A stretch of 64,000 nt of DNA from the IMG/VR virus record IMGVR_UViG_3300033150_000619; one strand, given 5' to 3'. Positions 1 to 64,000 of the stretch are shown here, piece after piece. Made by a program: the position numbers and the translations under genes. This stretch comes from a virus. Lineage: Duplodnaviria; Heunggongvirae; Uroviricota; Caudoviricetes. The notes beneath the pieces were generated by a model that worked only from the letters and a program-made list of their open reading frames with translations, was not told the DNA's origin and did no database searches. The stretch's first letter is position 1. Each line of letters begins with the position of its first letter.

Positions 1-354
1 TGCCTGATACCACCCGCCCGGATACTCATCTCTACCACTAACATACCAGTAACCAGTGTTGGCTCCATCAGTAAGTCCTAACTGTACTCCACCACCACTC
101 TTGGTATTGAGCAGTGAACCATGAGTGCTGATGAACCAAAACCGTACATGTTTGGTTCCGGAGAGGTCAACAGGTGATGTGGGTGTGAATGTGACATCGT
201 TGTTACCATTGCTCTTCATTATAGTAGATAATGACGCATTACCCTCTACATACTGTGCAGTGTCCTGACTTCCACTATCCCACGATCCACCTGCACTCGT
301 AGAGTCACAGCTACTCATCTGTAAATAATTTACTCCAGTTACTGTAACCGTCAT
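1..354 (-). CDS. Virion structural protein, N-terminal part (runs off the window edge)
   Basis: Not in the ORF track. My translation from ATG at 354: MTVTVTGVNYLQMSSCDSTSAGGSWDSGSQDTAQYVEGNASLS...HVRFWF...GYWYVSG, open to position 1. The beta-rich VEGNAS...FWF pattern resembles the domain in 26464..27549 (VEGNGS...FHFWF). Confidence 0.7.
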   Translation of the reverse strand, partial: MTVTVTGVNYLQMSSCDSTSAGGSWDSGSQDTAQYVEGNASLSTIMKSNGNNDVTFTPTSPVDLSGTKHVRFWFISTHGSLLNTKSGGGVQLGLTDGANTGYWYVSGRDEYPGGWYQA

Positions 355-356
355 TC

Positions 357-578
357 CTATATGTCCCCCGGCTTAGGATTTTCTATTCTTATTATAGACT
401 GAATATGCTGGCAGCCATTTTCGAATATATAGTCCTCTAGACAGGCTAAACATAACAGCTTATCACTCAGCTCAGCGTCAAAGTCTTTACCGCTTCTGGT
501 TGTTCTGACGTGGTAAAACTTATCATCATTTGTTTCTGCAATACTAAGACATTGAACACACTGCTTAGCCATAGTCAA
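357..578 (-). CDS. Small protein with two CxxC motifs (putative Zn-binding)
   Basis: CVQC and CLAC motifs. Start overlaps the stop of 575..844. Confidence 0.55.
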   Translation of the reverse strand: MTMAKQCVQCLSIAETNDDKFYHVRTTRSGKDFDAELSDKLLCLACLEDYIFENGCQHIQSIIRIENPKPGDI

Positions 579-844
579 ACCTCACCGACCTTTAATCGTC
601 TATTATTGTTCCATGTATCCAAGAAGTAATATCCACACCCCTCGTGTAAGATAGGGGGCATCTCTGGGAATAGTTTACATCTTAATGGTCTTTCTTTCTT
701 TCCATAGATCTTACAGCTATATGTTCCATCTGACAGTTTCTCCAGATGCGGACATGGCGGGTCTTCAGTAAGACAGCACCACCCACATCTAAGACACCTT
801 CCCCTTCTAATGTATCGACGTACTGGTCTATCCGGTATCTGCAT
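575..844 (-). CDS. YkgJ-like cysteine-cluster (CxxCxxCC) protein
   Basis: CLRCGWCC...CPHL...CKIY..RP.RC..FP pattern typical of the putative Zn/Fe-chelating family. Confidence 0.75.
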   Translation of the reverse strand: MQIPDRPVRRYIRRGRCLRCGWCCLTEDPPCPHLEKLSDGTYSCKIYGKKERPLRCKLFPEMPPILHEGCGYYFLDTWNNNRRLKVGEV

Positions 845-927
845 GGATATCTCTATGTTATATCCCTGCTGGTAATAGATAACTTTTAAAGACTCTTAGG
901 ATTATTAGATATACAGGAGGAAGAGAC

Positions 928-1383
928 TTGCAGAAGCTAAGTGATAGGAACGCTCTCAAGGGTTATGTTACAATGCTCTTATTCGATGAAGAAGGTAACC
1001 TATCCGAGACCAGAGATTTCAGGAATCTTGTGGTTGACATTGGTCAGGATGGAGCTATGAGCAGAATATCAGAGGTTGCTACTGGTGTTCTACCTGCTAA
1101 TTACATAAGATTGGGTACAGTTTCAACAGCACCTGGTGCTACTGACTCTCGCTTAACGGGTGATATTGGAGAGCCTAAATCAGCAGCTTATACACGTCTA
1201 GGCATAGGTTCATGGAAGTTGGTTGCTACATGGGGAACCGGTGAAGCTGTAACAGGTCTAACTGAATCCGGCGTATTCTTTGGTTCACATACTGGTTCTA
1301 TGCTATGCAGGCAGACGTTTAACGTCATCAATAAGCAATCAGCAGACACACTAGAAGTAACATGGGGCTTTACCCTGGCGTGA
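928..1383 (+). CDS. Small tail/baseplate-associated structural protein
   Basis: NLVVD.G...LGT.STAP..TD..L...ATW..GEA...LTE.G.F...M..R..F..I.K...DTL.VTW pattern common in phage tail-fibre loci. TTG start preceded by ACAGGAGGAAGAGAC. Confidence 0.7.
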   Translation: MQKLSDRNALKGYVTMLLFDEEGNLSETRDFRNLVVDIGQDGAMSRISEVATGVLPANYIRLGTVSTAPGATDSRLTGDIGEPKSAAYTRLGIGSWKLVATWGTGEAVTGLTESGVFFGSHTGSMLCRQTFNVINKQSADTLEVTWGFTLA

Positions 1384-1502
1384 TACTTGTGTCTCACACG
1401 TACCCTTATAGACATGACCAACGTCTTGAAGAGATATATCAATAGATGAAACTGCTTAATCACAGGGGGATTATCTCCTAGTGATTTCACAATCGTCTAA
1501 TC

Positions 1503-4298
1503 TCATCTATGTCTCTGTAGCTTCCCTGTCAATGTTGTCTTAATCTTCTTTGTGTAGAGTACTATTGTATGGTATGCGTCTACTACTGGTCTCCTAAAGT
1601 AATCTTCTAGGGATGTACCACTTATTAGAGATCTACGAATGCTCCACACAGTAGAGAGTAAGTCTTGTGTGATAGCAGAGTCGCTAAGATATATCCTAAT
1701 ACCCATTCTAATACTATCAGAGAAGTATTCATAGTCCGTTACGTACTTACGATAGAGATTATAGAAGACACCATCGATAATCACTTCCTGTATGAAGCTA
1801 TACGTAATATAGAATAATACCCCAGGGTCATAGACTTCTATTTCTTGCCTCAACCGCATTCTGTACAGTCTACGCAGTATTGTAGCAGTAATATCCATAT
1901 CTTCAGTTAAGTGTCGTATATGGTCTAAGGCATAGGTATAGACACCACTTAGATCTAAGTCCTCAGATCGTAGGATTGTTATGAATTGACCGAATACAGT
2001 ACTTAAGGTATCTATCAGGTCCATTGGCTGAGATAGTATCTGAACTATGTATCTGTATAGTTCGTTATAGTCTAATATTACCAGTTCTTCTAACTCTCTG
2101 CTTATAGCTACCTGGAACGCTACTTCCCTTCCCATAGCTATCCATTCTTTCATTAATCTAAAGGCTGTAGATGAAGTGAGTACAGATGATATGATTGCTA
2201 TGTCCTGTAACATATCCTTATAGAACTGAGAGATATGACTAAGGGTTCCTGTCAGCTGTATTTGCTCTACGAATATCTCCACCTGACCTACAAACATTAC
2301 AGTAAGTGCCTCGAAGTATATCCTGTCTTCAATCGATCTATAGAATAATACGATGTTGTTTAGAGTGTCTATGATACCTGTAGACTCTATGTAATCCCTA
2401 GTCCAACTACTAACAGAATCAATATAATCTGCTGTAGTAATAGTCTCAGACCACCCATATACCAACGACATTAGATAGCTTAGATGTTCAGTAACTACGA
2501 GGTATTCCTTATGTGCACTATAGACATCTGTAACTCTATAATACAAGCTCTGGATTGACAATACGTCTGTGATATACTTACGGTAGAGATGCGTTACTGA
2601 ATCAGAGATTGATATTGGTGTTAGCAGGTCAATAACAGATCCAGTAAATACTCTATCTAATATTGAGATAGCTTCTGTTGATACTCTCCTAATAGCCCTT
2701 GTTATATCTGATTGTACTGCCATTATATCAGATACGTATTGTCTGATAGACCTAGATACTATAATCGCTGGGACTATAGATAATCCTCGTATCAGGGATG
2801 CATGCCATTCAGATATATGACTGAGGGAATCGCTTAGCAGTGTACTTACTACGATATACACCCTACCCGACCACCGTATAAATGAGACATCTACGAACTG
2901 TAATGTATCTATAAGATCAACCAACGTAGTACCAACTGACTCCAACATATCAGCCACCGTAACTCCAACGTTCAATGACAGTACAAAGGACGAGATTGTA
3001 CCAAAGAATGGCTGCCACAGGTTCATACCATCTACAATCTCGAAGAATGTATTCCAGACTCTGTCCCAATAATCAGATAGACTAATGGATTGGTACATCC
3101 CGTAGTGCACGTCCCACACAGTAGACGTAATATAATCTGTTAGTAGTCTTACCTCTGTGTCTAAGATAAGTGTATGATACTCGAAGTATACTGTCTTGAG
3201 GTAATGTGTCAATGTCATTGGCTGTGATACGTATCTCTCTATTTGCCATATGGTAGAGAATAATACCTGTGTTATGTCTAATCCTTGGAGGAAAGTTATA
3301 GCTCTGTCTATTAGTGGTTCTAAGTAGTCTCCTGTGTCTATATCATTAACGAAGTCAATGTACGCTAACCACGCTGAGTTGTAGTAACTATCTAACAGCA
3401 CTGGCTGCGTCATTACCCTATACCACTCAGAGATGTATGATATGAAATGGGATAGACTTATAGACTGTAGTATGTGGTATATGTGTTCCTGTGATGTCTT
3501 GATGAGCTCTGTTATATCTATTGATTCTCCTACCAACCTGTCAATGTTCCACACAGATGGGTGTAGATAGGAGGGAAACGTGATATACTCGTTCCTTAGT
3601 CTAAAGGAGCTCCAAGTCTCTCTAAATATTGAGGTTATGTCCATCTCCTGCAGCCTGACTAAATAGAAGCTGATATTGCAGGATAGGTAATCTGTTATAT
3701 CTATAGATTGAAGGATAGTGTATAACCAGTTAGATACTGTATCGTACATGTCTGCTAGATTGATACCACTGTAGATGCTTAGATACGCATTCCATGCTCT
3801 ATATCTATAATCGATCAAGTCCACCAATTGCAGCATTGTAAGCTTCAGTTTTATCTCTTCTAACATGTCTTGTAAAGCAGTGGATTGTGTCAGGATTAAG
3901 AAGATGGTCCATATGTGGTACAGATAAGAGTTTAGTGTCATCTGTTCCAGGTAGATACTAAAGGTGTCGGATGCGTAGGATAGGTAATCTCCTATAGCAA
4001 CAGATTGCTTACTGTAGTGTGTTATGGACTTAGAGATATAGTGACTTAGATCTAAGCCCTCGTGGGGAAATCTTGCAATATTCCATAGATACCTATAGAA
4101 GCTCTGTAGGTACATTGCATCTACTATTAGAAGACTGACTATACTAGCAATATAATCTCCTACACTGAGTGTATCAAATACATTCTTGGTAAGTCTAAAT
4201 GATAATGTAGCTTCCCATATAATAGGAAACGTATATGGGAAATCACCAGCAGTATGTATACCCAGGTTCTCCTCAAAGTCCTTAGTATAGGAAGCCAT
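1503..4298 (-). CDS. Large virion protein built of approx. 20-aa degenerate repeats (putative fibre/shaft)
   Basis: 931 aa. Recurrent [QE]-x-[ILM]-x-[IL]-[ST]-D-x-[LI] units (QSIDITDYL, QSISLSHFI, QSISLSDYW, EDMDITATI). Confidence 0.65.
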   Translation of the reverse strand: MASYTKDFEENLGIHTAGDFPYTFPIIWEATLSFRLTKNVFDTLSVGDYIASIVSLLIVDAMYLQSFYRYLWNIARFPHEGLDLSHYISKSITHYSKQSVAIGDYLSYASDTFSIYLEQMTLNSYLYHIWTIFLILTQSTALQDMLEEIKLKLTMLQLVDLIDYRYRAWNAYLSIYSGINLADMYDTVSNWLYTILQSIDITDYLSCNISFYLVRLQEMDITSIFRETWSSFRLRNEYITFPSYLHPSVWNIDRLVGESIDITELIKTSQEHIYHILQSISLSHFISYISEWYRVMTQPVLLDSYYNSAWLAYIDFVNDIDTGDYLEPLIDRAITFLQGLDITQVLFSTIWQIERYVSQPMTLTHYLKTVYFEYHTLILDTEVRLLTDYITSTVWDVHYGMYQSISLSDYWDRVWNTFFEIVDGMNLWQPFFGTISSFVLSLNVGVTVADMLESVGTTLVDLIDTLQFVDVSFIRWSGRVYIVVSTLLSDSLSHISEWHASLIRGLSIVPAIIVSRSIRQYVSDIMAVQSDITRAIRRVSTEAISILDRVFTGSVIDLLTPISISDSVTHLYRKYITDVLSIQSLYYRVTDVYSAHKEYLVVTEHLSYLMSLVYGWSETITTADYIDSVSSWTRDYIESTGIIDTLNNIVLFYRSIEDRIYFEALTVMFVGQVEIFVEQIQLTGTLSHISQFYKDMLQDIAIISSVLTSSTAFRLMKEWIAMGREVAFQVAISRELEELVILDYNELYRYIVQILSQPMDLIDTLSTVFGQFITILRSEDLDLSGVYTYALDHIRHLTEDMDITATILRRLYRMRLRQEIEVYDPGVLFYITYSFIQEVIIDGVFYNLYRKYVTDYEYFSDSIRMGIRIYLSDSAITQDLLSTVWSIRRSLISGTSLEDYFRRPVVDAYHTIVLYTKKIKTTLTGKLQRHR

Positions 4299-4337
4299 TG
4301 TCTCTCCTTATAGAGATATAGGTAGAGAGACTAATAC

Positions 4338-4565
4338 TTATTCCTGCTCCTCTTCCTTATCTTCTTTGGATAGAGCTTTGTACTTTTCCATCTCAGCTGT
4401 GACTGCAACTAATTGGTTACGTAGATTATTGATAAGTATAGACTGATCCTTGGCAGCCTTACTAATATCATAGAAGTCTCTATAGACACAGTTCTGACAT
4501 ATCTGTGCATACCCTGGTAGAACAACTGGCTGAAAGTCTTTCTTATCTTCTGCCATTCGTATCAT
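4338..4565 (-). CDS. Hypothetical protein, CxxC plus coiled coil
   Basis: CQNC followed by heptad-like helix and acidic tail. Confidence 0.55.
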   Translation of the reverse strand: MIRMAEDKKDFQPVVLPGYAQICQNCVYRDFYDISKAAKDQSILINNLRNQLVAVTAEMEKYKALSKEDKEEEQE

Positions 4566-4589
4566 AGATTAATGGAGAGTGGGTATATA

Positions 4590-4715
4590 TTACTCTATCA
4601 GTTCTAGTCTCTTACCGGCTGCAGTCTCTGTCTCTGTACTCCATTCTCCTTCAGTATTGAAATCTCTGTTCTGTACAACATAAGTAACCACTGCGTTTCC
4701 ATCATCTGTGCTCAT
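4590..4715 (-). CDS. Possible 41-aa hypothetical protein
   Basis: MSTDDGNAVVTYVVQNRDFNTEGEWSTETETAAGKRLELIE fills the gap between flanking genes. Below the ORF-track size cutoff. Confidence 0.35.
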   Translation of the reverse strand: MSTDDGNAVVTYVVQNRDFNTEGEWSTETETAAGKRLELIE

Positions 4716-4720
4716 TCTAT

Positions 4721-5050
4721 TCATCTTCTTCTTGTCTTAGTAGACTTAGACGTGACCAACTCAGATAATGACGATATCCTTCTATTTATAGTAGGCTTAA
4801 ACACAACCTTCTCATTACTCAGATTATTAATCTTTGCTAGATCAGTCTTCTTCAAAATACCGAGACCAATAAGAACATCGTGGTATTTCTGCCATCCTAG
4901 TGTATCTTCGGTATCTTCTTTGATTGCTTCAAGAAGTGTTTTCCCAGCAAACGGAAGACCATCTGCTATAACCGAAGTAAGTGTAGACATATCTACAATC
5001 ACCACATGACCAGCAGAAGTCTTGTCTAATACAATATATTCTTCGACCAT
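4721..5050 (-). CDS. Hypothetical protein
   Basis: 109-aa ORF, tightly coupled to 5052..5945. Confidence 0.6.
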   Translation of the reverse strand: MVEEYIVLDKTSAGHVVIVDMSTLTSVIADGLPFAGKTLLEAIKEDTEDTLGWQKYHDVLIGLGILKKTDLAKINNLSNEKVVFKPTINRRISSLSELVTSKSTKTRRR

Positions 5051-5051
5051 C

Positions 5052-5945
5052 CTACTCCCAACTCCTATATATATAATGGAAATAACTCACGTTAGTACCA
5101 CCAATATGATAAATCCTAACATTTGTTCCATCACTTATTGGCTTTTGTGGTAGCAAAGCCCAGTAGTTATCAATACCATTGAATCTAAGTTCATCATTCA
5201 AAGCCGTATCCTTCCAATTAGACTCATTCATCCGAATCTGTATACGAACATTATCCATGAATGCGCTTGTACCGTAGACTCCAACGGGAGCATTACCAGT
5301 ACCTAAGACGATAGATGTGCCACTAGCCAATGTACCATAGTTTACAATAGTATCGTAACACCCCTCTCCCTCATTATACCAATATGATACGTCATCAACA
5401 TAAGCGGATGTCTCTATACCAGAGTTGCTCCCGTCCCCAACAATATCAATTGGTACATATCCATAATCATTGAAGATGCGCATATATCCATCTGCTTCCC
5501 AGCTATATATGCGTTTAAATGTACTTCTTCCTGGCACTTTAATGACGACATTCAAAGCAAATGAAGAATCGGATGTAAAAGCACATATAACCCTCTCTCC
5601 ATCTCCGAATGTAACTGATGGTATTCCTTCCCCTGGTGAAGATTCATAATACTCATCCCCAGTTGGACTTATCCCGCCAGTAACGTCAATAGTCTCTGAA
5701 TCATTTCTATATCTTAATACGTGGTCTGTGCTATTATACCAGACAAGGCTCTCGGTAGGGGAGCCTGGATCGCTGCTCTGATGATCTAAGTCCAGATAAT
5801 CAACGTAAGCAGTATTCCCTTTATCTACTAATTTATTTATTCTTACTTCTCTTAATGTAATATCATTAAGTAGCCAATTCACTAGCTGTTCCTTTATCTT
5901 TAGTATGACTTCGTAAATCTTAGCAATCAACTGTCTCACTACCAT
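5052..5945 (-). CDS. Fibre-associated structural protein (N-terminus duplicated in 5920..6150)
   Basis: SDPGSPTESLVWYNS.DHVLRY fibre-type motif followed by a beta-rich C-terminal region. Confidence 0.7.
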   Translation of the reverse strand: MVVRQLIAKIYEVILKIKEQLVNWLLNDITLREVRINKLVDKGNTAYVDYLDLDHQSSDPGSPTESLVWYNSTDHVLRYRNDSETIDVTGGISPTGDEYYESSPGEGIPSVTFGDGERVICAFTSDSSFALNVVIKVPGRSTFKRIYSWEADGYMRIFNDYGYVPIDIVGDGSNSGIETSAYVDDVSYWYNEGEGCYDTIVNYGTLASGTSIVLGTGNAPVGVYGTSAFMDNVRIQIRMNESNWKDTALNDELRFNGIDNYWALLPQKPISDGTNVRIYHIGGTNVSYFHYIYRSWE

Positions 5946-6150
5946 TATAATATCTTAACACGTGGTCAGAGGAATTATACCATACTAGACTTTCTGTAGG
6001 TGAACCCGGATCACTTCCTTGATGATTTAGGTCTAGATAGTTTATATACGCCGTGCTCCCACCCTGAATATATATTCCGTTGGTACGTAAGAGCTTTACG
6101 GTTATATCACTAAATAACCAGTTAACCAACCAACGCCTAAATCTTCTCAT
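5920..6150 (-). CDS. 76-aa paralog of the N-terminus of 5052..5945
   Basis: LVNWL..DIT...TAY..YLDL.HQ.SDPGSPTESLVWYNS.DHVLRY.N.SET.D shared between the two. DNA differences are mostly synonymous. Confidence 0.7.
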   Translation of the reverse strand: MRRFRRWLVNWLFSDITVKLLRTNGIYIQGGSTAYINYLDLNHQGSDPGSPTESLVWYNSSDHVLRYYNGSETVDC

Positions 6151-8581
6151 TACGAACCCCTCTCTTGACTATTAATAACCCATCTGATGTTATCTTCAAT
6201 ATTCTCTCTCCGTTCTTATTAATAAATACCATATCATCCCCGTCCTCTGTCAGTATTATATCATTCTTGAATCTAACGTCCCCTACGTCTATATTTGTTG
6301 TATAGACAGTACCGGCAAAGTAACCATTGGCTATTTGATTGCTTGGTCCACCAAGATCATAAGAATCATTATCTTGTGGCATAAAATCATTACCTGAAGA
6401 TATCTTCCATCTATCACTACCACCAACACCAAAGAACATAGCAGAACCAGAACTATAAATCCACTCAGCACCATCAGTATAGAAGTATATCTTTCCAGTC
6501 CCTATATACAGATTAGCCCACTCATTATCTGTCCCTCCTAAGTCATATGTATTTGCAGAGTGAGGCAGTACATTACTTCTCGTTCTGATGACAGCACTGC
6601 CAGTTCCTATATATAGGTAGCTCTCAGAATGATCTCTCCAAAAGTAATTTGTAGTACCATCGGTTGTATCACGTAAGATAAGGTCAGCATCGTCAGCCGT
6701 AATAGTTACTGTTCCGTTATTGGTTCCATCTCCCCTTACAAACGATGCAGAACTAATCCCATCAAGATAATCAGCATTTAGATGTGTTACTTTCGTTGTT
6801 GATGCTACAGTAAGTGGTGCTGTACCGGTAGCTACATCTGACTCAAATGTTTTCGCTCTTATCTCATGGTCGCCAGCATCCCAATCTGCAGTAAGACTAC
6901 CTAGTGCAATTGTTGTACCTGATATGGCTAAGCCACTTCCCGGCGTTAACCAGTCAGATGCAGTTTCGCTATCATCCCAGAAATATATTCTGTCCCCACC
7001 GGGATCGGATAAATCTTCTAATCCAAGCATATCAACGTTAAATGTCCTGTTTGTGCTGATATCTCCTCCTCCACTAAGTCCATCTCCTGCTGTCAGAGTG
7101 ACAGATGTGTGATTAATATGCTCATTAGCTATAAAGTCACTAAATTGATCGTGTCCAGCACCGCCACCCGTGAGAGCATTTCCCTGCGTATCAATTGTAC
7201 CATCGGTACCTACCTCAAAGAGCAATGTTGCACCGTTTCTAATCTGAAACGGGTCATCAATTGTGATTTCTACTGCATCATATCCGCCACTACCTGTCTC
7301 AGGATGGTGAAGACCCCAAATATTAGAAGGTCCCATAAAACCCTCATTGTCACCATTATCATTTATAGTAATGCTATTTACTTCTGTTATACTGTGATTA
7401 TTCATATCGATGTCAGAAGTTAATGTCAATCCTGCAAATGAAGGAGTACTGCCTGTCGTAACACTCTGATTAATGTATGTGTGGTCTGCGCCGGTTGAAC
7501 CATTGGCGTGTGTCCACGCGTTGTCCCAGTTACTGCTTGATGTATGACTCCACGCATGGGTGTGGCTTGTTGCAGAAACTGAATTTGTACTTGATTGTGT
7601 TACATTGGATGGTGTACCAAGGACAACTGAACCACTTGAGGTTATTGTGGTAAAGTTCATACCATTACCGGCAGATACCGATGTTACAGTACCAGTATTG
7701 CTTGTCCAACCAGAATCATTGTTAAAACCGCTTAGTGCAATATTGGCTTTAGTTAACTTATACTGTGCACCATCACCTGAGTCTACAACAACAAAGTAGT
7801 CACCATGGGCATTAGTTGTGCTAGTTGTCAATTCATTAAGGTCTACATCAATCGTAGCGTCTGCACTTATATCAGTACCACCTACACTATAGCTTAATCC
7901 AGTCCCCGCTGTAATGGTTACAGATGTATGATCAATGTGTTCATTACCTACAAAGTCAGCAAACGCATCGTGTCCAGTTCCTGGATTGGTTAAGTTGAGA
8001 TTGCCTAGATTAAGTGCAGAGGTAGATATGTATACTTTATCTGCTCCTCCAACACCAAAGTATAGATTGGTTCCATTACTATAGATGTATTCACCCTGAT
8101 CTGTGAAGAGGTATACTCTTCCGGCAATGTATGCGTTCTTCCACTCAGCTGTGGTACTGCCTAAGTTTCTGGTATTAGATCCGTCAGGCACTAAGTTTCC
8201 AGACACAGCCCTACTTGCATTAGCTAGTAGATATTGTGTGTGATCATCATTCCCTAAGTTACCTAAAGACCCGTGACTTACTGAAGATTTAGCTACGAAT
8301 TCTAATGCATTTGGTGTACTGTTCACCATTACAAAGTACCCAGCATATCCACTGTAGACCGATGGTGTATCTGAGAAGTCCAGGAAACTATCTATTGTGA
8401 GTTCTACCCATTCAGTATTTGTACGGATATACCACTTGTGTTCATCACTTCTATAGAATAGATCTCTTTCTGAAGGGGAGCCCGGAAATGATGTACCCTG
8501 GGCTAAGTTGTGTTCGTTAGAACCTGTATATTCGGCTTGAGTAAGTTCACTACCGGGGTCAGCATGTGATATACCTGTCAA
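6137..8581 (-). CDS. Tail fibre protein
   Basis: 814 aa, Gly/Ser/Thr-rich. Fibre motifs (FPGSPSERDLFY, HDDHTQY-like, VTSVSAG.G, LNAD.LDG). Internal repeats. TTG start after ACAGGGAGAGAA. Confidence 0.85.
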   Translation of the reverse strand: MTGISHADPGSELTQAEYTGSNEHNLAQGTSFPGSPSERDLFYRSDEHKWYIRTNTEWVELTIDSFLDFSDTPSVYSGYAGYFVMVNSTPNALEFVAKSSVSHGSLGNLGNDDHTQYLLANASRAVSGNLVPDGSNTRNLGSTTAEWKNAYIAGRVYLFTDQGEYIYSNGTNLYFGVGGADKVYISTSALNLGNLNLTNPGTGHDAFADFVGNEHIDHTSVTITAGTGLSYSVGGTDISADATIDVDLNELTTSTTNAHGDYFVVVDSGDGAQYKLTKANIALSGFNNDSGWTSNTGTVTSVSAGNGMNFTTITSSGSVVLGTPSNVTQSSTNSVSATSHTHAWSHTSSSNWDNAWTHANGSTGADHTYINQSVTTGSTPSFAGLTLTSDIDMNNHSITEVNSITINDNGDNEGFMGPSNIWGLHHPETGSGGYDAVEITIDDPFQIRNGATLLFEVGTDGTIDTQGNALTGGGAGHDQFSDFIANEHINHTSVTLTAGDGLSGGGDISTNRTFNVDMLGLEDLSDPGGDRIYFWDDSETASDWLTPGSGLAISGTTIALGSLTADWDAGDHEIRAKTFESDVATGTAPLTVASTTKVTHLNADYLDGISSASFVRGDGTNNGTVTITADDADLILRDTTDGTTNYFWRDHSESYLYIGTGSAVIRTRSNVLPHSANTYDLGGTDNEWANLYIGTGKIYFYTDGAEWIYSSGSAMFFGVGGSDRWKISSGNDFMPQDNDSYDLGGPSNQIANGYFAGTVYTTNIDVGDVRFKNDIILTEDGDDMVFINKNGERILKITSDGLLIVKRGVRNEKI
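7073..7975 (-). repeat. Two copies of a 28-aa fibre repeat (7892..7975 and 7073..7156)
   Basis: GHDAFADFVGNEHIDHTSVTITAGTGLS vs GHDQFSDFIANEHINHTSVTLTAGDGLS. Confidence 0.85.
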
Positions 8582-8614
8582 TTCTCTCCCTGTAAATAGA
8601 AGAGCTGAAGTACC

Positions 8615-8797
8615 TTATCTATTCTTCTCGCCAAATAATATCTTATAGATAGAAATAGGAATTAGGAGTATAAGTGCTATAATGACTATAATAGGATTGA
8701 GTCTATTGGAGGTTCTTACCTGTTTAACCCTGCCATCAGGTCCTCTTAGGACTATGTCTACCTGGTCTTTCCACTGCATATCATCTTTAGCACTCAT
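8615..8797 (-). CDS. Small protein with C-terminal transmembrane helix
   Basis: Hydrophobic PIIVIIALILLIPISIY. N-terminus KDQVDIVLRGPDGRVKQVR resembles the starts of 928..1383 and 40287..40784. Confidence 0.6.
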   Translation of the reverse strand: MSAKDDMQWKDQVDIVLRGPDGRVKQVRTSNRLNPIIVIIALILLIPISIYKILFGEKNR

Positions 8798-10650
8798 GGG
8801 GGATCACCGAACTTTACCTGCTTCATTATCAGTTGATCCTGATGTCTCTTAAAGTCTTCATAGGTAACCGGGTAGTTCATAGCCAGATGCTTGAGTTTAA
8901 CGTTGGTGTCTACCTTTATCTTGAATCCTGATTCTCTAACTTTAGAACAGTTATGTACAGTGATAGATTCTGCGACGTACGACTCTGCTCCATCAACGCT
9001 AATGTTATACACTGGTCCTATATACCGTTGTCTATGTATAGCTCGGATGGGAATCCAGAATCCTCCTTGTGTGCTCAATGAGTCTCCTATTCTCAAATGA
9101 TCAACCTCTCGAATCATACTTGTTTTACCCTTTAACCTTCCACTTATTCCAGTAAGGGCATTGAACCTATCTTGCATCTGGGACGGTATTTGGATTACAT
9201 ATCTGTAATTATCATAGGACTTGATAGAAGGCAATATACCAGTTCTTAATAACACATACTTTAATTGTCTTGATAGGAGTGGAGACGTTGTAACAGCAGA
9301 TTGGTAGTGTCCATCTCCTTTGAAGTATCCTGTTAATATATATCCTATCTGGTCTGATGAGAGAGAGTTAATGAATCTGGGTAGTCTCTTAAGGCTAGCT
9401 CCCTTCCCGAATAGATTAGTAAACAACCTAGCCATTATCTTGGAGTTTATGTACACCTTAGTAGCGGAGTCATCTTCTGATACATGCACATCTATACCTA
9501 TATCTTCCATGGTATTCTTTGTATGATCTATCATATTGTGTTCAGAAGATCCAAAACAGAAGTATACTTGGTGTTGTGTTGAGTACCCTTCTGCTATATA
9601 GTAGCCCATGGTTTCTAAGACGGAGTCTGTTAAGTCTATTCTATTTGGGATGTGATTATGTCTTGCTCTATTATAGTACCACCCATTGTTACTTCTACTT
9701 AATTGATTGGTGGAGATATAATGCGGCAGATAGATTGAAGACAGATGTCTACGATTATCTACATATTTAGGAATGAATACCCTATCACTTCTATTGATAT
9801 ATTTTGCTATCTTCCACTTATTCTTTAGATGTACATTAGCTGACTCTATAGATTGTACTAGTACTGGATGATTGCCAGTTAACCATACCGTGTTGTCATA
9901 ATACGGTTCTATTCCAATGAGGTACCCATTGTATGGTCTAGACATGACATCTGTGACAGTAGAGAGATTACCTCTATGTGTAAGTACTCTATCTCCTATC
10001 TTCAGCATCTCAATTGGAGACAGTGTATCTCCTAATATTAGTGTACCAGGGGGTACACAGAAGGAGTAGTCTTCGGAGAACTCTGTAAACTCAAATGGTG
10101 GGAACTCTATCTCTTGGAATACATCCCTGCGTATGAGTACAAATCCCATACCTATTCCGTCTACGTAATATGGTTGTCCATCCTTCCATTGGATTAGGTG
10201 AGTATATCCTTCTTGATTATCTAAGTTCTTGACCTTGAGTGACATTAACGGATGGTAGGGGGGACCCTTCTGGAAATATAAGCCTGAGACTATAGGTTCA
10301 TTATGGAGCCACAGTCTCATCAATGCATCAGGTTCAGGTATGCAGTCATCATCCCAGAATAGTATATGTGTTGCATTGGGAGCCTTTACTAGAAAGTCAG
10401 CTACCAGTGCATTCCTAGCCTTATCCAGTGGTATCATGTTTGTTGAATGGAAGTAATGTTTAGGCTTAATTAATCTGATATAGGAGTTCATTAACTCTAT
10501 AGATATTATACCTTCACTGGGCATAGCAATGAATATCTCCCCATCCATAACTTCTTCATCAAGGTGCTGGTGCTGATTGCTCTTTAGGGATGCTGGCTCT
10601 CCCTTTATCTGATTGGCTAGTTCCTTCAATTTATCACTCATTATCTTCAC
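8794..10650 (-). CDS. GT-A fold (GT2-like) glycosyltransferase with intein
   Basis: IFIAMP, ARNALV, FWDDD, VSGLY, DGIGMGFVLI, SEDYSF|C motifs. Spliced extein approx. 248 aa. Confidence 0.85.
   Translation of the reverse strand: MKIMSDKLKELANQIKGEPASLKSNQHQHLDEEVMDGEIFIAMPSEGIISIELMNSYIRLIKPKHYFHSTNMIPLDKARNALVADFLVKAPNATHILFWDDDCIPEPDALMRLWLHNEPIVSGLYFQKGPPYHPLMSLKVKNLDNQEGYTHLIQWKDGQPYYVDGIGMGFVLIRRDVFQEIEFPPFEFTEFSEDYSFCVPPGTLILGDTLSPIEMLKIGDRVLTHRGNLSTVTDVMSRPYNGYLIGIEPYYDNTVWLTGNHPVLVQSIESANVHLKNKWKIAKYINRSDRVFIPKYVDNRRHLSSIYLPHYISTNQLSRSNNGWYYNRARHNHIPNRIDLTDSVLETMGYYIAEGYSTQHQVYFCFGSSEHNMIDHTKNTMEDIGIDVHVSEDDSATKVYINSKIMARLFTNLFGKGASLKRLPRFINSLSSDQIGYILTGYFKGDGHYQSAVTTSPLLSRQLKYVLLRTGILPSIKSYDNYRYVIQIPSQMQDRFNALTGISGRLKGKTSMIREVDHLRIGDSLSTQGGFWIPIRAIHRQRYIGPVYNISVDGAESYVAESITVHNCSKVRESGFKIKVDTNVKLKHLAMNYPVTYEDFKRHQDQLIMKQVKFGDPP
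8950..10059 (-). mobile_element. Intein (370 aa) with LAGLIDADG endonuclease, both catalytic residues intact
   Basis: Starts CVPPGT, LTGNHP block B, YIAEG and FKGDG motifs, ends ITVHN followed by Cys. Confidence 0.92.
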
Positions 10651-12289
10651 CTGGTTTAGTTGCCTCTATGTAAATAGATACCTCTGGATGCAGGTCGTAT
10701 GTCTGGTTTCTTATTATATCTGACTTAGAGCTATTGAACTCAGATATATGAATATCTATGAACCCAGCATTCTCAAGTAGATTGGTTAGTGCTACGGCAT
10801 CATACACTGTTCTGTGTCCAGCCATAGAAACTAACCACAGTCTTTGGGCATCGTCCTCTGCATCTCTTACGTTCTTATCGAATATACCAAAGTCTCCTAT
10901 GGATCCATCGGCATATTTGCTACATATCTTTCTTAGGTCTGGCGTAGCTACACGGAATGTACCGCCTGGTCTGAGAACCCTAAAGACCTCATTTACTACT
11001 TTCTTTCCCTGTTTTCGATCAAGATGCTCCATTATGTGTGAGGCAACTACACATTCTACGGAGCTGTCTTTTTCTCTTATCTTTAGACTGATGTCGTACT
11101 GGGTAAATCTACATCCTAGATGCTCTGCATTGCTATGAAGAGGCAGTATGTCTATGTTCTTCCAACCATAGCTGAACATATCCATATATGAACCCAGATT
11201 CAATTTGATGAGACCATCATCAGGTGGCATATTTCGATGTGGGTCTCCACACTCCATCTCCTCTTTATCTACAATCTCAACCTTATGGTCCGGTGCTATG
11301 TTGCTAAATTGCTCTATCCACCACTCCCTTGGTTTAAGAGTACCTTTATCGTGAGTTGGGTCTACATCATCTACTGGATGCTCAAACGTAATTCCGTGTA
11401 GACTTCTGTTGGATATGCGGCTTATCTCCCTAATCATATCTTCAATGTACTCTTCAGATATATGTTCTAGGGTAGCTATACTGACAACCATATCAAACTG
11501 TTTATCGCTGAAGGGATATGGTGTTACCCGTAAGTCCCACATGATATGATCCTTAATGACTCTATTTGCATTACACCACCTTGATATGTCTAAGTTAGTG
11601 GTGGGTATACCTAGTTCTTCTAGGTGCTTTGATACATATCCTCTGGCACCCCCAATGTTCAGTATTGATTCAGGGATCCTCTGCATGATAAACTTCACCG
11701 TATTCCAATGTACCGGGAAGTCTAAGTATAGGTCATAAGGAGCACCAGGTCCACCATCAAAGTATTCTATTTCGTAATCTGTTGTGGTGTCGTAACCTTT
11801 GTTTGCTACTACTATCATATCTGTGTTACAGGTTGGAAGGGGTCCCCACACCACCTTCTTAAACCCTACTTCCTTGAGGAGTTGTGTTATCATCTTTGGA
11901 GAGAATCCTGCCTTATGGGTATTGTCAGAGTAGTTCTGATCTCCAAATATCATACATATATCATTAAAGTCCCAGTCATCCTTATCTACTAATATCTTCG
12001 CTTGTTGCTTTAGATTGGGAATGACAAATACAGCTTTACCATCAAAGGTTAGTATTCTATAGCACTCTCTAAGGAAATCTGGTACTTTACGCCACGATAT
12101 GTGTTCTAATACGAATTGAGCATACACTCCATCAAACTGTCCAGAGTCTATCGGGAAGGGTGTTATCTCTAGGTCATGAACTATGTCTACTGTAGGTCCC
12201 GGCCTGATATCGATGTTTGGTCTAAAGACCGGTTGATCACCACCACCAAGTTCTATTACTCTATCAGATGAACTGAATATCATTACCAC
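10634..12289 (-). CDS. Protein with three tandem class I SAM-dependent methyltransferase domains
   Basis: Three Gly-loop / post-II sets: IELGGG..FDGVY..FVLEH; LNIGGARG..FDMVVS..TLEH; LNLGS..VECVVASHIMEH..LRPGG. Confidence 0.8.
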   Translation of the reverse strand: MVMIFSSSDRVIELGGGDQPVFRPNIDIRPGPTVDIVHDLEITPFPIDSGQFDGVYAQFVLEHISWRKVPDFLRECYRILTFDGKAVFVIPNLKQQAKILVDKDDWDFNDICMIFGDQNYSDNTHKAGFSPKMITQLLKEVGFKKVVWGPLPTCNTDMIVVANKGYDTTTDYEIEYFDGGPGAPYDLYLDFPVHWNTVKFIMQRIPESILNIGGARGYVSKHLEELGIPTTNLDISRWCNANRVIKDHIMWDLRVTPYPFSDKQFDMVVSIATLEHISEEYIEDMIREISRISNRSLHGITFEHPVDDVDPTHDKGTLKPREWWIEQFSNIAPDHKVEIVDKEEMECGDPHRNMPPDDGLIKLNLGSYMDMFSYGWKNIDILPLHSNAEHLGCRFTQYDISLKIREKDSSVECVVASHIMEHLDRKQGKKVVNEVFRVLRPGGTFRVATPDLRKICSKYADGSIGDFGIFDKNVRDAEDDAQRLWLVSMAGHRTVYDAVALTNLLENAGFIDIHISEFNSSKSDIIRNQTYDLHPEVSIYIEATKPGEDNE

Positions 12290-13347
12290 TTCACTCCCTC
12301 AACTATACGATCAAAGGTATGTAAGTATTGCTTAGAGATTATAGGTATACTAAATCTCTCCTCTACAGTCTGGCGACACTTGTGATTGTCTATTGTGTCT
12401 ACCTTCTGTATATATCTAGCCCACTCTACTGGGTCTGATGTATTAACTATGAACCCATTCACTCCGTGTTCTATTATTTCTGGTAGAGCTCCACTGTTGG
12501 ATGCTATGACTGGAGTTCCACATGCTAGTGATTCCAACGCTAGTAGGCTCCATGCTTCATCTACTTTAGATGGAAGTAATAGTGCCTTAGATCTCTGTAA
12601 TAGATTTACTTTGGTGTCATGAGACACTGTTCCCCACATTATAATGTCGGGTCTTTTACCTGCATAATAGCCCCCTATGTCTGGTTCTATCAGGCTGTTG
12701 ATACGCTCTTTATATTCTTGATTTGTACCGAATTCGGTTTCTCCGGCAATGTCTATAGGAACATTAGCTATCTTAGCGGCATTAATAGCTGTGTCGTGTC
12801 CTTTATGCGGTAGCATAACTCCCATACACAGAAGTTTATTATCCTTGTCATACTCTGGGGTGTACTTTTCAGTGTCTACACATAGATGAATAACTAATGA
12901 ATCTTTACCATACCTCTTTACTGTATCTGTAGCTTGCCATTGAGATATAGCTATTAACCTAGGATATTTCTTTGGTAATTGAACTGGTCTTAGGTGGGAT
13001 AGGTTAGATGGCGGTATACCTGACCATGTTTGTACACCGTGCATTGTCCCTGTTATCGGAACGTCTTGTAGGTAAGCCCATTTATTATGAGAATGATCAC
13101 TAATTACGTCAAAGTCCCTTAGTTGGTCTTTGTACATTTCATATGCACGTTGACCGAAATCTGACGTTTCTGGTGTGGGGAATAGTTCGACTCCTCGAGG
13201 GGCTTTACTTCCCTCAAGTGCAAACAATGTAATGTCCCAGTCTGATTGAGATATGCCGCAACAGAGATCATAAACAAATGCCTCTAATCCACCGTATGTG
13301 TCTGGTGGAGTTTTAAGTACGGAGGATGATATTACGGCTAGCTTCAT
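12283..13347 (-). CDS. GT4 (GT-B) glycosyltransferase
   Basis: PPDTYGGLE, EAWSLLALESLACGTPVI, EIIEHGVNGF. Confidence 0.9.
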   Translation of the reverse strand: MKLAVISSSVLKTPPDTYGGLEAFVYDLCCGISQSDWDITLFALEGSKAPRGVELFPTPETSDFGQRAYEMYKDQLRDFDVISDHSHNKWAYLQDVPITGTMHGVQTWSGIPPSNLSHLRPVQLPKKYPRLIAISQWQATDTVKRYGKDSLVIHLCVDTEKYTPEYDKDNKLLCMGVMLPHKGHDTAINAAKIANVPIDIAGETEFGTNQEYKERINSLIEPDIGGYYAGKRPDIIMWGTVSHDTKVNLLQRSKALLLPSKVDEAWSLLALESLACGTPVIASNSGALPEIIEHGVNGFIVNTSDPVEWARYIQKVDTIDNHKCRQTVEERFSIPIISKQYLHTFDRIVEGVKW

Positions 13348-15461
13348 TCTAGTAACCTTCTATAGACGTTGATGTACTTCTTTTGTATCTTGTCCCACGT
13401 ATATCTCTTGGCTGTCTTACGTGCCTCTAGTCCCATCTTCTTGACTTCATTGGGGTTGTCATAGAAGTAATTCATATGTGTAAGTAATGTCTCAGCATCT
13501 CTAGGTTCAAACAGTAGCCCAGACTTTCCATCCTTAATCAGTTCTGATGCTCCTACACCCTTAGATGCTATGACAGGTCTGCCAGCAGCCATAGCCTCTA
13601 GTAGAGGGATTCCGAATCCTTCTGTGACTGAATTACCAGATAGAGCAATTATTCCATTGCGTTCTACGAATAAGTTATGGTTTTGAGTTTGTACGCACCA
13701 CACTATACCATTATAGCTTGATGTAGATATATGCTTATCACATTTTAATGATCCTTTGTTGTGCAATTGTCTTATAGATATCATCCAATATTGGCTTGGT
13801 CCTATGCATTGCCCAGTCTTATTTATAATATGACCGTTGTTGAATCTTCTCCAGAATCTGGGGGAATAACCCATCTTCAGGCACAATTGTATTAAATCAT
13901 CTCTTAATTGATCTGATACTGTATAGTATAATACGTGATTCCCGGATACACTGCTGCCTCCCTTCATTATACCGTCGTAGAGTTCCTTTAGCAGTCTTGT
14001 GGAATATTGTAAACACCAATCTGGTATTTTCTTATTATGACTATCACTGCCACACTTTTCTAATATTTCAGTAAGGCGAACGGAATATACCTTAATACAT
14101 CCATTGTCTCTAGTGGGATGCAATCCTATATCTTTAACTAGATCAGATATTTCACCTAAGTTAACTTCGTCTTGGTTAGCGAAATGTACGAATCTGTTGC
14201 CCTTAATGTCTTGAATGTACCCCTTTGCTATATACCATCCAATTAAACGCAATAATGATGGTAGATATAATTTATCTGGTAGGTCCCTTACTCTATATTG
14301 GGGTGGATATTCTTGATTACACAGATCAGAAGTATTGATATAGTTGCAGTCCGTTCCGTCCCATAACCCAGTTGTTGGGATATAATACCTAGTTGTTTTG
14401 TTTAAGAACCATATCGCCTCCCTGGTTCTTAGGATATCTCGTTGTTTGGGAGTATAGTAATACATTCGGTGATTAGGTGTTACAGATAAATTGAATTGAT
14501 TACTGGTGAAGTTAATCATTTGACCCACGTAGGGGTTTATGTAGATCTTTTCTATTGGATTAAGTTCTAACTTGTTATTGTTTAATGTCCACACTAGATC
14601 ACCTATTTCTACATCCCATATAGATTTAATACCAGTGGCGGTAAGGAGGTTGGAGTCTTCTGAATAACAGGGTTGTACGTATACTGACATGTCGTTATAG
14701 AAGTTCCACTTGTTATCTATGAATCCTCTTAGGTGTATATCTGCATGTGGATTAGCGTTCTCTACAGCAGACTTCCACTTTGATAGGGAGTTACTGTGCT
14801 TCCCGGCAAAGTGGAGTTCACCGTCATCATGTACAAAGGCTCCCCATGCCATCATCAGGTACTTTAATCCTTTATCGGGTCCAATAGCACCCATATATCC
14901 TACCTTAAAATCATCTGGTGGTTCTACGTATTCTGGTATATATGTACCGTGTCTAATTACCTTAACATTCTTAGCTCCTATATCATTAAGGATATGTTTC
15001 TTAGACATTCTAGAAGCAGACAGTACAATATCTGCCTCTCTAATGTGTTTGGTATATAACTTGTATAGGAAGGGATTAACCATATGGTTGAAGGGATACA
15101 TACCATAGACAGCATTCCATTCCTGTATACTCTCCTTTCTATTATGTGCGGGACAGTCTACTACTATCTTACACTCAGGGTTGATTTTGTGTATCTCTTC
15201 TATAGTCCTGCCGAATGGATCACCATTGAAGTGAGCTAGGTCAAACTTATTGCCTCTTTCCCTTACTATCTGTGAAGCTATGTAATCTATAAAGAAGGGG
15301 TTAGATGGTACATTGTATGCAGGACATCCTATTAGGTTGGCATCTACCACCTTAACGTCATCAAAGTACCTTGATTGAGCCTTTAGCTCATTAGTTACTA
15401 CAGCACTAGCGCCTGCCGTTCTGGCTATAATCTCAGTGGTGCAGATAAACCCAGTTACCAT
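13344..15461 (-). CDS. GT4 glycosyltransferase with intein
   Basis: YVQP|SVTEGFGIPLLEAMAAGRPVI after splicing; KGLKYL motif. Confidence 0.9.
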   Translation of the reverse strand: MVTGFICTTEIIARTAGASAVVTNELKAQSRYFDDVKVVDANLIGCPAYNVPSNPFFIDYIASQIVRERGNKFDLAHFNGDPFGRTIEEIHKINPECKIVVDCPAHNRKESIQEWNAVYGMYPFNHMVNPFLYKLYTKHIREADIVLSASRMSKKHILNDIGAKNVKVIRHGTYIPEYVEPPDDFKVGYMGAIGPDKGLKYLMMAWGAFVHDDGELHFAGKHSNSLSKWKSAVENANPHADIHLRGFIDNKWNFYNDMSVYVQPCYSEDSNLLTATGIKSIWDVEIGDLVWTLNNNKLELNPIEKIYINPYVGQMINFTSNQFNLSVTPNHRMYYYTPKQRDILRTREAIWFLNKTTRYYIPTTGLWDGTDCNYINTSDLCNQEYPPQYRVRDLPDKLYLPSLLRLIGWYIAKGYIQDIKGNRFVHFANQDEVNLGEISDLVKDIGLHPTRDNGCIKVYSVRLTEILEKCGSDSHNKKIPDWCLQYSTRLLKELYDGIMKGGSSVSGNHVLYYTVSDQLRDDLIQLCLKMGYSPRFWRRFNNGHIINKTGQCIGPSQYWMISIRQLHNKGSLKCDKHISTSSYNGIVWCVQTQNHNLFVERNGIIALSGNSVTEGFGIPLLEAMAAGRPVIASKGVGASELIKDGKSGLLFEPRDAETLLTHMNYFYDNPNEVKKMGLEARKTAKRYTWDKIQKKYINVYRRLLE
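13632..14669 (-). mobile_element. Intein (346 aa); both LAGLIDADG acidic residues substituted
   Basis: Starts CYSEDS, VTPNHR, ends LSGN followed by Ser. YIAKG (AAG at 14223-14225) and MKGGS (GGC at 13956-13958). Confidence 0.9.
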
Positions 15462-16477
15462 TTATCCCCACTCTCAATTCTATCATATAATTTCATATAG
15501 TTATTAGTCATTATCTCCTTAGTAAAGTTGTGCTCTACCCATTTGCGACACTTACGAGGATCGATTAGGTCTACCATTTGCATGTAATCCTTAAACTCCT
15601 CTTCGGTGTTAGCTAAGAAGCCAGTCTTACCGTGTACAACAGTTTCCTTGAATACTCCTCTGTTCCAAGCTACTATAGGAGTACCAGACGCATTAGCTTC
15701 TGGTATAATCAAACCGAATGGTTCATTCCATGTATCTGAACATGGGAATATCAATGCCTTAGCATCTGACAGTAGCTTTCTTTTCTCTTCATGTGTTACG
15801 GGACCGTGATACCTCCACTTAGATCCAAGTCTGCATAGCTTTGCAACTTCAATTGCATAGGGAGTCGGATCATCTTCTAGCATACCACCAACCATATCAA
15901 GAGGAACGTCTAGTTCTCTACAATATCTTATAGCAGTTAGATTTCCCTTATCTGGGTGGGGTCTACCCATGAATATATATCTATCAGACTTGTCTGTCTT
16001 ATAGTCGAATCTATCCAGGTCTATACCGTTGTACACTACCTCTGAATCATATCCATACCTTTCCCTTATTCTATCTCTATGGTCCCTGGATATAGTTATC
16101 AGACAAGGATTAACTACTGGGTAGAGTATAGAGCTAGGGCAATGTAAGGTAGAACAATACCTATTGTCATCCTCAAACTCAGATAGGAATTGATATATTA
16201 ACTTCTGGTGAGAGTGATCATGAATTATGTCTGCCTGTTCTGCATAGGGGAGGTACTTTAACAGAGCTATATTCTCATCCCATTTATTAGTATTAACATC
16301 TACTGTAGGAACAAGAGTAATACCATCTGGCAATTCACTACCTTGGGGAGCAGCTACTGTAACGTCATATCCCTTATCATGTAGGGAAGTAGCTAAATCA
16401 TATACAATCATCTCCAGTCCACCGTAGTTGTCTGGAGGTACCTTAAGGCAGGCTGTGCTTATTAGCATAATATTCAT
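15455..16477 (-). CDS. GT4 glycosyltransferase
   Basis: PPDNYGGLE, EPFGLIIPEANASGTPIV, ETVVHGKTGF. Confidence 0.9.
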   Translation of the reverse strand: MNIMLISTACLKVPPDNYGGLEMIVYDLATSLHDKGYDVTVAAPQGSELPDGITLVPTVDVNTNKWDENIALLKYLPYAEQADIIHDHSHQKLIYQFLSEFEDDNRYCSTLHCPSSILYPVVNPCLITISRDHRDRIRERYGYDSEVVYNGIDLDRFDYKTDKSDRYIFMGRPHPDKGNLTAIRYCRELDVPLDMVGGMLEDDPTPYAIEVAKLCRLGSKWRYHGPVTHEEKRKLLSDAKALIFPCSDTWNEPFGLIIPEANASGTPIVAWNRGVFKETVVHGKTGFLANTEEEFKDYMQMVDLIDPRKCRKWVEHNFTKEIMTNNYMKLYDRIESGDKW

Positions 16478-16506
16478 TATATTTCATGTTATTTGTTATG
16501 TACAAT

Positions 16507-16526
16507 TCTAATAAACGTTTATTAGA
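16507..16526. promoter_or_regulatory. Perfect 20-bp palindrome in the divergent intergenic region
   Basis: TCTAATAAAC|GTTTATTAGA lies between the minus-strand GT operon (start 16477) and the plus-strand head operon (start 16563). Each half carries a TTTATTA TATA-like box. Confidence 0.7.
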
Positions 16527-16562
16527 CCTAGGGCACTTTAGATATTACAGAGGGAGAGACCT

Positions 16563-18245
16563 ATGATTCAAGATGCTCTAGAGAGTATACTAGCAGAAAC
16601 TCTTGCTCAGTTAGAAGAAGCAACTAAGACAAGGGAATCTTTAGCTTTCTATACTGAGATAGAACATGATCAGGGTAGACCTATAGTTATCACCGGCATT
16701 GCTTTAGCTGAAGGGGATTGGCATGGAGTAAGATATACAGCAGACGAAATCAAGAAAGCAGCTAACTCCTTGAAGAACCTTAAGCTGATGGTGGAACACT
16801 CTAAGACATTTGAATTCTCTGGTGAACCAGTAGGTAAGGTAACTCATGTAGAATGGGATGATATGCTACATGCGCTTAAGTTTAAGGCTGTAGTTACTAA
16901 TGCTGAAGCAAGGGAATTGGTGCGTAGAGGACACCTGAAGTCTGTATCTGTACAGACATATGTTGATAAGGTTCCTACCGACTCATTGCCAATTGCTAAG
17001 AACCTGATGTTTGTTGAGTTATCTCTGGTATCTGAGCCAGCATGTGAGACATGCAACATCTTCCACTGGGAATCTCTCTCAAAGAATAAGGAGGATAATA
17101 ATATGGAGAACCTAGCAGTATGGAGTACTGCTTATATAAACGATCTCCCAGACTCCTCATTTGCTTACATCGAACCAGGTGGAAGCAAAGATAGTGAAGG
17201 AAAGACTACACCACGGAAACTGAGACATCTACCATACAAGGACAAAGACGGGAAGATTGATGAAGTACACCTTAGAAATGCTCTTGCAAGACTACCACAG
17301 ACCAATATATCATCTAGTGCGAAGGCAAGTGCACGCAGAAAGCTGTGTGCAGCAGTGGAGTCATGGAACAGGACTCACACGAAGAAGATACGCAGTAGTG
17401 TGTGTGGGACAGAGAGCAATAGCTTAGATGCACTTAAGGATATGTCAGAAGAGGAACTAAGAGCTGTTATCGATACAGTAGTTCTGAAGATCATGGAGAC
17501 TCTTAAGGGAGGAACAGATGAACCACTGAGGATAGTATGCGAGTTCTGTACGGAGGGAACAGAACCACTGTGGTTCCTGTCTATGGATGAGTACGAGGAG
17601 CATCTTAAGACGCAGCACCCCGAAGAGTACATTAAGATGCTTAAACAGGGTAAGTTCCAAGTAACTGGACCGACAGACGATAGAGTTTCAGAACCATCAG
17701 AGCCTGGTAATCCAACTCTAAGTAGCGAACCAGAGGGTTTATCTTCGACCACTGATTCAGATACATCAGATACGGAGGTAAATCAATTGAGTCAAACAGA
17801 TGGAATTACTGGAGATGGAGACCCTACACAGCCTACTGAGCCAAGTGAGCCGACTGAGCCGACAGAACCTACTCAGGAGCCAGTGTCTGAGCCATCAGAA
17901 CCAGCAGAACCCACAGTAACAGCTGAACCTGCTCCAAGTGAGCCCGTTAAGGAGGATAGAGTTGTAGAACGTGTTATAGAGAGGGTGATATATGTACCAC
18001 AGACAGCAGCACCAGCTGCTCCCCTACCAACTGTACCTGTAACCGGTACACAGACAACTGTTCAGGAACCTGCACCCACAGAGCCTTCTACACCGGCTGA
18101 GCCAGCAGTTTCAGAGCCAGCTCCTGCTGAGCCCTCTGAGCCAGCTAAATCAGTTGACCCCTATGAGGCTACTAAGGATCTGTCTATTGGTGAGTTGATC
18201 CATATCCTATATAGTAGGAAAGAGGAGCTACCTGAAGCGGACTGA
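16563..18245 (+). CDS. Prohead maturation protease fused to a second phage domain, a C2H2-like finger and a Pro/Glu/Thr-rich scaffold-like tail
   Basis: ITGIAL.EG.W, MVEH, VGKV, SVSV, ELSLVSEPAC protease motifs. Then WSTAYINDLPDSSFAY...RHLPY...HLRNALAR (DUF6582-like as I recall it), CEFC..H..TQH and PTEPSE repeats. Located directly upstream of MCP. Confidence 0.8.
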   Translation: MIQDALESILAETLAQLEEATKTRESLAFYTEIEHDQGRPIVITGIALAEGDWHGVRYTADEIKKAANSLKNLKLMVEHSKTFEFSGEPVGKVTHVEWDDMLHALKFKAVVTNAEARELVRRGHLKSVSVQTYVDKVPTDSLPIAKNLMFVELSLVSEPACETCNIFHWESLSKNKEDNNMENLAVWSTAYINDLPDSSFAYIEPGGSKDSEGKTTPRKLRHLPYKDKDGKIDEVHLRNALARLPQTNISSSAKASARRKLCAAVESWNRTHTKKIRSSVCGTESNSLDALKDMSEEELRAVIDTVVLKIMETLKGGTDEPLRIVCEFCTEGTEPLWFLSMDEYEEHLKTQHPEEYIKMLKQGKFQVTGPTDDRVSEPSEPGNPTLSSEPEGLSSTTDSDTSDTEVNQLSQTDGITGDGDPTQPTEPSEPTEPTEPTQEPVSEPSEPAEPTVTAEPAPSEPVKEDRVVERVIERVIYVPQTAAPAAPLPTVPVTGTQTTVQEPAPTEPSTPAEPAVSEPAPAEPSEPAKSVDPYEATKDLSIGELIHILYSRKEELPEAD

Positions 18246-18250
18246 TAGAG

Positions 18251-18499
18251 ATGAAGCCAGAAGAAGAGTTGGAGTTGCTTAGACTTAAGCTAAAGATACT
18301 TGAGCTTGAGAAAGAGAAGGAACTCTCCAAGTCTCAGAACATTGAGGAGTTAGTGGACAACGAACCTGCACCTATTGTGTTACAAGGTATGAGGAGACGT
18401 TACATAACTCGAGAAGAGTTGGATAAGCTAACACCCGGTGAGCTGTTCATCTTGGCAAGAAGGAAAGGCATTCCTGTAGAGAGCATATTCCCTATATAG
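18251..18499 (+). CDS. Small coiled-coil protein (scaffold-like)
   Basis: Charged helix. C-terminal DKLTPGELFILARRK resembles the protease C-terminus. Confidence 0.6.
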   Translation: MKPEEELELLRLKLKILELEKEKELSKSQNIEELVDNEPAPIVLQGMRRRYITREELDKLTPGELFILARRKGIPVESIFPI

Positions 18500-18578
18500 T
18501 TCCAGACACCACTTTCTATGTTATTTAGAAGTTAGAGCTAGGATATTGTTTTATTCTAGTTAGGTATATTTAGTAACA

Positions 18579-18590
18579 GGAGGGAGAGAC
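18579..18590 (+). promoter_or_regulatory. Recurrent purine leader AGG(AGG)GAGAGA before structural genes
   Basis: Near-identical motif just upstream of starts at 928, 16563, 18596, 20206, 22487 (+) and 4298, 8581, 40784, 45463, 51998 (-). Confidence 0.65.
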
Positions 18591-18595
18591 AACAA

Positions 18596-19705
18596 ATGTA
18601 CTCACTGAAGTCCCTTGAGGAACTACAGCTGAAAACCTCAGACATAACTGATATTCTCCCTAAGAGAATGTCTGATTTTGTTGAGCAGGAAGCTCGTAGG
18701 GTGAGGTATGGTAGACAACTACTCAGGATGAATACCCAGCTACTGGGTACGAAGGGTAGATCAGTTCACCTGCCAAAAAGGGGAAGTATCAGTGCTGTAA
18801 GGCTGTCTGAAGCATCCACTCCGACCGAGCAGAACGTTAGTTGGGCAACCACTGAGGTTACTCCTTTTAAGTTAGGTAGCCAGCTCTACATCACTCAGGA
18901 GTCTATTGACGGAACTGAGATAGATGTGATAAACGGTTCCATCGAAGAGACAGGTATAGCCCTGGCTGTTAAGGAAGATGATGAAATCTTCTCTGAGATG
19001 CTGGGTCGTCAACCTGACCCAGTTGCCGATGGGAACGGTATATGGACCTGGACTGCAGAGAGTGATAACTTCACTGGTGACGGTTCAACAACTAAGTTTA
19101 CTCTGTCTAACAGTCCCGTTATTGAGATGTCTACGGTTACTGTTAACGCTGTAGCAACTACTGCGTTTACTGTAGACTATTATGACGGTGAGATAAACTT
19201 CACTACTGCGCCGACCTCTGGTCATGCAATTGTAGTGAACTACTGGTATTCAGAGAGAACGAATTACCAGCGTGCCAACACCGCAGCTTCCTTCAAGTAT
19301 GAAGACATCGTAGCTGCTAAGACAACCATGAGATCTAACAAGATAGCGTGTGACGTTGTGGTTCTGAATCCCGACGAATACGCAGACATCCTGTTGGACA
19401 GCAGGTTCGTTGATGTCAGTCAGTATGGTTCTCGTGAAGGAATACTGAATGGTGAGATAGGGCAAATCGCCGGTGTTAAGGTTCTTGTAACAACTGCTAT
19501 GCCTTCGGGTACTGCTCTGTTCCTTGCAACAACAAGGGCAGGATGGTACGTCCTGAAGAGAAACGTAGATGTTAAGAGGAAGGAAAGTCAGGAAACTGAC
19601 TCATACAAGTTCTTCTTCTACTTCGAGTTTGCTCCAAAGATTACCGATGACAATGCGGTCGTAGTGTCTGTTAACCACGCCAGCAACGCAGCAGATATAG
19701 CCTAA
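18596..19705 (+). CDS. Major capsid protein (HK97 fold) with inserted beta-domain
   Basis: SVHLPK, E...P......W....VTP.KLG....IT.E, A..ED.EI, VV.NP..YADI, GEIG.I.GVKV.V pattern. Strong leader ACAGGAGGGAGAGAC. Confidence 0.9.
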   Translation: MYSLKSLEELQLKTSDITDILPKRMSDFVEQEARRVRYGRQLLRMNTQLLGTKGRSVHLPKRGSISAVRLSEASTPTEQNVSWATTEVTPFKLGSQLYITQESIDGTEIDVINGSIEETGIALAVKEDDEIFSEMLGRQPDPVADGNGIWTWTAESDNFTGDGSTTKFTLSNSPVIEMSTVTVNAVATTAFTVDYYDGEINFTTAPTSGHAIVVNYWYSERTNYQRANTAASFKYEDIVAAKTTMRSNKIACDVVVLNPDEYADILLDSRFVDVSQYGSREGILNGEIGQIAGVKVLVTTAMPSGTALFLATTRAGWYVLKRNVDVKRKESQETDSYKFFFYFEFAPKITDDNAVVVSVNHASNAADIA

Positions 19706-19854
19706 GCTCTATAGTTCCTCATTTATTTAATTGAGGACTCTGCTCCTGAGAGGAGTTGGGTCTAACACCTATTCTTAATATAACATACCATCCGTTTTAT
19801 TCCATGTTTTGTACATTTATATTCTAGGGTACTGAATTACATGTAGGTGATAAG

Positions 19855-20115
19855 ATGCCAGGCGAAATAGGTAAAGGTCAACAGTGGGAGGGCGCAAGCG
19901 AGCGTGTGTCACAGCTATTCTTCTGGATAGGTCAGGTAGATGGTTCTGGTAGGGTTACTATTCCATCTACTCTCAGGACATTATTGGGTATTAGTAGCAG
20001 TGACTATGTGAGATGTCACGTCACTAAGTTGAGTGGTGTCCCATCTGGGGAGACTGCTGAGACCATACATGACCCGGTACATGCTGCAAAGCAAAGAAGG
20101 CACGTGGATGAGTAG
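19855..20115 (+). CDS. AbrB/MazE/SpoVT-family DNA-binding protein
   Basis: GQVDGSGRVTIPSTLRTLLGI..SDYV is the typical swapped-hairpin signature. Confidence 0.8.
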   Translation: MPGEIGKGQQWEGASERVSQLFFWIGQVDGSGRVTIPSTLRTLLGISSSDYVRCHVTKLSGVPSGETAETIHDPVHAAKQRRHVDE

Positions 20116-20205
20116 TTCCGCTAGTAGCGAACATAAAGCCTAGTAAATGGCTTTATCCCAGACTCTTTATATTTCCTTAACATTATTCTTTTATAGGAGA
20201 GACAG

Positions 20206-20850
20206 ATGACTAGTGGAAGATATTGTACAGCACACGATGTTAGAACGTTTACTGGACTATCTAAAGTAGATGCTGATGACTTGGATTTAGAGGATTTCCT
20301 TGATCCGGCTACTAAAGCAGTTATTGAGCAGATAACAGTAAGCAAGGATTGGGAAATACTCAGCGGTACTGAAGATAGCACCATATGGTATACTACTAAG
20401 TATCCTATAGCAGATGTAGATGGTGATAATACTGTGGATACCTCTGACGTAAAGATATATGAATGGTCTGATGTCAATGATGCCAGTACAAAGTCTGAGA
20501 TTACGTCATTTACTGTTACGGCTAGTGAAGGTAAGATAACATTGACTACTGCACCTGCATATGATACCATCACTGCTAACTACAGATATTATCCAAATCA
20601 GGTGGACTTAGATCTACTTAAGCACCTAACTGCTCTATACTGTGGATATCTGTATACATTTACCAAGTGGGTATGGATACCCGATACCTATCAGCTGGGT
20701 CCTGTTAGAGCTAGGAACCTAATACCCATGTGGGAGAAGATATACAAAGAGTATGTAAGATTACTACAGCTAGTTCAGAAGAGACAGTATGCTGTCAGGG
20801 AACCCTACATAAAGAAATCTCTGGAGTCTATGGATAAGGTGGTTAGATAA
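20206..20850 (+). CDS. Head-tail adaptor (gp6/gp15-like) with inserted beta-domain
   Basis: YCT..DVR N-terminus, helical C-terminus and position after MCP. Confidence 0.75.
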   Translation: MTSGRYCTAHDVRTFTGLSKVDADDLDLEDFLDPATKAVIEQITVSKDWEILSGTEDSTIWYTTKYPIADVDGDNTVDTSDVKIYEWSDVNDASTKSEITSFTVTASEGKITLTTAPAYDTITANYRYYPNQVDLDLLKHLTALYCGYLYTFTKWVWIPDTYQLGPVRARNLIPMWEKIYKEYVRLLQLVQKRQYAVREPYIKKSLESMDKVVR

Positions 20851-20918
20851 TGGATCTAAACTACTTATTTCTGGTATCAGAGTCGACAGCTCTATGGTAT
20901 GGAGGATAAAGGAAAGGA

Positions 20919-21329
20919 ATGACTACTATCAACCTAGATATACTAATGAGACGCCTGCTACGACAGACAATTACAATAAGTAAGCTTACTGAAGTTGAGA
21001 CTTCTGCTCCTTATGGTTCAGTGAGGAGAACTAGGACAGACTATGATGTTAGAGGAGCGGTATATACCAATCCCATGGAGTACAGTTACTGGACTACTTT
21101 AGGTGGGATGGACTATGGTGAAGCTAGAGGTTTCTTCTTCAAAGAATATGAGAAGGACACGGGAGAACCTCCACATGGAGTTCCTGAACCAGAGAATCTC
21201 ATTGTTATAGAAGAGTCTGATTGGGTTACTGATGAAAATGGAGTAGAGTGGGAGATTACTAGGCTAAACTATCATACAGAGTGGGGCTATACTGTAGTAG
21301 AAGCTATACTGAGGAGGAGAACTGCATAA
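20919..21329 (+). CDS. Head-closure/stopper protein
   Basis: QTITI.....YG....D..V.DENG.EWEI pattern and synteny. Confidence 0.65.
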   Translation: MTTINLDILMRRLLRQTITISKLTEVETSAPYGSVRRTRTDYDVRGAVYTNPMEYSYWTTLGGMDYGEARGFFFKEYEKDTGEPPHGVPEPENLIVIEESDWVTDENGVEWEITRLNYHTEWGYTVVEAILRRRTA

Positions 21330-21961
21330 TGGGTGGTATAGAGTTTACATTTACTCCTGTGCCGGTAAAGCCCAAGAGGAGTAGACAACCAAATAGTAAG
21401 TGGAGAATGTTTGCAGATGCATTTGCTACATTTAGAGGCACTCTTCCCCACCGTATGAAGGTTAGGTCGAATACAAAGAGGTTGGAACTGATACGATGGT
21501 TAGAGGAACAAGAACCAGAACTAAAGGGAGCGTACACTTCAACTCTACTAGACTGGTCGAAGGGACATGAGATACAGATAAGGTGTAGGACTGAGTTAGC
21601 AGAGGCTGTAGCTAGAAAGCAGTTTGGTTATCCAGATAGACCAGGAGACGCACCTAAACCTATTACGTTCACCTCACCTGAGAAGATAGCTGAGGTACTG
21701 TCAGAGATGTTGACAGAAAGGGCGGTGTGGGAAGCTATGGGCAAGTACAGAGGAACTGGTAGGAGTAATCCCTTTGGGAAGGCAGCAGAAGAGAAGTTAC
21801 TTAGAGAAGGTAAACTGATAAGACGTGGACCTATCGGTGGTTCTCCAGGTACTCATTATATAGACACTATGATACAAAACAGACTACCCGATATTAGGGA
21901 GAACTTTGCGTCTGTTGTAAGGAAGACCTTCAGGGATTCCTTTAGGAAGGTGATCAAATGA
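21329..21961 (+). CDS. Neck/tail-completion protein (HK97 gp10-like position)
   Basis: Likely start is the ATG overlapping the previous TAA (TAATG at 21327-21331). PG...HYIDT motif near the C-terminus. Synteny. Confidence 0.6.
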   Translation: MGGIEFTFTPVPVKPKRSRQPNSKWRMFADAFATFRGTLPHRMKVRSNTKRLELIRWLEEQEPELKGAYTSTLLDWSKGHEIQIRCRTELAEAVARKQFGYPDRPGDAPKPITFTSPEKIAEVLSEMLTERAVWEAMGKYRGTGRSNPFGKAAEEKLLREGKLIRRGPIGGSPGTHYIDTMIQNRLPDIRENFASVVRKTFRDSFRKVIK

Positions 21962-22431
21962 GCTTCTTTAGAACTAACATTAGTGGATTGGTAACATATC
22001 TTAGGAGCAATTGTACACCAGTTGGTATTAACAAGACACAAGAACTGTTCTATGTTGGATACCCTCGTTACGATCCTGTTGAGTTCCCATTAGTAGCTAT
22101 AACTCAGGGTGGTGGATCCGGTGACAGGATGTCTATGGGTGATCAGGGAAATAGATATACTGAAATATATCAGGTAGATATTTATACAGACTCTGATGCT
22201 GAGGCTGATATTGGTGGTGGAGTCTACTACACACAGAATGAACTTGTTAACTATATTGGAGCAGAGATCAACAGTACCATTAGGGATGAGAGATGTACCA
22301 TAACTGATACGCTCAATTGGATAGATATATGGATATCAGCTCCACCGAGGATTATGCCTTACAATGAGGACTTAGATCTGTATAGAGGTATAATGAGATT
22401 AACAATACAGTACAACGATCCTAAGACATAG
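21958..22431 (+). CDS. Tail terminator protein
   Basis: FP.VAI......YQVDIY...YRG...L.IQY pattern, directly before the tail tube gene. Confidence 0.7.
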   Translation: MSFFRTNISGLVTYLRSNCTPVGINKTQELFYVGYPRYDPVEFPLVAITQGGGSGDRMSMGDQGNRYTEIYQVDIYTDSDAEADIGGGVYYTQNELVNYIGAEINSTIRDERCTITDTLNWIDIWISAPPRIMPYNEDLDLYRGIMRLTIQYNDPKT

Positions 22432-22486
22432 GGATATTCTTATTTATATCGGAAGTACTTAGAATTATAGGAGGGAGAGATTTAGT

Positions 22487-22933
22487 ATGTCTCAATGGCA
22501 AACCATGACCAAGTCCTATAAGGGAGTTAACGCAAAGATATACATCCCAGAAGTAGATAATGTATATCCCTGTGCTTATGCCGAGAGCGCATCAGTAGAT
22601 ATAGCATCTAACATAGAGGGTGCATATACACTAGGTTCAGGCGCTGCGGCTACTATGACTGCTGGCAATATCGAGATCAGTGGAACTCTATCTGGCTATT
22701 GGATTGATACTGAGTTTATTCAATTGATGCAGAGAGATGCATGTTGGGCAATGTCTCAGGAGTTTACAATGCTATTCTATTCGAACCAGTGTCAGGCATC
22801 TGGTGCACCTTATATGAGATTGACTGGTTGTAAGGCAGATGGGCTATCGTTTGACTTTAGTCAGGATGGATTCCTAATGCACGATCTGGACTTTGTCTGT
22901 ACGGACTGGGCATACGGTACTTACACTGCGTAA
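22487..22933 (+). CDS. Major tail tube protein
   Basis: YTLGS......AGNIEISGTLS..W....RLTGCK.....FDF..DG...DLDF. Has its own TATA-like element and leader. Confidence 0.8.
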   Translation: MSQWQTMTKSYKGVNAKIYIPEVDNVYPCAYAESASVDIASNIEGAYTLGSGAAATMTAGNIEISGTLSGYWIDTEFIQLMQRDACWAMSQEFTMLFYSNQCQASGAPYMRLTGCKADGLSFDFSQDGFLMHDLDFVCTDWAYGTYTA

Positions 22934-22970
22934 GTTCCTTATCCCTAACTAAATACTCTCTAAATGAAAG

Positions 22971-23345
22971 GTGAAAGAGATGAGTAAAGAAGGAAATATA
23001 CTGACACTGGATGAGCTTCTTGGTAGAGATGAGGACAGGACCAAGACAGTCTTTGTTGAGGAGCTCGGTGGTTCTATAGTCATTCGTAAACTAACCCTAG
23101 GAGATCTGGCTAAGGTCAATGCCTTTAATAGATCTAAGGGTTGGGAAGATGATGATATGCGTAGCACCATCGGCATCATACAAAGGGGTGTTGCTAATCC
23201 CGAGATGCAGTACTCACAGGTAGAATCCCTACCTATCCGAAAGGCAACAGCCATCGTCAGTGCAATAACTGACTTTGCAGGCTGGACACCTGAGGCATTG
23301 GAGTCAGCCAGAAATTTATCAGATCAGACGACGGAGTCTACTTAG
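22971..23345 (+). CDS. Tail assembly chaperone (gpG-like); probable true start ATG at 22980
   Basis: V.VEELGGSIVIRKLT pattern, between tail tube and tape measure genes. Confidence 0.8.
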   Translation: MKEMSKEGNILTLDELLGRDEDRTKTVFVEELGGSIVIRKLTLGDLAKVNAFNRSKGWEDDDMRSTIGIIQRGVANPEMQYSQVESLPIRKATAIVSAITDFAGWTPEALESARNLSDQTTEST

Positions 23346-23506
23346 TAATAGCCACTATGCTCCACGCTGGGTGGACTTACGAGTACATGGCTAGTTTAGA
23401 TGCTGTACAGTTAGTAGCTGCTGTAGAAGCGTATGCCAGAACAAAGGAAGAAGAGATAAATCTCATGGCATCGTTACTAGGAGTGAAAATGAAGGGAGGG
23501 AGATAG
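23312..23506 (+). other. Programmed -1 frameshift site (A AAT TTA, 23312-23318) and gpT-like extension to TAG at 23504-23506
   Basis: Canonical X XXY YYZ heptamer in the correct phase. The -1 frame stays open (FIRSDDGVYLVIATMLHAGWTYEYMASL...KGGR) up to the tape-measure ATG at 23507. Confidence 0.8.
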
Positions 23507-26464
23507 ATGTCTGAAAAGCCAGTAGTAGATCTTCTTATCAAAGTCAGGACTAATTTCAGTTCAGCCCTTTCAAGTGTTAAGAAGTTAGAGACCAAGGTAA
23601 GAGGTTTACTCGACACCGTTGAACGTTTAGAGGCTAAGCGTGTTACTTTAGATATAGATACCTCAGGTGTCACTCTCTCCATCAAACAGGCACAGAACGA
23701 ACTAGAGACACTCCATAAGCTAATGGAGAAGGCTAAGACAGGTAGGATCACTGAGAAAGAACTGAAGCAGATGAAAGAGACAGCACAACAACTGTTCCTA
23801 CAAGCGAAGGTTAAGGATCATCATCTAAAGTTAGCAGAGAAGGCATTAGAGAAGGAAAAGGAATCTGTTAGGTATGCACACGACCTCATAGAGGTAGAGA
23901 GGCGTAAAACATCAGAGGCTAGTAGACAAGTAGATACACTGAAGCAGATAGTAAGGACTGGAGGAGATATAGTAGACCAGACTAAGATCATGGATTGGGG
24001 TCCTGAGAAGTTAAAGGCTCTATTAGAAATGACCGGTAAGATGCCTGAGCTAAGTAAGGAATGGGCAGATGCAGTTGCCCTAGGTGGGAAGGAATACAAG
24101 AAACTCCTACAGTATCAGAAATGGACCTTACCAGAAGTTAGAGATTACATAAACATTCTATATGATGGACAAAGAGCACTGTCTAGGTCTAAGAAGGAGC
24201 TGGACTATCACTTAGATACTATGACAGACCTGAAGAAAGCTGGTAAGGTAACTACTGAGCAATTTGAGAGATACAAGGCTGTAACTACGGAAACCGGTGC
24301 CCGTTTAGATGATACAAGGATTGCATTGAATAGATTCCAGAAGTTATCTGAGGACACTGCTAACCTTACTACACGTATAGCTAAGGAAGGAGGTCCTCTA
24401 CCATACTACCAAAGCACATTGAGAGTCCTAGATGATATTTTAAAGTATAGGAGTGAGAAGTTTCCGTTCTTCAGGACATTCCGTCTACCTAAGTCCTTAG
24501 TAGAGGACATGGTCCAGATAACACACGGTATGGAGAATTCTATAGATATATCTGAGAAGTGGCTTGGTACGATCAAGAATACTATAGGCACGGCACTGAC
24601 CTACACAGGTCAGTTTGATAGACGTATGAGATATCTATCTAGAGACCTGTATATCTTTGGTCTATACTTTGATAGGTTAGGAAAAAGTGCAGTAGCTAGG
24701 TTTAAGCAGCTGATACAGACCAGCTCAGACTTAGAGGGAGCATTCGAGGATCTAGGTATCGCTGGTAGTGATGCAATGGAACCTATAATGGAGTCTATTG
24801 CTCCAATTGTCGAAGACGTTGCAGAAGTTGTAGAGGGTATAGCAGACTTTACAGAGAATATGCCAGGCAGGGGAGCAGTAGGTACTATTATACTGTTGGG
24901 CACTGTGTTCCTATCACTGTTCGGTACATTAATGAGAGGGTTATCTGTCATTAACCTGTTCAAGAACTCTGCAATGGTTATGATAGGACAACAGAAGGAG
25001 TTAGCGGCAGCACAAGCAGACCATGAGAGACACTTGTACAACCTTGGTATTCAGATGCAGAGTACAATTGAGAAACTTAAGGTACTAAGGGAGATGGGTG
25101 TAGATGAAGCAGAAGTCCTTAAGGTAATGGAACATGACTTCAGGGTTCTTGATGGTGAGATAAATAGAGTACGCCAAGAGATGGTTAGCTTTGGTGGAGA
25201 TACCAGTAGAACCTTATTGCTGTTGGCGGCAGGCATCGACACATTCATACGGAAAGTAAAAGCTGGTGAGATAGATAGGATAGGATTGGCTACTAAGTTA
25301 GGTATGGATGATGCTAGAGAGAGTCTATATGCCGTTAACTCGACCATGGAGGTTTTCAGAAGGAGATCTCTGGAAGGGGAAGAAGGTATACTCTCTGTTG
25401 CTAAGGCACTTAGTGGTATATTACTTGGGAAGGAGGTAGCACCTAAAGAAGATATTCTAAAGGAATTAGGGTATGACCAAAAGGTACTGGCTGAACAGAC
25501 TTCAGCATTAACAAAGAGGACTAAGAGATCAGCATCTGCTAATCTTAGATGGACCGGCAGTGCGTTTGGTATGATGGTTACAGGTGGACTGACCACTGCT
25601 ATGATGACGGAGATGGCTGGTGCAACAGATAGTCTAGGTGCTGGCTTTACCAATCTATTACAACCATTCCAACCTCTATTCGAAGCATTTGAGAGATTTA
25701 CTGAATGGTTTGAGGATATCACAGAGAATATGCCTGGTTGGGGGAAGGCATTAGCCGGTGTGGGATTAATACTTGGTGGTGGTGCAATAGGGGGGGTATT
25801 AACTCAAGCTATGAGTGCTTTATCTACAAAACTGTGGGGAATACTGTTTGGTAAGTCTATGGTTGATGCAGCTGGCGCAGCAAATGTCCCAGGACTACTA
25901 TCTCCAATAATTACTAAGGCAATGGCTGTATTCAGTGGATTTGCTACCTGGTTAGGAGGTATACTATCAGCAACCTTCTTAGGTATTCCTGTTATTGGGT
26001 GGATAGCAGGTGTAGTGCTAGCTATTGGATTGATATGGTTAGCATGGAAGAATAACTGGGGCAACATCAGGGAAAAGACTAAAGCTGTACTAGATGATAT
26101 CAGGGGCTGGTTAGAGAGTATAAGTAACTGGATACGTAAGCATCTTACTGAGCCTATCAATGAGTTCTTTGATAGAATTACAGGTGGAGGGGGACCTGCG
26201 GTTACTAAACCGGGTTATGTAACTCCGAATGTGCCTGGGCTGCAGACAGGCGGAATAGTTCAGAGAGCTGGTCTCTTTAGTCTACATCCAGGGGAGACTA
26301 TACTTCCATCTAATATGACGAGGGACTTGAGTAGAAGCAGTATTACTAACCACATCTATGTCACAGTAGCTATTGATAGAAGTGTAGCTAGTAGCATAGA
26401 TGAGAATACAATAGGACGTATTGTCTCAGATCACATAGCTAGGCAGTTGGGGAGGAGGATATAA
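23507..26464 (+). CDS. Tape measure protein
   Basis: 985 aa, helical, with hydrophobic Gly/Ala-rich segments and the C-terminal LQTGGIV..AG...LHPGE.ILP motif. Confidence 0.9.
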   Translation: MSEKPVVDLLIKVRTNFSSALSSVKKLETKVRGLLDTVERLEAKRVTLDIDTSGVTLSIKQAQNELETLHKLMEKAKTGRITEKELKQMKETAQQLFLQAKVKDHHLKLAEKALEKEKESVRYAHDLIEVERRKTSEASRQVDTLKQIVRTGGDIVDQTKIMDWGPEKLKALLEMTGKMPELSKEWADAVALGGKEYKKLLQYQKWTLPEVRDYINILYDGQRALSRSKKELDYHLDTMTDLKKAGKVTTEQFERYKAVTTETGARLDDTRIALNRFQKLSEDTANLTTRIAKEGGPLPYYQSTLRVLDDILKYRSEKFPFFRTFRLPKSLVEDMVQITHGMENSIDISEKWLGTIKNTIGTALTYTGQFDRRMRYLSRDLYIFGLYFDRLGKSAVARFKQLIQTSSDLEGAFEDLGIAGSDAMEPIMESIAPIVEDVAEVVEGIADFTENMPGRGAVGTIILLGTVFLSLFGTLMRGLSVINLFKNSAMVMIGQQKELAAAQADHERHLYNLGIQMQSTIEKLKVLREMGVDEAEVLKVMEHDFRVLDGEINRVRQEMVSFGGDTSRTLLLLAAGIDTFIRKVKAGEIDRIGLATKLGMDDARESLYAVNSTMEVFRRRSLEGEEGILSVAKALSGILLGKEVAPKEDILKELGYDQKVLAEQTSALTKRTKRSASANLRWTGSAFGMMVTGGLTTAMMTEMAGATDSLGAGFTNLLQPFQPLFEAFERFTEWFEDITENMPGWGKALAGVGLILGGGAIGGVLTQAMSALSTKLWGILFGKSMVDAAGAANVPGLLSPIITKAMAVFSGFATWLGGILSATFLGIPVIGWIAGVVLAIGLIWLAWKNNWGNIREKTKAVLDDIRGWLESISNWIRKHLTEPINEFFDRITGGGGPAVTKPGYVTPNVPGLQTGGIVQRAGLFSLHPGETILPSNMTRDLSRSSITNHIYVTVAIDRSVASSIDENTIGRIVSDHIARQLGRRI

Positions 26465-27549
26465 TGTCATGCACACCGGTACTTAGATTACTACCATACG
26501 ACTATGAGAGGTATGCACAGGTATGGGGAACAGTTAGTAACTCTGATCTATGGCTTACCCTCATCGACGGACAGAGTGCAGGGGTTAACGACATACGCGT
26601 AGATACTAAGGAGGAGAAGAGACTCACCAGCTATAAGTATGTCAGAACAGGTAAGAATACAGAAACTGGGAAGGGAGGAGATAAGACAAGGATTAAGCGT
26701 ATCAGACCGAAGGATAGGAAGAAGGAGAACTTAGACATACAGATTAGTGGATGGTTGCAGGGTGATAATGCTAAGAGAACTGCTGGTCTGATCAACTACT
26801 ATGCTAACAAAGCTAATCTGGCAATGCTCCTTGTTACAAATCAGGTAGACTTCATAGACTCTATGGGCGGACCTAGGTTAGACTCTACACACGAATGGAG
26901 CTTTGATACAGCAGCTGACTTTACAGCCGGTCCAACTGGTAGTTTAGACACAACTGACGTATCTACCCGGACAGATGATTTTGTCGAAGGAAACGGGTCT
27001 GTTAGATATTATGAGATATCTCCTACCTCAGGTGGTCTCCATATACTTCGTTATAATCCCAGCTCAACCATGAGCATGCTAGGCAACTACTTCCATTTCT
27101 GGTTCAAATGTGATCATGACCATGACTCTATGGATAAGTTTACCTTCCAGATAATGGATACTGATGGAGACAGCGTGTACATTGATTTTGCAGGAGATGC
27201 GGTGTCCAATCCTCTGCAGCCCTTTAAGAGCAACACATGGACTAGGATAGTGATCTACAAACAGGATATGACAGAGATGGGAACGTTTAATGCAACTAGT
27301 GTTGACTACGTTGATTGGGAGATAGACCTGAAAGCTGGTGACAGCGGTGCCTTTACTGTATGGGTAGATTATCTAGATAGCTTTACTCATTATGATGGTA
27401 GTACTACGTTAAAGAATCAGGGAGCTAAGAGAGACTTCCCATTCTTTACTATTGAGCAGGCTCAGGTAACTAAGAGAGCCGGTGTACAGAATGATAGATA
27501 CGAGTACACCATAGTGTTAAAGAGGATACTGGATCCACCATATGGTTAA
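26464..27549 (+). CDS. Distal tail (Dit-like) protein with inserted beta-sandwich domain
   Basis: Immediately follows the tape measure gene. IQISGWL and YEYTIVL strands flank a carbohydrate-binding-like insert. Confidence 0.6.
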   Translation: MSCTPVLRLLPYDYERYAQVWGTVSNSDLWLTLIDGQSAGVNDIRVDTKEEKRLTSYKYVRTGKNTETGKGGDKTRIKRIRPKDRKKENLDIQISGWLQGDNAKRTAGLINYYANKANLAMLLVTNQVDFIDSMGGPRLDSTHEWSFDTAADFTAGPTGSLDTTDVSTRTDDFVEGNGSVRYYEISPTSGGLHILRYNPSSTMSMLGNYFHFWFKCDHDHDSMDKFTFQIMDTDGDSVYIDFAGDAVSNPLQPFKSNTWTRIVIYKQDMTEMGTFNATSVDYVDWEIDLKAGDSGAFTVWVDYLDSFTHYDGSTTLKNQGAKRDFPFFTIEQAQVTKRAGVQNDRYEYTIVLKRILDPPYG

Positions 27550-27560
27550 AAGTGATATAG

Positions 27561-29519
27561 ATGACAGACTGGGCATGGGAGATAAAGGTATACGATGTTG
27601 GATCAGATAAATGGATATCTGGTATAGACCAGGATCTAATTGGTCCCATAGACGTTACCAGGTCTGTCACAGAGAATGTAGGGGAATTTCACTTTGACTT
27701 TGATGTAGAGGACACTCTCATTAGTAATGAGGATGTTGTCATACTAAATGTAGGTGTATTCGGTTCATCAATATCTAGGTGGTTTGTCGGTAGAGTAGAA
27801 CAGGCTAAACAGAGAATAGACGAAGAGGACTTCTACTATGCTATAGAAGGGAAAGGTATAGACAAGGTACTACTTACCCATGACGCACCAGAAACTACAT
27901 TTGGGAGTGCTCAGCAGGTAGACATTATTAAGGGCATAGTTAGTGATATTGAGTATGATTATACTAGCTCTCCGACGTGGATATCAAATGAACCTATATA
28001 TGTTGAGCAGAAGGATCAGTGGCAGGACTTATGCGTAGATGAGATAGTATCTGGGTCTTGGACTTTAACATATAGAGGCTCTACTCAATCCTATGGAACT
28101 GATTATGAGATAGACCTGAGCGGGACACCGTACCCTTATGGTAGAGTAAAGATACTCTCTGACGCTATCAGGCTGGGTGACTATGCGTATATTACATATC
28201 AAACTACTAGAGCCAGACCGTTTGGTGACTTAGAGGACGGAGCCAGAGTTTATAGGATTACTACTTCTAACGTGTATGATGAAAGCCAGATACTCGATAT
28301 CAATGTTAATGGATTTGATATGTTAGGAGCTTTACAAGGAGTTACTATAGAGACAACGATACCATATGACTTTTGGTTAGATACGAGCTTAGATCTAAAT
28401 ACACGGGGTAGAACATCTGGAACGATACACACCCTCTCTTATGATACAGTAGATGAGCTGTCTTACTATGAGGATTCTTCTTTCATTATCAATGAAACTC
28501 TTGTTAAACAGGCAGGCGGTGGTAATTATACATTTACTCCAGATCCTATAGATTCATGGACTGAGTTTACTTCTAGTCCGTCACAAGAGTATTGGAGTAC
28601 TGCTGGAGCTACTAAAGGTGTGTTTGACTTAGTTCGGTTCTCCGATACGTCTGCTCAGGCTGTGACGTATGGCGGGGAGTTCCTAGATGATTGGGATTAT
28701 ACCCCAGGGATATCATCGTATACAACTGGTGTAAAGGATGGGAGCAACTACGTAGGTACTACGACTGCTACACCTGTTTATGTCACTAAGTTATGGAGAG
28801 AGTTCCCTAGTCCTCTCAACCTAAGCAACATCAACTTACGTAATCTGTTTAACTTCTACGAGTACGGTAATCCATCTTATGGTACTGTATCAGCAAAGTT
28901 ATTACTAGAAACAGATACTGACAATAGAGGGGAGAAGGAATGGAACTTAGATAGCTCGTTCCCACCTGATAGATTAGTATTGGATGGGGGATGGACTGCC
29001 AAGGGATCACCTGATTACAACAACATCAGCTACCTTAGTTTCATGGTGTATTCCGATAGTAAGACAAACATGGAGTTGTATATCGATGGAGCATTCTTTG
29101 GTAGACATCCTATACAGGCAACAGCCAGTGACTCAGCAAGTCAGGCATTGTATGGTCTATCTAAGAGTAATGGAATAATACCATACCCAGTAATAGATAA
29201 TACCATTACAACTCAGAACGAAGCACAACAGAGAGCAAACTCTATCATAGAGATGTACAAGGATCCTATTCCTATATTAGAAACAGTGACCTTTACCGAT
29301 GGTAGATTGGACTTACTACCAGGAGATCAACTAAAGTTAGAGACTTGGAACTCTGGTACATATTTCCCCACGACCCGTATCGTGTCAGTTTCTCATCATA
29401 TAGAAGATGAAGATATGCAGACTACTATAGAGTGCAAATCCAGTTCACCCACCGGCATAGAGTCATATATGCAGGAACTAGAAATAGAGATAAGGAGACT
29501 GGAGATGCGTGAGCTATAA
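27561..29519 (+). CDS. Tail hub / baseplate (Tal-like) protein
   Basis: F.GRVE.....AIEG.G.., I.D..IT....A..RA......., L.PGD..KL......RIV.V.H pattern. Confidence 0.7.
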   Translation: MTDWAWEIKVYDVGSDKWISGIDQDLIGPIDVTRSVTENVGEFHFDFDVEDTLISNEDVVILNVGVFGSSISRWFVGRVEQAKQRIDEEDFYYAIEGKGIDKVLLTHDAPETTFGSAQQVDIIKGIVSDIEYDYTSSPTWISNEPIYVEQKDQWQDLCVDEIVSGSWTLTYRGSTQSYGTDYEIDLSGTPYPYGRVKILSDAIRLGDYAYITYQTTRARPFGDLEDGARVYRITTSNVYDESQILDINVNGFDMLGALQGVTIETTIPYDFWLDTSLDLNTRGRTSGTIHTLSYDTVDELSYYEDSSFIINETLVKQAGGGNYTFTPDPIDSWTEFTSSPSQEYWSTAGATKGVFDLVRFSDTSAQAVTYGGEFLDDWDYTPGISSYTTGVKDGSNYVGTTTATPVYVTKLWREFPSPLNLSNINLRNLFNFYEYGNPSYGTVSAKLLLETDTDNRGEKEWNLDSSFPPDRLVLDGGWTAKGSPDYNNISYLSFMVYSDSKTNMELYIDGAFFGRHPIQATASDSASQALYGLSKSNGIIPYPVIDNTITTQNEAQQRANSIIEMYKDPIPILETVTFTDGRLDLLPGDQLKLETWNSGTYFPTTRIVSVSHHIEDEDMQTTIECKSSSPTGIESYMQELEIEIRRLEMREL

Positions 29520-32500
29520 TGTCGGCAGAAGAGAAACTAGTTTCACTATTTAGAAGGGTCAGGCGTCTCCAGACTTTAGCTGCATTAGGAGAGATATTAG
29601 AAGATATATTTACTGATTCACTATCCTTTACAGAGTACTTCAGCTATATCATCAGAGTTCCTACTTTATCGATCTTAGAGGAGATACTATTCCAGACGTA
29701 TCTATCAATAAACGTAGTTGGTAGAATAACGATAGAGCTACTAAACATATCTCCCTTACTTAGGTGGTCTATAGGACCATATACGGATTCATTGGATATC
29801 TCTGGCACCCTTCATACAGTTCTCTTCTTTACGGAGTCTATCTCTGCACCTGAGATATTATCGCATCTCAATGTGTACATCAATAAAAGCATTAGCCACA
29901 GCCTCCGATACATCATAGAAGTTCTACTAACAGAGACTGTATCTACGTTAGTTGAGCTCTATGCTGCTATATTCACCGCTGAGTCAGTACAGATCACAGA
30001 TACTATCAGCACATATCTGATACTCCTTAAGTCTATAACATCGGAGATAGGGTATGCTATACTGATAACATATAGTGAACTAGTCGATGTCGATAGTGGA
30101 ATATTGCCCAGTATTTACCAGACTGAGTCTCTATCCATACAAGAAGGATTTGATAGCTTATACGCGTCTATGAGCAAGTCTGTCAGTGTCATAACAGATA
30201 TGACATGGTTTGTTAGGAGTGAGGTACTCCTCCCCGAGGTCATTGCTCTATCTACTCTAATATTTGCAGTGCTCAGCAATCTGATAGAGGACTTAGATCT
30301 AAGTGATAGTGTGTACGGCATTAATACGGTTAGCATTAAATCCATAGAGACGATTGATCAACTGCTCTCATACATGAGACTTGTATTATCAGACTCTTTA
30401 GACATAGTTCCCGGTAACTTAGTAGGATTATTGATAGGTGAGGGACTGTCTGTATCTGATACAGTAGACAACTGCTACACAGCACTGAGCGTAAGCGTAG
30501 CCAGTATAGATCAGCTACTTATGTATATGTCTACGTCATTATCAGACACTCTATCTATAGTCAGTGGTATGATCACAGGGGTAACTGTACCTGATAGTAT
30601 GAGTGTTGTAGATACATCCCGTAATGTCTATCCTGCTCATAGATTGGGGGGATATATGCCACCGCTAGATTGTAGGTTATGGTTAACCTTTGATGAGGGA
30701 ACCGGTATAGATGTGTATGATGTAACTGATTACCAGAATGATGGACAGCTGGTTGGTGGAGCTGGCTTTACAGATGGAATCCGTGGTAGTGCGTATGCCG
30801 GTGGTGGTTCAACAGAGAGGTGTAAAATCGATCATAGTACGTCTCTGGATTTCACAGATACCGTATCTTGCTGTGGATGGATATACCAAGATGGTAATGC
30901 TACATCAACCTACCAGAGAATCACTGACAAGGGTGGGGCTATAACTTGCTGGTTGGAGGATGAGAGCAGTTCTCCCTCGGGCGCATTTGCAGTTAGGCTC
31001 ACAGCATCTAAGGGCAGTAGCTACCAACAGGTTAGGTTCTATACTGGACTATCATTAGATATACCATACTTCTTTGCATGGACATATGATAAGGATGACT
31101 CAACTAAGAGACTTAGGTTGTGGATAGATGGAGAGGAGTTTAATGGTAGTACAGAGCCTAGTGATGGGTACAACTACTACTATGGGTCTATGTCAACTAA
31201 CACAGACGACCTTTACGTAGGTAATCAGGAAACTGGTGATAGAGGTTGGTATGGATGGATAGACGAGCTGATGTTCTTTAATGATCCATTTACGGATGAT
31301 ATAGTTACCAGCTTATATCGTAATGGACCTCCTCTGAGGTTTAGAGTTAGATTGCTTACCATCCTAGCCAATACTATCGCAGATACACTATCGGTTAGTG
31401 GCAAGATAATATCAGGTATAACTGGTAGTGACTCTCTATCCATTACTGATTCTATGGAGAATATCAGAACCAGATTTACTAAGTCTGTAAGTGTTGGTGT
31501 ACTATTGATGTTCTCATTAGTCCATATACTGCAGGAGTCCATTGGTGTAGCTATTGCCCTCAACACAGGAGTTTCAGCTTATGGACTTGGTTTATATGTA
31601 GATACTACCTTCTCAGAAGGAGGAGCTTACATCAAGCGTTCAGTTAGTGCTCCATGTACTACTGATGGAGAATGGCACGCAGATGACTGGAGTGATAACG
31701 CTCATACGGACTGGACAGACTATTTAGATAGTTATGTAGATAATCCACACGCTAATCACTCTGATGGACACAACGATTGGACAGATCACTACGAGGACCA
31801 TCAGGATGACTTACACAACGACTGGAGTAACTATACGGATCACGTTAATCACGATGATTTTCTATGGAATGATGGAATCCATGCTAATTGGACTGACTAC
31901 AGTGACTATACCGACCACACAAATCATAGCGATGGGCACGCTAACTATAGTGATTACGATGACATTCCATATACAGACTGGGACGACTGGTCAAACAACC
32001 ATACGGATAATGAACCCCATAATGACTGGGGTGATTATCACACGGATATAGGTCATGATGATTACTATAATGACTGGTGGAATCATGGTGACTGGAGTGA
32101 TGCGTGGGATAATGGACACGACGATAGTCCATATACTGATCACGATGATCACAGTAACTGGTCAGATTGGGACGATCACGACGACCATAATAATTGGAGC
32201 AACGGACACAATGACTGGACCGATACCTACAACGACCATACAGATAATTTACATAACGATTGGACTAACTATATAGATCACATCGATCATGACGATAGTC
32301 TATGGACTGACAGTGCTCACGCTAATTGGTCTGATCATAATGACTGGACAGATACAGTCCATACAGATTGGACTAATCAACCACACGCAGATGACCCACC
32401 CCATTCAGACCATTGGAATTGGGAAGATCATCTAGATGACATTTCTCCAACAGGTGGCGTTAGTCCGTGGGGAAGGAAACAGGCTAATACCAGTAACGCT

Positions 32501-32965
32501 ACGGTGAATCATTGTAGGGCTATGGGAGGGCAGAGCCCAGACAGACCTGGTATGAAGCTAAAGGCAATAGCTATCTACGTCAACAATACGATTGGTGACA
32601 TTAGAGTTGCAGTTTACCAAGGTGGAAGTTTGAGTGATGGTCCTGAAGGAGCTTCGTTGAGGTGGGATGCAGGTACTATTGGGGAAGGACAGACTGGCTG
32701 GGTAATTAAGTACTGCTCGTCAGATGTGAGTTTATCTGCTGATACTCCAACTTGGATAGCTTGGAAAGCGAATGATAGTACAAGAGAGGTAAGGTTCTCT
32801 GCGTCTAGTAGTGGTGCTGGTGATTTTCAAACAGCTAGGGGTAGGTGGGATTCAGCTTCTGTGAGCATCGATGAAACTACAACCTATCCATCAACCTGGC
32901 CGACTGATACGTTAGGTAGCTTTGCTGATGCTTGGTACAGCTGTTACTTAATCTATAGGTGGTAG
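29519..32965 (+). CDS. Tail-tip/fibre protein: approx. 20-aa ladder repeats, LamG-like domain, W/H/Y-x-D/N array, C-terminal beta domain
   Basis: LWLTFDEGTG..VYD...NDG...GWIY...FFAWTYD..LWIDG...GWIDELMFFN is a LamG/concanavalin-like signature. Position at the end of the tail operon. Confidence 0.8.
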   Translation: MSAEEKLVSLFRRVRRLQTLAALGEILEDIFTDSLSFTEYFSYIIRVPTLSILEEILFQTYLSINVVGRITIELLNISPLLRWSIGPYTDSLDISGTLHTVLFFTESISAPEILSHLNVYINKSISHSLRYIIEVLLTETVSTLVELYAAIFTAESVQITDTISTYLILLKSITSEIGYAILITYSELVDVDSGILPSIYQTESLSIQEGFDSLYASMSKSVSVITDMTWFVRSEVLLPEVIALSTLIFAVLSNLIEDLDLSDSVYGINTVSIKSIETIDQLLSYMRLVLSDSLDIVPGNLVGLLIGEGLSVSDTVDNCYTALSVSVASIDQLLMYMSTSLSDTLSIVSGMITGVTVPDSMSVVDTSRNVYPAHRLGGYMPPLDCRLWLTFDEGTGIDVYDVTDYQNDGQLVGGAGFTDGIRGSAYAGGGSTERCKIDHSTSLDFTDTVSCCGWIYQDGNATSTYQRITDKGGAITCWLEDESSSPSGAFAVRLTASKGSSYQQVRFYTGLSLDIPYFFAWTYDKDDSTKRLRLWIDGEEFNGSTEPSDGYNYYYGSMSTNTDDLYVGNQETGDRGWYGWIDELMFFNDPFTDDIVTSLYRNGPPLRFRVRLLTILANTIADTLSVSGKIISGITGSDSLSITDSMENIRTRFTKSVSVGVLLMFSLVHILQESIGVAIALNTGVSAYGLGLYVDTTFSEGGAYIKRSVSAPCTTDGEWHADDWSDNAHTDWTDYLDSYVDNPHANHSDGHNDWTDHYEDHQDDLHNDWSNYTDHVNHDDFLWNDGIHANWTDYSDYTDHTNHSDGHANYSDYDDIPYTDWDDWSNNHTDNEPHNDWGDYHTDIGHDDYYNDWWNHGDWSDAWDNGHDDSPYTDHDDHSNWSDWDDHDDHNNWSNGHNDWTDTYNDHTDNLHNDWTNYIDHIDHDDSLWTDSAHANWSDHNDWTDTVHTDWTNQPHADDPPHSDHWNWEDHLDDISPTGGVSPWGRKQANTSNATVNHCRAMGGQSPDRPGMKLKAIAIYVNNTIGDIRVAVYQGGSLSDGPEGASLRWDAGTIGEGQTGWVIKYCSSDVSLSADTPTWIAWKANDSTREVRFSASSSGAGDFQTARGRWDSASVSIDETTTYPSTWPTDTLGSFADAWYSCYLIYRW
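31676..32437 (+). repeat. Array of about 70 aromatic-x-Asp/Asn triads (254 aa), including a 45-aa internal duplication
   Basis: HAD WSD HTD WTD YLD ... HSD HWN WED HLD, counted by hand. GHNDWTDHYEDHQDDLHNDWSNY... (from approx. 31766) is repeated as GHNDWTDTYNDHTDNLHNDWTNY... (from approx. 32204). Confidence 0.92.
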
Positions 32966-33002
32966 ACAACAAGTTATATTAACACTGACAATCTAAGTAG
33001 GA

Positions 33003-34244
33003 GTGAGTAAATTGACAATACTATTAAAGATGAATCTACACTGTAACTTTGCGTGTAAGTATTGTTATGAGAATCCCATTAAGCCAGGGTTCATGGAAGA
33101 GATAGACTTAGACGCTGCAGAGGATACTGTACGGAGGATATATGAAGATTACAAGGGTAAGAATAGAACTCCTACTATTACTTTACATGGTGGAGAGCCT
33201 ACTACATATCCAAAGCCAGTTATAGATAGATTACTTTCATTCTCACATAAAATGACGGGTAGATCCGGTATACAAACAAACGGATATGCTATTGATGATG
33301 ACCTTATAGAGATGTTCCTAAAGTATGATACTGGCGTTGGTGTATCAATTGACGGTCCCTGGCCTCTTAATGAACTTAGAGGTATTGGTTCTCGGGAAGA
33401 CAGAATTCAACAGACTGCACAGATTCTACGTAATATAGATAAGATGTTAGATGCTGGTGTTAGAGTCTCTATCATTGCTGTTATACACAAATACAACGCA
33501 ATGGGAGAAAGGAGAGAGATGCTTAAGCAGTGGCTTAGACAACTTAGTTCCAAGAGAATAAGTGGTAGATTAAATCCTTGCTGTAGCAAAGACCCAACTA
33601 TAGATCTTACACCCGAGGAAGCAGTTGAGGTATATACTGATTTACTTAGCTTTATGTTAGAGGAAGGAATAACTGGTTGGTCACCCTTCAAGGATATTAT
33701 TAATTCACTGGCTGGTAATCCCAATGTAGTATGTGTATTCAAGGACTGTGATCCATTCTGTACTCGTTCTGCTCATACAATACTCAAAGACGGCAGTGAA
33801 GGGGTATGTCTCAGATTATATATGGATGAAAGTGGGAGGATGTACCTAAGAGACAAACAGGAGATAAATGTCAGAAGTGAGATACTTAGACAGACCGACT
33901 GCAAGGACTGTAAGTGGTGGGAGCACTGTAAGGGAGGATGTAGCGGTTTATCTATAGACTTTGACTGGAGAAATAAGGATAGATACTGTCTAATGTACAA
34001 AGCTCTGTTTGAGAGGATATCTAATGCTATGAAAGTACTGGAAGTTAAGAAGCCTAAGTCCACTACACAAGGAGGCTCTACACAGGGGGGTTCTACGGGT
34101 GGTCATTGGGATGGAATTGAGCACTCAGATGGAGATGAGAGACACTTAGACAGTGACACAAGACAAGAGGACCACGTAGATGGTATTACGCACACAGACG
34201 GTGGTACAATCCACCAAGACGGAGAAGTTCATGAGGACTGTTAG
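33003..34244 (+). CDS. Radical SAM/SPASM enzyme (peptide-maturase-like) with C-terminal H-x-D repeat tail
   Basis: CNFACKYC cluster motif, LHGGEP, IQTNG, VSIDGP. SPASM-type Cys set CVFKDC...GVC...CKDCKWWEHCKGGC...C. GTG start. Confidence 0.9.
   Translation: MSKLTILLKMNLHCNFACKYCYENPIKPGFMEEIDLDAAEDTVRRIYEDYKGKNRTPTITLHGGEPTTYPKPVIDRLLSFSHKMTGRSGIQTNGYAIDDDLIEMFLKYDTGVGVSIDGPWPLNELRGIGSREDRIQQTAQILRNIDKMLDAGVRVSIIAVIHKYNAMGERREMLKQWLRQLSSKRISGRLNPCCSKDPTIDLTPEEAVEVYTDLLSFMLEEGITGWSPFKDIINSLAGNPNVVCVFKDCDPFCTRSAHTILKDGSEGVCLRLYMDESGRMYLRDKQEINVRSEILRQTDCKDCKWWEHCKGGCSGLSIDFDWRNKDRYCLMYKALFERISNAMKVLEVKKPKSTTQGGSTQGGSTGGHWDGIEHSDGDERHLDSDTRQEDHVDGITHTDGGTIHQDGEVHEDC
34104..34241 (+). repeat. 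Seven H-x-D motifs at the radical SAM C-terminus
   Basis: After the linker GGSTQGGSTGG: HWD, HSD, HLD, HVD, HTD, HQD, HED. Confidence 0.9.
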
Positions 34245-34246
34245 AA

Positions 34247-35095
34247 ATGAGGATAACTAGACCGGTAGAAATAGAGCCAGTAACTAGGTTGATGTATTGG
34301 AGTAAAGACCTTGAGAAGTTATGGCAACCTCGAATAGCTAGGATTCGTAAGGCATATAACAAAGCTGAATTAGAGACTGTTATTAGAGGAGATAGGAGAA
34401 TATACGTATATCACATACGTTCTGATGACTTCGAAGGATCCTATGACTTCCTAAGATATCATAAGTTAGACTTCTATCCTACCAACAAGAGTGCTATCTA
34501 TCAGGGCTTCAGTCATAAACACAGAGACATTAAGCCCAACGAACCGTGGATATTGTATGGAGGTGCAGCTCGTAGAGACGATGCTGAAGCAGGTAAGCTA
34601 TTTACTAAAGCTAGTACAGGTAAGTTAACAGACCACACCGTCATAGGAGAGCTATTAGGCTATCCTTCTTGCTGTATTGATTTCTTTAATACAACGTGGG
34701 CTAAGGATAGTATAGACCCCATGTTTGAAGCAGCGTTAAATACAGAAGGAGTTCAGGTAGAAGATTACGGTAATGGCAGGAAGGCTATAGTAGAATGTCA
34801 TCCATACTGCAACAATATGTTAAGGTACTTTGGTATTCGTATAACTCCACACCTACCACACAGTCTACAATGTGAAAAGACTATAGAGATGGGTCATAGG
34901 TGGATTGAAGTTATGAAGGACATAGATAGTAAAGCAGCAGACTGGGCTATAGAGATAATGTCTATGCCTCTTATATGGAATTGTTACAAGGGTGTAGCTG
35001 TAATAGACAATGATATCTTTAAGGCTATCAGCAATTCAGATCCTACTTTACAGTATAAGGTTGTTGAGAATAGAGGATGGAACAGGAACCTATAG
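34247..35095 (+). CDS. Hypothetical protein with GELLGYPSCC motif (DUF483-like), coupled to the radical SAM gene
   Basis: LLGYPxCC..FF and PHLPHS.QC motifs. Starts 2 nt after the rSAM stop. Confidence 0.6.
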   Translation: MRITRPVEIEPVTRLMYWSKDLEKLWQPRIARIRKAYNKAELETVIRGDRRIYVYHIRSDDFEGSYDFLRYHKLDFYPTNKSAIYQGFSHKHRDIKPNEPWILYGGAARRDDAEAGKLFTKASTGKLTDHTVIGELLGYPSCCIDFFNTTWAKDSIDPMFEAALNTEGVQVEDYGNGRKAIVECHPYCNNMLRYFGIRITPHLPHSLQCEKTIEMGHRWIEVMKDIDSKAADWAIEIMSMPLIWNCYKGVAVIDNDIFKAISNSDPTLQYKVVENRGWNRNL

Positions 35096-35805
35096 AGTAC
35101 CCACCCTATCTAATTCTTAGTGCAGTAGGGAATTATATGGGGTATATCTTACCAGAGTTTATAGAAGCCTGTCGGAGCCAGGTTCCTAAACCCGCTAAGA
35201 TAGTTTTATGTCTACACGCAGATCATCCCTTCAACCTCAGTGAGATCGAGGCAGAAGACATCTATATAGAAATTAATCCAGAGATGTTTGTACCTGATAA
35301 AATACCACCTAGGATTGAAACCAGCATGGAGATATTACGCCTGCACTTTATACACAACCCACTCGGTATTGAATATGCACTGTGGATAGATACAGATGTT
35401 ATTATACCATCCAATACATTTGCTGCGTTATACAAAGCCTCTGTAGAGAGTGATTCATTGATAACCACTAATAAGGTACAAGGGAGGGAGTCAAAGAACA
35501 AGTTCTGTGGACCAGCATTAATGCTTACTTACTTTGATGCTTGTACATTATCTAAGTTCTTCAGAGGGATGTATAGGAATCCAGAGGGATACATACAGTC
35601 TAATGATGGAGTTATGTGGTCTACGTTCAGTGAAGACTATGTCTTCTTTGCAGTATTTGATCAATGTAGTGGCTCTCTACCAACTGGTAGAACCAGAGGT
35701 AGAATATGTGAAGAGTTTGTAGAAGTAGATCATAGGTGGATAGACCTGAAAAATAGAGAAAGGAAGAAACCAACGTATCAGATGCCCAGTCCCCAACACT
35801 ATTAG
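35077..35805 (+). CDS. Divergent GT-A fold protein (DxD motif)
   Basis: YALWIDTDVII DxD, GP.LML, SEDYVFF motifs. Confidence 0.6.
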   Translation: MEQEPIEYPPYLILSAVGNYMGYILPEFIEACRSQVPKPAKIVLCLHADHPFNLSEIEAEDIYIEINPEMFVPDKIPPRIETSMEILRLHFIHNPLGIEYALWIDTDVIIPSNTFAALYKASVESDSLITTNKVQGRESKNKFCGPALMLTYFDACTLSKFFRGMYRNPEGYIQSNDGVMWSTFSEDYVFFAVFDQCSGSLPTGRTRGRICEEFVEVDHRWIDLKNRERKKPTYQMPSPQHY

Positions 35806-36861
35806 CTACCATTCATTCCCATCTATAATGTCTTTGTATAGAGATAGGTAATTGTTGCACATCTTATCTATGGAGAACTCCTCTGCTCTCTTCCTGCAAT
35901 CTCTACCATTGGTATCCAGTTCTACAACGGCTTTAGCCATATCCTCTATCTGCTGGTCCTTGGACTTAGACACTATTACTTTACCGCAGGTATCGTTTAC
36001 TATCTCTTTAATGGCTCCATCATTCAGAGCAATAACCGGACAGCCTGTAGACATTGCTTCTATAGATACTAATCCGAATGGTTCTCCCATGTTGCTTGGG
36101 AACAATAAAGCTCTGGCATTCTGCATAAGTTCTACTTTCTTGTCATGGGAGGCATCCAAGTATATTTCTATGTTATCGTCTCCTTCAGCTATAGATATTA
36201 TCTGATGGAGATAGACCTCGTTGTCTACGAATGTACCCCCGACAATATCTATGGGCATACCCACCTTCTGTGCAACCTTGATGGCTATATGTGGTTGTTT
36301 GTACTCTGTAATCCTACCAACAAATAATAGTCTCTCATTATCTCTCTGTGTTGAGTAAGGATATAATGATAGGTCTACTCCATTATATACTCTCTTAGAC
36401 CTGAATCCCAGTGCCTCATAGTTCTGTACCATCCAATCAGATATCCCTATCATATTTAAGTTAAAGTCTGGCTTACTCTGCCCCCACCATCCCATATTGA
36501 GATGTCCATGATGAGTATGACAAACCTTAAGTTCCCTATGTTTAGCCTTAGTTGCGTACTCGAAACCAAACCAGTTATGTCCGTGGATAATATCAAAGTC
36601 CATAGAGGATATGATACTATCATAGACATTCCACATCTTCTTCTCTTCTTCTGCCCAGTTGACATCGGTACTACCAGTATATGGGATAGCCTCTATGGTG
36701 AATCCACCCTTCAGCTTTTGTGATCCTTCTGCCCCAATCAATACTACTTTGTGACCTGACTTGATCAATCCATTTGCTAAGTCCCATACAACTCTTTCCA
36801 GCCCACCATAGCCGGAGGGTGGAGTCATAAGAAATGGGGTACTAATTAAACATACATTCAT
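35806..36861 (-). CDS. GT4 glycosyltransferase
   Basis: PPSGYGGLE, EPFGLVSIEAMSTGCPVI. Confidence 0.9.
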   Translation of the reverse strand: MNVCLISTPFLMTPPSGYGGLERVVWDLANGLIKSGHKVVLIGAEGSQKLKGGFTIEAIPYTGSTDVNWAEEEKKMWNVYDSIISSMDFDIIHGHNWFGFEYATKAKHRELKVCHTHHGHLNMGWWGQSKPDFNLNMIGISDWMVQNYEALGFRSKRVYNGVDLSLYPYSTQRDNERLLFVGRITEYKQPHIAIKVAQKVGMPIDIVGGTFVDNEVYLHQIISIAEGDDNIEIYLDASHDKKVELMQNARALLFPSNMGEPFGLVSIEAMSTGCPVIALNDGAIKEIVNDTCGKVIVSKSKDQQIEDMAKAVVELDTNGRDCRKRAEEFSIDKMCNNYLSLYKDIIDGNEW

Positions 36862-38735
36862 GCGAAGTTACACCTATTACAGATATCTATCTCTCCGCGC
36901 CTGCCCTCTTTGTGCAGGGTACGTATCTCTATTGCTCTATCTGAGTTCCATATGTCTAATAGATCCTCTTTGTTGGCATCACCCAGTATTTCACTGCCCT
37001 CTAAGTCAAACCAACATAGAGCTACCTTACCACTGCTGAGTATACACATCTCTTTGAGCCCCTGGCATTCTCCATGTAGTATACGCCTTGGTCTAAGAAC
37101 TCCTCCATAATTAAAGCACATATTAGTCCTTGCCAACGGTCCCCACGTCTTCCTATAGTATTGACCATCAGCTATAGTATGATAATCTGCGTCTGCGACC
37201 ATAACTGTGTACAGCTCTAATAGCTTACGCCTTCTCTTTACAGTATCTATGAACTTTATTATATTATCTCTAACTGTGTAGTAATCTAAGCCCATTACCT
37301 CTGGGTATTTATCTGGAGTCGGGCCGGAAACATTGAAGCCTATTGTCCTAAGATGTTTTATATCCATTAGGAACTCTGTAGCATCTTCATCTAGAAGAGA
37401 CGCATTAGTTTCTATGTGTATATCTCCGGTAAGGTTATCATCTATGTAAGTGAGTCTATCCTTCCAGTTAGGATCACAGAACAGCTCTCCATGTAGATAA
37501 GGTTTGATCTTCTTAGGTTGCCACTCAGCACAGTCGTCTATAATATTAGTGAATAGATTCTTTGACATAGCCTTCTTCTTACGTTTCATATGTGGATATC
37601 CACAGTTCTTAGAGAATAAGCCAGAGGCTATATAATTCCCAGTAGTTGTAGTGATATTGTATACAGTCTGTGGACTATCATGTTTTATTATTCCCTTAAT
37701 CTTCACATATCCTTGTTGAGCCAATCCTATAAGATATTCACGCTTCCTACCCACAGACGGATTACAAACATTAAAGAAGTGAATAATAGCAGCCTGCCCC
37801 CCTCTGAGTCTAGCCCCGAGCTTATCTCTTACAAACTCAAGTCCGATATTATTCCCAATCCTGACTATTCTATCTAGGACATTGATATCTCTGTTAGATA
37901 TCTTGAGATACTGGCTATAGCTACCTTCTGCATCAAAGATACCAGATAGGTATCCTTTCTGGAAGTCTAATGATTCTTTTAATGGATCCTTTAGCATGAT
38001 ATCAGATATCTTCCGCACCTGTTTCTTACGGAATAAGGAGATTGCGCCAAGGGTGCTGTGATTTGGATTGTCAGGTACATACCAATTGGCGTTCCTCTTT
38101 ATACCGTCTATTCCTACATAAGCGGAGTAATTCTCAAATCTATTTAGTATCTCTTGATCTTTGACAGCCAATCTATAATCGCGTTCTCTGATGGTACCAT
38201 CACCCACAGAGATTCCACATAACCATCCTAGTTTAAAGTCGGTGTTATCATCGAACCATGATGGTGGCGATACCCCCTTAATAGATTGATCAATGCGAAA
38301 CAACCTAGTTTCTCTATATCCATGATATCTCTCAGCCCACTTATGGTCTGGGGTACAGACTGTAGTTCTATCTTCCATAATGAGAGATACAACTTCTGAT
38401 TCTCGACTGTGTATATCCGTAACTTCAGATATAACGTAGCTCCACAATCTGTGTTTGTTGTGTTGTTTCTTCTCAAGCCCTATTACTAGATCACCTATCT
38501 TTATATCCTGTATGGGTTTGTATGTTAGGTCTGCCATCAATATTGGCGTACCTTCACCATGACAGAAGAGACAGGAAGCATTACATTTATTTACTGTCTC
38601 TATCCTGATAGTGGACGGCTGTTCTCTCCATGTCTTAAGAATATCTGGGGTTAGAACTTCCGTTAGAGTAGCCTTGCCCTCATCTATATTTCCCTTAAGG
38701 TATTTCTCTAGTTCATTGATATTACTCATTTCCAT
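36858..38735 (-). CDS. Radical SAM protein with Twitch/SPASM-type C-terminus, intein inside the CxxxCxxC motif
   Basis: Spliced CNASCLF|CGYP, LHGE.F, IETNA. C-terminal C...G.V.LC..D....LG......DIWN...C.RC. Confidence 0.88.
   Translation of the reverse strand: MEMSNINELEKYLKGNIDEGKATLTEVLTPDILKTWREQPSTIRIETVNKCNASCLFCHGEGTPILMADLTYKPIQDIKIGDLVIGLEKKQHNKHRLWSYVISEVTDIHSRESEVVSLIMEDRTTVCTPDHKWAERYHGYRETRLFRIDQSIKGVSPPSWFDDNTDFKLGWLCGISVGDGTIRERDYRLAVKDQEILNRFENYSAYVGIDGIKRNANWYVPDNPNHSTLGAISLFRKKQVRKISDIMLKDPLKESLDFQKGYLSGIFDAEGSYSQYLKISNRDINVLDRIVRIGNNIGLEFVRDKLGARLRGGQAAIIHFFNVCNPSVGRKREYLIGLAQQGYVKIKGIIKHDSPQTVYNITTTTGNYIASGLFSKNCGYPHMKRKKKAMSKNLFTNIIDDCAEWQPKKIKPYLHGELFCDPNWKDRLTYIDDNLTGDIHIETNASLLDEDATEFLMDIKHLRTIGFNVSGPTPDKYPEVMGLDYYTVRDNIIKFIDTVKRRRKLLELYTVMVADADYHTIADGQYYRKTWGPLARTNMCFNYGGVLRPRRILHGECQGLKEMCILSSGKVALCWFDLEGSEILGDANKEDLLDIWNSDRAIEIRTLHKEGRRGEIDICNRCNFA
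37605..38564 (-). mobile_element. Intein (320 aa), LAGLIDADG motifs intact
   Basis: Starts CHGEGT, CTPDHK, SVGDG and FDAEG motifs, ends FSKN followed by Cys. Confidence 0.9.
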
Positions 38736-39429
38736 CCTTATCCTTGAAGTAGTCCCCTAATAGGGTTACTTCTCCTTCATTTCTGTCACCGGTTACCATG
38801 AATGTACCTATGTGATCGAACCTGACACCACCGTGTGCTATAAGATTATAGCCATGCTCCTTACACTTGAGGAAGAAGTAGAAGTCTTCTGAGTAGGTAT
38901 CCATCCCTTCCCACTTGAACCATGGTTGAGGTACATTACGGAGAACATCGGTGTGGATAAGAGTACATCCTAAACCGGCTACATCTATGGGGAATATAGG
39001 ATTATCAAAGTTGACTAGTGGTTGTAATCCCTCTAAGTCCTTGTTAACATCAGTCCACGCAGCCCAATGCCATCCATATCTTTTCTTAGCTCTATATAGC
39101 CCGGTGACTAATGGCGCCTGTAGACTCCATAGTTTGTAGAGTGCTAAGTTAATATCTTCTGGCTCACGTGGAACTACATCTGAGTCCAAGAAGAATACAT
39201 AGTCCATATTATCATTTAGTGCCTGCTGACACAGTTCGTTTCTAGCGATGTCAATTGGAGGTCCAAAGGATAGGTATGGCTTCTTATCGCACCAGGACAG
39301 TGGTCTAAATCTAAGAGGACCATAGGCTCTCTCTGTCCAATACATAGTGACGTTGTGGGTATGAGGTACGCAGATTGCTATCCTAGGCTTCGCTCTTTGT
39401 ACTATTTCTTCGTCTACATTCCAAGCCAT
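38722..39429 (-). CDS. GT-A fold (GT2-like) glycosyltransferase, intein-free paralog
   Basis: IAICVPH, DIARNEL, FLDSD, VTGLY, DVAGLGCTLI, SEDFYF. Confidence 0.85.
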   Translation of the reverse strand: MAWNVDEEIVQRAKPRIAICVPHTHNVTMYWTERAYGPLRFRPLSWCDKKPYLSFGPPIDIARNELCQQALNDNMDYVFFLDSDVVPREPEDINLALYKLWSLQAPLVTGLYRAKKRYGWHWAAWTDVNKDLEGLQPLVNFDNPIFPIDVAGLGCTLIHTDVLRNVPQPWFKWEGMDTYSEDFYFFLKCKEHGYNLIAHGGVRFDHIGTFMVTGDRNEGEVTLLGDYFKDKDGNE

Positions 39430-39463
39430 GTGCTTAGATCTAAGTCTAAGGGATATAAAGAGA

Positions 39464-40306
39464 TTATCCGAAGGTGAATGCTATATCTGTCTGGACATAC
39501 ATAGGCTTTCCTGCACCCATGTCGTTGTTTATACTAAACGGTCCAGAGGAATCTCCATCGTTCTGAAGATGAGACCACTCGTGTATGACGTGCTTAGCAC
39601 CGGCGGTTGACGTAAGTACTCTAATGTAGTAGATGGCTTCACCATTAGCTATAGACCAATTCTCTCCTGACAACAGTAGATATGCTTGATTATTCCCCGT
39701 ATCGTTGGAAACGCTGACTGATATAGGATAATTGGAGTACTTAGCAGCTGCATGGTTTTCCATCTCTAGAGAACCCATAGGGTAACAGAATCCACCAGTA
39801 GCTTTATTCATTAGCAGTGCAGCCACTACACTATCTCCGTTTACAGCTGGATAAGCACCACCTTCATCACCTAACCCATTGAAGGTGTACTCTATAAAGA
39901 ACCTTATACTCTGACCAGATCCGATAGTTATGTTTGTTGTTACATAATGATAATATGAGTTAATGCTGTCATTGCTCTGTGAGCCCTCGAGCCGTAGGTA
40001 TATACCTGCTGTTGTAAACTCATCAGTTTGAGCAGTAATTAATCCCTCTGCTCCGGTACTGTCCCATGATACGACTGTGGCATCAGAATATAGGTAGGTG
40101 GGACCAGATAACATAACTCTATATCTATCAATCTTACCGGCAGCAGAAGTAACAGAACCAGCTAACATCTGAGCTAGTCTTAGCTTACCCAGCTGAGTAA
40201 ATGAGTGTCCTTGTACATGTCCAGTACTAACTACTTCATCTCCATCATAGACATTGTAATAGAGCTTTTCATGGATGTCTACATGTTTACGACGCGTCAA
40301 AGTCAA
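39464..40306 (-). CDS. Virion structural protein (tail-associated)
   Basis: Beta-rich. N-terminus (IHEKL...VYDG..V......FTQ.G) resembles 40287..40784 and 928..1383. Confidence 0.55.
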   Translation of the reverse strand: MTLTRRKHVDIHEKLYYNVYDGDEVVSTGHVQGHSFTQLGKLRLAQMLAGSVTSAAGKIDRYRVMLSGPTYLYSDATVVSWDSTGAEGLITAQTDEFTTAGIYLRLEGSQSNDSINSYYHYVTTNITIGSGQSIRFFIEYTFNGLGDEGGAYPAVNGDSVVAALLMNKATGGFCYPMGSLEMENHAAAKYSNYPISVSVSNDTGNNQAYLLLSGENWSIANGEAIYYIRVLTSTAGAKHVIHEWSHLQNDGDSSGPFSINNDMGAGKPMYVQTDIAFTFG

Positions 40307-40784
40307 ATTCTATCTCCGCCCATAGGCTATCTCCTAAACTCTTCAATACTATGTCAACTCCGTCTATATAACTTACTATAACGTTGGTGCTATTATTAGT
40401 GGCAGTACCGATGGTATCATAGACTGATGTGGGTCCACCACCCCATGTATAGTTTGGATTACGGACATATGCCTTATCTCCTGTTACAGAAACATCTGCT
40501 GATCTAAACTGCCACGTTCCCACTGCTGTTGGATAGGGTGTGCTTGAAGACAGTCTAACTGCTATCCATGTAACGGGGTCCTGTGTTACACCAACCCATC
40601 TTTTAGCAACTGCATTCAAACCGGAGTTGTTAACTGTATTATGTCTCTTAAGTATACCTAGTCTAGAAGCTATCTTCTCCAACGGAGTTGAGGGAGGTTT
40701 GAATTCTCTAGTATCGACTACGTTACCGTCTTCGTCTAGAATATGAACAATGAGCTTCTCCTTGATCTTTACCCTTTGCTCCAT
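40287..40784 (-). CDS. Small tail-associated structural protein
   Basis: IKEKL.VHILDEDGNV...HNTV.N.G....A..W.G...WIAV, paralogous to 928..1383. Confidence 0.65.
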   Translation of the reverse strand: MEQRVKIKEKLIVHILDEDGNVVDTREFKPPSTPLEKIASRLGILKRHNTVNNSGLNAVAKRWVGVTQDPVTWIAVRLSSSTPYPTAVGTWQFRSADVSVTGDKAYVRNPNYTWGGGPTSVYDTIGTATNNSTNVIVSYIDGVDIVLKSLGDSLWAEIEFDFDAS

Positions 40785-40825
40785 TTATCTCTCTCCCTAC
40801 TTATATTATCTTACAGCCTGCTTAT

Positions 40826-41332
40826 CTAATTTGCCCATAGATACGATATAACATTGTACAGAGTTACAGTCGTACTATTTACATCTGACTTAACTTGTAT
40901 CAAGTATTCTGTGTTTCCTGAGGGGAATGTTATGAATAGATCTGAGTCTAGTGTGGTATTCAAGTCACCAGAAGTAAAGTATTGATATGCAGTTCCAATA
41001 GAGTTAGTCTTCCCAGATACTGTTACTATTCTTAGGTCGCAGTTTGGGTTACTAGCAGCAGTAGCCTTCCATCTAATTGAGGTAGTAGCTTTATTTATAC
41101 TGAGGAATCTTGCCCCTGGTATATAGAATCTCATTGGGTTACCTGCATCATTAGATGGATACCACGTACCGGCAGTCGTACATGTTATGTCGAATCCCCC
41201 AGGTTCAGCTACCCATGTAATAGTCTGCAACGAAGGCTTCCCACTTACATCATGATCAGCATTCCATTTAGTTGAAGTAATCAGATCTCCTGATGTAGCC
41301 GTTGTTGAATGTTTTACCGGCATTATTCTCAC
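40826..41332 (-). CDS. Fibre-associated structural protein
   Basis: GD.IT.T.WNADH N-terminal motif common in phage fibre proteins, followed by a beta-rich body. Confidence 0.6.
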   Translation of the reverse strand: MRIMPVKHSTTATSGDLITSTKWNADHDVSGKPSLQTITWVAEPGGFDITCTTAGTWYPSNDAGNPMRFYIPGARFLSINKATTSIRWKATAASNPNCDLRIVTVSGKTNSIGTAYQYFTSGDLNTTLDSDLFITFPSGNTEYLIQVKSDVNSTTVTLYNVISYLWAN

Positions 41333-41358
41333 TGTAATAAGGATACATTAAGTAGGAT

Positions 41359-43131
41359 TTAAATCTGGGGTGGACGAAAGGCAGGTATTATGCCGGGTAG
41401 TATCTTAAACGTCCCTATATGGGAACACTTTATTGTAGTATCTACTATGACCTTGTACTTACCTTCAGCCTTAGCCTTGAGTAGGAAATAGAAGTCCTCA
41501 CTATTATGTACCGTAATTCCATTAAGGACATAACTTCCACTTGAAGGAACATTAAGATCATAGACCTTTCCACTGTAAGGAATAATGTCTATGTTATTGA
41601 TTCTAAACCAGTATTTATTATCATAGATAAATGGTATACTCCCTTCCCATTTAGTATTCTTTGGTTTGATATCTATACCTAGCAGATTGGATAACATGTA
41701 AGAACTCCTACATAGTTTAGTTCTATAAATATCATTACCCGCTCCAAAGGCACCCGACGGTTGCTTATATACAGAGATTCGTGGCATATATCCCATTTTC
41801 AATAGTAGTGAGAATGATTGTATAGCTAAGTTACGGGATGCAGTTGTTACTACTAACTCAGGATATCCATCTCCTGTGTACGCTAAGCGTCCATCACCAT
41901 GCCATAATCCTTTGTAGGTTTGTTCAGCCATAATCTTAGAACCAGTTAATATCCAACCAGGTAATTTCTTATTAGACGCATCTGTATTAAACCAGCTACT
42001 AAACACTATAGATAATGGCTTGTTGTGTATTACTACTGTTGTAGAATGGTCTCTATAATTAATACTGGGTTCCAAGCTCAGGGTGTCTAATATTATATTA
42101 GAAGTAGTATTAGCCAGTTGTTGTTCTTTCTCACTTATACCAAAGGAGAATCTAATTCTACCACGTTTTGGTTCCGAGCTTCCTTTAGCCGCATACAACC
42201 CAAGAAGATACATAAGGTCGTTTGATATCTCTAGTTCAGTATTTATCGTAGACTTCCTTGATCTAAAGAATAGTTTATCTCCTTCTTTCCGAAGTAAAGG
42301 AGAGTATAATGACACTCTATTGATATCCTTAGATGCCAATATTGGAGAAGAGATAAAGTCACCCTTAGTTAATCTACCTGCTCTCAACCACACCGGGGTA
42401 AAGTCTTGTAGTGTCAGTATCCTATGGTTGGGAGTTGTTTCTATTGGTATCTTCATTATACTTGGTGTGATACGTATGATGTTCCCATCATAGTTAAATG
42501 AGTAATTGTGTTGTACATGAGATAAGAAACCATTACCATCAATTATCTTATGACCTGTGGCTACATCTTCTATATTATTTCCCATGAGTAATGAATGTCC
42601 AGGTGGAATGCACGGAGCATACTTAATATCCCATCTGAACCAGGGTCTCTCTATCTTGTCAAAGACTTCTGTCTTAACTAAACAACAACCAAGTCCAGTA
42701 ACATCGACTTCCACGAGATCAGCAGTCCATTTCCTAATGTTCCTAAATCCTGTTTCTTTATCCTTGAAAGTCCACATAGCCCAGGGATTACCTATCTTCT
42801 TAGTTCTATACAGTCCAGATACTATTGGAAGGTCACGCTTGTACAGCTTATACAGTAGCTTATTGATATCCCCTGGTATCTCTGCTATAATATCACTGTC
42901 TACATAGAAGATATAGTCTGCTCCCCATTCTAATGCTTGGGCAGTAACGTCTTCTCTGGCTATATCTATTGGTGGTCCTCTACAAAGGAATGGATGTTTG
43001 ATACACCATGTAGACTTTGTAAATATTAGAGGTCCCCATGTATTATGTGCCCACTCCATGTTTACTGTGCCTGTATGAGGAACGCACACAGCTATCTTAG
43101 GTAGGGTATCTCTATTTATATCCCATGCCAT
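41359..43131 (-). CDS. GT-A fold (GT2-like) glycosyltransferase with intein
   Basis: IAVCVPH, DIARE, YVDSD, VSGLY, DVTGLGCCLV, spliced KYAP|SEDFYF. Confidence 0.88.
   Translation of the reverse strand: MAWDINRDTLPKIAVCVPHTGTVNMEWAHNTWGPLIFTKSTWCIKHPFLCRGPPIDIAREDVTAQALEWGADYIFYVDSDIIAEIPGDINKLLYKLYKRDLPIVSGLYRTKKIGNPWAMWTFKDKETGFRNIRKWTADLVEVDVTGLGCCLVKTEVFDKIERPWFRWDIKYAPCIPPGHSLLMGNNIEDVATGHKIIDGNGFLSHVQHNYSFNYDGNIIRITPSIMKIPIETTPNHRILTLQDFTPVWLRAGRLTKGDFISSPILASKDINRVSLYSPLLRKEGDKLFFRSRKSTINTELEISNDLMYLLGLYAAKGSSEPKRGRIRFSFGISEKEQQLANTTSNIILDTLSLEPSINYRDHSTTVVIHNKPLSIVFSSWFNTDASNKKLPGWILTGSKIMAEQTYKGLWHGDGRLAYTGDGYPELVVTTASRNLAIQSFSLLLKMGYMPRISVYKQPSGAFGAGNDIYRTKLCRSSYMLSNLLGIDIKPKNTKWEGSIPFIYDNKYWFRINNIDIIPYSGKVYDLNVPSSGSYVLNGITVHNSEDFYFLLKAKAEGKYKVIVDTTIKCSHIGTFKILPGIIPAFRPPQI
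41503..42612 (-). mobile_element. Intein (370 aa); first LAGLIDADG acidic residue replaced by Lys
   Basis: Starts CIPPGH, TTPNHR, ends ITVHN followed by Ser. YAAKG (AAA at 42184-42186). WHGDG intact. Confidence 0.9.
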
Positions 43132-43188
43132 TGTATTCCATGATCCTCTGTATTGACTCGAGATAAAGAAAGGGAGGATATAAGTCTA

Positions 43189-43389
43189 CTACTGTGGTGT
43201 CTTCTGCCTATCATAGTAGTATTTCAGTATGAGAGCAGTTGGACTACCTAGAGCTACTACTATCTCCCTAAACAGCTCTATATTGAATGTATAGACTGTC
43301 CACGCTAACATCCCAAAGAATGATAATATCCACGTAAGAGCTAGCAGACCTGTCCAATCCCTCTCAGCAATAAATGATGCTAATCCCAT
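43189..43389 (-). CDS. Small two-TM membrane protein (holin-like)
   Basis: Two hydrophobic segments and a basic C-terminus. Confidence 0.55.
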   Translation of the reverse strand: MGLASFIAERDWTGLLALTWILSFFGMLAWTVYTFNIELFREIVVALGSPTALILKYYYDRQKTPQ

Positions 43390-43393
43390 GCCG

Positions 43394-43693
43394 TTACCAA
43401 GTAAATGGTGTTAGTAGGTAATCTATAAACCTCTTGTATCCTCTGACATTACGCATAGCTGTATTCCTATGGATATAGACTTCATAGTCCTTCCAGGTGA
43501 AGGCTACATATGTTAGGTAAATAATGATAAAGCCTATGTACCCATGGTGTAGGAATGGCTTAGTACCGCTCCACCATAGACTTTGTTCTAATCCATATTC
43601 TACTAAAGTGTAGAGATACTCATAATACTGATAGAGTGCAGCCCAGTACCCTGCATTAAATATAGAATGCAACCACAGTCTCATACTGATCAT
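43394..43693 (-). CDS. Membrane protein
   Basis: Aromatic/hydrophobic segments (HGYIGFIIIYLTYVAF). Confidence 0.55.
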   Translation of the reverse strand: MISMRLWLHSIFNAGYWAALYQYYEYLYTLVEYGLEQSLWWSGTKPFLHHGYIGFIIIYLTYVAFTWKDYEVYIHRNTAMRNVRGYKRFIDYLLTPFTW

Positions 43694-43705
43694 GAGTAAA
43701 GTAGG

Positions 43706-44716
43706 TTATATTAGAACTTCTACCTGAAGTTGTTCCTCTATGTTCTTCCACTTACAGACAACGCTGGTAGTATCAGAACCAGCAAAGAGATTACCTATGT
43801 ACATCCTATCTTCTTTAGTGTAGGTAAGGGAGCTAGAGTCTCCACCCTGAGAGAACTTATTCCCAGAGATTAGATAACAGTCTGTGAAGATTACAGTGCC
43901 CCTGCTATATCTAACTCTGCCTGTCCAGTCAGTGTCTATAATGAGCCCGTCAGTAGTTAGTCCAGTAGTCCTACCAAACTTCTCTACCCTCTCTCCTTCT
44001 ATAGCCTCTTTCTTACCTAACATAGGTCCAACTGTATGGACTTCGTTGTTGTATGGTATATCATCTTCTAGTTTAACAAAGGCTATGTCTACCTTGTTAT
44101 CCATAGTCTGTGTTGGAACTACTACCCTCCATAGTTTCTTAGCAAAGTTCCTGAAGGGACAGACATATCCATTAAAGACTATAGGAACATATCTCCATAA
44201 CCTTCCTACAAGGTCATCTGGCATAGACCCTCCATCATAGGGTGATGGTTGGATATATGCAGTACCCTTGGTTGCCTTGTTTTCGTGAGCCGCGCAATGA
44301 TTGTTGGCAAGTATACCTACGAACTCAGGCTCTCCTTCTTTCTTGTTGATGGCGAATCCACCCATTGTACACGCCGTAGATCCCTCCCACACACCCATAG
44401 CACTAGGTCCGATTACCAAAGGGCGGTGTCTATCCTGTCTACCGTCATCTGGTTGTGCTTTAATCTCTCCTATTTCGATGATGTCAACATCATAGTTATC
44501 CTGACCGTTAGTAATGATCTGCGGAACTACGTCTTGTGTACTAAGTTCTGATAGAGGTACCTTCCTAGACACATAGACTCTAATGACTCTCTTACCGTCA
44601 ACTACTTTGCCGTTCTTGATCTTTGGTTTTAGAGACTGAGAATATCCAACCACATTTGGTTTGTCTTTGATCTCCTTCCATACCTTATCAGTAGTTTTCT
44701 TATCTAGTTTATCCAT
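43706..44716 (-). CDS. Trypsin-fold (S1, Nal1-like) serine protease
   Basis: Triad His (NNHC), Asp (VDIA), Ser (GGDSSS). Also CT.GG and K.GRTTGLT motifs and an N-terminal pro-domain. No signal peptide seen. Confidence 0.85.
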   Translation of the reverse strand: MDKLDKKTTDKVWKEIKDKPNVVGYSQSLKPKIKNGKVVDGKRVIRVYVSRKVPLSELSTQDVVPQIITNGQDNYDVDIIEIGEIKAQPDDGRQDRHRPLVIGPSAMGVWEGSTACTMGGFAINKKEGEPEFVGILANNHCAAHENKATKGTAYIQPSPYDGGSMPDDLVGRLWRYVPIVFNGYVCPFRNFAKKLWRVVVPTQTMDNKVDIAFVKLEDDIPYNNEVHTVGPMLGKKEAIEGERVEKFGRTTGLTTDGLIIDTDWTGRVRYSRGTVIFTDCYLISGNKFSQGGDSSSLTYTKEDRMYIGNLFAGSDTTSVVCKWKNIEEQLQVEVLI

Positions 44717-44755
44717 TGCTATCGATAATTACAAGGGCAGGCTATAAAGATAAAG

Positions 44756-45022
44756 CTATTCTATATTATCTCTAATAGACTGCCATACATGATAGAGCCC
44801 GACAGTGGCCAGTATTCTTATGACATCTACCATCCATGCGTAGCAACTACATGTTCTATCAATGACATTCATCGCTATTCCTAAACCCAGCAGTATTGAG
44901 ATGGCTGTACTCAGGACCAGGGCTAATACACCTACATGCCTTACTCGATTGAATGTAAGGTACCCGAAAAATAAGCCTAGGATATTAGCAATGAGTCGTA
45001 GCACTAGATGTACGTCTAGCAC
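44756..45022 (-). CDS. Three-TM membrane protein
   Basis: Three hydrophobic segments in 88 aa. Confidence 0.6.
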   Translation of the reverse strand: MLDVHLVLRLIANILGLFFGYLTFNRVRHVGVLALVLSTAISILLGLGIAMNVIDRTCSCYAWMVDVIRILATVGLYHVWQSIRDNIE

Positions 45023-45025
45023 GAA

Positions 45026-45463
45026 TCATCTCCTCGTAGCCCTATACTTTACTACGGCTCGGTATAAGGCTATAGCCATCGCCCTACCAGAATCTTCTGT
45101 GTTAATAGCTGACTGATATTCATCATCTAGCATAGTCTCCAAGTCTACCTTCTCCTTATCACCGAGGTAGTCTACACCAAATAGACCTGCCTTCTCTAAG
45201 AGAATATCTAACTTAGGTGTATCGACCTGTACAAGTAACTTAGGGAACTCCCTCTCTACAATAGTCCACCATAAATCTATCTTTGTTTTTAATTCATAGA
45301 GACATTGTCTGTCTTCTGGTCTAAATTGATTCTGTTCTAACTTAGTAAGTCTGTTCTCCTGACTCTTAATCTTCTTTAAGGACTTATCACTGCGAATTAG
45401 ATACAGAGATAGAAGGGATATACATGTACCTATTATACCAAGAGCTAGCTCTACTGTGATCAC
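45026..45463 (-). CDS. N-terminal TM plus coiled-coil protein
   Basis: LALGIIGTCISLLSLYL followed by heptads. Confidence 0.6.
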   Translation of the reverse strand: MITVELALGIIGTCISLLSLYLIRSDKSLKKIKSQENRLTKLEQNQFRPEDRQCLYELKTKIDLWWTIVEREFPKLLVQVDTPKLDILLEKAGLFGVDYLGDKEKVDLETMLDDEYQSAINTEDSGRAMAIALYRAVVKYRATRR

Positions 45464-45519
45464 GTATCTCTCCCATAATAGTATACCTTAGTAGTAACCT
45501 ATAATCCTTTTCTGGGTAA

Positions 45520-45870
45520 TTACTGTGGGACTACGTATGATGTCTTCTTATCTATACAGTAATTGGAAGTACCATTACGCATACAACAAGAACAGCATAT
45601 TCCTTCAGAGTGTAATGGACACGGTACTGCATCTTTAGGTAGAAGTAAGATATAATTCTGGTGACATAGCTTACATCTGAACACTTCATACATTGCTAGG
45701 TTCAGCTTCACTGTGGCTCCACTGGGATGTTTTATACGTAGTTCATCTTGGGGCTTAGTATATCCAAACTTATCAATGACAGCCTGTGGAAGACGAGCAT
45801 CCTTTCCAACTCTTATGGCTCTAATCTTAGTGTTTGACACCGAGTCCCCTTTTGTACTTTCTTCTGGCAA
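45520..45870 (-). CDS. Cys-rich Zn-finger-like protein
   Basis: CKLC, CPLH, CCSCC, YC. Annotated start overlaps the terminase end by 44 nt. Confidence 0.55.
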   Translation of the reverse strand: MPEESTKGDSVSNTKIRAIRVGKDARLPQAVIDKFGYTKPQDELRIKHPSGATVKLNLAMYEVFRCKLCHQNYILLLPKDAVPCPLHSEGICCSCCMRNGTSNYCIDKKTSYVVPQ

Positions 45871-48800
45871 AGTAGTAATCTCCTACAAAGTTCTTAGGTT
45901 GCTGCCACGTCAACATCTGCAAACAGTCGCACAAGTGGTCATCTTTCTTGGTGTCTAATCTATAGGCTATCAACTCTTTGAGTAAAGTCTCAAATCCCAT
46001 GTAAATAGCTATCTTACGTTGCTCTAATAGGACTCTAAGTCTCTCCTGCATACGAGACTTAAGTGCCCTAAACACTATTTCTTCAACTAACCAGCCCTTC
46101 TGCTTTATTCTATAGTTCTCTTGACTGTGACTGCTATTATGAACTTTAGGGAATCCTAGACCACATACGAATGATCCTCCTTCGGTTTCAACGTCGTATA
46201 CATATCCATTATAGGGTAAGTTTCTAACATACTGTACTTCGCGTACATTTGGTTCATTTGCTGTTCTATTCCATGTGAGGTTATAGGCTTCCCCACCATA
46301 AGATTCTCCTATAGAAAAGGACGGATGATAGACTTCACCAGGTGGTTTCTCTACATACATCTTCAGATACAGTATTCCCTGTAATAGAGTTTCGTATCCT
46401 TCTGCTACTTTCCATGAGCTTCCCCTAGGTTCATTACCATCATAATAACCTGCTAAGAAGGAAGATACTACTTCTCTCGATCCATTGAAGATAAACTCTG
46501 GTACCTTCTTTAGTCCATTCTTAGAATAACAATGGCGTAGCAGATAGTTTATCATAGCGTATCTTCTGTACCTGAGAGAATATGTTCCATCACCTACGCT
46601 TTGTTCCATACCCATATCTGGCAATATACCGGCAACCCTATCCAATAGGGACTTATCAGAACTACTAAATGTTACAGCACCGTCAGCAATGCATCCATTA
46701 GCAGAAAAGAATCCCAATACCCACGCAAGATCTCTACTTATAGATGAGAACGACCTGTCCTTCCTTGGAAACGGAAGGTTATTAGGAGAACAACATACTA
46801 GCTTTCCTTCAGTCTCTGATATGGGCAAATAGTTGTGGCTCCGGTACATTGCTACTGGGTGATTGGGAGTGGCATCAAGTATACTGTTAACAGTTCTCAT
46901 TCTGGATATAGGTCCTGTATATGGATGTCTGCTAATGTACTTTATTCTATCAAACTTATTCCCATATCCCAGTATTTCAACTCCTGATAATGGAATAACT
47001 TCCTTATCTACTCCGGTAAAGTTGGCTATATCTTCAAAGGGTAAGATATCTACCCTATCATTCTTTCTAATAACACAGGGAACATAGCCAGGTATACTGT
47101 CTGCCCTTATACAAGAAACGTTGTATCTCTTAGCTACGTTATCTATTTCTCTCTGCATCCATGGTCCAGTCCTCTGTGGATATTCCGTAGCGTAGAGTAC
47201 TGTGTATTTACTATCCAATGGATTGTCAGCATCTACCTCAACTTCAGCAACTAGTATTGCAGCTGGTGAGGGACCAAACCCCCAGTCTACAGCCATATAT
47301 ATCGGATTCTTACCGGTTGGTATGGGCATATCATGCAGTCTAGATGCTCTAATAGATGCTACATCGAATAGGGTGCTTGTTAGTTCAGGTAGCTCTGCTT
47401 CCCATACTGTCTTAAACTCGTCTGCACTCATTATCTTACGCGCCATGTTGATTTGTGATTCATCTATCCATGGTATGTTTGATAGTGAACTGTAGTGTAT
47501 CTTGGTCCATTCATCCCTGGGGTACTGTATATCATTAGTCCATATATCTACAAAGTTAGACACGTAACATAATGGATCATCTACGAAGTGCCCAGAGATG
47601 ATTATACGATTGGGCTTAAACGCGCCTACAACTCTCGGGGCGTGCATCAGGACTTTATCTCCTGCTTGTGCTGCCTCGTCTATAATGAACATATTTGAAT
47701 TACCAGACCAGCAGACTTTGCCCTTTCTACGAACCAATAGTAAGTCATGAGGTACATCTACACAATAGACCATTCCTTTGTAGTTGTATATTCTATCCTG
47801 TTGATCTCTGACATTAAATAGAGGCGTTAATGCTCTCTTCTTAATGGAGACTCGATAGTGAACATCCGATAGGTGTTCCCTGCCATTAGATATCTTGGGT
47901 TCTATTGTCATAACATCTGCTGTCCACCCAGCCTTAATTGATAGTATCTGTAGATCATCGCTCATTTGTTTAGAAGATGTAGTTAATGTAGTATGATTAC
48001 TCTTATTAGTCCATCCACCACCCATTTCATATGTTTCTAGGAACAGCTGTATTAACTCCGGTGTCATGTCATGTATCTCTTTAGGTACAAACTTAGACTT
48101 ACAGGTACCAAACTGTCTTAGATATTCTCTTAGTTGTGGATCTGAGAAGTAGAATTGAGACCCGTCATAAGATGGTTTATATCCTAAATCCTGTATCATT
48201 TGTTCTATCATAGAGCATTGATGTGGATGAACTTCCCTGGATTGCGTGATTCTTATCTGGGTGTTTGTGACGTGTCCCTCTGCTAAGAACCAAGCCATTA
48301 ACTTAACGTATAGTTCTGGTGATAGGACTCTTTCTTTGTATTCTTTATCATAAGACGCATAGTGAGAGGTGTACTGGGGGATAACGACCGGATTATTGTG
48401 TCCTCTCCATTTAGCATCTTTCTTGAATTCGACTTGTTTACCCACGACATCCTTAGCTTTAACTAACTTAAACTTCTCTGATTTGTCATTATACCAGTTC
48501 TCTCTGACATACAGATTATGATCTTGTGTTACATTGATGTTTAGATGAGATGTTGAGAGATTATACATGGGACCATCATAGAATTTGCGTACTATGCCTG
48601 TTGACTTTTCGAATATCATGTATCCGTTGTCTAGAGAAGCGAATGATTCTGTACCGTCTACATCAGTAAATCTCTTCCACCCGTTGATAGTGTAAACCTC
48701 AGTTTCTTCATCATAACAATGTAAGTTATACAGCTGTGTATCAGACGATGGTATAGGAGCTACCCATGAGTTATCTTTGAAGCGTACTTCTGACTTCAAT

Positions 48801-50053
48801 GGCTCTCCCTTTATCCAGTCATTGAGGACATCACTTCTGTTACAGAACTCCATAACATATTCATAAGTTCTCTTAGCCTGTGCAAGCCCACCAGCTGCTA
48901 TTGCTGTAGTGAAGGGTTTCCCAGTGATTGGTGGAATACATACAGAATGCCATAAGGCTGCCGCAGCTAAACTATAGGTATTGTGTGTGGGGATTAAGGA
49001 TTCCCCAACAAGAAACATACCGTCTTCCCTATCTACCTTAATACACCTAGTGGGAACACTATCTACCGGATTAACTTCTATTATGTACCTATTGTTATGA
49101 GTTCCTCTGAAGTTGTCTCTCCTTTGATTATCCAGCTTCTTTTTCAGGTTGAATGCCTTAATGTCCGTTAGGAACTTTAATCGGTACTTCTTAGAAGTGG
49201 ACTTACAGATGCTGGTTTTGATACCTAATGACACAATGAGTCTATAAACATCTCTTGCTAATTGATGACTAGTAGTAGTATACTCGCAGTCATTATCAGC
49301 ATATCCGCCGGAATCCATTAAACCACGTAAGAGCTCTTCACGCTGTTCGATAGAAGCCATTAGATAACCTTCTGGTATTCTCTTATTATTGAGTATGCCC
49401 ATCTCTTTGAGTAAACTGGTAGATATACCATTCAGTCTTCCTTTGAGTTTGGTTAGCTCATAACCCCTGCTTTCTACTTCCTGTATTCCATCACCTAACC
49501 ATAATCCTAGAGTATATGGGTCAACAGGTAAATTGTTGTGTGGTAATATTAGTGGTTTACATACCTCGATAGAATGATTTATTTGATTACCGACTGTAAG
49601 GGTATCATGTATTTCTTGGGTATTCCTTATACTTCCAGGAGCCGAGTTCTTTCTTTCTTTGGCTGTCATAGTTCTCCATAAATGATCACTAGACGCTACA
49701 ATCTTACTACCATCACTAAATACGACTTCGTAACACGGATAATCAAATTCAATATCTGATACGAAGGTAACAGTAGTAAGTCTACCATCAGGACCAAATA
49801 CTTGATCTCCAACCATAAGATCGATAAGTGTTCTAAACCCATCAGCTGTCAATATCGGCGTATCAATGGCAATCAACTTTCCCCCACCGGTACCTCCAAC
49901 AACTATGAGCTTAGTCTTATTGAGATCCTTACACCAATTGAGTATCTCTATTTGATGACCAAATGGATCGTTACCAGTAACGTCCTTAAAGAATGATACC
50001 GGGTCATTCTGCCATCTCTTAATGGTGATAGCACGACTCAATAACTGACTCAT
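45827..50053 (-). CDS. terL: Terminase large subunit with three inteins
   Basis: Spliced Walker A GGTGGGK|T, Walker B LH|SNMFIIDEAA, nuclease MAVDWG, IRAD|SS and KDDH..DCL. Extein approx. 448 aa. Confidence 0.95.
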   Translation of the reverse strand: MSQLLSRAITIKRWQNDPVSFFKDVTGNDPFGHQIEILNWCKDLNKTKLIVVGGTGGGKLIAIDTPILTADGFRTLIDLMVGDQVFGPDGRLTTVTFVSDIEFDYPCYEVVFSDGSKIVASSDHLWRTMTAKERKNSAPGSIRNTQEIHDTLTVGNQINHSIEVCKPLILPHNNLPVDPYTLGLWLGDGIQEVESRGYELTKLKGRLNGISTSLLKEMGILNNKRIPEGYLMASIEQREELLRGLMDSGGYADNDCEYTTTSHQLARDVYRLIVSLGIKTSICKSTSKKYRLKFLTDIKAFNLKKKLDNQRRDNFRGTHNNRYIIEVNPVDSVPTRCIKVDREDGMFLVGESLIPTHNTYSLAAAALWHSVCIPPITGKPFTTAIAAGGLAQAKRTYEYVMEFCNRSDVLNDWIKGEPLKSEVRFKDNSWVAPIPSSDTQLYNLHCYDEETEVYTINGWKRFTDVDGTESFASLDNGYMIFEKSTGIVRKFYDGPMYNLSTSHLNINVTQDHNLYVRENWYNDKSEKFKLVKAKDVVGKQVEFKKDAKWRGHNNPVVIPQYTSHYASYDKEYKERVLSPELYVKLMAWFLAEGHVTNTQIRITQSREVHPHQCSMIEQMIQDLGYKPSYDGSQFYFSDPQLREYLRQFGTCKSKFVPKEIHDMTPELIQLFLETYEMGGGWTNKSNHTTLTTSSKQMSDDLQILSIKAGWTADVMTIEPKISNGREHLSDVHYRVSIKKRALTPLFNVRDQQDRIYNYKGMVYCVDVPHDLLLVRRKGKVCWSGNSNMFIIDEAAQAGDKVLMHAPRVVGAFKPNRIIISGHFVDDPLCYVSNFVDIWTNDIQYPRDEWTKIHYSSLSNIPWIDESQINMARKIMSADEFKTVWEAELPELTSTLFDVASIRASRLHDMPIPTGKNPIYMAVDWGFGPSPAAILVAEVEVDADNPLDSKYTVLYATEYPQRTGPWMQREIDNVAKRYNVSCIRADSIPGYVPCVIRKNDRVDILPFEDIANFTGVDKEVIPLSGVEILGYGNKFDRIKYISRHPYTGPISRMRTVNSILDATPNHPVAMYRSHNYLPISETEGKLVCCSPNNLPFPRKDRSFSSISRDLAWVLGFFSANGCIADGAVTFSSSDKSLLDRVAGILPDMGMEQSVGDGTYSLRYRRYAMINYLLRHCYSKNGLKKVPEFIFNGSREVVSSFLAGYYDGNEPRGSSWKVAEGYETLLQGILYLKMYVEKPPGEVYHPSFSIGESYGGEAYNLTWNRTANEPNVREVQYVRNLPYNGYVYDVETEGGSFVCGLGFPKVHNSSHSQENYRIKQKGWLVEEIVFRALKSRMQERLRVLLEQRKIAIYMGFETLLKELIAYRLDTKKDDHLCDCLQMLTWQQPKNFVGDYYFARRKYKRGLGVKH
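46136..47098 (-). mobile_element. TerL intein 3 (321 aa); both LAGLIDADG acidic residues replaced by Asn
   Basis: Starts SIPGYV, ATPNHP, ends KVHN followed by Ser. FSANG (AAT 46697-46699) and YDGNE (AAT 46433-46435). Confidence 0.9.
47699..48718 (-). mobile_element. TerL intein 2 (340 aa); second LAGLIDADG Asp replaced by Gly
   Basis: Starts CYDEET, VTQDHN, ends WSGN followed by Ser. FLAEG intact. EMGGG (GGT 48017-48019). Confidence 0.9.
48980..49876 (-). mobile_element. TerL intein 1 (299 aa), class 3 type with Leu at position 1; second LAGLIDADG Asp replaced by Gly
   Basis: GK|LIAIDTP start, DHLW (Trp), TRCI (Cys), IPTHN|T (Thr) form the WCT triplet. WLGDG intact. MDSGG (GGC 49307-49309). 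Confidence 0.88.
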
Positions 50054-50598
50054 GATACTAGCTCTTTTTCTATTCTTTCTATTATTTCTAGGTTACCGCC
50101 ACAGTGTGGACAGTTAAGTGGAATGTGATCGAGTATGCTCATAAGAGTAGCTATAGCCATCTCTTCAGACTGTTCAGACTCTAATATCATATCCTTTCTC
50201 TTTCTGTCTAGGTACTCTAGAGTTAGTCGAGTCTCCTTTAGTAGTTGGGTGCAGGCATTGACTGTCTTGGCATCAGTAGGGTTATTCTGAATTAAGCTCT
50301 GAGTTAGAGTCTGTAAGGTGTACAAGTTCCTTGTTATCTCTTTGACAACTGATACGCTATTGTCATGCGACCGCTTAACACCTATAGAATTGTTGGTCGC
50401 CTGTTCTAATCTCTCCTTTACGGCTTGATGTACATTGACATCTACTTTGTTAAAGAATCTGGAAAAGGACATAGGGGATATATTCTCACCACGTTTATGT
50501 GCTTCGTCAGACAGTCCAGTGAGAGAAGCTCCAGCTAACTTCATCTTGATGTAATCATCCTTGTTTGGACTTAGCTCTACTTTACTCCTCCTTCCCAT
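50050..50598 (-). CDS. terS: Terminase small subunit (HTH plus helical bundle, C-terminal CPHC)
   Basis: N-terminal HTH (ISPMSFSRFF), adjacent to terL. Confidence 0.7.
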   Translation of the reverse strand: MGRRSKVELSPNKDDYIKMKLAGASLTGLSDEAHKRGENISPMSFSRFFNKVDVNVHQAVKERLEQATNNSIGVKRSHDNSVSVVKEITRNLYTLQTLTQSLIQNNPTDAKTVNACTQLLKETRLTLEYLDRKRKDMILESEQSEEMAIATLMSILDHIPLNCPHCGGNLEIIERIEKELVS

Positions 50599-50600
50599 AT

Positions 50601-51998
50601 TTATTCCTCATCTTCTTCTTTATTATCGGTTGGCGTTGGAAGTTTAGTGTCTACTGCATCATCTATCATTCTCCTTACCTGACCATCAATCCCTTTATCC
50701 TGTAGAGGGGGAGTAAACCCATCCGGTAATAGAGGTAGGTTCTCCTCTTCTCTTATCTGGTTCTCAGCGGTTATGTCCCAACTGAGAAGTCCTGCTCTTG
50801 CATAGGTTGCTCTGCGCCTTGATCTTGATAGAGCCATACTCGGTGATACTGATCTCCAATCTATCTTAGGATCTCCCTTTATATTCAGCTGCTTCTTGGC
50901 ATCTCTCAGTATCTGGTCTTCTATCTGTTCGGCAAGCATCTGCTGGATTCCTTCAACAGTCCTCTCCCACTCAGCTGCCAACTCAGCTACTGCTCTAGAG
51001 CTTGATACAGAACTCCCTACTCCCATTAATGCCGGTGGTATCATTAGTGCATTACATATTCCTATAGCAAAGTGATCAGCGAATGAAGATAATTCATCCA
51101 TCCCCCTTGAAGACTCTAGTCTCTCTACTCTCACGTGCCATGGAAATACAAACACGGACTGGCTACCCACTTCTGTAATGTCATCGGCTATATTGTCTAT
51201 CATATCCTGAGGAGTAGCTATCTCCTTGTCTCCAACGTTTATGATAATGGGAGGGGCTGCGTAGGTAAAGGCTCCTTCTCCCATTGCCCACTCCACATTC
51301 TTCCTCCATGTTACTACATTGTAGATACATTCCAGTGGAGATATACCTATAACGGCTCCGGATGTAGTAAATAGTCTGAAGAATGCTATATTCTCTCTGG
51401 GGATTGGAATATCTTGCTTACCCTCTGTAACTACTGAACTTGACCACAGTGATTGTTCGAAACCAATGGGCAATCCCCAGTTATCTACTTCTATGTTACC
51501 GAACTCATCTCTCATAAAGTCCATAGTCTTAGTATCAATGGTAGCCAGTCTAACTAACTTAACTCCGCCTTTGGTATAGACCTTCTCGACGAAGGAGTAA
51601 CCAAATACAAATAGATCCCTAATGACCTCTCTAAGGATAGAGTTCAGTTTAAGTGAAGATAGCCACTCCTGTACCAGTATCTTCTCCGCATCACTGACAC
51701 CTGTAATGACAAAGCCAGTTCCCAACATCGTAGTGATATACTTGTTGATAATACCGAAGACTAGTTCATCCATACGATAGGCTCTTTCTAAGTCCTCTGG
51801 AGAAATCCTATCCTTTCTCTTATAGATACCTGATTCAACTGTCTCCCCAAGCTTAGGGATAGTTATTCTCTCTCCTACAGCTTCTCCTTCAGCATATAGT
51901 TTAGTCGTACCTAGAGTGACAACCCTAGCTGTTTGGGGAGCTTTAGGTCTTGATAGACTCTCGGTAGTCCTCTTAATAGCCCTCCCCAGTATACTCAT
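50601..51998 (-). CDS. Portal protein
   Basis: IRD..VFGY.F.E, IA.F......G.SPLE....V, I..AL.IPP.L.G, I..Q...E...I..EE.LP. Confidence 0.88.
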   Translation of the reverse strand: MSILGRAIKRTTESLSRPKAPQTARVVTLGTTKLYAEGEAVGERITIPKLGETVESGIYKRKDRISPEDLERAYRMDELVFGIINKYITTMLGTGFVITGVSDAEKILVQEWLSSLKLNSILREVIRDLFVFGYSFVEKVYTKGGVKLVRLATIDTKTMDFMRDEFGNIEVDNWGLPIGFEQSLWSSSVVTEGKQDIPIPRENIAFFRLFTTSGAVIGISPLECIYNVVTWRKNVEWAMGEGAFTYAAPPIIINVGDKEIATPQDMIDNIADDITEVGSQSVFVFPWHVRVERLESSRGMDELSSFADHFAIGICNALMIPPALMGVGSSVSSSRAVAELAAEWERTVEGIQQMLAEQIEDQILRDAKKQLNIKGDPKIDWRSVSPSMALSRSRRRATYARAGLLSWDITAENQIREEENLPLLPDGFTPPLQDKGIDGQVRRMIDDAVDTKLPTPTDNKEEDEE

Positions 51999-52056
51999 AC
52001 CTATTCTCTCCTGCTCTTTATATTAGTAGACTAGAATAAAAATAATGGTAGTATAG

Positions 52057-54060
52057 TTATATTACTACTTCATCAGGGCTGGGTCTGTCTTTAACGTATC
52101 TTAGAGCATTTCGTAGCTTCTGTCCATAATAATCATAGTTAGTAAACTCTAAGTCAACAGCTGTCTGTTCCTCTATCTCTATCTCTGGATCAGGTCTTAT
52201 GCCTGTAACGGACGTCTCGTCACAGGTATGGATGAAGAGTAGGAAGCCTGATGGTCTCTGGCTGATTGTCTTCTCCCATATCTGAAATCCACCACAAACG
52301 TTGAAGGTAAGACCCTCTAAGTATAGACGAGGTTGCAACCAATGAGTGTTATGTAGTAATGTCATTCCCTTAGCATCAAAGAACATTGGATTACCCATAA
52401 CTTCTAGGTCGTAAACCATACCATCATAATCAAAGTATTCTATATTCTTAATGGGAGAAGTATAGAAGTTACCGCAGTCCTCTATCTGGGTCTTATTAAT
52501 TAGTTTAATCCATCTACCCCTGTAATGATCAGTTCTATTAGAGTCCCTGGTGAATTTAGTGAACTGTTTATCTGAAGTTTGCATCTTGATCAGAGTTAAA
52601 ACACCATCAAATAGTTGAGACGATGAAGATCCCCACCGATATGAACTACTTGACTTGTCACCATCTCCGCAGTAATAACCATCTAGGAAGGCACTTCTAA
52701 CTTCTGTGGGTGAATTGAATATTGCAGTAGGTACTTTCTTGTTCTTTGCTCCCTTTGAACATAAGTTAGTTACACGACTAAATACTGGTTCGGAGTATAC
52801 CTGTAGTTGATATAATCCATCTTTAGTTAAGGTTATACTACGTCCAGATTTGAACTTAGGTGGATTATGAACTTGGTAGTAGTCTCGCACTCGCTCTATC
52901 CACTTTCTATTGCTATTAGAGAATCCTATTGAATAAGTAGATGATGGACCGTCCTTGTAAAAGGAACTCCATCCATCTGCGCAATAAAACCCAAGTATCC
53001 ATGCTTCTTCTACTGAAATAGAAGTATCAACATTTGTAGTAGGTACATGCTTAAGGTGAATTAACCTATCACCTATTTCCAGATCCCTACCCTTCTTTAC
53101 GATCATTTCATTATTCTCGTATACAAAGACAGATTGTCCAGTTGTTACTTCAATCTCACCACACTCAGAAGTAGCTCTAATCATTGTTCCTTGATACGGA
53201 TGAAAGTACAGATAGGCATCTTCCCACTTAGTGGTACCTTGATCAATTACAATGGTTTGGAACACTGGGGGAGCATCTTCAATAGGAACCAGCTTAATTT
53301 GATTGTTGTCTCTAATAACAACATTCCTATAACCTGGGATACTGTGCCCCACGCAGACTTCCTCTATCTGTACTCCTTTAGCCTTGTATTGGTTAAATGC
53401 CTTCCAGCAATCTCTAATCATCTCATATGAAACTGGGTAGTAGGCACTTTTCCCTGAACCATGAGTAAACAACACATTATAATTACCTATGGGGTAAGCT
53501 ATGTTCAGTACCTTATAGTGACCTGCATACCACGTATCATCTAGATAGTTGGTCAGGTATATCATGTAATTATCTGCTATATCTTCGTGATTGCCCTTAA
53601 TGATAAATGTCTTCCTTATTGGTTCTATCTCAGCTATAGACTTCTTGAGTTCTCTGATCACCTGCGCTGCTATTTCAGTTTGCCAATGTCCTCTCTGTAC
53701 CAGGTTCCTGAACTGCTGGTACCTGAATACATCCTTACCCGCAACTAAGTCGCCATTAAGAACCATTATGAAGTTAACAATATCAAACTTCTCTGATAAC
53801 TTAGATACTACGCTCTTAGTGTTCTCTACGCAGGACCAGAATGTCTTGGGGAGATGGTTGGAGTCTCCAAGATGGGTGTCAGATACTACAAGTGTCAGTG
53901 TAGCCTTCTTCCTCTCTGCATCTCCGATAACAGATATGGGAAGTGTTATATTGATATCTTCCCTATTGACAGGCTCATATTCTACAGGTCTGCCGCTATC
54001 TATCTTGATCCTAAGTTCTTCTTCTTCATCAACAGGCTCTAAGTTAATTTCACTAACCAA
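52057..54060 (-). CDS. Calcineurin-like metallophosphoesterase with intein
   Basis: SDTHLG, NGDLV, KGNHE, THG, spliced GH|TH. Confidence 0.88.
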   Translation of the reverse strand: MVSEINLEPVDEEEELRIKIDSGRPVEYEPVNREDINITLPISVIGDAERKKATLTLVVSDTHLGDSNHLPKTFWSCVENTKSVVSKLSEKFDIVNFIMVLNGDLVAGKDVFRYQQFRNLVQRGHWQTEIAAQVIRELKKSIAEIEPIRKTFIIKGNHEDIADNYMIYLTNYLDDTWYAGHYKVLNIAYPIGNYNVLFTHGSGKSAYYPVSYEMIRDCWKAFNQYKAKGVQIEEVCVGHSIPGYRNVVIRDNNQIKLVPIEDAPPVFQTIVIDQGTTKWEDAYLYFHPYQGTMIRATSECGEIEVTTGQSVFVYENNEMIVKKGRDLEIGDRLIHLKHVPTTNVDTSISVEEAWILGFYCADGWSSFYKDGPSSTYSIGFSNSNRKWIERVRDYYQVHNPPKFKSGRSITLTKDGLYQLQVYSEPVFSRVTNLCSKGAKNKKVPTAIFNSPTEVRSAFLDGYYCGDGDKSSSSYRWGSSSSQLFDGVLTLIKMQTSDKQFTKFTRDSNRTDHYRGRWIKLINKTQIEDCGNFYTSPIKNIEYFDYDGMVYDLEVMGNPMFFDAKGMTLLHNTHWLQPRLYLEGLTFNVCGGFQIWEKTISQRPSGFLLFIHTCDETSVTGIRPDPEIEIEEQTAVDLEFTNYDYYGQKLRNALRYVKDRPSPDEVVI
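52348..53343 (-). mobile_element. Intein (332 aa), LAGLIDADG motifs intact
   Basis: Starts SIPGYR, VTTGQS block B, YCADG and YCGDG, ends LLHN followed by Thr. Confidence 0.88.
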
Positions 54061-54278
54061 ACTACGTTACCTCTACGTTCTATTAGTATTAATTCATCTA
54101 GGGTTCTATGCCTTTTTAATCCTTTCTGGATGCGCTCGGCATCAGCGATAGAGGTACCCGTAATCTTAGCCTTATCCATATCACTTTCTATAAACTTATC
54201 TAATGTATCTCTGTATTTGGACCTGGGATTGTATTTAATCTCTGGTATTTCAATATCTACAGGTTCTATCTTATCCAT
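54039..54278 (-). CDS. Hypothetical small protein
   Basis: 79 aa, coupled to neighbours by overlaps. Confidence 0.6.
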   Translation of the reverse strand: MDKIEPVDIEIPEIKYNPRSKYRDTLDKFIESDMDKAKITGTSIADAERIQKGLKRHRTLDELILIERRGNVVWLVKLT

Positions 54279-54531
54279 CTACGTTTCTCACTTTATGGAT
54301 TTCGGACTCCGGTTTATAATCCTTCCATTCAACACGCTTACCGGCTACTTCCTTCCATACTGTTATGTTAATGGGGTACGGGTCACTCAGTACCATATTC
54401 TTTTCTATGATGTACTCGATGTGACTCTCAATACAGTTCTCTGCCTCGCCCTTAGTAGGATAAACACTACGACACAACGGGCATACCCACCCAAATAGTG
54501 GTTCTACTGACAATTTCTTAACTCTCCTCAT
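54271..54531 (-). CDS. C2H2-like zinc-finger protein
   Basis: WVCPLC...Y.T...A..C...H. Confidence 0.65.
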   Translation of the reverse strand: MRRVKKLSVEPLFGWVCPLCRSVYPTKGEAENCIESHIEYIIEKNMVLSDPYPINITVWKEVAGKRVEWKDYKPESEIHKVRNVDG

Positions 54532-55613
54532 ATTAGCTTGCCTAGGTTGTTACTTAGTTCAGCAGTAGCCCTTTCCCATGTCCACTTCTTGGTTACCTCT
54601 ACTGCCTCCTTAGACTTCTCTATACGTAGATCTTCATTAACATAGTATTCATGCATGGCATCAGCCATCAACTTCTCATTAGCTAGATGAACTCTACCAA
54701 ATCCACTAGGATAAGTTTCAATACTAGGCACATACGTTGCAGAGTCTAACAGGTATTCAGAGGGACCTGGTACATCTGTAGTAATGACAGGTACCCCACA
54801 CGCAGACGCCTCAAGCGCTGGTAGATTTACTGTGTCACCTCCAGAAGCAGATACATAGACATTAAGGGACCTGTACATTTGCACCATCTTATAATCAGAT
54901 AATGGTACTCCACACATGGATTGTTGACTGAATCTTATCTTATCAGCAACTCCATAAGTCTCAGCCATATCCTTTAGTGGTGCTCCTCTCTTGTCTAATG
55001 GATTAGAGTGTACCAGTAGAAGTGATTCTTGGTCATTAGCTATCTGACTGTATGCTGATATTAGTCTACCAAGCTGAGCCTTGAAGTTGTTGACCTTAAC
55101 AGTCCCGTATGTAAATATGTCACTAGTATTAGGACCTGGATTGAATACATTATGATCGACTCCGTGATGTAATAGGTACGCATCAAATCCTACATCTACG
55201 ACAGATTGAGCAGCTGCAATACAAGGAGTCATTATCATCTCGAACTGTGCCAGTTCTTCATAGTGCTTCCTAGGAATAGGAGATCCTTCTACTACAAAGT
55301 ACAATGATTGATTGAAGTTACCATGACGTGCTGCTTCTAGGTATTGATTAATATGCCAGAAGGATCCGTATACTATAACCACATCTGGAGATATATTAGC
55401 TAAATGATGGCGTATCCCGCAGACTGTACTGGTTTCATGTATAGTATATCCATCATATTCATATGGTAACATAATATTGCCATCTTCTAATGCAATGACA
55501 TGCTTTTCCCAACCACCGAGCCTCCTTAGCAGATTCCTAGTAACATTTTGAAATCCACCAGCACCCATCGGATTGTGGGAAACCCATGCCAGTATTGGTA
55601 AATCTTCTGTCAA
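54528..55613 (-). CDS. GT4 glycosyltransferase
   Basis: HGVD...F.P, D.VNLPALEASACGVPVI.T. Confidence 0.88.
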   Translation of the reverse strand: MTEDLPILAWVSHNPMGAGGFQNVTRNLLRRLGGWEKHVIALEDGNIMLPYEYDGYTIHETSTVCGIRHHLANISPDVVIVYGSFWHINQYLEAARHGNFNQSLYFVVEGSPIPRKHYEELAQFEMIMTPCIAAAQSVVDVGFDAYLLHHGVDHNVFNPGPNTSDIFTYGTVKVNNFKAQLGRLISAYSQIANDQESLLLVHSNPLDKRGAPLKDMAETYGVADKIRFSQQSMCGVPLSDYKMVQMYRSLNVYVSASGGDTVNLPALEASACGVPVITTDVPGPSEYLLDSATYVPSIETYPSGFGRVHLANEKLMADAMHEYYVNEDLRIEKSKEAVEVTKKWTWERATAELSNNLGKLI

Positions 55614-55918
55614 TTCTCCCTTCGCTCCTCTACTCTCTTTCTTAATCTTTCTATTATTTCACTAGGTAAGAGGTACTCTCTACCTATAAGGCTATATAGA
55701 TACTTAATGTCCTTTTCTAGTCTTAGCTCCTTTCCGCCGTCGCCACAGGGTATATCTACAGACATCATCGCTAGTTGGTGTATATGGAGCTCCTCTTTGT
55801 AGTGCTTAATCATTTCTTCAATATGTTCTAACTGAGATACTGCTACAGACACCCTACGACTGGTCAATGAACTTACTCCCTCTCCTCTTACCCTTGATAG
55901 GTTTCTTAGACAGATCAT
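55610..55918 (-). CDS. Hypothetical protein
   Basis: 102-aa ORF, coupled to the GT4 gene. Confidence 0.5.
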   Translation of the reverse strand: MICLRNLSRVRGEGVSSLTSRRVSVAVSQLEHIEEMIKHYKEELHIHQLAMMSVDIPCGDGGKELRLEKDIKYLYSLIGREYLLPSEIIERLRKRVEERREN

Positions 55919-56378
55919 CTAACTTAGATATATCGAGTTCATCTACATCAATAACATATCTCTTAGTCTTGGGATTCCAGGTTCTATACCAAAGATGCAG
56001 ATCCCATGTCCTGTTTGAATAGGGTAGGTCTACTACCCCTTTGGCATCATGTATCACAGACCAGATATCACTGTAGACTTTACCCAGAGGCAATATTATG
56101 TCTATACCACTGCCATCATATACAGCTCTGTGACTTAGATCTAAGTCCCTTAGTTGCTTGATATAATCTATACAATCTTCAGGTTGTCCTCTGATATAGA
56201 GACAGTCTATGTACGCACTTTGTACTACAGGCTTCCTATTACGGAATCTATCGAAGGCATATACAGATATCCACACGGGTTTCCTTCCGTTGTATGACCT
56301 TACATATTCAATTAGACTTGCTCTGCCTAAGAGAACCCTTGGATTCCCATCTGGTCCAGTCCATCGGGGAAACAGCAT
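55854..56378 (-). CDS. Possible degenerate AEP (PriS-like) primase-fold protein
   Basis: FPR...Y....NG....ISVY.F...A.ID and TWNPKT.RY.I resemble viral PriS-like proteins, but the DxD and SGxG.H motifs are absent. Confidence 0.4.
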   Translation of the reverse strand: MLFPRWTGPDGNPRVLLGRASLIEYVRSYNGRKPVWISVYAFDRFRNRKPVVQSAYIDCLYIRGQPEDCIDYIKQLRDLDLSHRAVYDGSGIDIILPLGKVYSDIWSVIHDAKGVVDLPYSNRTWDLHLWYRTWNPKTKRYVIDVDELDISKLDDLSKKPIKGKRRGSKFIDQS

Positions 56379-56624
56379 TTACATTAATACCTCCTCTCTC
56401 TAACTAATGCCTTTAGTTTCTCAGACAGCCTATATAACCTTAAGTTATGCATATACTCTATCTCACTTACCTTAACAGAGTTTTCTCTACAGTAGCGCAC
56501 TAAGAAGGACAATCCCCGTTTACTAATTGGTAAGTAGTCCATACGCATGTTTAACAACCATAACCGTATTGCCTACTACTGTTTTCTTTATACGCCATAC
56601 CAATCCTCCATAGAGTCTCCTTCC

Positions 56625-59600
56625 TTAATGCTTATGGTTGCCCCCAAAGAAATGAGTTAGTTTCCCCTCGTCTGGAATAGAAAAAGGTTCTATTGGTATC
56701 TTATAAGACTCATTGACTAACGATAGGAATCTATCTATGGTTGGTTGTAGCTGTCTCTTCACTATTACTTCCCTGTCTGGTTCGAATCCACTTGGAATCT
56801 TAGTATCCTTAGTAAAGGCTATCACATCAGTTTCTGGATAAGAATCCGGTGAAATTACATATGCCCACATAGGCTTGTCTCCTCTCCTATATCTTGTCCC
56901 TAAGTTCTCATTAGAGTATATACTGGCTCTTACATGTGCCACGGGTGTCTTGTATTCCTTTAGACTCTTCTTAAGTTGTTTAGGTGATCCTACCTCATAT
57001 ATAGAGAGCTCCTTATTCATCAATCTCTTCTTAAGGTTCTTCAGGTAGTCTCTCCTATATTTGGAGTCCTTGCCATCTACCAGGCTCTTACCTAAGACAT
57101 TGTACATATCCATGACGATATCACTGACATCTGTCCTAACCGCAGCTGATCCTTTCCACATATAGGTTGTTCTATACTGTCCCTTACTCCATATCACCTT
57201 ACCGAGATAATTCTTCTTACTCCATATGGCTAGTGCTGCAAATACTGTCTCCATATCCATTTTGATACTGTTGTCAGTAATGGTGGGGTAGTCCTTCTCT
57301 ATCATTTCTGCAATAGCCTTGTTGATTTCATCAGCAATGTGTAATCCTTCTTTAACTAAGTCTCCTTCGAAATCTTCTCCTAGAGCAACGAAGATCGAGT
57401 CTGTATTATGTAATAGTACATTACCTATCCCTCCACTGAAATGATGAGAGTGAGTCTCTATATCATAAACATAGTCATGCGTAGTAAACACCCTTATCCT
57501 TGTTATTTCATCTGGAGGAGTCTTACCATGTTCTACATATCTAATACGTAGCACATCTGGTTTATCATCCCTTATACTCAATGTATACTCTTGTCCTATA
57601 TCATTGAGAATATGAGTTATACCAGCTATGAGGCACTTATCTGTTAAGCATATGCTGGTCTCTGTCTTACTATTGTAACCGTCACCAATCCATAATCCTT
57701 CCAGTAGCTCTCTCTTCTTATTTGAGTTTAATACAAAGGATGGTATCAACTTATGATTCTCCTTACTATGACACCAGTGTTGGAATAGTAGTGTTAACTC
57801 CTTACTGTTGGACACAGGTACTAATCTCTTCATACCCACAGGGCAGTTGGTATCAATTATCTTAGTATCAAAGCCTAGCTTACTCTTCAGTATCTCCTGA
57901 GCCCTGAGTAGAGCATCTATATGTTTAGACTGTGCAATATACCAGCTGTATTTGATACCATGCTTACCGTGATGAACAGAACTGGAACCATCTGCTAGAT
58001 AGAATCCTATCAACCACGCTATATCACCATCTATGGCATGATTGCCTAAGCTTCGGTATTCTACTATGTCTATCCTATCTCCCACTGATAGGCTACTAGG
58101 CTTTACTTCTTTGCCACCTATCATAAGAGAATGATCTTCTGTACATTCTACGTATCCACGTCCTGTTAATATCCCGTAGACATTCTTATTGACCCTATGC
58201 TTGAATACATGTTTAGCCTTAGTCCATCCATTCTCATCAAGTACTTCAATGTCATCAATAGAATAGTGAGTTCTAGTATTGGTATTTGATGCAGAGCTAA
58301 AGTCCTCTATAGGTACATAACTCATGATACCATTCTTCCTACTCAGTATAGGAGTATCTCTCATTACACTATCTCCGTAGATAACATCATACCCCATATC
58401 ACGGGCTTTATCTATTGCAAACTTCAGTAGGTTCCTAGCCATATTAGTACATGCTTCACCCACGCCAGGTTTGAATAACCTAAATCCTGGTCTTCCCATG
58501 ACACCGTATGCAGACTGTCCGGTCCAATGATAGACATTATTTCTACCAGCCATTATCGTATGATTATCTCGTGCAGTGATACAATACACATAACCATCTT
58601 CAGACTTGGTTCTATAGTAATGACCCTTCTTTATACAGGGATTAACTCCTCTGTGCTTCTTTATAGATACAGTGTAGCAGTCATCAGGTCTACTATAAGT
58701 AGCATTATATCCACACTTCAACGCTACAAAGGTAAGAGATTCTGCTAACTCTATAGATGCAGTCCTATACTCGTATTCATTAGCTCTACCATTACTTAGC
58801 ATTAAGGTATCTACGAAAGGAGTTAGATAACTTTCATCTAGGGAAGAAACAATACTACCTATTTTCTTAGTCCTAGAATCCCTACCGAAGTTATCAACTA
58901 GGAAATTGTAGAGAAGAGTGTTGCAGAAGGAGAAGCCCTTCCTGTTATCAAAATAGTAAGGGATATTCATTCTCTTTAACAGAGACTCTATACTACGTTG
59001 ACTCTCCTTGTCTACTTGGGTAATAGTAATCCTGTGAGTGACACCTCGTACATTGCCGTTGTCGTGTTCCTTCCTCTTACTAACGTAAGCACTTCCTTTA
59101 GCAATGTACCATGCTATTAGTTCTAACATATCATTAATGTCAAAATATCTAGGGAACCATTTAGATTGTCTTATGTCTTCCTTGAAGGCGTTGCCCTCTA
59201 TCTTTAGATTTATACTCCGGGTGTTATACTTCGTTAAATCTATGATGTCCTCTATCTTTAGACCGGGGAACTTAACTTTAGGGGCTAAGTGTACTCTACT
59301 ATAGCCCATTATATCCTGAACCTTCATATGGTCATAAGATATATTGTTTCTATTCCTGCCGTTAATCTTCCCATCTCTTAATTGTACAAGGAAGTTATGG
59401 TTGGGGGTGACTACAAAGTCTAGATTCTCTTGTTTGATTCCTATAAGCTCATCTTCATACAGATATCTATGGAGATGCGTAACTGGTTTAGTCTCAACCT
59501 CCATAGTATCCTTATTTAGGGTATAGACCATATCACCTACTTTCATATCTTTAATATTTATGAAACCGGTTGGTGTCATTACGTAGTGATCGCCGGTAAA

Positions 59601-61298
59601 GCAGTTGACTACTGACTTAAAGGCAGCATCCTGTTTAGTGTAGATATCTATTTCAGACTGTGTCTTTGCTTCCCTGATAAGCCTCTTAGTCTCAGCCCTA
59701 CGCTTCATTAACTCCTTTAGGATTTCTACTATGATAGATCTCTTAGTAGAATCTATGTAATATTTAACCTCCCTCTGTTTAACAACAGTCTTAGGATTCC
59801 CGTTTTTAGTGTACTCGTAGACGGGGAGGTTGTTTACATATCGTATGTTACCATCCTTGTCTCTCTCATAGACGTAATCCTTGGTGTTATGTATGCCTTG
59901 GATTATTATATCCGATTGAGACTCTGCTATAGCTGTAAGCATATGAGAGCTACACGCTTCTGCCTGATCTATTACGTCTACTAAACTCTCTTGTCCTATG
60001 TTGAACGTAATGAAGATATTGGGATACAGAGAATCAAAGTCTATGACTAAGACATTATGATATACACCAGGTATCGGTTCCTCGACATAAGCTCCGACAA
60101 ATCCGGAGCCCTCACTACTGCCATGTGTCTTAGTTGGCAGTATATACTTACCCTCAAGGAGTCTCATGATATATACGTCAAAGACTGTGGTCTTATAGAG
60201 AATATCATCATATGTAACTCCTATCAGCTTTCTTATCTCATCTAGGTATGTTACGAGGTCCTGCTCTAATTCTATCTCCAGGACGCAGTCTAAGTCTCTC
60301 TTATTATATCTCAGTATCTTAAACTTGTCAGTTGCCCATACTTCATTGTAAGAGCCCTCTAACTCCATCTTACCTTTTCCGTGACCAAGAATTCTATTAA
60401 CATAATCTAAGCTATGACGCCTGAGTTCCTTTCCCATGAGGAACCTTGACACTTCGTAGATATCTATAATATCTCTGCCTTGGATCTTGAATTTGTCTTT
60501 CCTACCAACACTGAGAACCCCTAGTGGGGACATACGACCTGGATCTAGATCCATATGTCTACATCTCCACATAATCTTCTGCAGGTCGTAGTCCTTAATG
60601 TTGAATCCCATTATAATATCTGGGTCCTTATCTTCCATTAGAGACAGGAAGTACTCCAGCATGTATCTCTCGCTTTTGAATGGGATATACGTAGCATTCT
60701 TCTCTTTGGTGACTACGTCTTCACCAACATACAGTATACTGTACTTTTTGTCATAGGAGTCGTAGATACCAATGCATATGATAGGTTCATAGCTACTAAC
60801 CTCAATCTTCTGCTCCTCGCTTAGGACTAAAGCCTCAATGTCTATTATCCAATACCTGGGCTTAACATAGAAATCATCAATTGGCTTTAGTACATTATTA
60901 TCATACTCTACTGCAAACTTGATACCAGAGTCTATCAAGTATCTATTAACGTAGGGAATGTCTGCTTCCCATGTCTTAATGCCGTTATTGTGTAATAGAT
61001 TCCTGATTGGAGGACAGTCGCCCGGTTGAATGATATGGATTCGTGCTAGCGGCTCTCCAGTTAAGTAATCTTTCTCCTCTCCAATGCTAAACCCCTTGAT
61101 ACGAGTAAGGAGCCTATTCCCAATAACAGACTCTATCCCCTTAAGGTCCCTTTGTCTAATATAGAAGTAGGGCTCCGCCTTGAATGAGTAATGCTCTCTC
61201 CTCTTATCTTCAGACCTTACGTATAAATGAACATATGAGTCAGTCTTTCCTACGTTCTTGTAGGATATTGATGTCAATACACCCTTCATTTCTCTCAC
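56625..61298 (-). CDS. polB: Family B DNA polymerase with two inteins
   Basis: Exo DIE, FN...YD, YN..D; Pol DFDSLYPN, K...N|SAYG, YGD|TDS, K.Y. Extein approx. 872 aa. Confidence 0.96.
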   Translation of the reverse strand: MREMKGVLTSISYKNVGKTDSYVHLYVRSEDKRREHYSFKAEPYFYIRQRDLKGIESVIGNRLLTRIKGFSIGEEKDYLTGEPLARIHIIQPGDCPPIRNLLHNNGIKTWEADIPYVNRYLIDSGIKFAVEYDNNVLKPIDDFYVKPRYWIIDIEALVLSEEQKIEVSSYEPIICIGIYDSYDKKYSILYVGEDVVTKEKNATYIPFKSERYMLEYFLSLMEDKDPDIIMGFNIKDYDLQKIMWRCRHMDLDPGRMSPLGVLSVGRKDKFKIQGRDIIDIYEVSRFLMGKELRRHSLDYVNRILGHGKGKMELEGSYNEVWATDKFKILRYNKRDLDCVLEIELEQDLVTYLDEIRKLIGVTYDDILYKTTVFDVYIMRLLEGKYILPTKTHGSSEGSGFVGAYVEEPIPGVYHNVLVIDFDSLYPNIFITFNIGQESLVDVIDQAEACSSHMLTAIAESQSDIIIQGIHNTKDYVYERDKDGNIRYVNNLPVYEYTKNGNPKTVVKQREVKYYIDSTKRSIIVEILKELMKRRAETKRLIREAKTQSEIDIYTKQDAAFKSVVNCFTGDHYVMTPTGFINIKDMKVGDMVYTLNKDTMEVETKPVTHLHRYLYEDELIGIKQENLDFVVTPNHNFLVQLRDGKINGRNRNNISYDHMKVQDIMGYSRVHLAPKVKFPGLKIEDIIDLTKYNTRSINLKIEGNAFKEDIRQSKWFPRYFDINDMLELIAWYIAKGSAYVSKRKEHDNGNVRGVTHRITITQVDKESQRSIESLLKRMNIPYYFDNRKGFSFCNTLLYNFLVDNFGRDSRTKKIGSIVSSLDESYLTPFVDTLMLSNGRANEYEYRTASIELAESLTFVALKCGYNATYSRPDDCYTVSIKKHRGVNPCIKKGHYYRTKSEDGYVYCITARDNHTIMAGRNNVYHWTGQSAYGVMGRPGFRLFKPGVGEACTNMARNLLKFAIDKARDMGYDVIYGDSVMRDTPILSRKNGIMSYVPIEDFSSASNTNTRTHYSIDDIEVLDENGWTKAKHVFKHRVNKNVYGILTGRGYVECTEDHSLMIGGKEVKPSSLSVGDRIDIVEYRSLGNHAIDGDIAWLIGFYLADGSSSVHHGKHGIKYSWYIAQSKHIDALLRAQEILKSKLGFDTKIIDTNCPVGMKRLVPVSNSKELTLLFQHWCHSKENHKLIPSFVLNSNKKRELLEGLWIGDGYNSKTETSICLTDKCLIAGITHILNDIGQEYTLSIRDDKPDVLRIRYVEHGKTPPDEITRIRVFTTHDYVYDIETHSHHFSGGIGNVLLHNTDSIFVALGEDFEGDLVKEGLHIADEINKAIAEMIEKDYPTITDNSIKMDMETVFAALAIWSKKNYLGKVIWSKGQYRTTYMWKGSAAVRTDVSDIVMDMYNVLGKSLVDGKDSKYRRDYLKNLKKRLMNKELSIYEVGSPKQLKKSLKEYKTPVAHVRASIYSNENLGTRYRRGDKPMWAYVISPDSYPETDVIAFTKDTKIPSGFEPDREVIVKRQLQPTIDRFLSLVNESYKIPIEPFSIPDEGKLTHFFGGNHKH
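57405..58370 (-). mobile_element. PolB intein at YGD|TDS (322 aa), LAGLIDADG motifs intact
   Basis: Starts SVMRDTP, CTEDHS, YLADG and WIGDG, ends LLHN followed by Thr. Confidence 0.92.
58515..59603 (-). mobile_element. PolB intein at KxxxN|SxYG (363 aa) ending in Gln; both LAGLIDADG acidic residues substituted
   Basis: Starts CFTGDH, VTPNHN, ends WTGQ followed by Ser. YIAKG (AAA 59097-59099) and MLSNG (AAT 58791-58793). Confidence 0.9.
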
Positions 61299-61346
61299 TT
61301 GGGGTACTGAGTAGTCTTAATGATTAAAAAACAATAGGGTAAGAAG

Positions 61347-62192
61347 TTACAGAGATAGCTGCTTCTTCGTATCCTCGAGAGTATCTTCCATTAGGTCATT
61401 GATTCTCTCTTGGATTGTTTTCCCCTGCAGTTTAGCAAGTTTGAAGTGGGGAATGTATCTTCGCTCAGGTACTGAGACGCTGAACACGATATACTCCTGC
61501 TTAGCAGCTTCCTCTATAATCTTGTCTATGATAGGAACTACGTCTCTACCTAACTTTGCCTGATCCGCTATTTGCTTAAGGGACTGTTGAGCAATACGCT
61601 TACCGCTTGGGTGACGCTGTTGTGCTAACTCTACCATTTTCTTACCGACAGTAACTTGCTTCTCTTTTGGCACGTTCTGTACAGCTTGATTGATGTGGCT
61701 GATACTATACATCGGTAATGTAGCTATATCTTCTTCAATATCTTCGCGTAACTCTTCCGGTAATCTATAGAATGATAGATGTTGATGGATTGTGCTAATG
61801 TTCATCCCAGTGACTCTGGATATCTCAGCTGGAGTTAATCCTTCCTCATCTCTGAGTTTCTTAATAGCTATCCTCAACTCACTGTCATCTAAGTCTGCTC
61901 TGGCAAAGTTCTCAGTTAAGGAGGCTATCATCTGCTCCCTTGGAGACATAGAACCTATCTCGACTACATAGATCTCTTTGATGCCTTCGGCTTTACAAGC
62001 CTCTACCCTTCCCCATCCGGCAAAGACTTTCCCTTCTGGAGTAACCTTGGGAAGTTCAAGTAGCCCCATAGACCTAATAGACTTACGCAGTACATCCATC
62101 TTCTCTTCAGGATATTCGAACCTGACATTAGTTGGAGCCTTGGTAAGCTCATCTACTTTCTTCTTGACTACTTTGGGCTTAGGCAGACTCAT
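61347..62192 (-). CDS. ParB/Srx-like protein with HTH
   Basis: L..SI...GLL..P.V......AG.GR..A, ENF.R.DL, HTH (LTPAEISRVTG.....I). Confidence 0.8.
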   Translation of the reverse strand: MSLPKPKVVKKKVDELTKAPTNVRFEYPEEKMDVLRKSIRSMGLLELPKVTPEGKVFAGWGRVEACKAEGIKEIYVVEIGSMSPREQMIASLTENFARADLDDSELRIAIKKLRDEEGLTPAEISRVTGMNISTIHQHLSFYRLPEELREDIEEDIATLPMYSISHINQAVQNVPKEKQVTVGKKMVELAQQRHPSGKRIAQQSLKQIADQAKLGRDVVPIIDKIIEEAAKQEYIVFSVSVPERRYIPHFKLAKLQGKTIQERINDLMEDTLEDTKKQLSL

Positions 62193-63274
62193 TCCTTATC
62201 ACTCTCAAAGTCTATGTCGAAGTCCTCATCTACCCAACCAACATCCTCTATGATTTCTTCTTCATCTGTTATCAGATCAAGATCACCATACCCAATCTGA
62301 CCGGGTATAGCCCAAATACCATAGACTGATAATGCCGGTTTCTGTTTGTATTGTCTCGCCCTGCCGGTCATGATAACCTTCGTATCTTCACCAAAATCCA
62401 TCTTTACGTGAGCTGGGACGAAGCAAGGTATGGTTTCTTCTATGTCTAGGCTAAGGTCTGCAACACCCATTACTCTATCCCCTCTATCATTTAGAGGGTT
62501 AGGATTGATGTTGATTATATCAACCTTGACACGTACATCTCTTTCATCCCAATCACTGGAGTTCATCCTCGTTTCCAATTCGGAGCAAGGTATGATACTA
62601 TTGGACTTCTCATACTCATCTTCCAGGTCCCAATCAGTTTGGATAGGGAAGAACTTAGTGTTCTCATTCCCATACAACTGCCCTTCCTTCTTACCAGTTC
62701 CAGCTCTAAACTCACATGACTTACCGGTTTTAATCCGTAGTTTGTAAGCTGCATCCTCAAAGAATGTCATCTGGAAAGGTTTGAATACACCTGTTTCTCC
62801 TTTAAGCCTATACATACCATAAATGGTTCTGATATAGGCTGGATCAGCATGAGCCAGAGGCTTCCCAAAGTTAGGGTTGTCTCTACGCCCAAATATATTA
62901 GGTCTATCATCTATTGGTGTGCCGTTTTCATCGATTAGTCCCTCGAACATCAGAGATTGTCTACCTTCGGTTCTAAGGCGATACTGTATTCTCCTCAATT
63001 TCTCTTGGACATTATCTCTAAGAGGTGTTGCACCATCTATCCATCCCTCATACATTTGAGCACTGGATCTACGGAAGTCACCATGCTTCCTCCGGTACGA
63101 ATTAACCAGAAGATCAAGTGCTTTCTTATTCTTGTCCTTGACTGTCGGGTATTGTTCTTCAGCCACCTCCAAGAATAGATTAAATTCCTCTATAAGGTCT
63201 TCTGTAGATTTACCTAACTTTGGTCCATACTTCTCAAGACGATCTACTATTTGTTTTGGTATATTATCAGACAT
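62189..63274 (-). CDS. Probable OB-fold single-stranded DNA-binding/replication protein
   Basis: Beta-rich repeats (V..ADLS..., DFGEDTKVI.TG) and a strongly acidic C-terminal tail. Located next to polB and the parB-like gene. Confidence 0.55.
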   Translation of the reverse strand: MSDNIPKQIVDRLEKYGPKLGKSTEDLIEEFNLFLEVAEEQYPTVKDKNKKALDLLVNSYRRKHGDFRRSSAQMYEGWIDGATPLRDNVQEKLRRIQYRLRTEGRQSLMFEGLIDENGTPIDDRPNIFGRRDNPNFGKPLAHADPAYIRTIYGMYRLKGETGVFKPFQMTFFEDAAYKLRIKTGKSCEFRAGTGKKEGQLYGNENTKFFPIQTDWDLEDEYEKSNSIIPCSELETRMNSSDWDERDVRVKVDIININPNPLNDRGDRVMGVADLSLDIEETIPCFVPAHVKMDFGEDTKVIMTGRARQYKQKPALSVYGIWAIPGQIGYGDLDLITDEEEIIEDVGWVDEDFDIDFESDKE

Positions 63275-63322
63275 TTCGTGTACCTCATTATACTATTGTG
63301 GTTATATAAACCCTGCTGGACT

Positions 63323-63412
63323 CTAGTTAGTCTTCTTGGGCTTAGCTCTTTCCGCAATAAGTTCCTTCAGCTTAGAAACGTCTAAGTTCACATATTTGGT
63401 ATTCTTATCCAT
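63323..63412 (-). CDS. Possible 29-aa basic peptide
   Basis: MDKNTKYVNLDVSKLKELIAERAKPKKTN, preceded by GAGGT. Confidence 0.4.
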   Translation of the reverse strand: MDKNTKYVNLDVSKLKELIAERAKPKKTN

Positions 63413-63435
63413 TTGGTATTTACCTCATGTATCTC

Positions 63436-64000
63436 TTATGGAGTGTGCGGACGTATATTAACGTTCGGAATGTATTCCTTGGCGACATCCGCTAACATTT
63501 CCATATGTTCTCTCGTAGGTGAAGGTATCACCCTTAACGCTGGGTTAAGTACGACATCATTCCTAAACACCTGTAGAGTATACTCATCTATGTACGGTGC
63601 AGCCCACTCTAGGATATCTCTAATGTGTTGCTCCGTATAGATCAGTTCGGGTACGACGGTTGTTCTCCCCTCTAATATCACGTCAGACCGACCAACCATC
63701 TGTAACGTCTCATTAATCTTTGATACTTGATTATCAGTAGCACCACATACTGATGGGTATAAGCCTGGCTCTACCAAGTATGGGGACTTTGACCAGAACT
63801 TGGGTGGAGCCTTTAGATCAAGTGATACCTTATCTAAGTAAGGTAGTATCTGTTCTACCACATGAGGTCTGGTGCCGTTAGTGTCCATCTTCTGTGGTTT
63901 TAGTGCATCTACATGTACAGATTGTATTAACGGTTTAAGATAGAATATGTTCTGTACAGTAGGCTCTCCGCCTGTGTAAACCACTGCATCAGTAAGTCTA
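63436..64000 (-). CDS. Glycyl-radical activating enzyme (anaerobic RNR activase-like), 5' end outside the window
   Basis: AVVYTGGEPT.Q, K.DTNG..P, SLDLKAP, E.RTTVVP, Y.LQ.FR. Frame is open to 64000. Confidence 0.75.
   Translation of the reverse strand, partial: RLTDAVVYTGGEPTVQNIFYLKPLIQSVHVDALKPQKMDTNGTRPHVVEQILPYLDKVSLDLKAPPKFWSKSPYLVEPGLYPSVCGATDNQVSKINETLQMVGRSDVILEGRTTVVPELIYTEQHIRDILEWAAPYIDEYTLQVFRNDVVLNPALRVIPSPTREHMEMLADVAKEYIPNVNIRPHTP

Follow-up and report, generated by a model that had tools for sequence, protein, structure and literature searches.

Nine of the twenty catalytic acidic residues in the ten inteins of a viral genome segment are replaced by Lys, Asn or Gly, and we are inclined to regard these inteins as having entered the degeneration phase of the homing cycle; the virus lineage would be one rich in long-resident inteins. 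The window (the whole stretch of DNA analysed, 64,000 nucleotides) derives from a hydrothermal-vent virus, probably with an archaeal host, and its inteins are spread over seven genes (Table 1). Asp or Glu is found in both block C and block E in I1, I3, I8 and I10, but not in I2, I4, I5, I6, I7 and I9. A preliminary description of this DNA had named the same nine codons and the same four intact inteins, and both lists were confirmed. In a profile alignment the catalytic positions correspond to PI-SceI D218/D326 and to blocks C and E of TliVMA. Five more inteins lie outside the window, with acids altered at 4/10 sites. Altogether 9 of 15 inteins are affected, while the other six, like a free-standing LAGLIDADG gene, are intact; six inteins carry no hit, five carry one and four carry two.

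The inserts are in-frame and show the features of LAGLIDADG/DOD inteins, with HINT blocks A, B, F and G and a Cys, Ser or Thr at +1. Variants are the initial Leu of I5 (class 3), the C-terminal Gln of I9 and a His-to-Gln change in block B of I8. [quoted passage not shown] The predicted structure of I9 contains a complete HINT and LAGLIDADG fold (pLDDT 91.6) and matches PI-PkoII, TliVMA, PhoVMA and PI-SceI (E 5e-17 to 3e-11). The earlier statement that full-length domains are kept does not quite hold for I5, where short deletions were found in the endonuclease domain by comparison with five homologs, including parts of the stretch that follows block C. Precise restoration of the host gene is seen at the DNA level at two sites: strain L004 carries an exact empty allele at I8, and in strain L003 the identical junction of I5 is occupied by an unrelated, intact intein. 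An empty allele at an intact intein and a rival intein at an altered site show the turnover of a homing cycle. Altered inteins also adjoin intact ones within multi-intein genes, the terminase holding three inteins and the family B DNA polymerase (PolB) two.

Table 1. Inteins of the window and their altered catalytic codons.
Feature	Coordinates	Strand	Remarks
I1, 370 aa, GT-A-like glycosyltransferase	8950..10059	-	both acids intact: E 9589, D 9313
I2, 346 aa, GT4 glycosyltransferase	13632..14669	-	neither acid left
I2 block C Lys (AAG)	14223..14225	-	Glu in homologs; identical in 5 other assemblies
I2 block E Gly (GGC)	13956..13958	-	Asp in homologs; GGC/GGT synonymous variants between strains
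I3, 320 aa, radical SAM/SPASM protein	37605..38564	-	both acids intact: D 38199, E 37926
I4, 370 aa, second GT-A-like protein	41503..42612	-	block C lost; block E Asp retained at 41893
I4 block C Lys (AAA)	42184..42186	-	Glu in homologs; identical in 5 other assemblies
I5, 299 aa, class 3 W-C-T type, in Walker A motif of large terminase	48980..49876	-	block C Asp retained (49490), block E lost
I5 block E Gly (GGC)	49307..49309	-	Asp in most homologs
I6, 340 aa, terminase	47699..48718	-	block C Glu retained (48278), block E lost
I6 block E Gly (GGT; one strain GGC)	48017..48019	-	Asp in most homologs
I7, 321 aa, terminase	46136..47098	-	neither acid left
I7 block C Asn (AAT)	46697..46699	-	ancestor Asp or Glu; change as in PhoVMA, PDB 7qst
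I7 block E Asn (AAT)	46433..46435	-	following two codons Glu-Pro in window only, Gly-Ser in other strains
I8, 332 aa, metallophosphoesterase	52348..53343	-	both acids intact: D 52975, D 52663
I9, 363 aa, ends with Gln, PolB	58515..59603	-	neither acid left
I9 block C Lys (AAA)	59097..59099	-	Glu in 14/16 homologous PolB inteins
I9 block E Asn (AAT)	58791..58793	-	Asp in 15/16 homologous PolB inteins
I10, 322 aa, PolB	57405..58370	-	both acids intact: D 57990, D 57681

All of the 2-6 other assemblies spanning a given site carry the same change, and two of the Gly codons have synonymous variants among strains, so that assembly error is excluded. Recoding or editing is likewise excluded, because restoration would need A-to-G changes for Lys and Asn and the opposite, G-to-A, for Gly. 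The best homolog of every altered intein has both Glu and Asp at the catalytic positions, and the ancestral residues, judged from these alignments, are Glu or Asp; catalytic residues gone here and retained in homologs are the mark of a degenerate endonuclease. The preliminary description had allowed that homologs might share the Lys, Asn or Gly residues as a functional trait of the family, which is excluded among the available homologs. The nearest relatives are 28-44% identical and retain Glu or Asp, and the altered form has no clade-wide conservation, a comparison that is coarse given the gap in relatives between 45% and 97% identity. That gap was found in protein searches for a close outgroup for dN/dS, which yielded no near relative with intact alleles to serve as a neutral clock; scans of PolB, the portal and I2 gave no further relatives. 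Each altered codon had been described as one transition away from its ancestor, but at 46697 the nearest homologs have Glu and the Asn is perhaps two steps off.

The loss of catalytic acids clearly exceeds the background. Sites are altered in 9/20 cases in the window as against 25/824 in 412 top-scoring background inteins (p=1e-8). This background is biased to intact inteins, and two further viral controls were therefore built; a motif-selected target set (0/65) was left out of the comparison. With the outside inteins included, 13/30 sites are altered as against 6/130 in viral inteins chosen by the splicing domain only (p=4e-7), and 9/15 inteins are affected as against 5/65 (p=3e-5). The outside set alone, which had no part in the preliminary description, gives 4/10 against 25/824 (p=2e-4). 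Acid loss is thus about 8 times commoner here than in control viruses. Background inteins lose their acids in the same way, with Lys, Asn or Gly in 17 of 25 cases.

Of 532 strain differences, 493 (93%) are transitions (Ts:Tv 493:39), and with such a bias the probability of 9/9 transitions is 0.50, so the single-transition pattern carries no information. Over the 30 sites of the 15 inteins, 17 codons are unchanged, 12 are one step and 1 is two steps from the ancestor, and a neutral transition model expects 17.6, 10.7 and 1.6 (by hand). The numbers of inteins with zero, one and two hits (6/5/4) compare with 4.8/7.4/2.8 under independent hits (by hand), and single hits are not in excess. All three patterns agree with neutral loss of residues that serve cutting alone. 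Of the earlier assertion that this is not random decay, the site-specific loss with the fold retained stands, but the counts and the spectrum are compatible with neutral loss.

The rest of the endonuclease domain has not decayed to the same degree as its active site, a further doubt raised earlier: other conserved positions deviate in 23/128 cases (18%), as against 35/176 (20%) in the splicing domain. Among strains, pN/pS of the altered endonuclease domains is 0.39 (about 0.20-0.74), and that of exteins and host genes is 0.13-0.15 (p=0.017; small counts). The value is near that of the splicing domain (0.26-0.30) and is not above that of intact domains (0.70). The altered domains may thus be under relaxed yet residual constraint; purifying selection is present, but short of host-gene strength. 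Secondary decay is visible beside the altered sites as Gly-to-Ser and Gly-to-Glu changes, polymorphic among strains. In I2, for example, the codon adjoining the block-E Gly (13953-13955) reads Ser in the window and in a single further assembly, but Gly in the remaining ones. Deletions of 1-4 aa in intein linker regions are also polymorphic. Synonymous diversity relative to the own exteins is 0.31-0.59 in intact inteins and 0.61-1.63 in five of six altered ones (U=21/24, p about 0.03, by hand), and the lower values are expected from a more recent spread of the intact inteins. Among the few assemblies covering altered sites, in which contigs cannot prove absence, no empty allele was seen.

Degeneration within the homing cycle could account for these observations as follows. 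The insertion site would be occupied in nearly all genomes, so that cutting is no longer under selection. The endonuclease must presumably still fold within the precursor for the splicing of essential proteins such as terminase and polymerase, which would constrain structural positions. The two metal-binding acids would belong to the small set of conserved positions that matter for cutting alone, and hence be the first to drift; with the 93% transition bias they would become Lys, Asn or Gly, and later decay would begin beside the dead site. From the biochemistry of PI-SceI and PhoVMA we infer that cutting ability has been lost, and both splicing as the source of constraint and the neutrality of the first hit are likewise presumed. 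Neutral loss accounts for the roughly 8-fold excess only if the inteins are taken to be old and empty targets to be scarce. Since selection was relaxed, roughly 0.2-0.4 transitions would have had to accumulate per site, 10 times the present strain diversity or more, and despite this time the endonuclease domains are no more eroded than the splicing domain. A further point against it is the block-D lysine, kept in 14/14 inteins while acids are changed at 13/30 sites (p=0.003); the equivalent lysine of I-CreI is of little structural importance (PMC3017599). This retention is the sole sign in favour of the repeated selection against cleavage proposed in the preliminary description, and it has an electrostatic alternative. 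Lys-to-Glu in block D is absent from all 412 background inteins, and charge may therefore be what preserves the lysine; with only Lys-to-Arg free the probability of 14/14 retention is about 0.07 (by hand). The use of AAG in all nine block-D Lys codons reflects codon context and is not a special signal, as AAG is found in 61/68 Lys codons before A.

Directional selection for disarmament, in which the first mutation removing a metal ligand sweeps and no new function arises, is a serious possibility, though we hold it to be less probable than loss by drift. With 15 or more endonucleases expressed during a single infection, off-target cleavage of viral or host DNA would add up, and a second hit would be favoured if single mutants still nick. 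Trade-offs between stability and function are general in proteins, and removal of clustered carboxylates at helix ends may instead make the fold stabler at high temperature and help splicing. The 8- to 10-fold excess over three controls, recurring outside the window, would be explained by such selection, as would the retained lysine, the lack of erosion at other conserved positions and the fact that first hits are all fixed and later decay is merely polymorphic. A cost of inteins is documented (7% in Haloferax, as cited in PMC10643990), and models of homing include a parameter for the toxicity of the endonuclease (PMC3229294). On the other side, single-hit inteins are not in excess, six inteins and the free-standing LAGLIDADG gene are still intact, near-matches to homing sites are absent from the window (best 18/24), and the charge explanation of the lysine weakens its weight. 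It is unlikely that the single-hit inteins I4, I5 and I6 are altered rather than dead and remain mobile, as nickases or via co-conversion with intact neighbours. With their two active sites, monomeric LAGLIDADG enzymes can be converted to nickases, but in many LAGLIDADG enzymes a metal ion is common to both sites (PMC3017599). I5 has a low diversity (ratio 0.32, three synonymous differences), as a mobile intein might; however, Lys and Gly are non-conservative and are not family traits among homologs, and both acids are gone in four of the nine affected inteins.

Domestication, by which the altered domains would be kept as sequence-specific DNA-binding or regulatory proteins, possibly acting on the repeated 14-bp palindrome of the genome, seems very improbable. 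The model for such a fate is WhiA/DUF199, a strongly conserved, free-standing protein that combines a domesticated LAGLIDADG fold, devoid of catalytic acids, with an additional HTH domain. The altered domains likewise lack the acids, but they are still parts of inteins, are confined to one lineage and seem to be less constrained. A pN/pS below 1, the intact model fold of I9 and the retained lysine would suit this idea. However, host genes are constrained about three times more strongly than these domains, the splicing domain is constrained at least as strongly, and decay beside the altered sites still segregates. The net positive charge of all six altered domains is 0.8-4.9 per 100 aa as against an active mean of 5.5 (SD 3.9; a weak check). 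I5 lacks parts of the stretch that follows block C and has another intein in its place in one strain, and to assume nine unrelated domestications within a single genome is unparsimonious. The palindrome is unlike any homing site (best 10/14, also a weak check) and was rejected as a dead endonuclease's target; its binder is more simply sought in the product of a ParB-like gene (61347-62192). Repurposing as DNA-binding or regulatory modules, as suggested earlier, thus finds no support, and the combined reading, selected disarmament at the metal ligands with some domains kept as DNA-binding or regulatory proteins spliced from terminase, polymerase and glycosyltransferase precursors, is hardly to be expected.

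Whether homing endonucleases die by drift or by active selection is usually assumed and seldom tested. Here fifteen unrelated inteins share one mutation spectrum and one population history, and with nine disarmed, six intact, an empty allele and a rival intein they form a natural panel in which the toxicity, stability and splicing of native enzymes could be compared with those of revertants. They also warn that annotation of a LAGLIDADG domain need not mean a mobile intein.

The loss of catalytic acids with the fold kept is an already-known ageing stage of such selfish genes, and the type of change is known. PhoVMA of Pyrococcus horikoshii (PDB 7qst) is, like the inteins described here, a full archaeal HINT and LAGLIDADG intein in which the block-C Asp is changed to Asn and the fold and block-D Lys are retained; it does not cleave, binds DNA more weakly and regains activity when the motifs are grafted (PMC8966425). 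However, PhoVMA is one cellular intein with a block-E deletion, whereas nine unrelated inteins of one viral genome are affected here, almost all by single-codon changes. Similarly, most alleles of the yeast VMA1 inteins (PI-SceI/VDE family) are dead, with one or both aspartates (D218/D326) missing, including changes to Asn, and all are still of full length (PMC1508164, PMC5056185). Those alleles occupy one orthologous site across species, while the present case offers many independent sites in one lineage and a strain-level order of events. Hitch-hiking of defunct endonucleases has been described for T4 mobE/I-TevIII (as cited in PMC10643990). The haloarchaeal MCM genes also hold several inteins each, dead beside intact, but the question asked there was whether one intein could degenerate (PMC10643990).

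[quoted passage not shown] The inteins, 299-370 aa each, are contained in seven minus-strand genes. All nine altered codons of the preliminary description were found: Lys at 14223, 42184 and 59097, Asn at 46697, 46433 and 58791, and Gly at 13956, 48017 and 49307. In a profile alignment of the ten inteins, the altered columns correspond to PI-SceI D218 and D326; K301 corresponds to the block-D lysine. Alignment to homologs supports acidic ancestors: for every altered intein, the best homolog carries Glu and Asp, and among homologous PolB inteins Glu is present in 14/16 and Asp in 15/16. At 46697, Glu is found in the homologs but Asp in two sister inteins of the window, which leaves the step count there uncertain. 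Sequence error does not explain the changes, as the same residues occur in all covering assemblies (2-6 per site), drawn from 14 loci of about 96-99% identity that probably represent four or five independent strains. At 13956 and 48017 the Gly codon has synonymous variants among strains, and therefore these two changes are older than the strain radiation. The predicted structure of I9, in which both acids are altered, has a pLDDT of 91.6 and matches PI-PkoII, TliVMA, PhoVMA and PI-SceI; this model rests on alignment and cannot prove folding of the native protein. The observation of altered acids is confirmed and extended.

The window belongs to a tailed virus. The runs carrying it are hydrothermal-vent and marine-sediment metagenomes, and the polymerase type suggests a probable archaeal host. 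A large gene adjoining a radical SAM gene has a repeat tract rich in His, Asp and Trp at 31676-32437, and this region varies in length between strains. The C-terminal residue of I9 is Gln instead of Asn (58515-58517), likewise in at least two PolB homologs (P0002, P0003). The block-B His, invariant among 412 background inteins, is Gln in I8 (53134-53136) and in two other strains.

Coordinates of genes, inteins and repeats in the window and in loci from other assemblies
Feature	Location	Remark
Major capsid gene	window 18596-19705	
Large terminase gene	window 45827-50053	
Portal gene	window 50601-51998	
Family B polymerase gene	window 56625-61298	
ParB-like gene	window 61347-62192	
Radical-SAM activase gene	L004:6646-7854	Starts past window end; C-terminal part is window 63436-63984
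Full inteins outside the window: NrdD (3), DNA methyltransferase, epimerase	L009, L010, L004:1764-3770	Catalytic acids lost in 3/5
Palindrome ACTTAGATCTAAGT, copies	window 1947, 4044, 15817, 30291, 39432, 56133	

Among the 412 non-redundant top-scoring inteins, an acid is lost at 25/824 sites, in 20/412 inteins, and 17 of the 25 losses are to Lys, Asn or Gly. Because such a set favours intact enzymes, two viral controls were built without motif selection: neighbouring inteins in the flanks (loss in 2/20) and inteins recovered only through their C-terminal splicing segment (loss in 5/65 inteins, at 6/130 sites). An independent test set came from outside the window, namely five full inteins belonging to the same virus lineage. 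Two are intact; block C carries Lys in the first ribonucleotide-reductase intein, and the catalytic residues are Tyr and Gly in the methyltransferase intein, with Ser at one catalytic position in the epimerase intein. Together with the window, 13/30 sites (p=4e-7) and 9/15 inteins (p=3e-5) are altered, as tested against the splicing-segment control. Changes of this kind are common in other inteins; it is their frequency in the present virus that stands out. In an NrdD from another assembly (L018, P0143), both catalytic acids are lost in 3/3 scored full inteins, which makes it a second lineage with clustered loss.

In the six altered inteins, conserved endonuclease positions besides the two acids deviate at 23/128, a frequency matching that of the splicing domain (35/176), and therefore the loss is specific to the acids; the corresponding 6/56 of intact inteins is not significantly lower. 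Comparison among strains, based on small counts and non-independent strains, gave a pN/pS of 0.39 for altered endonuclease domains and 0.70 for intact ones; the values are 0.26-0.30 for splicing domains, 0.15 for other genes and 0.13 for exteins. Constraint on the altered domains therefore persists, below that of host genes. Decay is under way beside the dead sites: other strains keep Gly directly after the block-E residue, where some I2 alleles have Ser and the window allele of I7 has Glu. A 4-aa deletion occurs in one I6 allele, and the I5 endonuclease domain is shorter than in its homologs.

The preliminary description had proposed repeated selection against cleavage with the fold retained. 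This reading is supported in part. Site-specific loss and persisting constraint stand. The argument from single transitions fails, because transitions make up 93% of the differences between strains and Asn, Lys or Gly are the only non-synonymous transition products of Asp or Glu. Codons with zero, one and two steps number 17, 12 and 1, where neutral change at 0.23 transitions per site would give 17.6, 10.7 and 1.6; inteins with zero, one and two losses number 6, 5 and 4, where independent hits predict 4.8, 7.4 and 2.8 (both hand calculations), with no excess of single-hit inteins among the 15. We lean slightly towards loss of the acids by drift under fold constraint. Directional selection against an active endonuclease, through toxicity or stability, is an appreciable but lesser possibility: the lack of an excess of single hits speaks against it, and the block-D lysine, kept in 14/14 scorable inteins (p=0.003), speaks for it and resists the neutral model. 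Mutation of this lysine in I-CreI lowers catalysis with little effect on structure (PMC3017599). Lys-to-Glu at block D is absent among the 412 background inteins, so charge may hold the lysine, and the 14/14 test weakens to P about 0.07. An outgroup near enough for a synonymous clock was not found in the collections searched. Drift and selection become testable against each other inside one genome.

Repurposing of the dead domains as DNA-binding or regulatory modules, also proposed, found no positive evidence and is quite improbable: host genes are under stronger constraint, 6/6 altered domains have a net positive charge below the active mean, I5 is replaceable, and none of the homing sites resembles the genome's 14-bp palindrome. 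The latter, ACTTAGATCTAAGT, has six copies in the window, three of them exact (0.04 expected). A free-standing LAGLIDADG ORF of 257 aa in L011, another locus, has both acids and an HTH-like C-terminus.

Turnover within the homing cycle is seen among the strains. The intact I8 has an exact empty allele in one strain, in the metallophosphoesterase gene (L004:17230-18237, junction at the I8 site), and at the junction of the altered I5 another strain carries an unrelated intact intein of 433 aa (L003:10770-12068). At this terminase Walker A junction, the window intein (48980-49876) is class 3 with initial Leu and an altered endonuclease, and that of the other strain is class 1 with initial Ser and an intact one. 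Scaled to the host gene, synonymous diversity in 4/4 intact inteins is below that in 5/6 altered ones (p about 0.03, a weak signal), consistent with intact elements having spread recently and dead ones having long been inherited vertically. The radical-SAM activase gene contains a mini-intein of about 153 aa without endonuclease, which is the cycle's end stage.

No published report of a genome-wide excess of such losses was found in an incomplete literature search. Precedents are known: PhoVMA, which has the same block-C Asn in our alignment, retains an intact solved fold with weaker DNA binding, and its activity is regained by grafting (PMC8966425). Splicing can require the endonuclease domain irrespective of nuclease activity (PMC8966425). 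Yeast VMA endonucleases are mostly dead and without these aspartates (PMC1508164, PMC5056185). In light of PhoVMA and yeast VMA, the present inteins are therefore a new example of a stage already known, and an unusually dense one.
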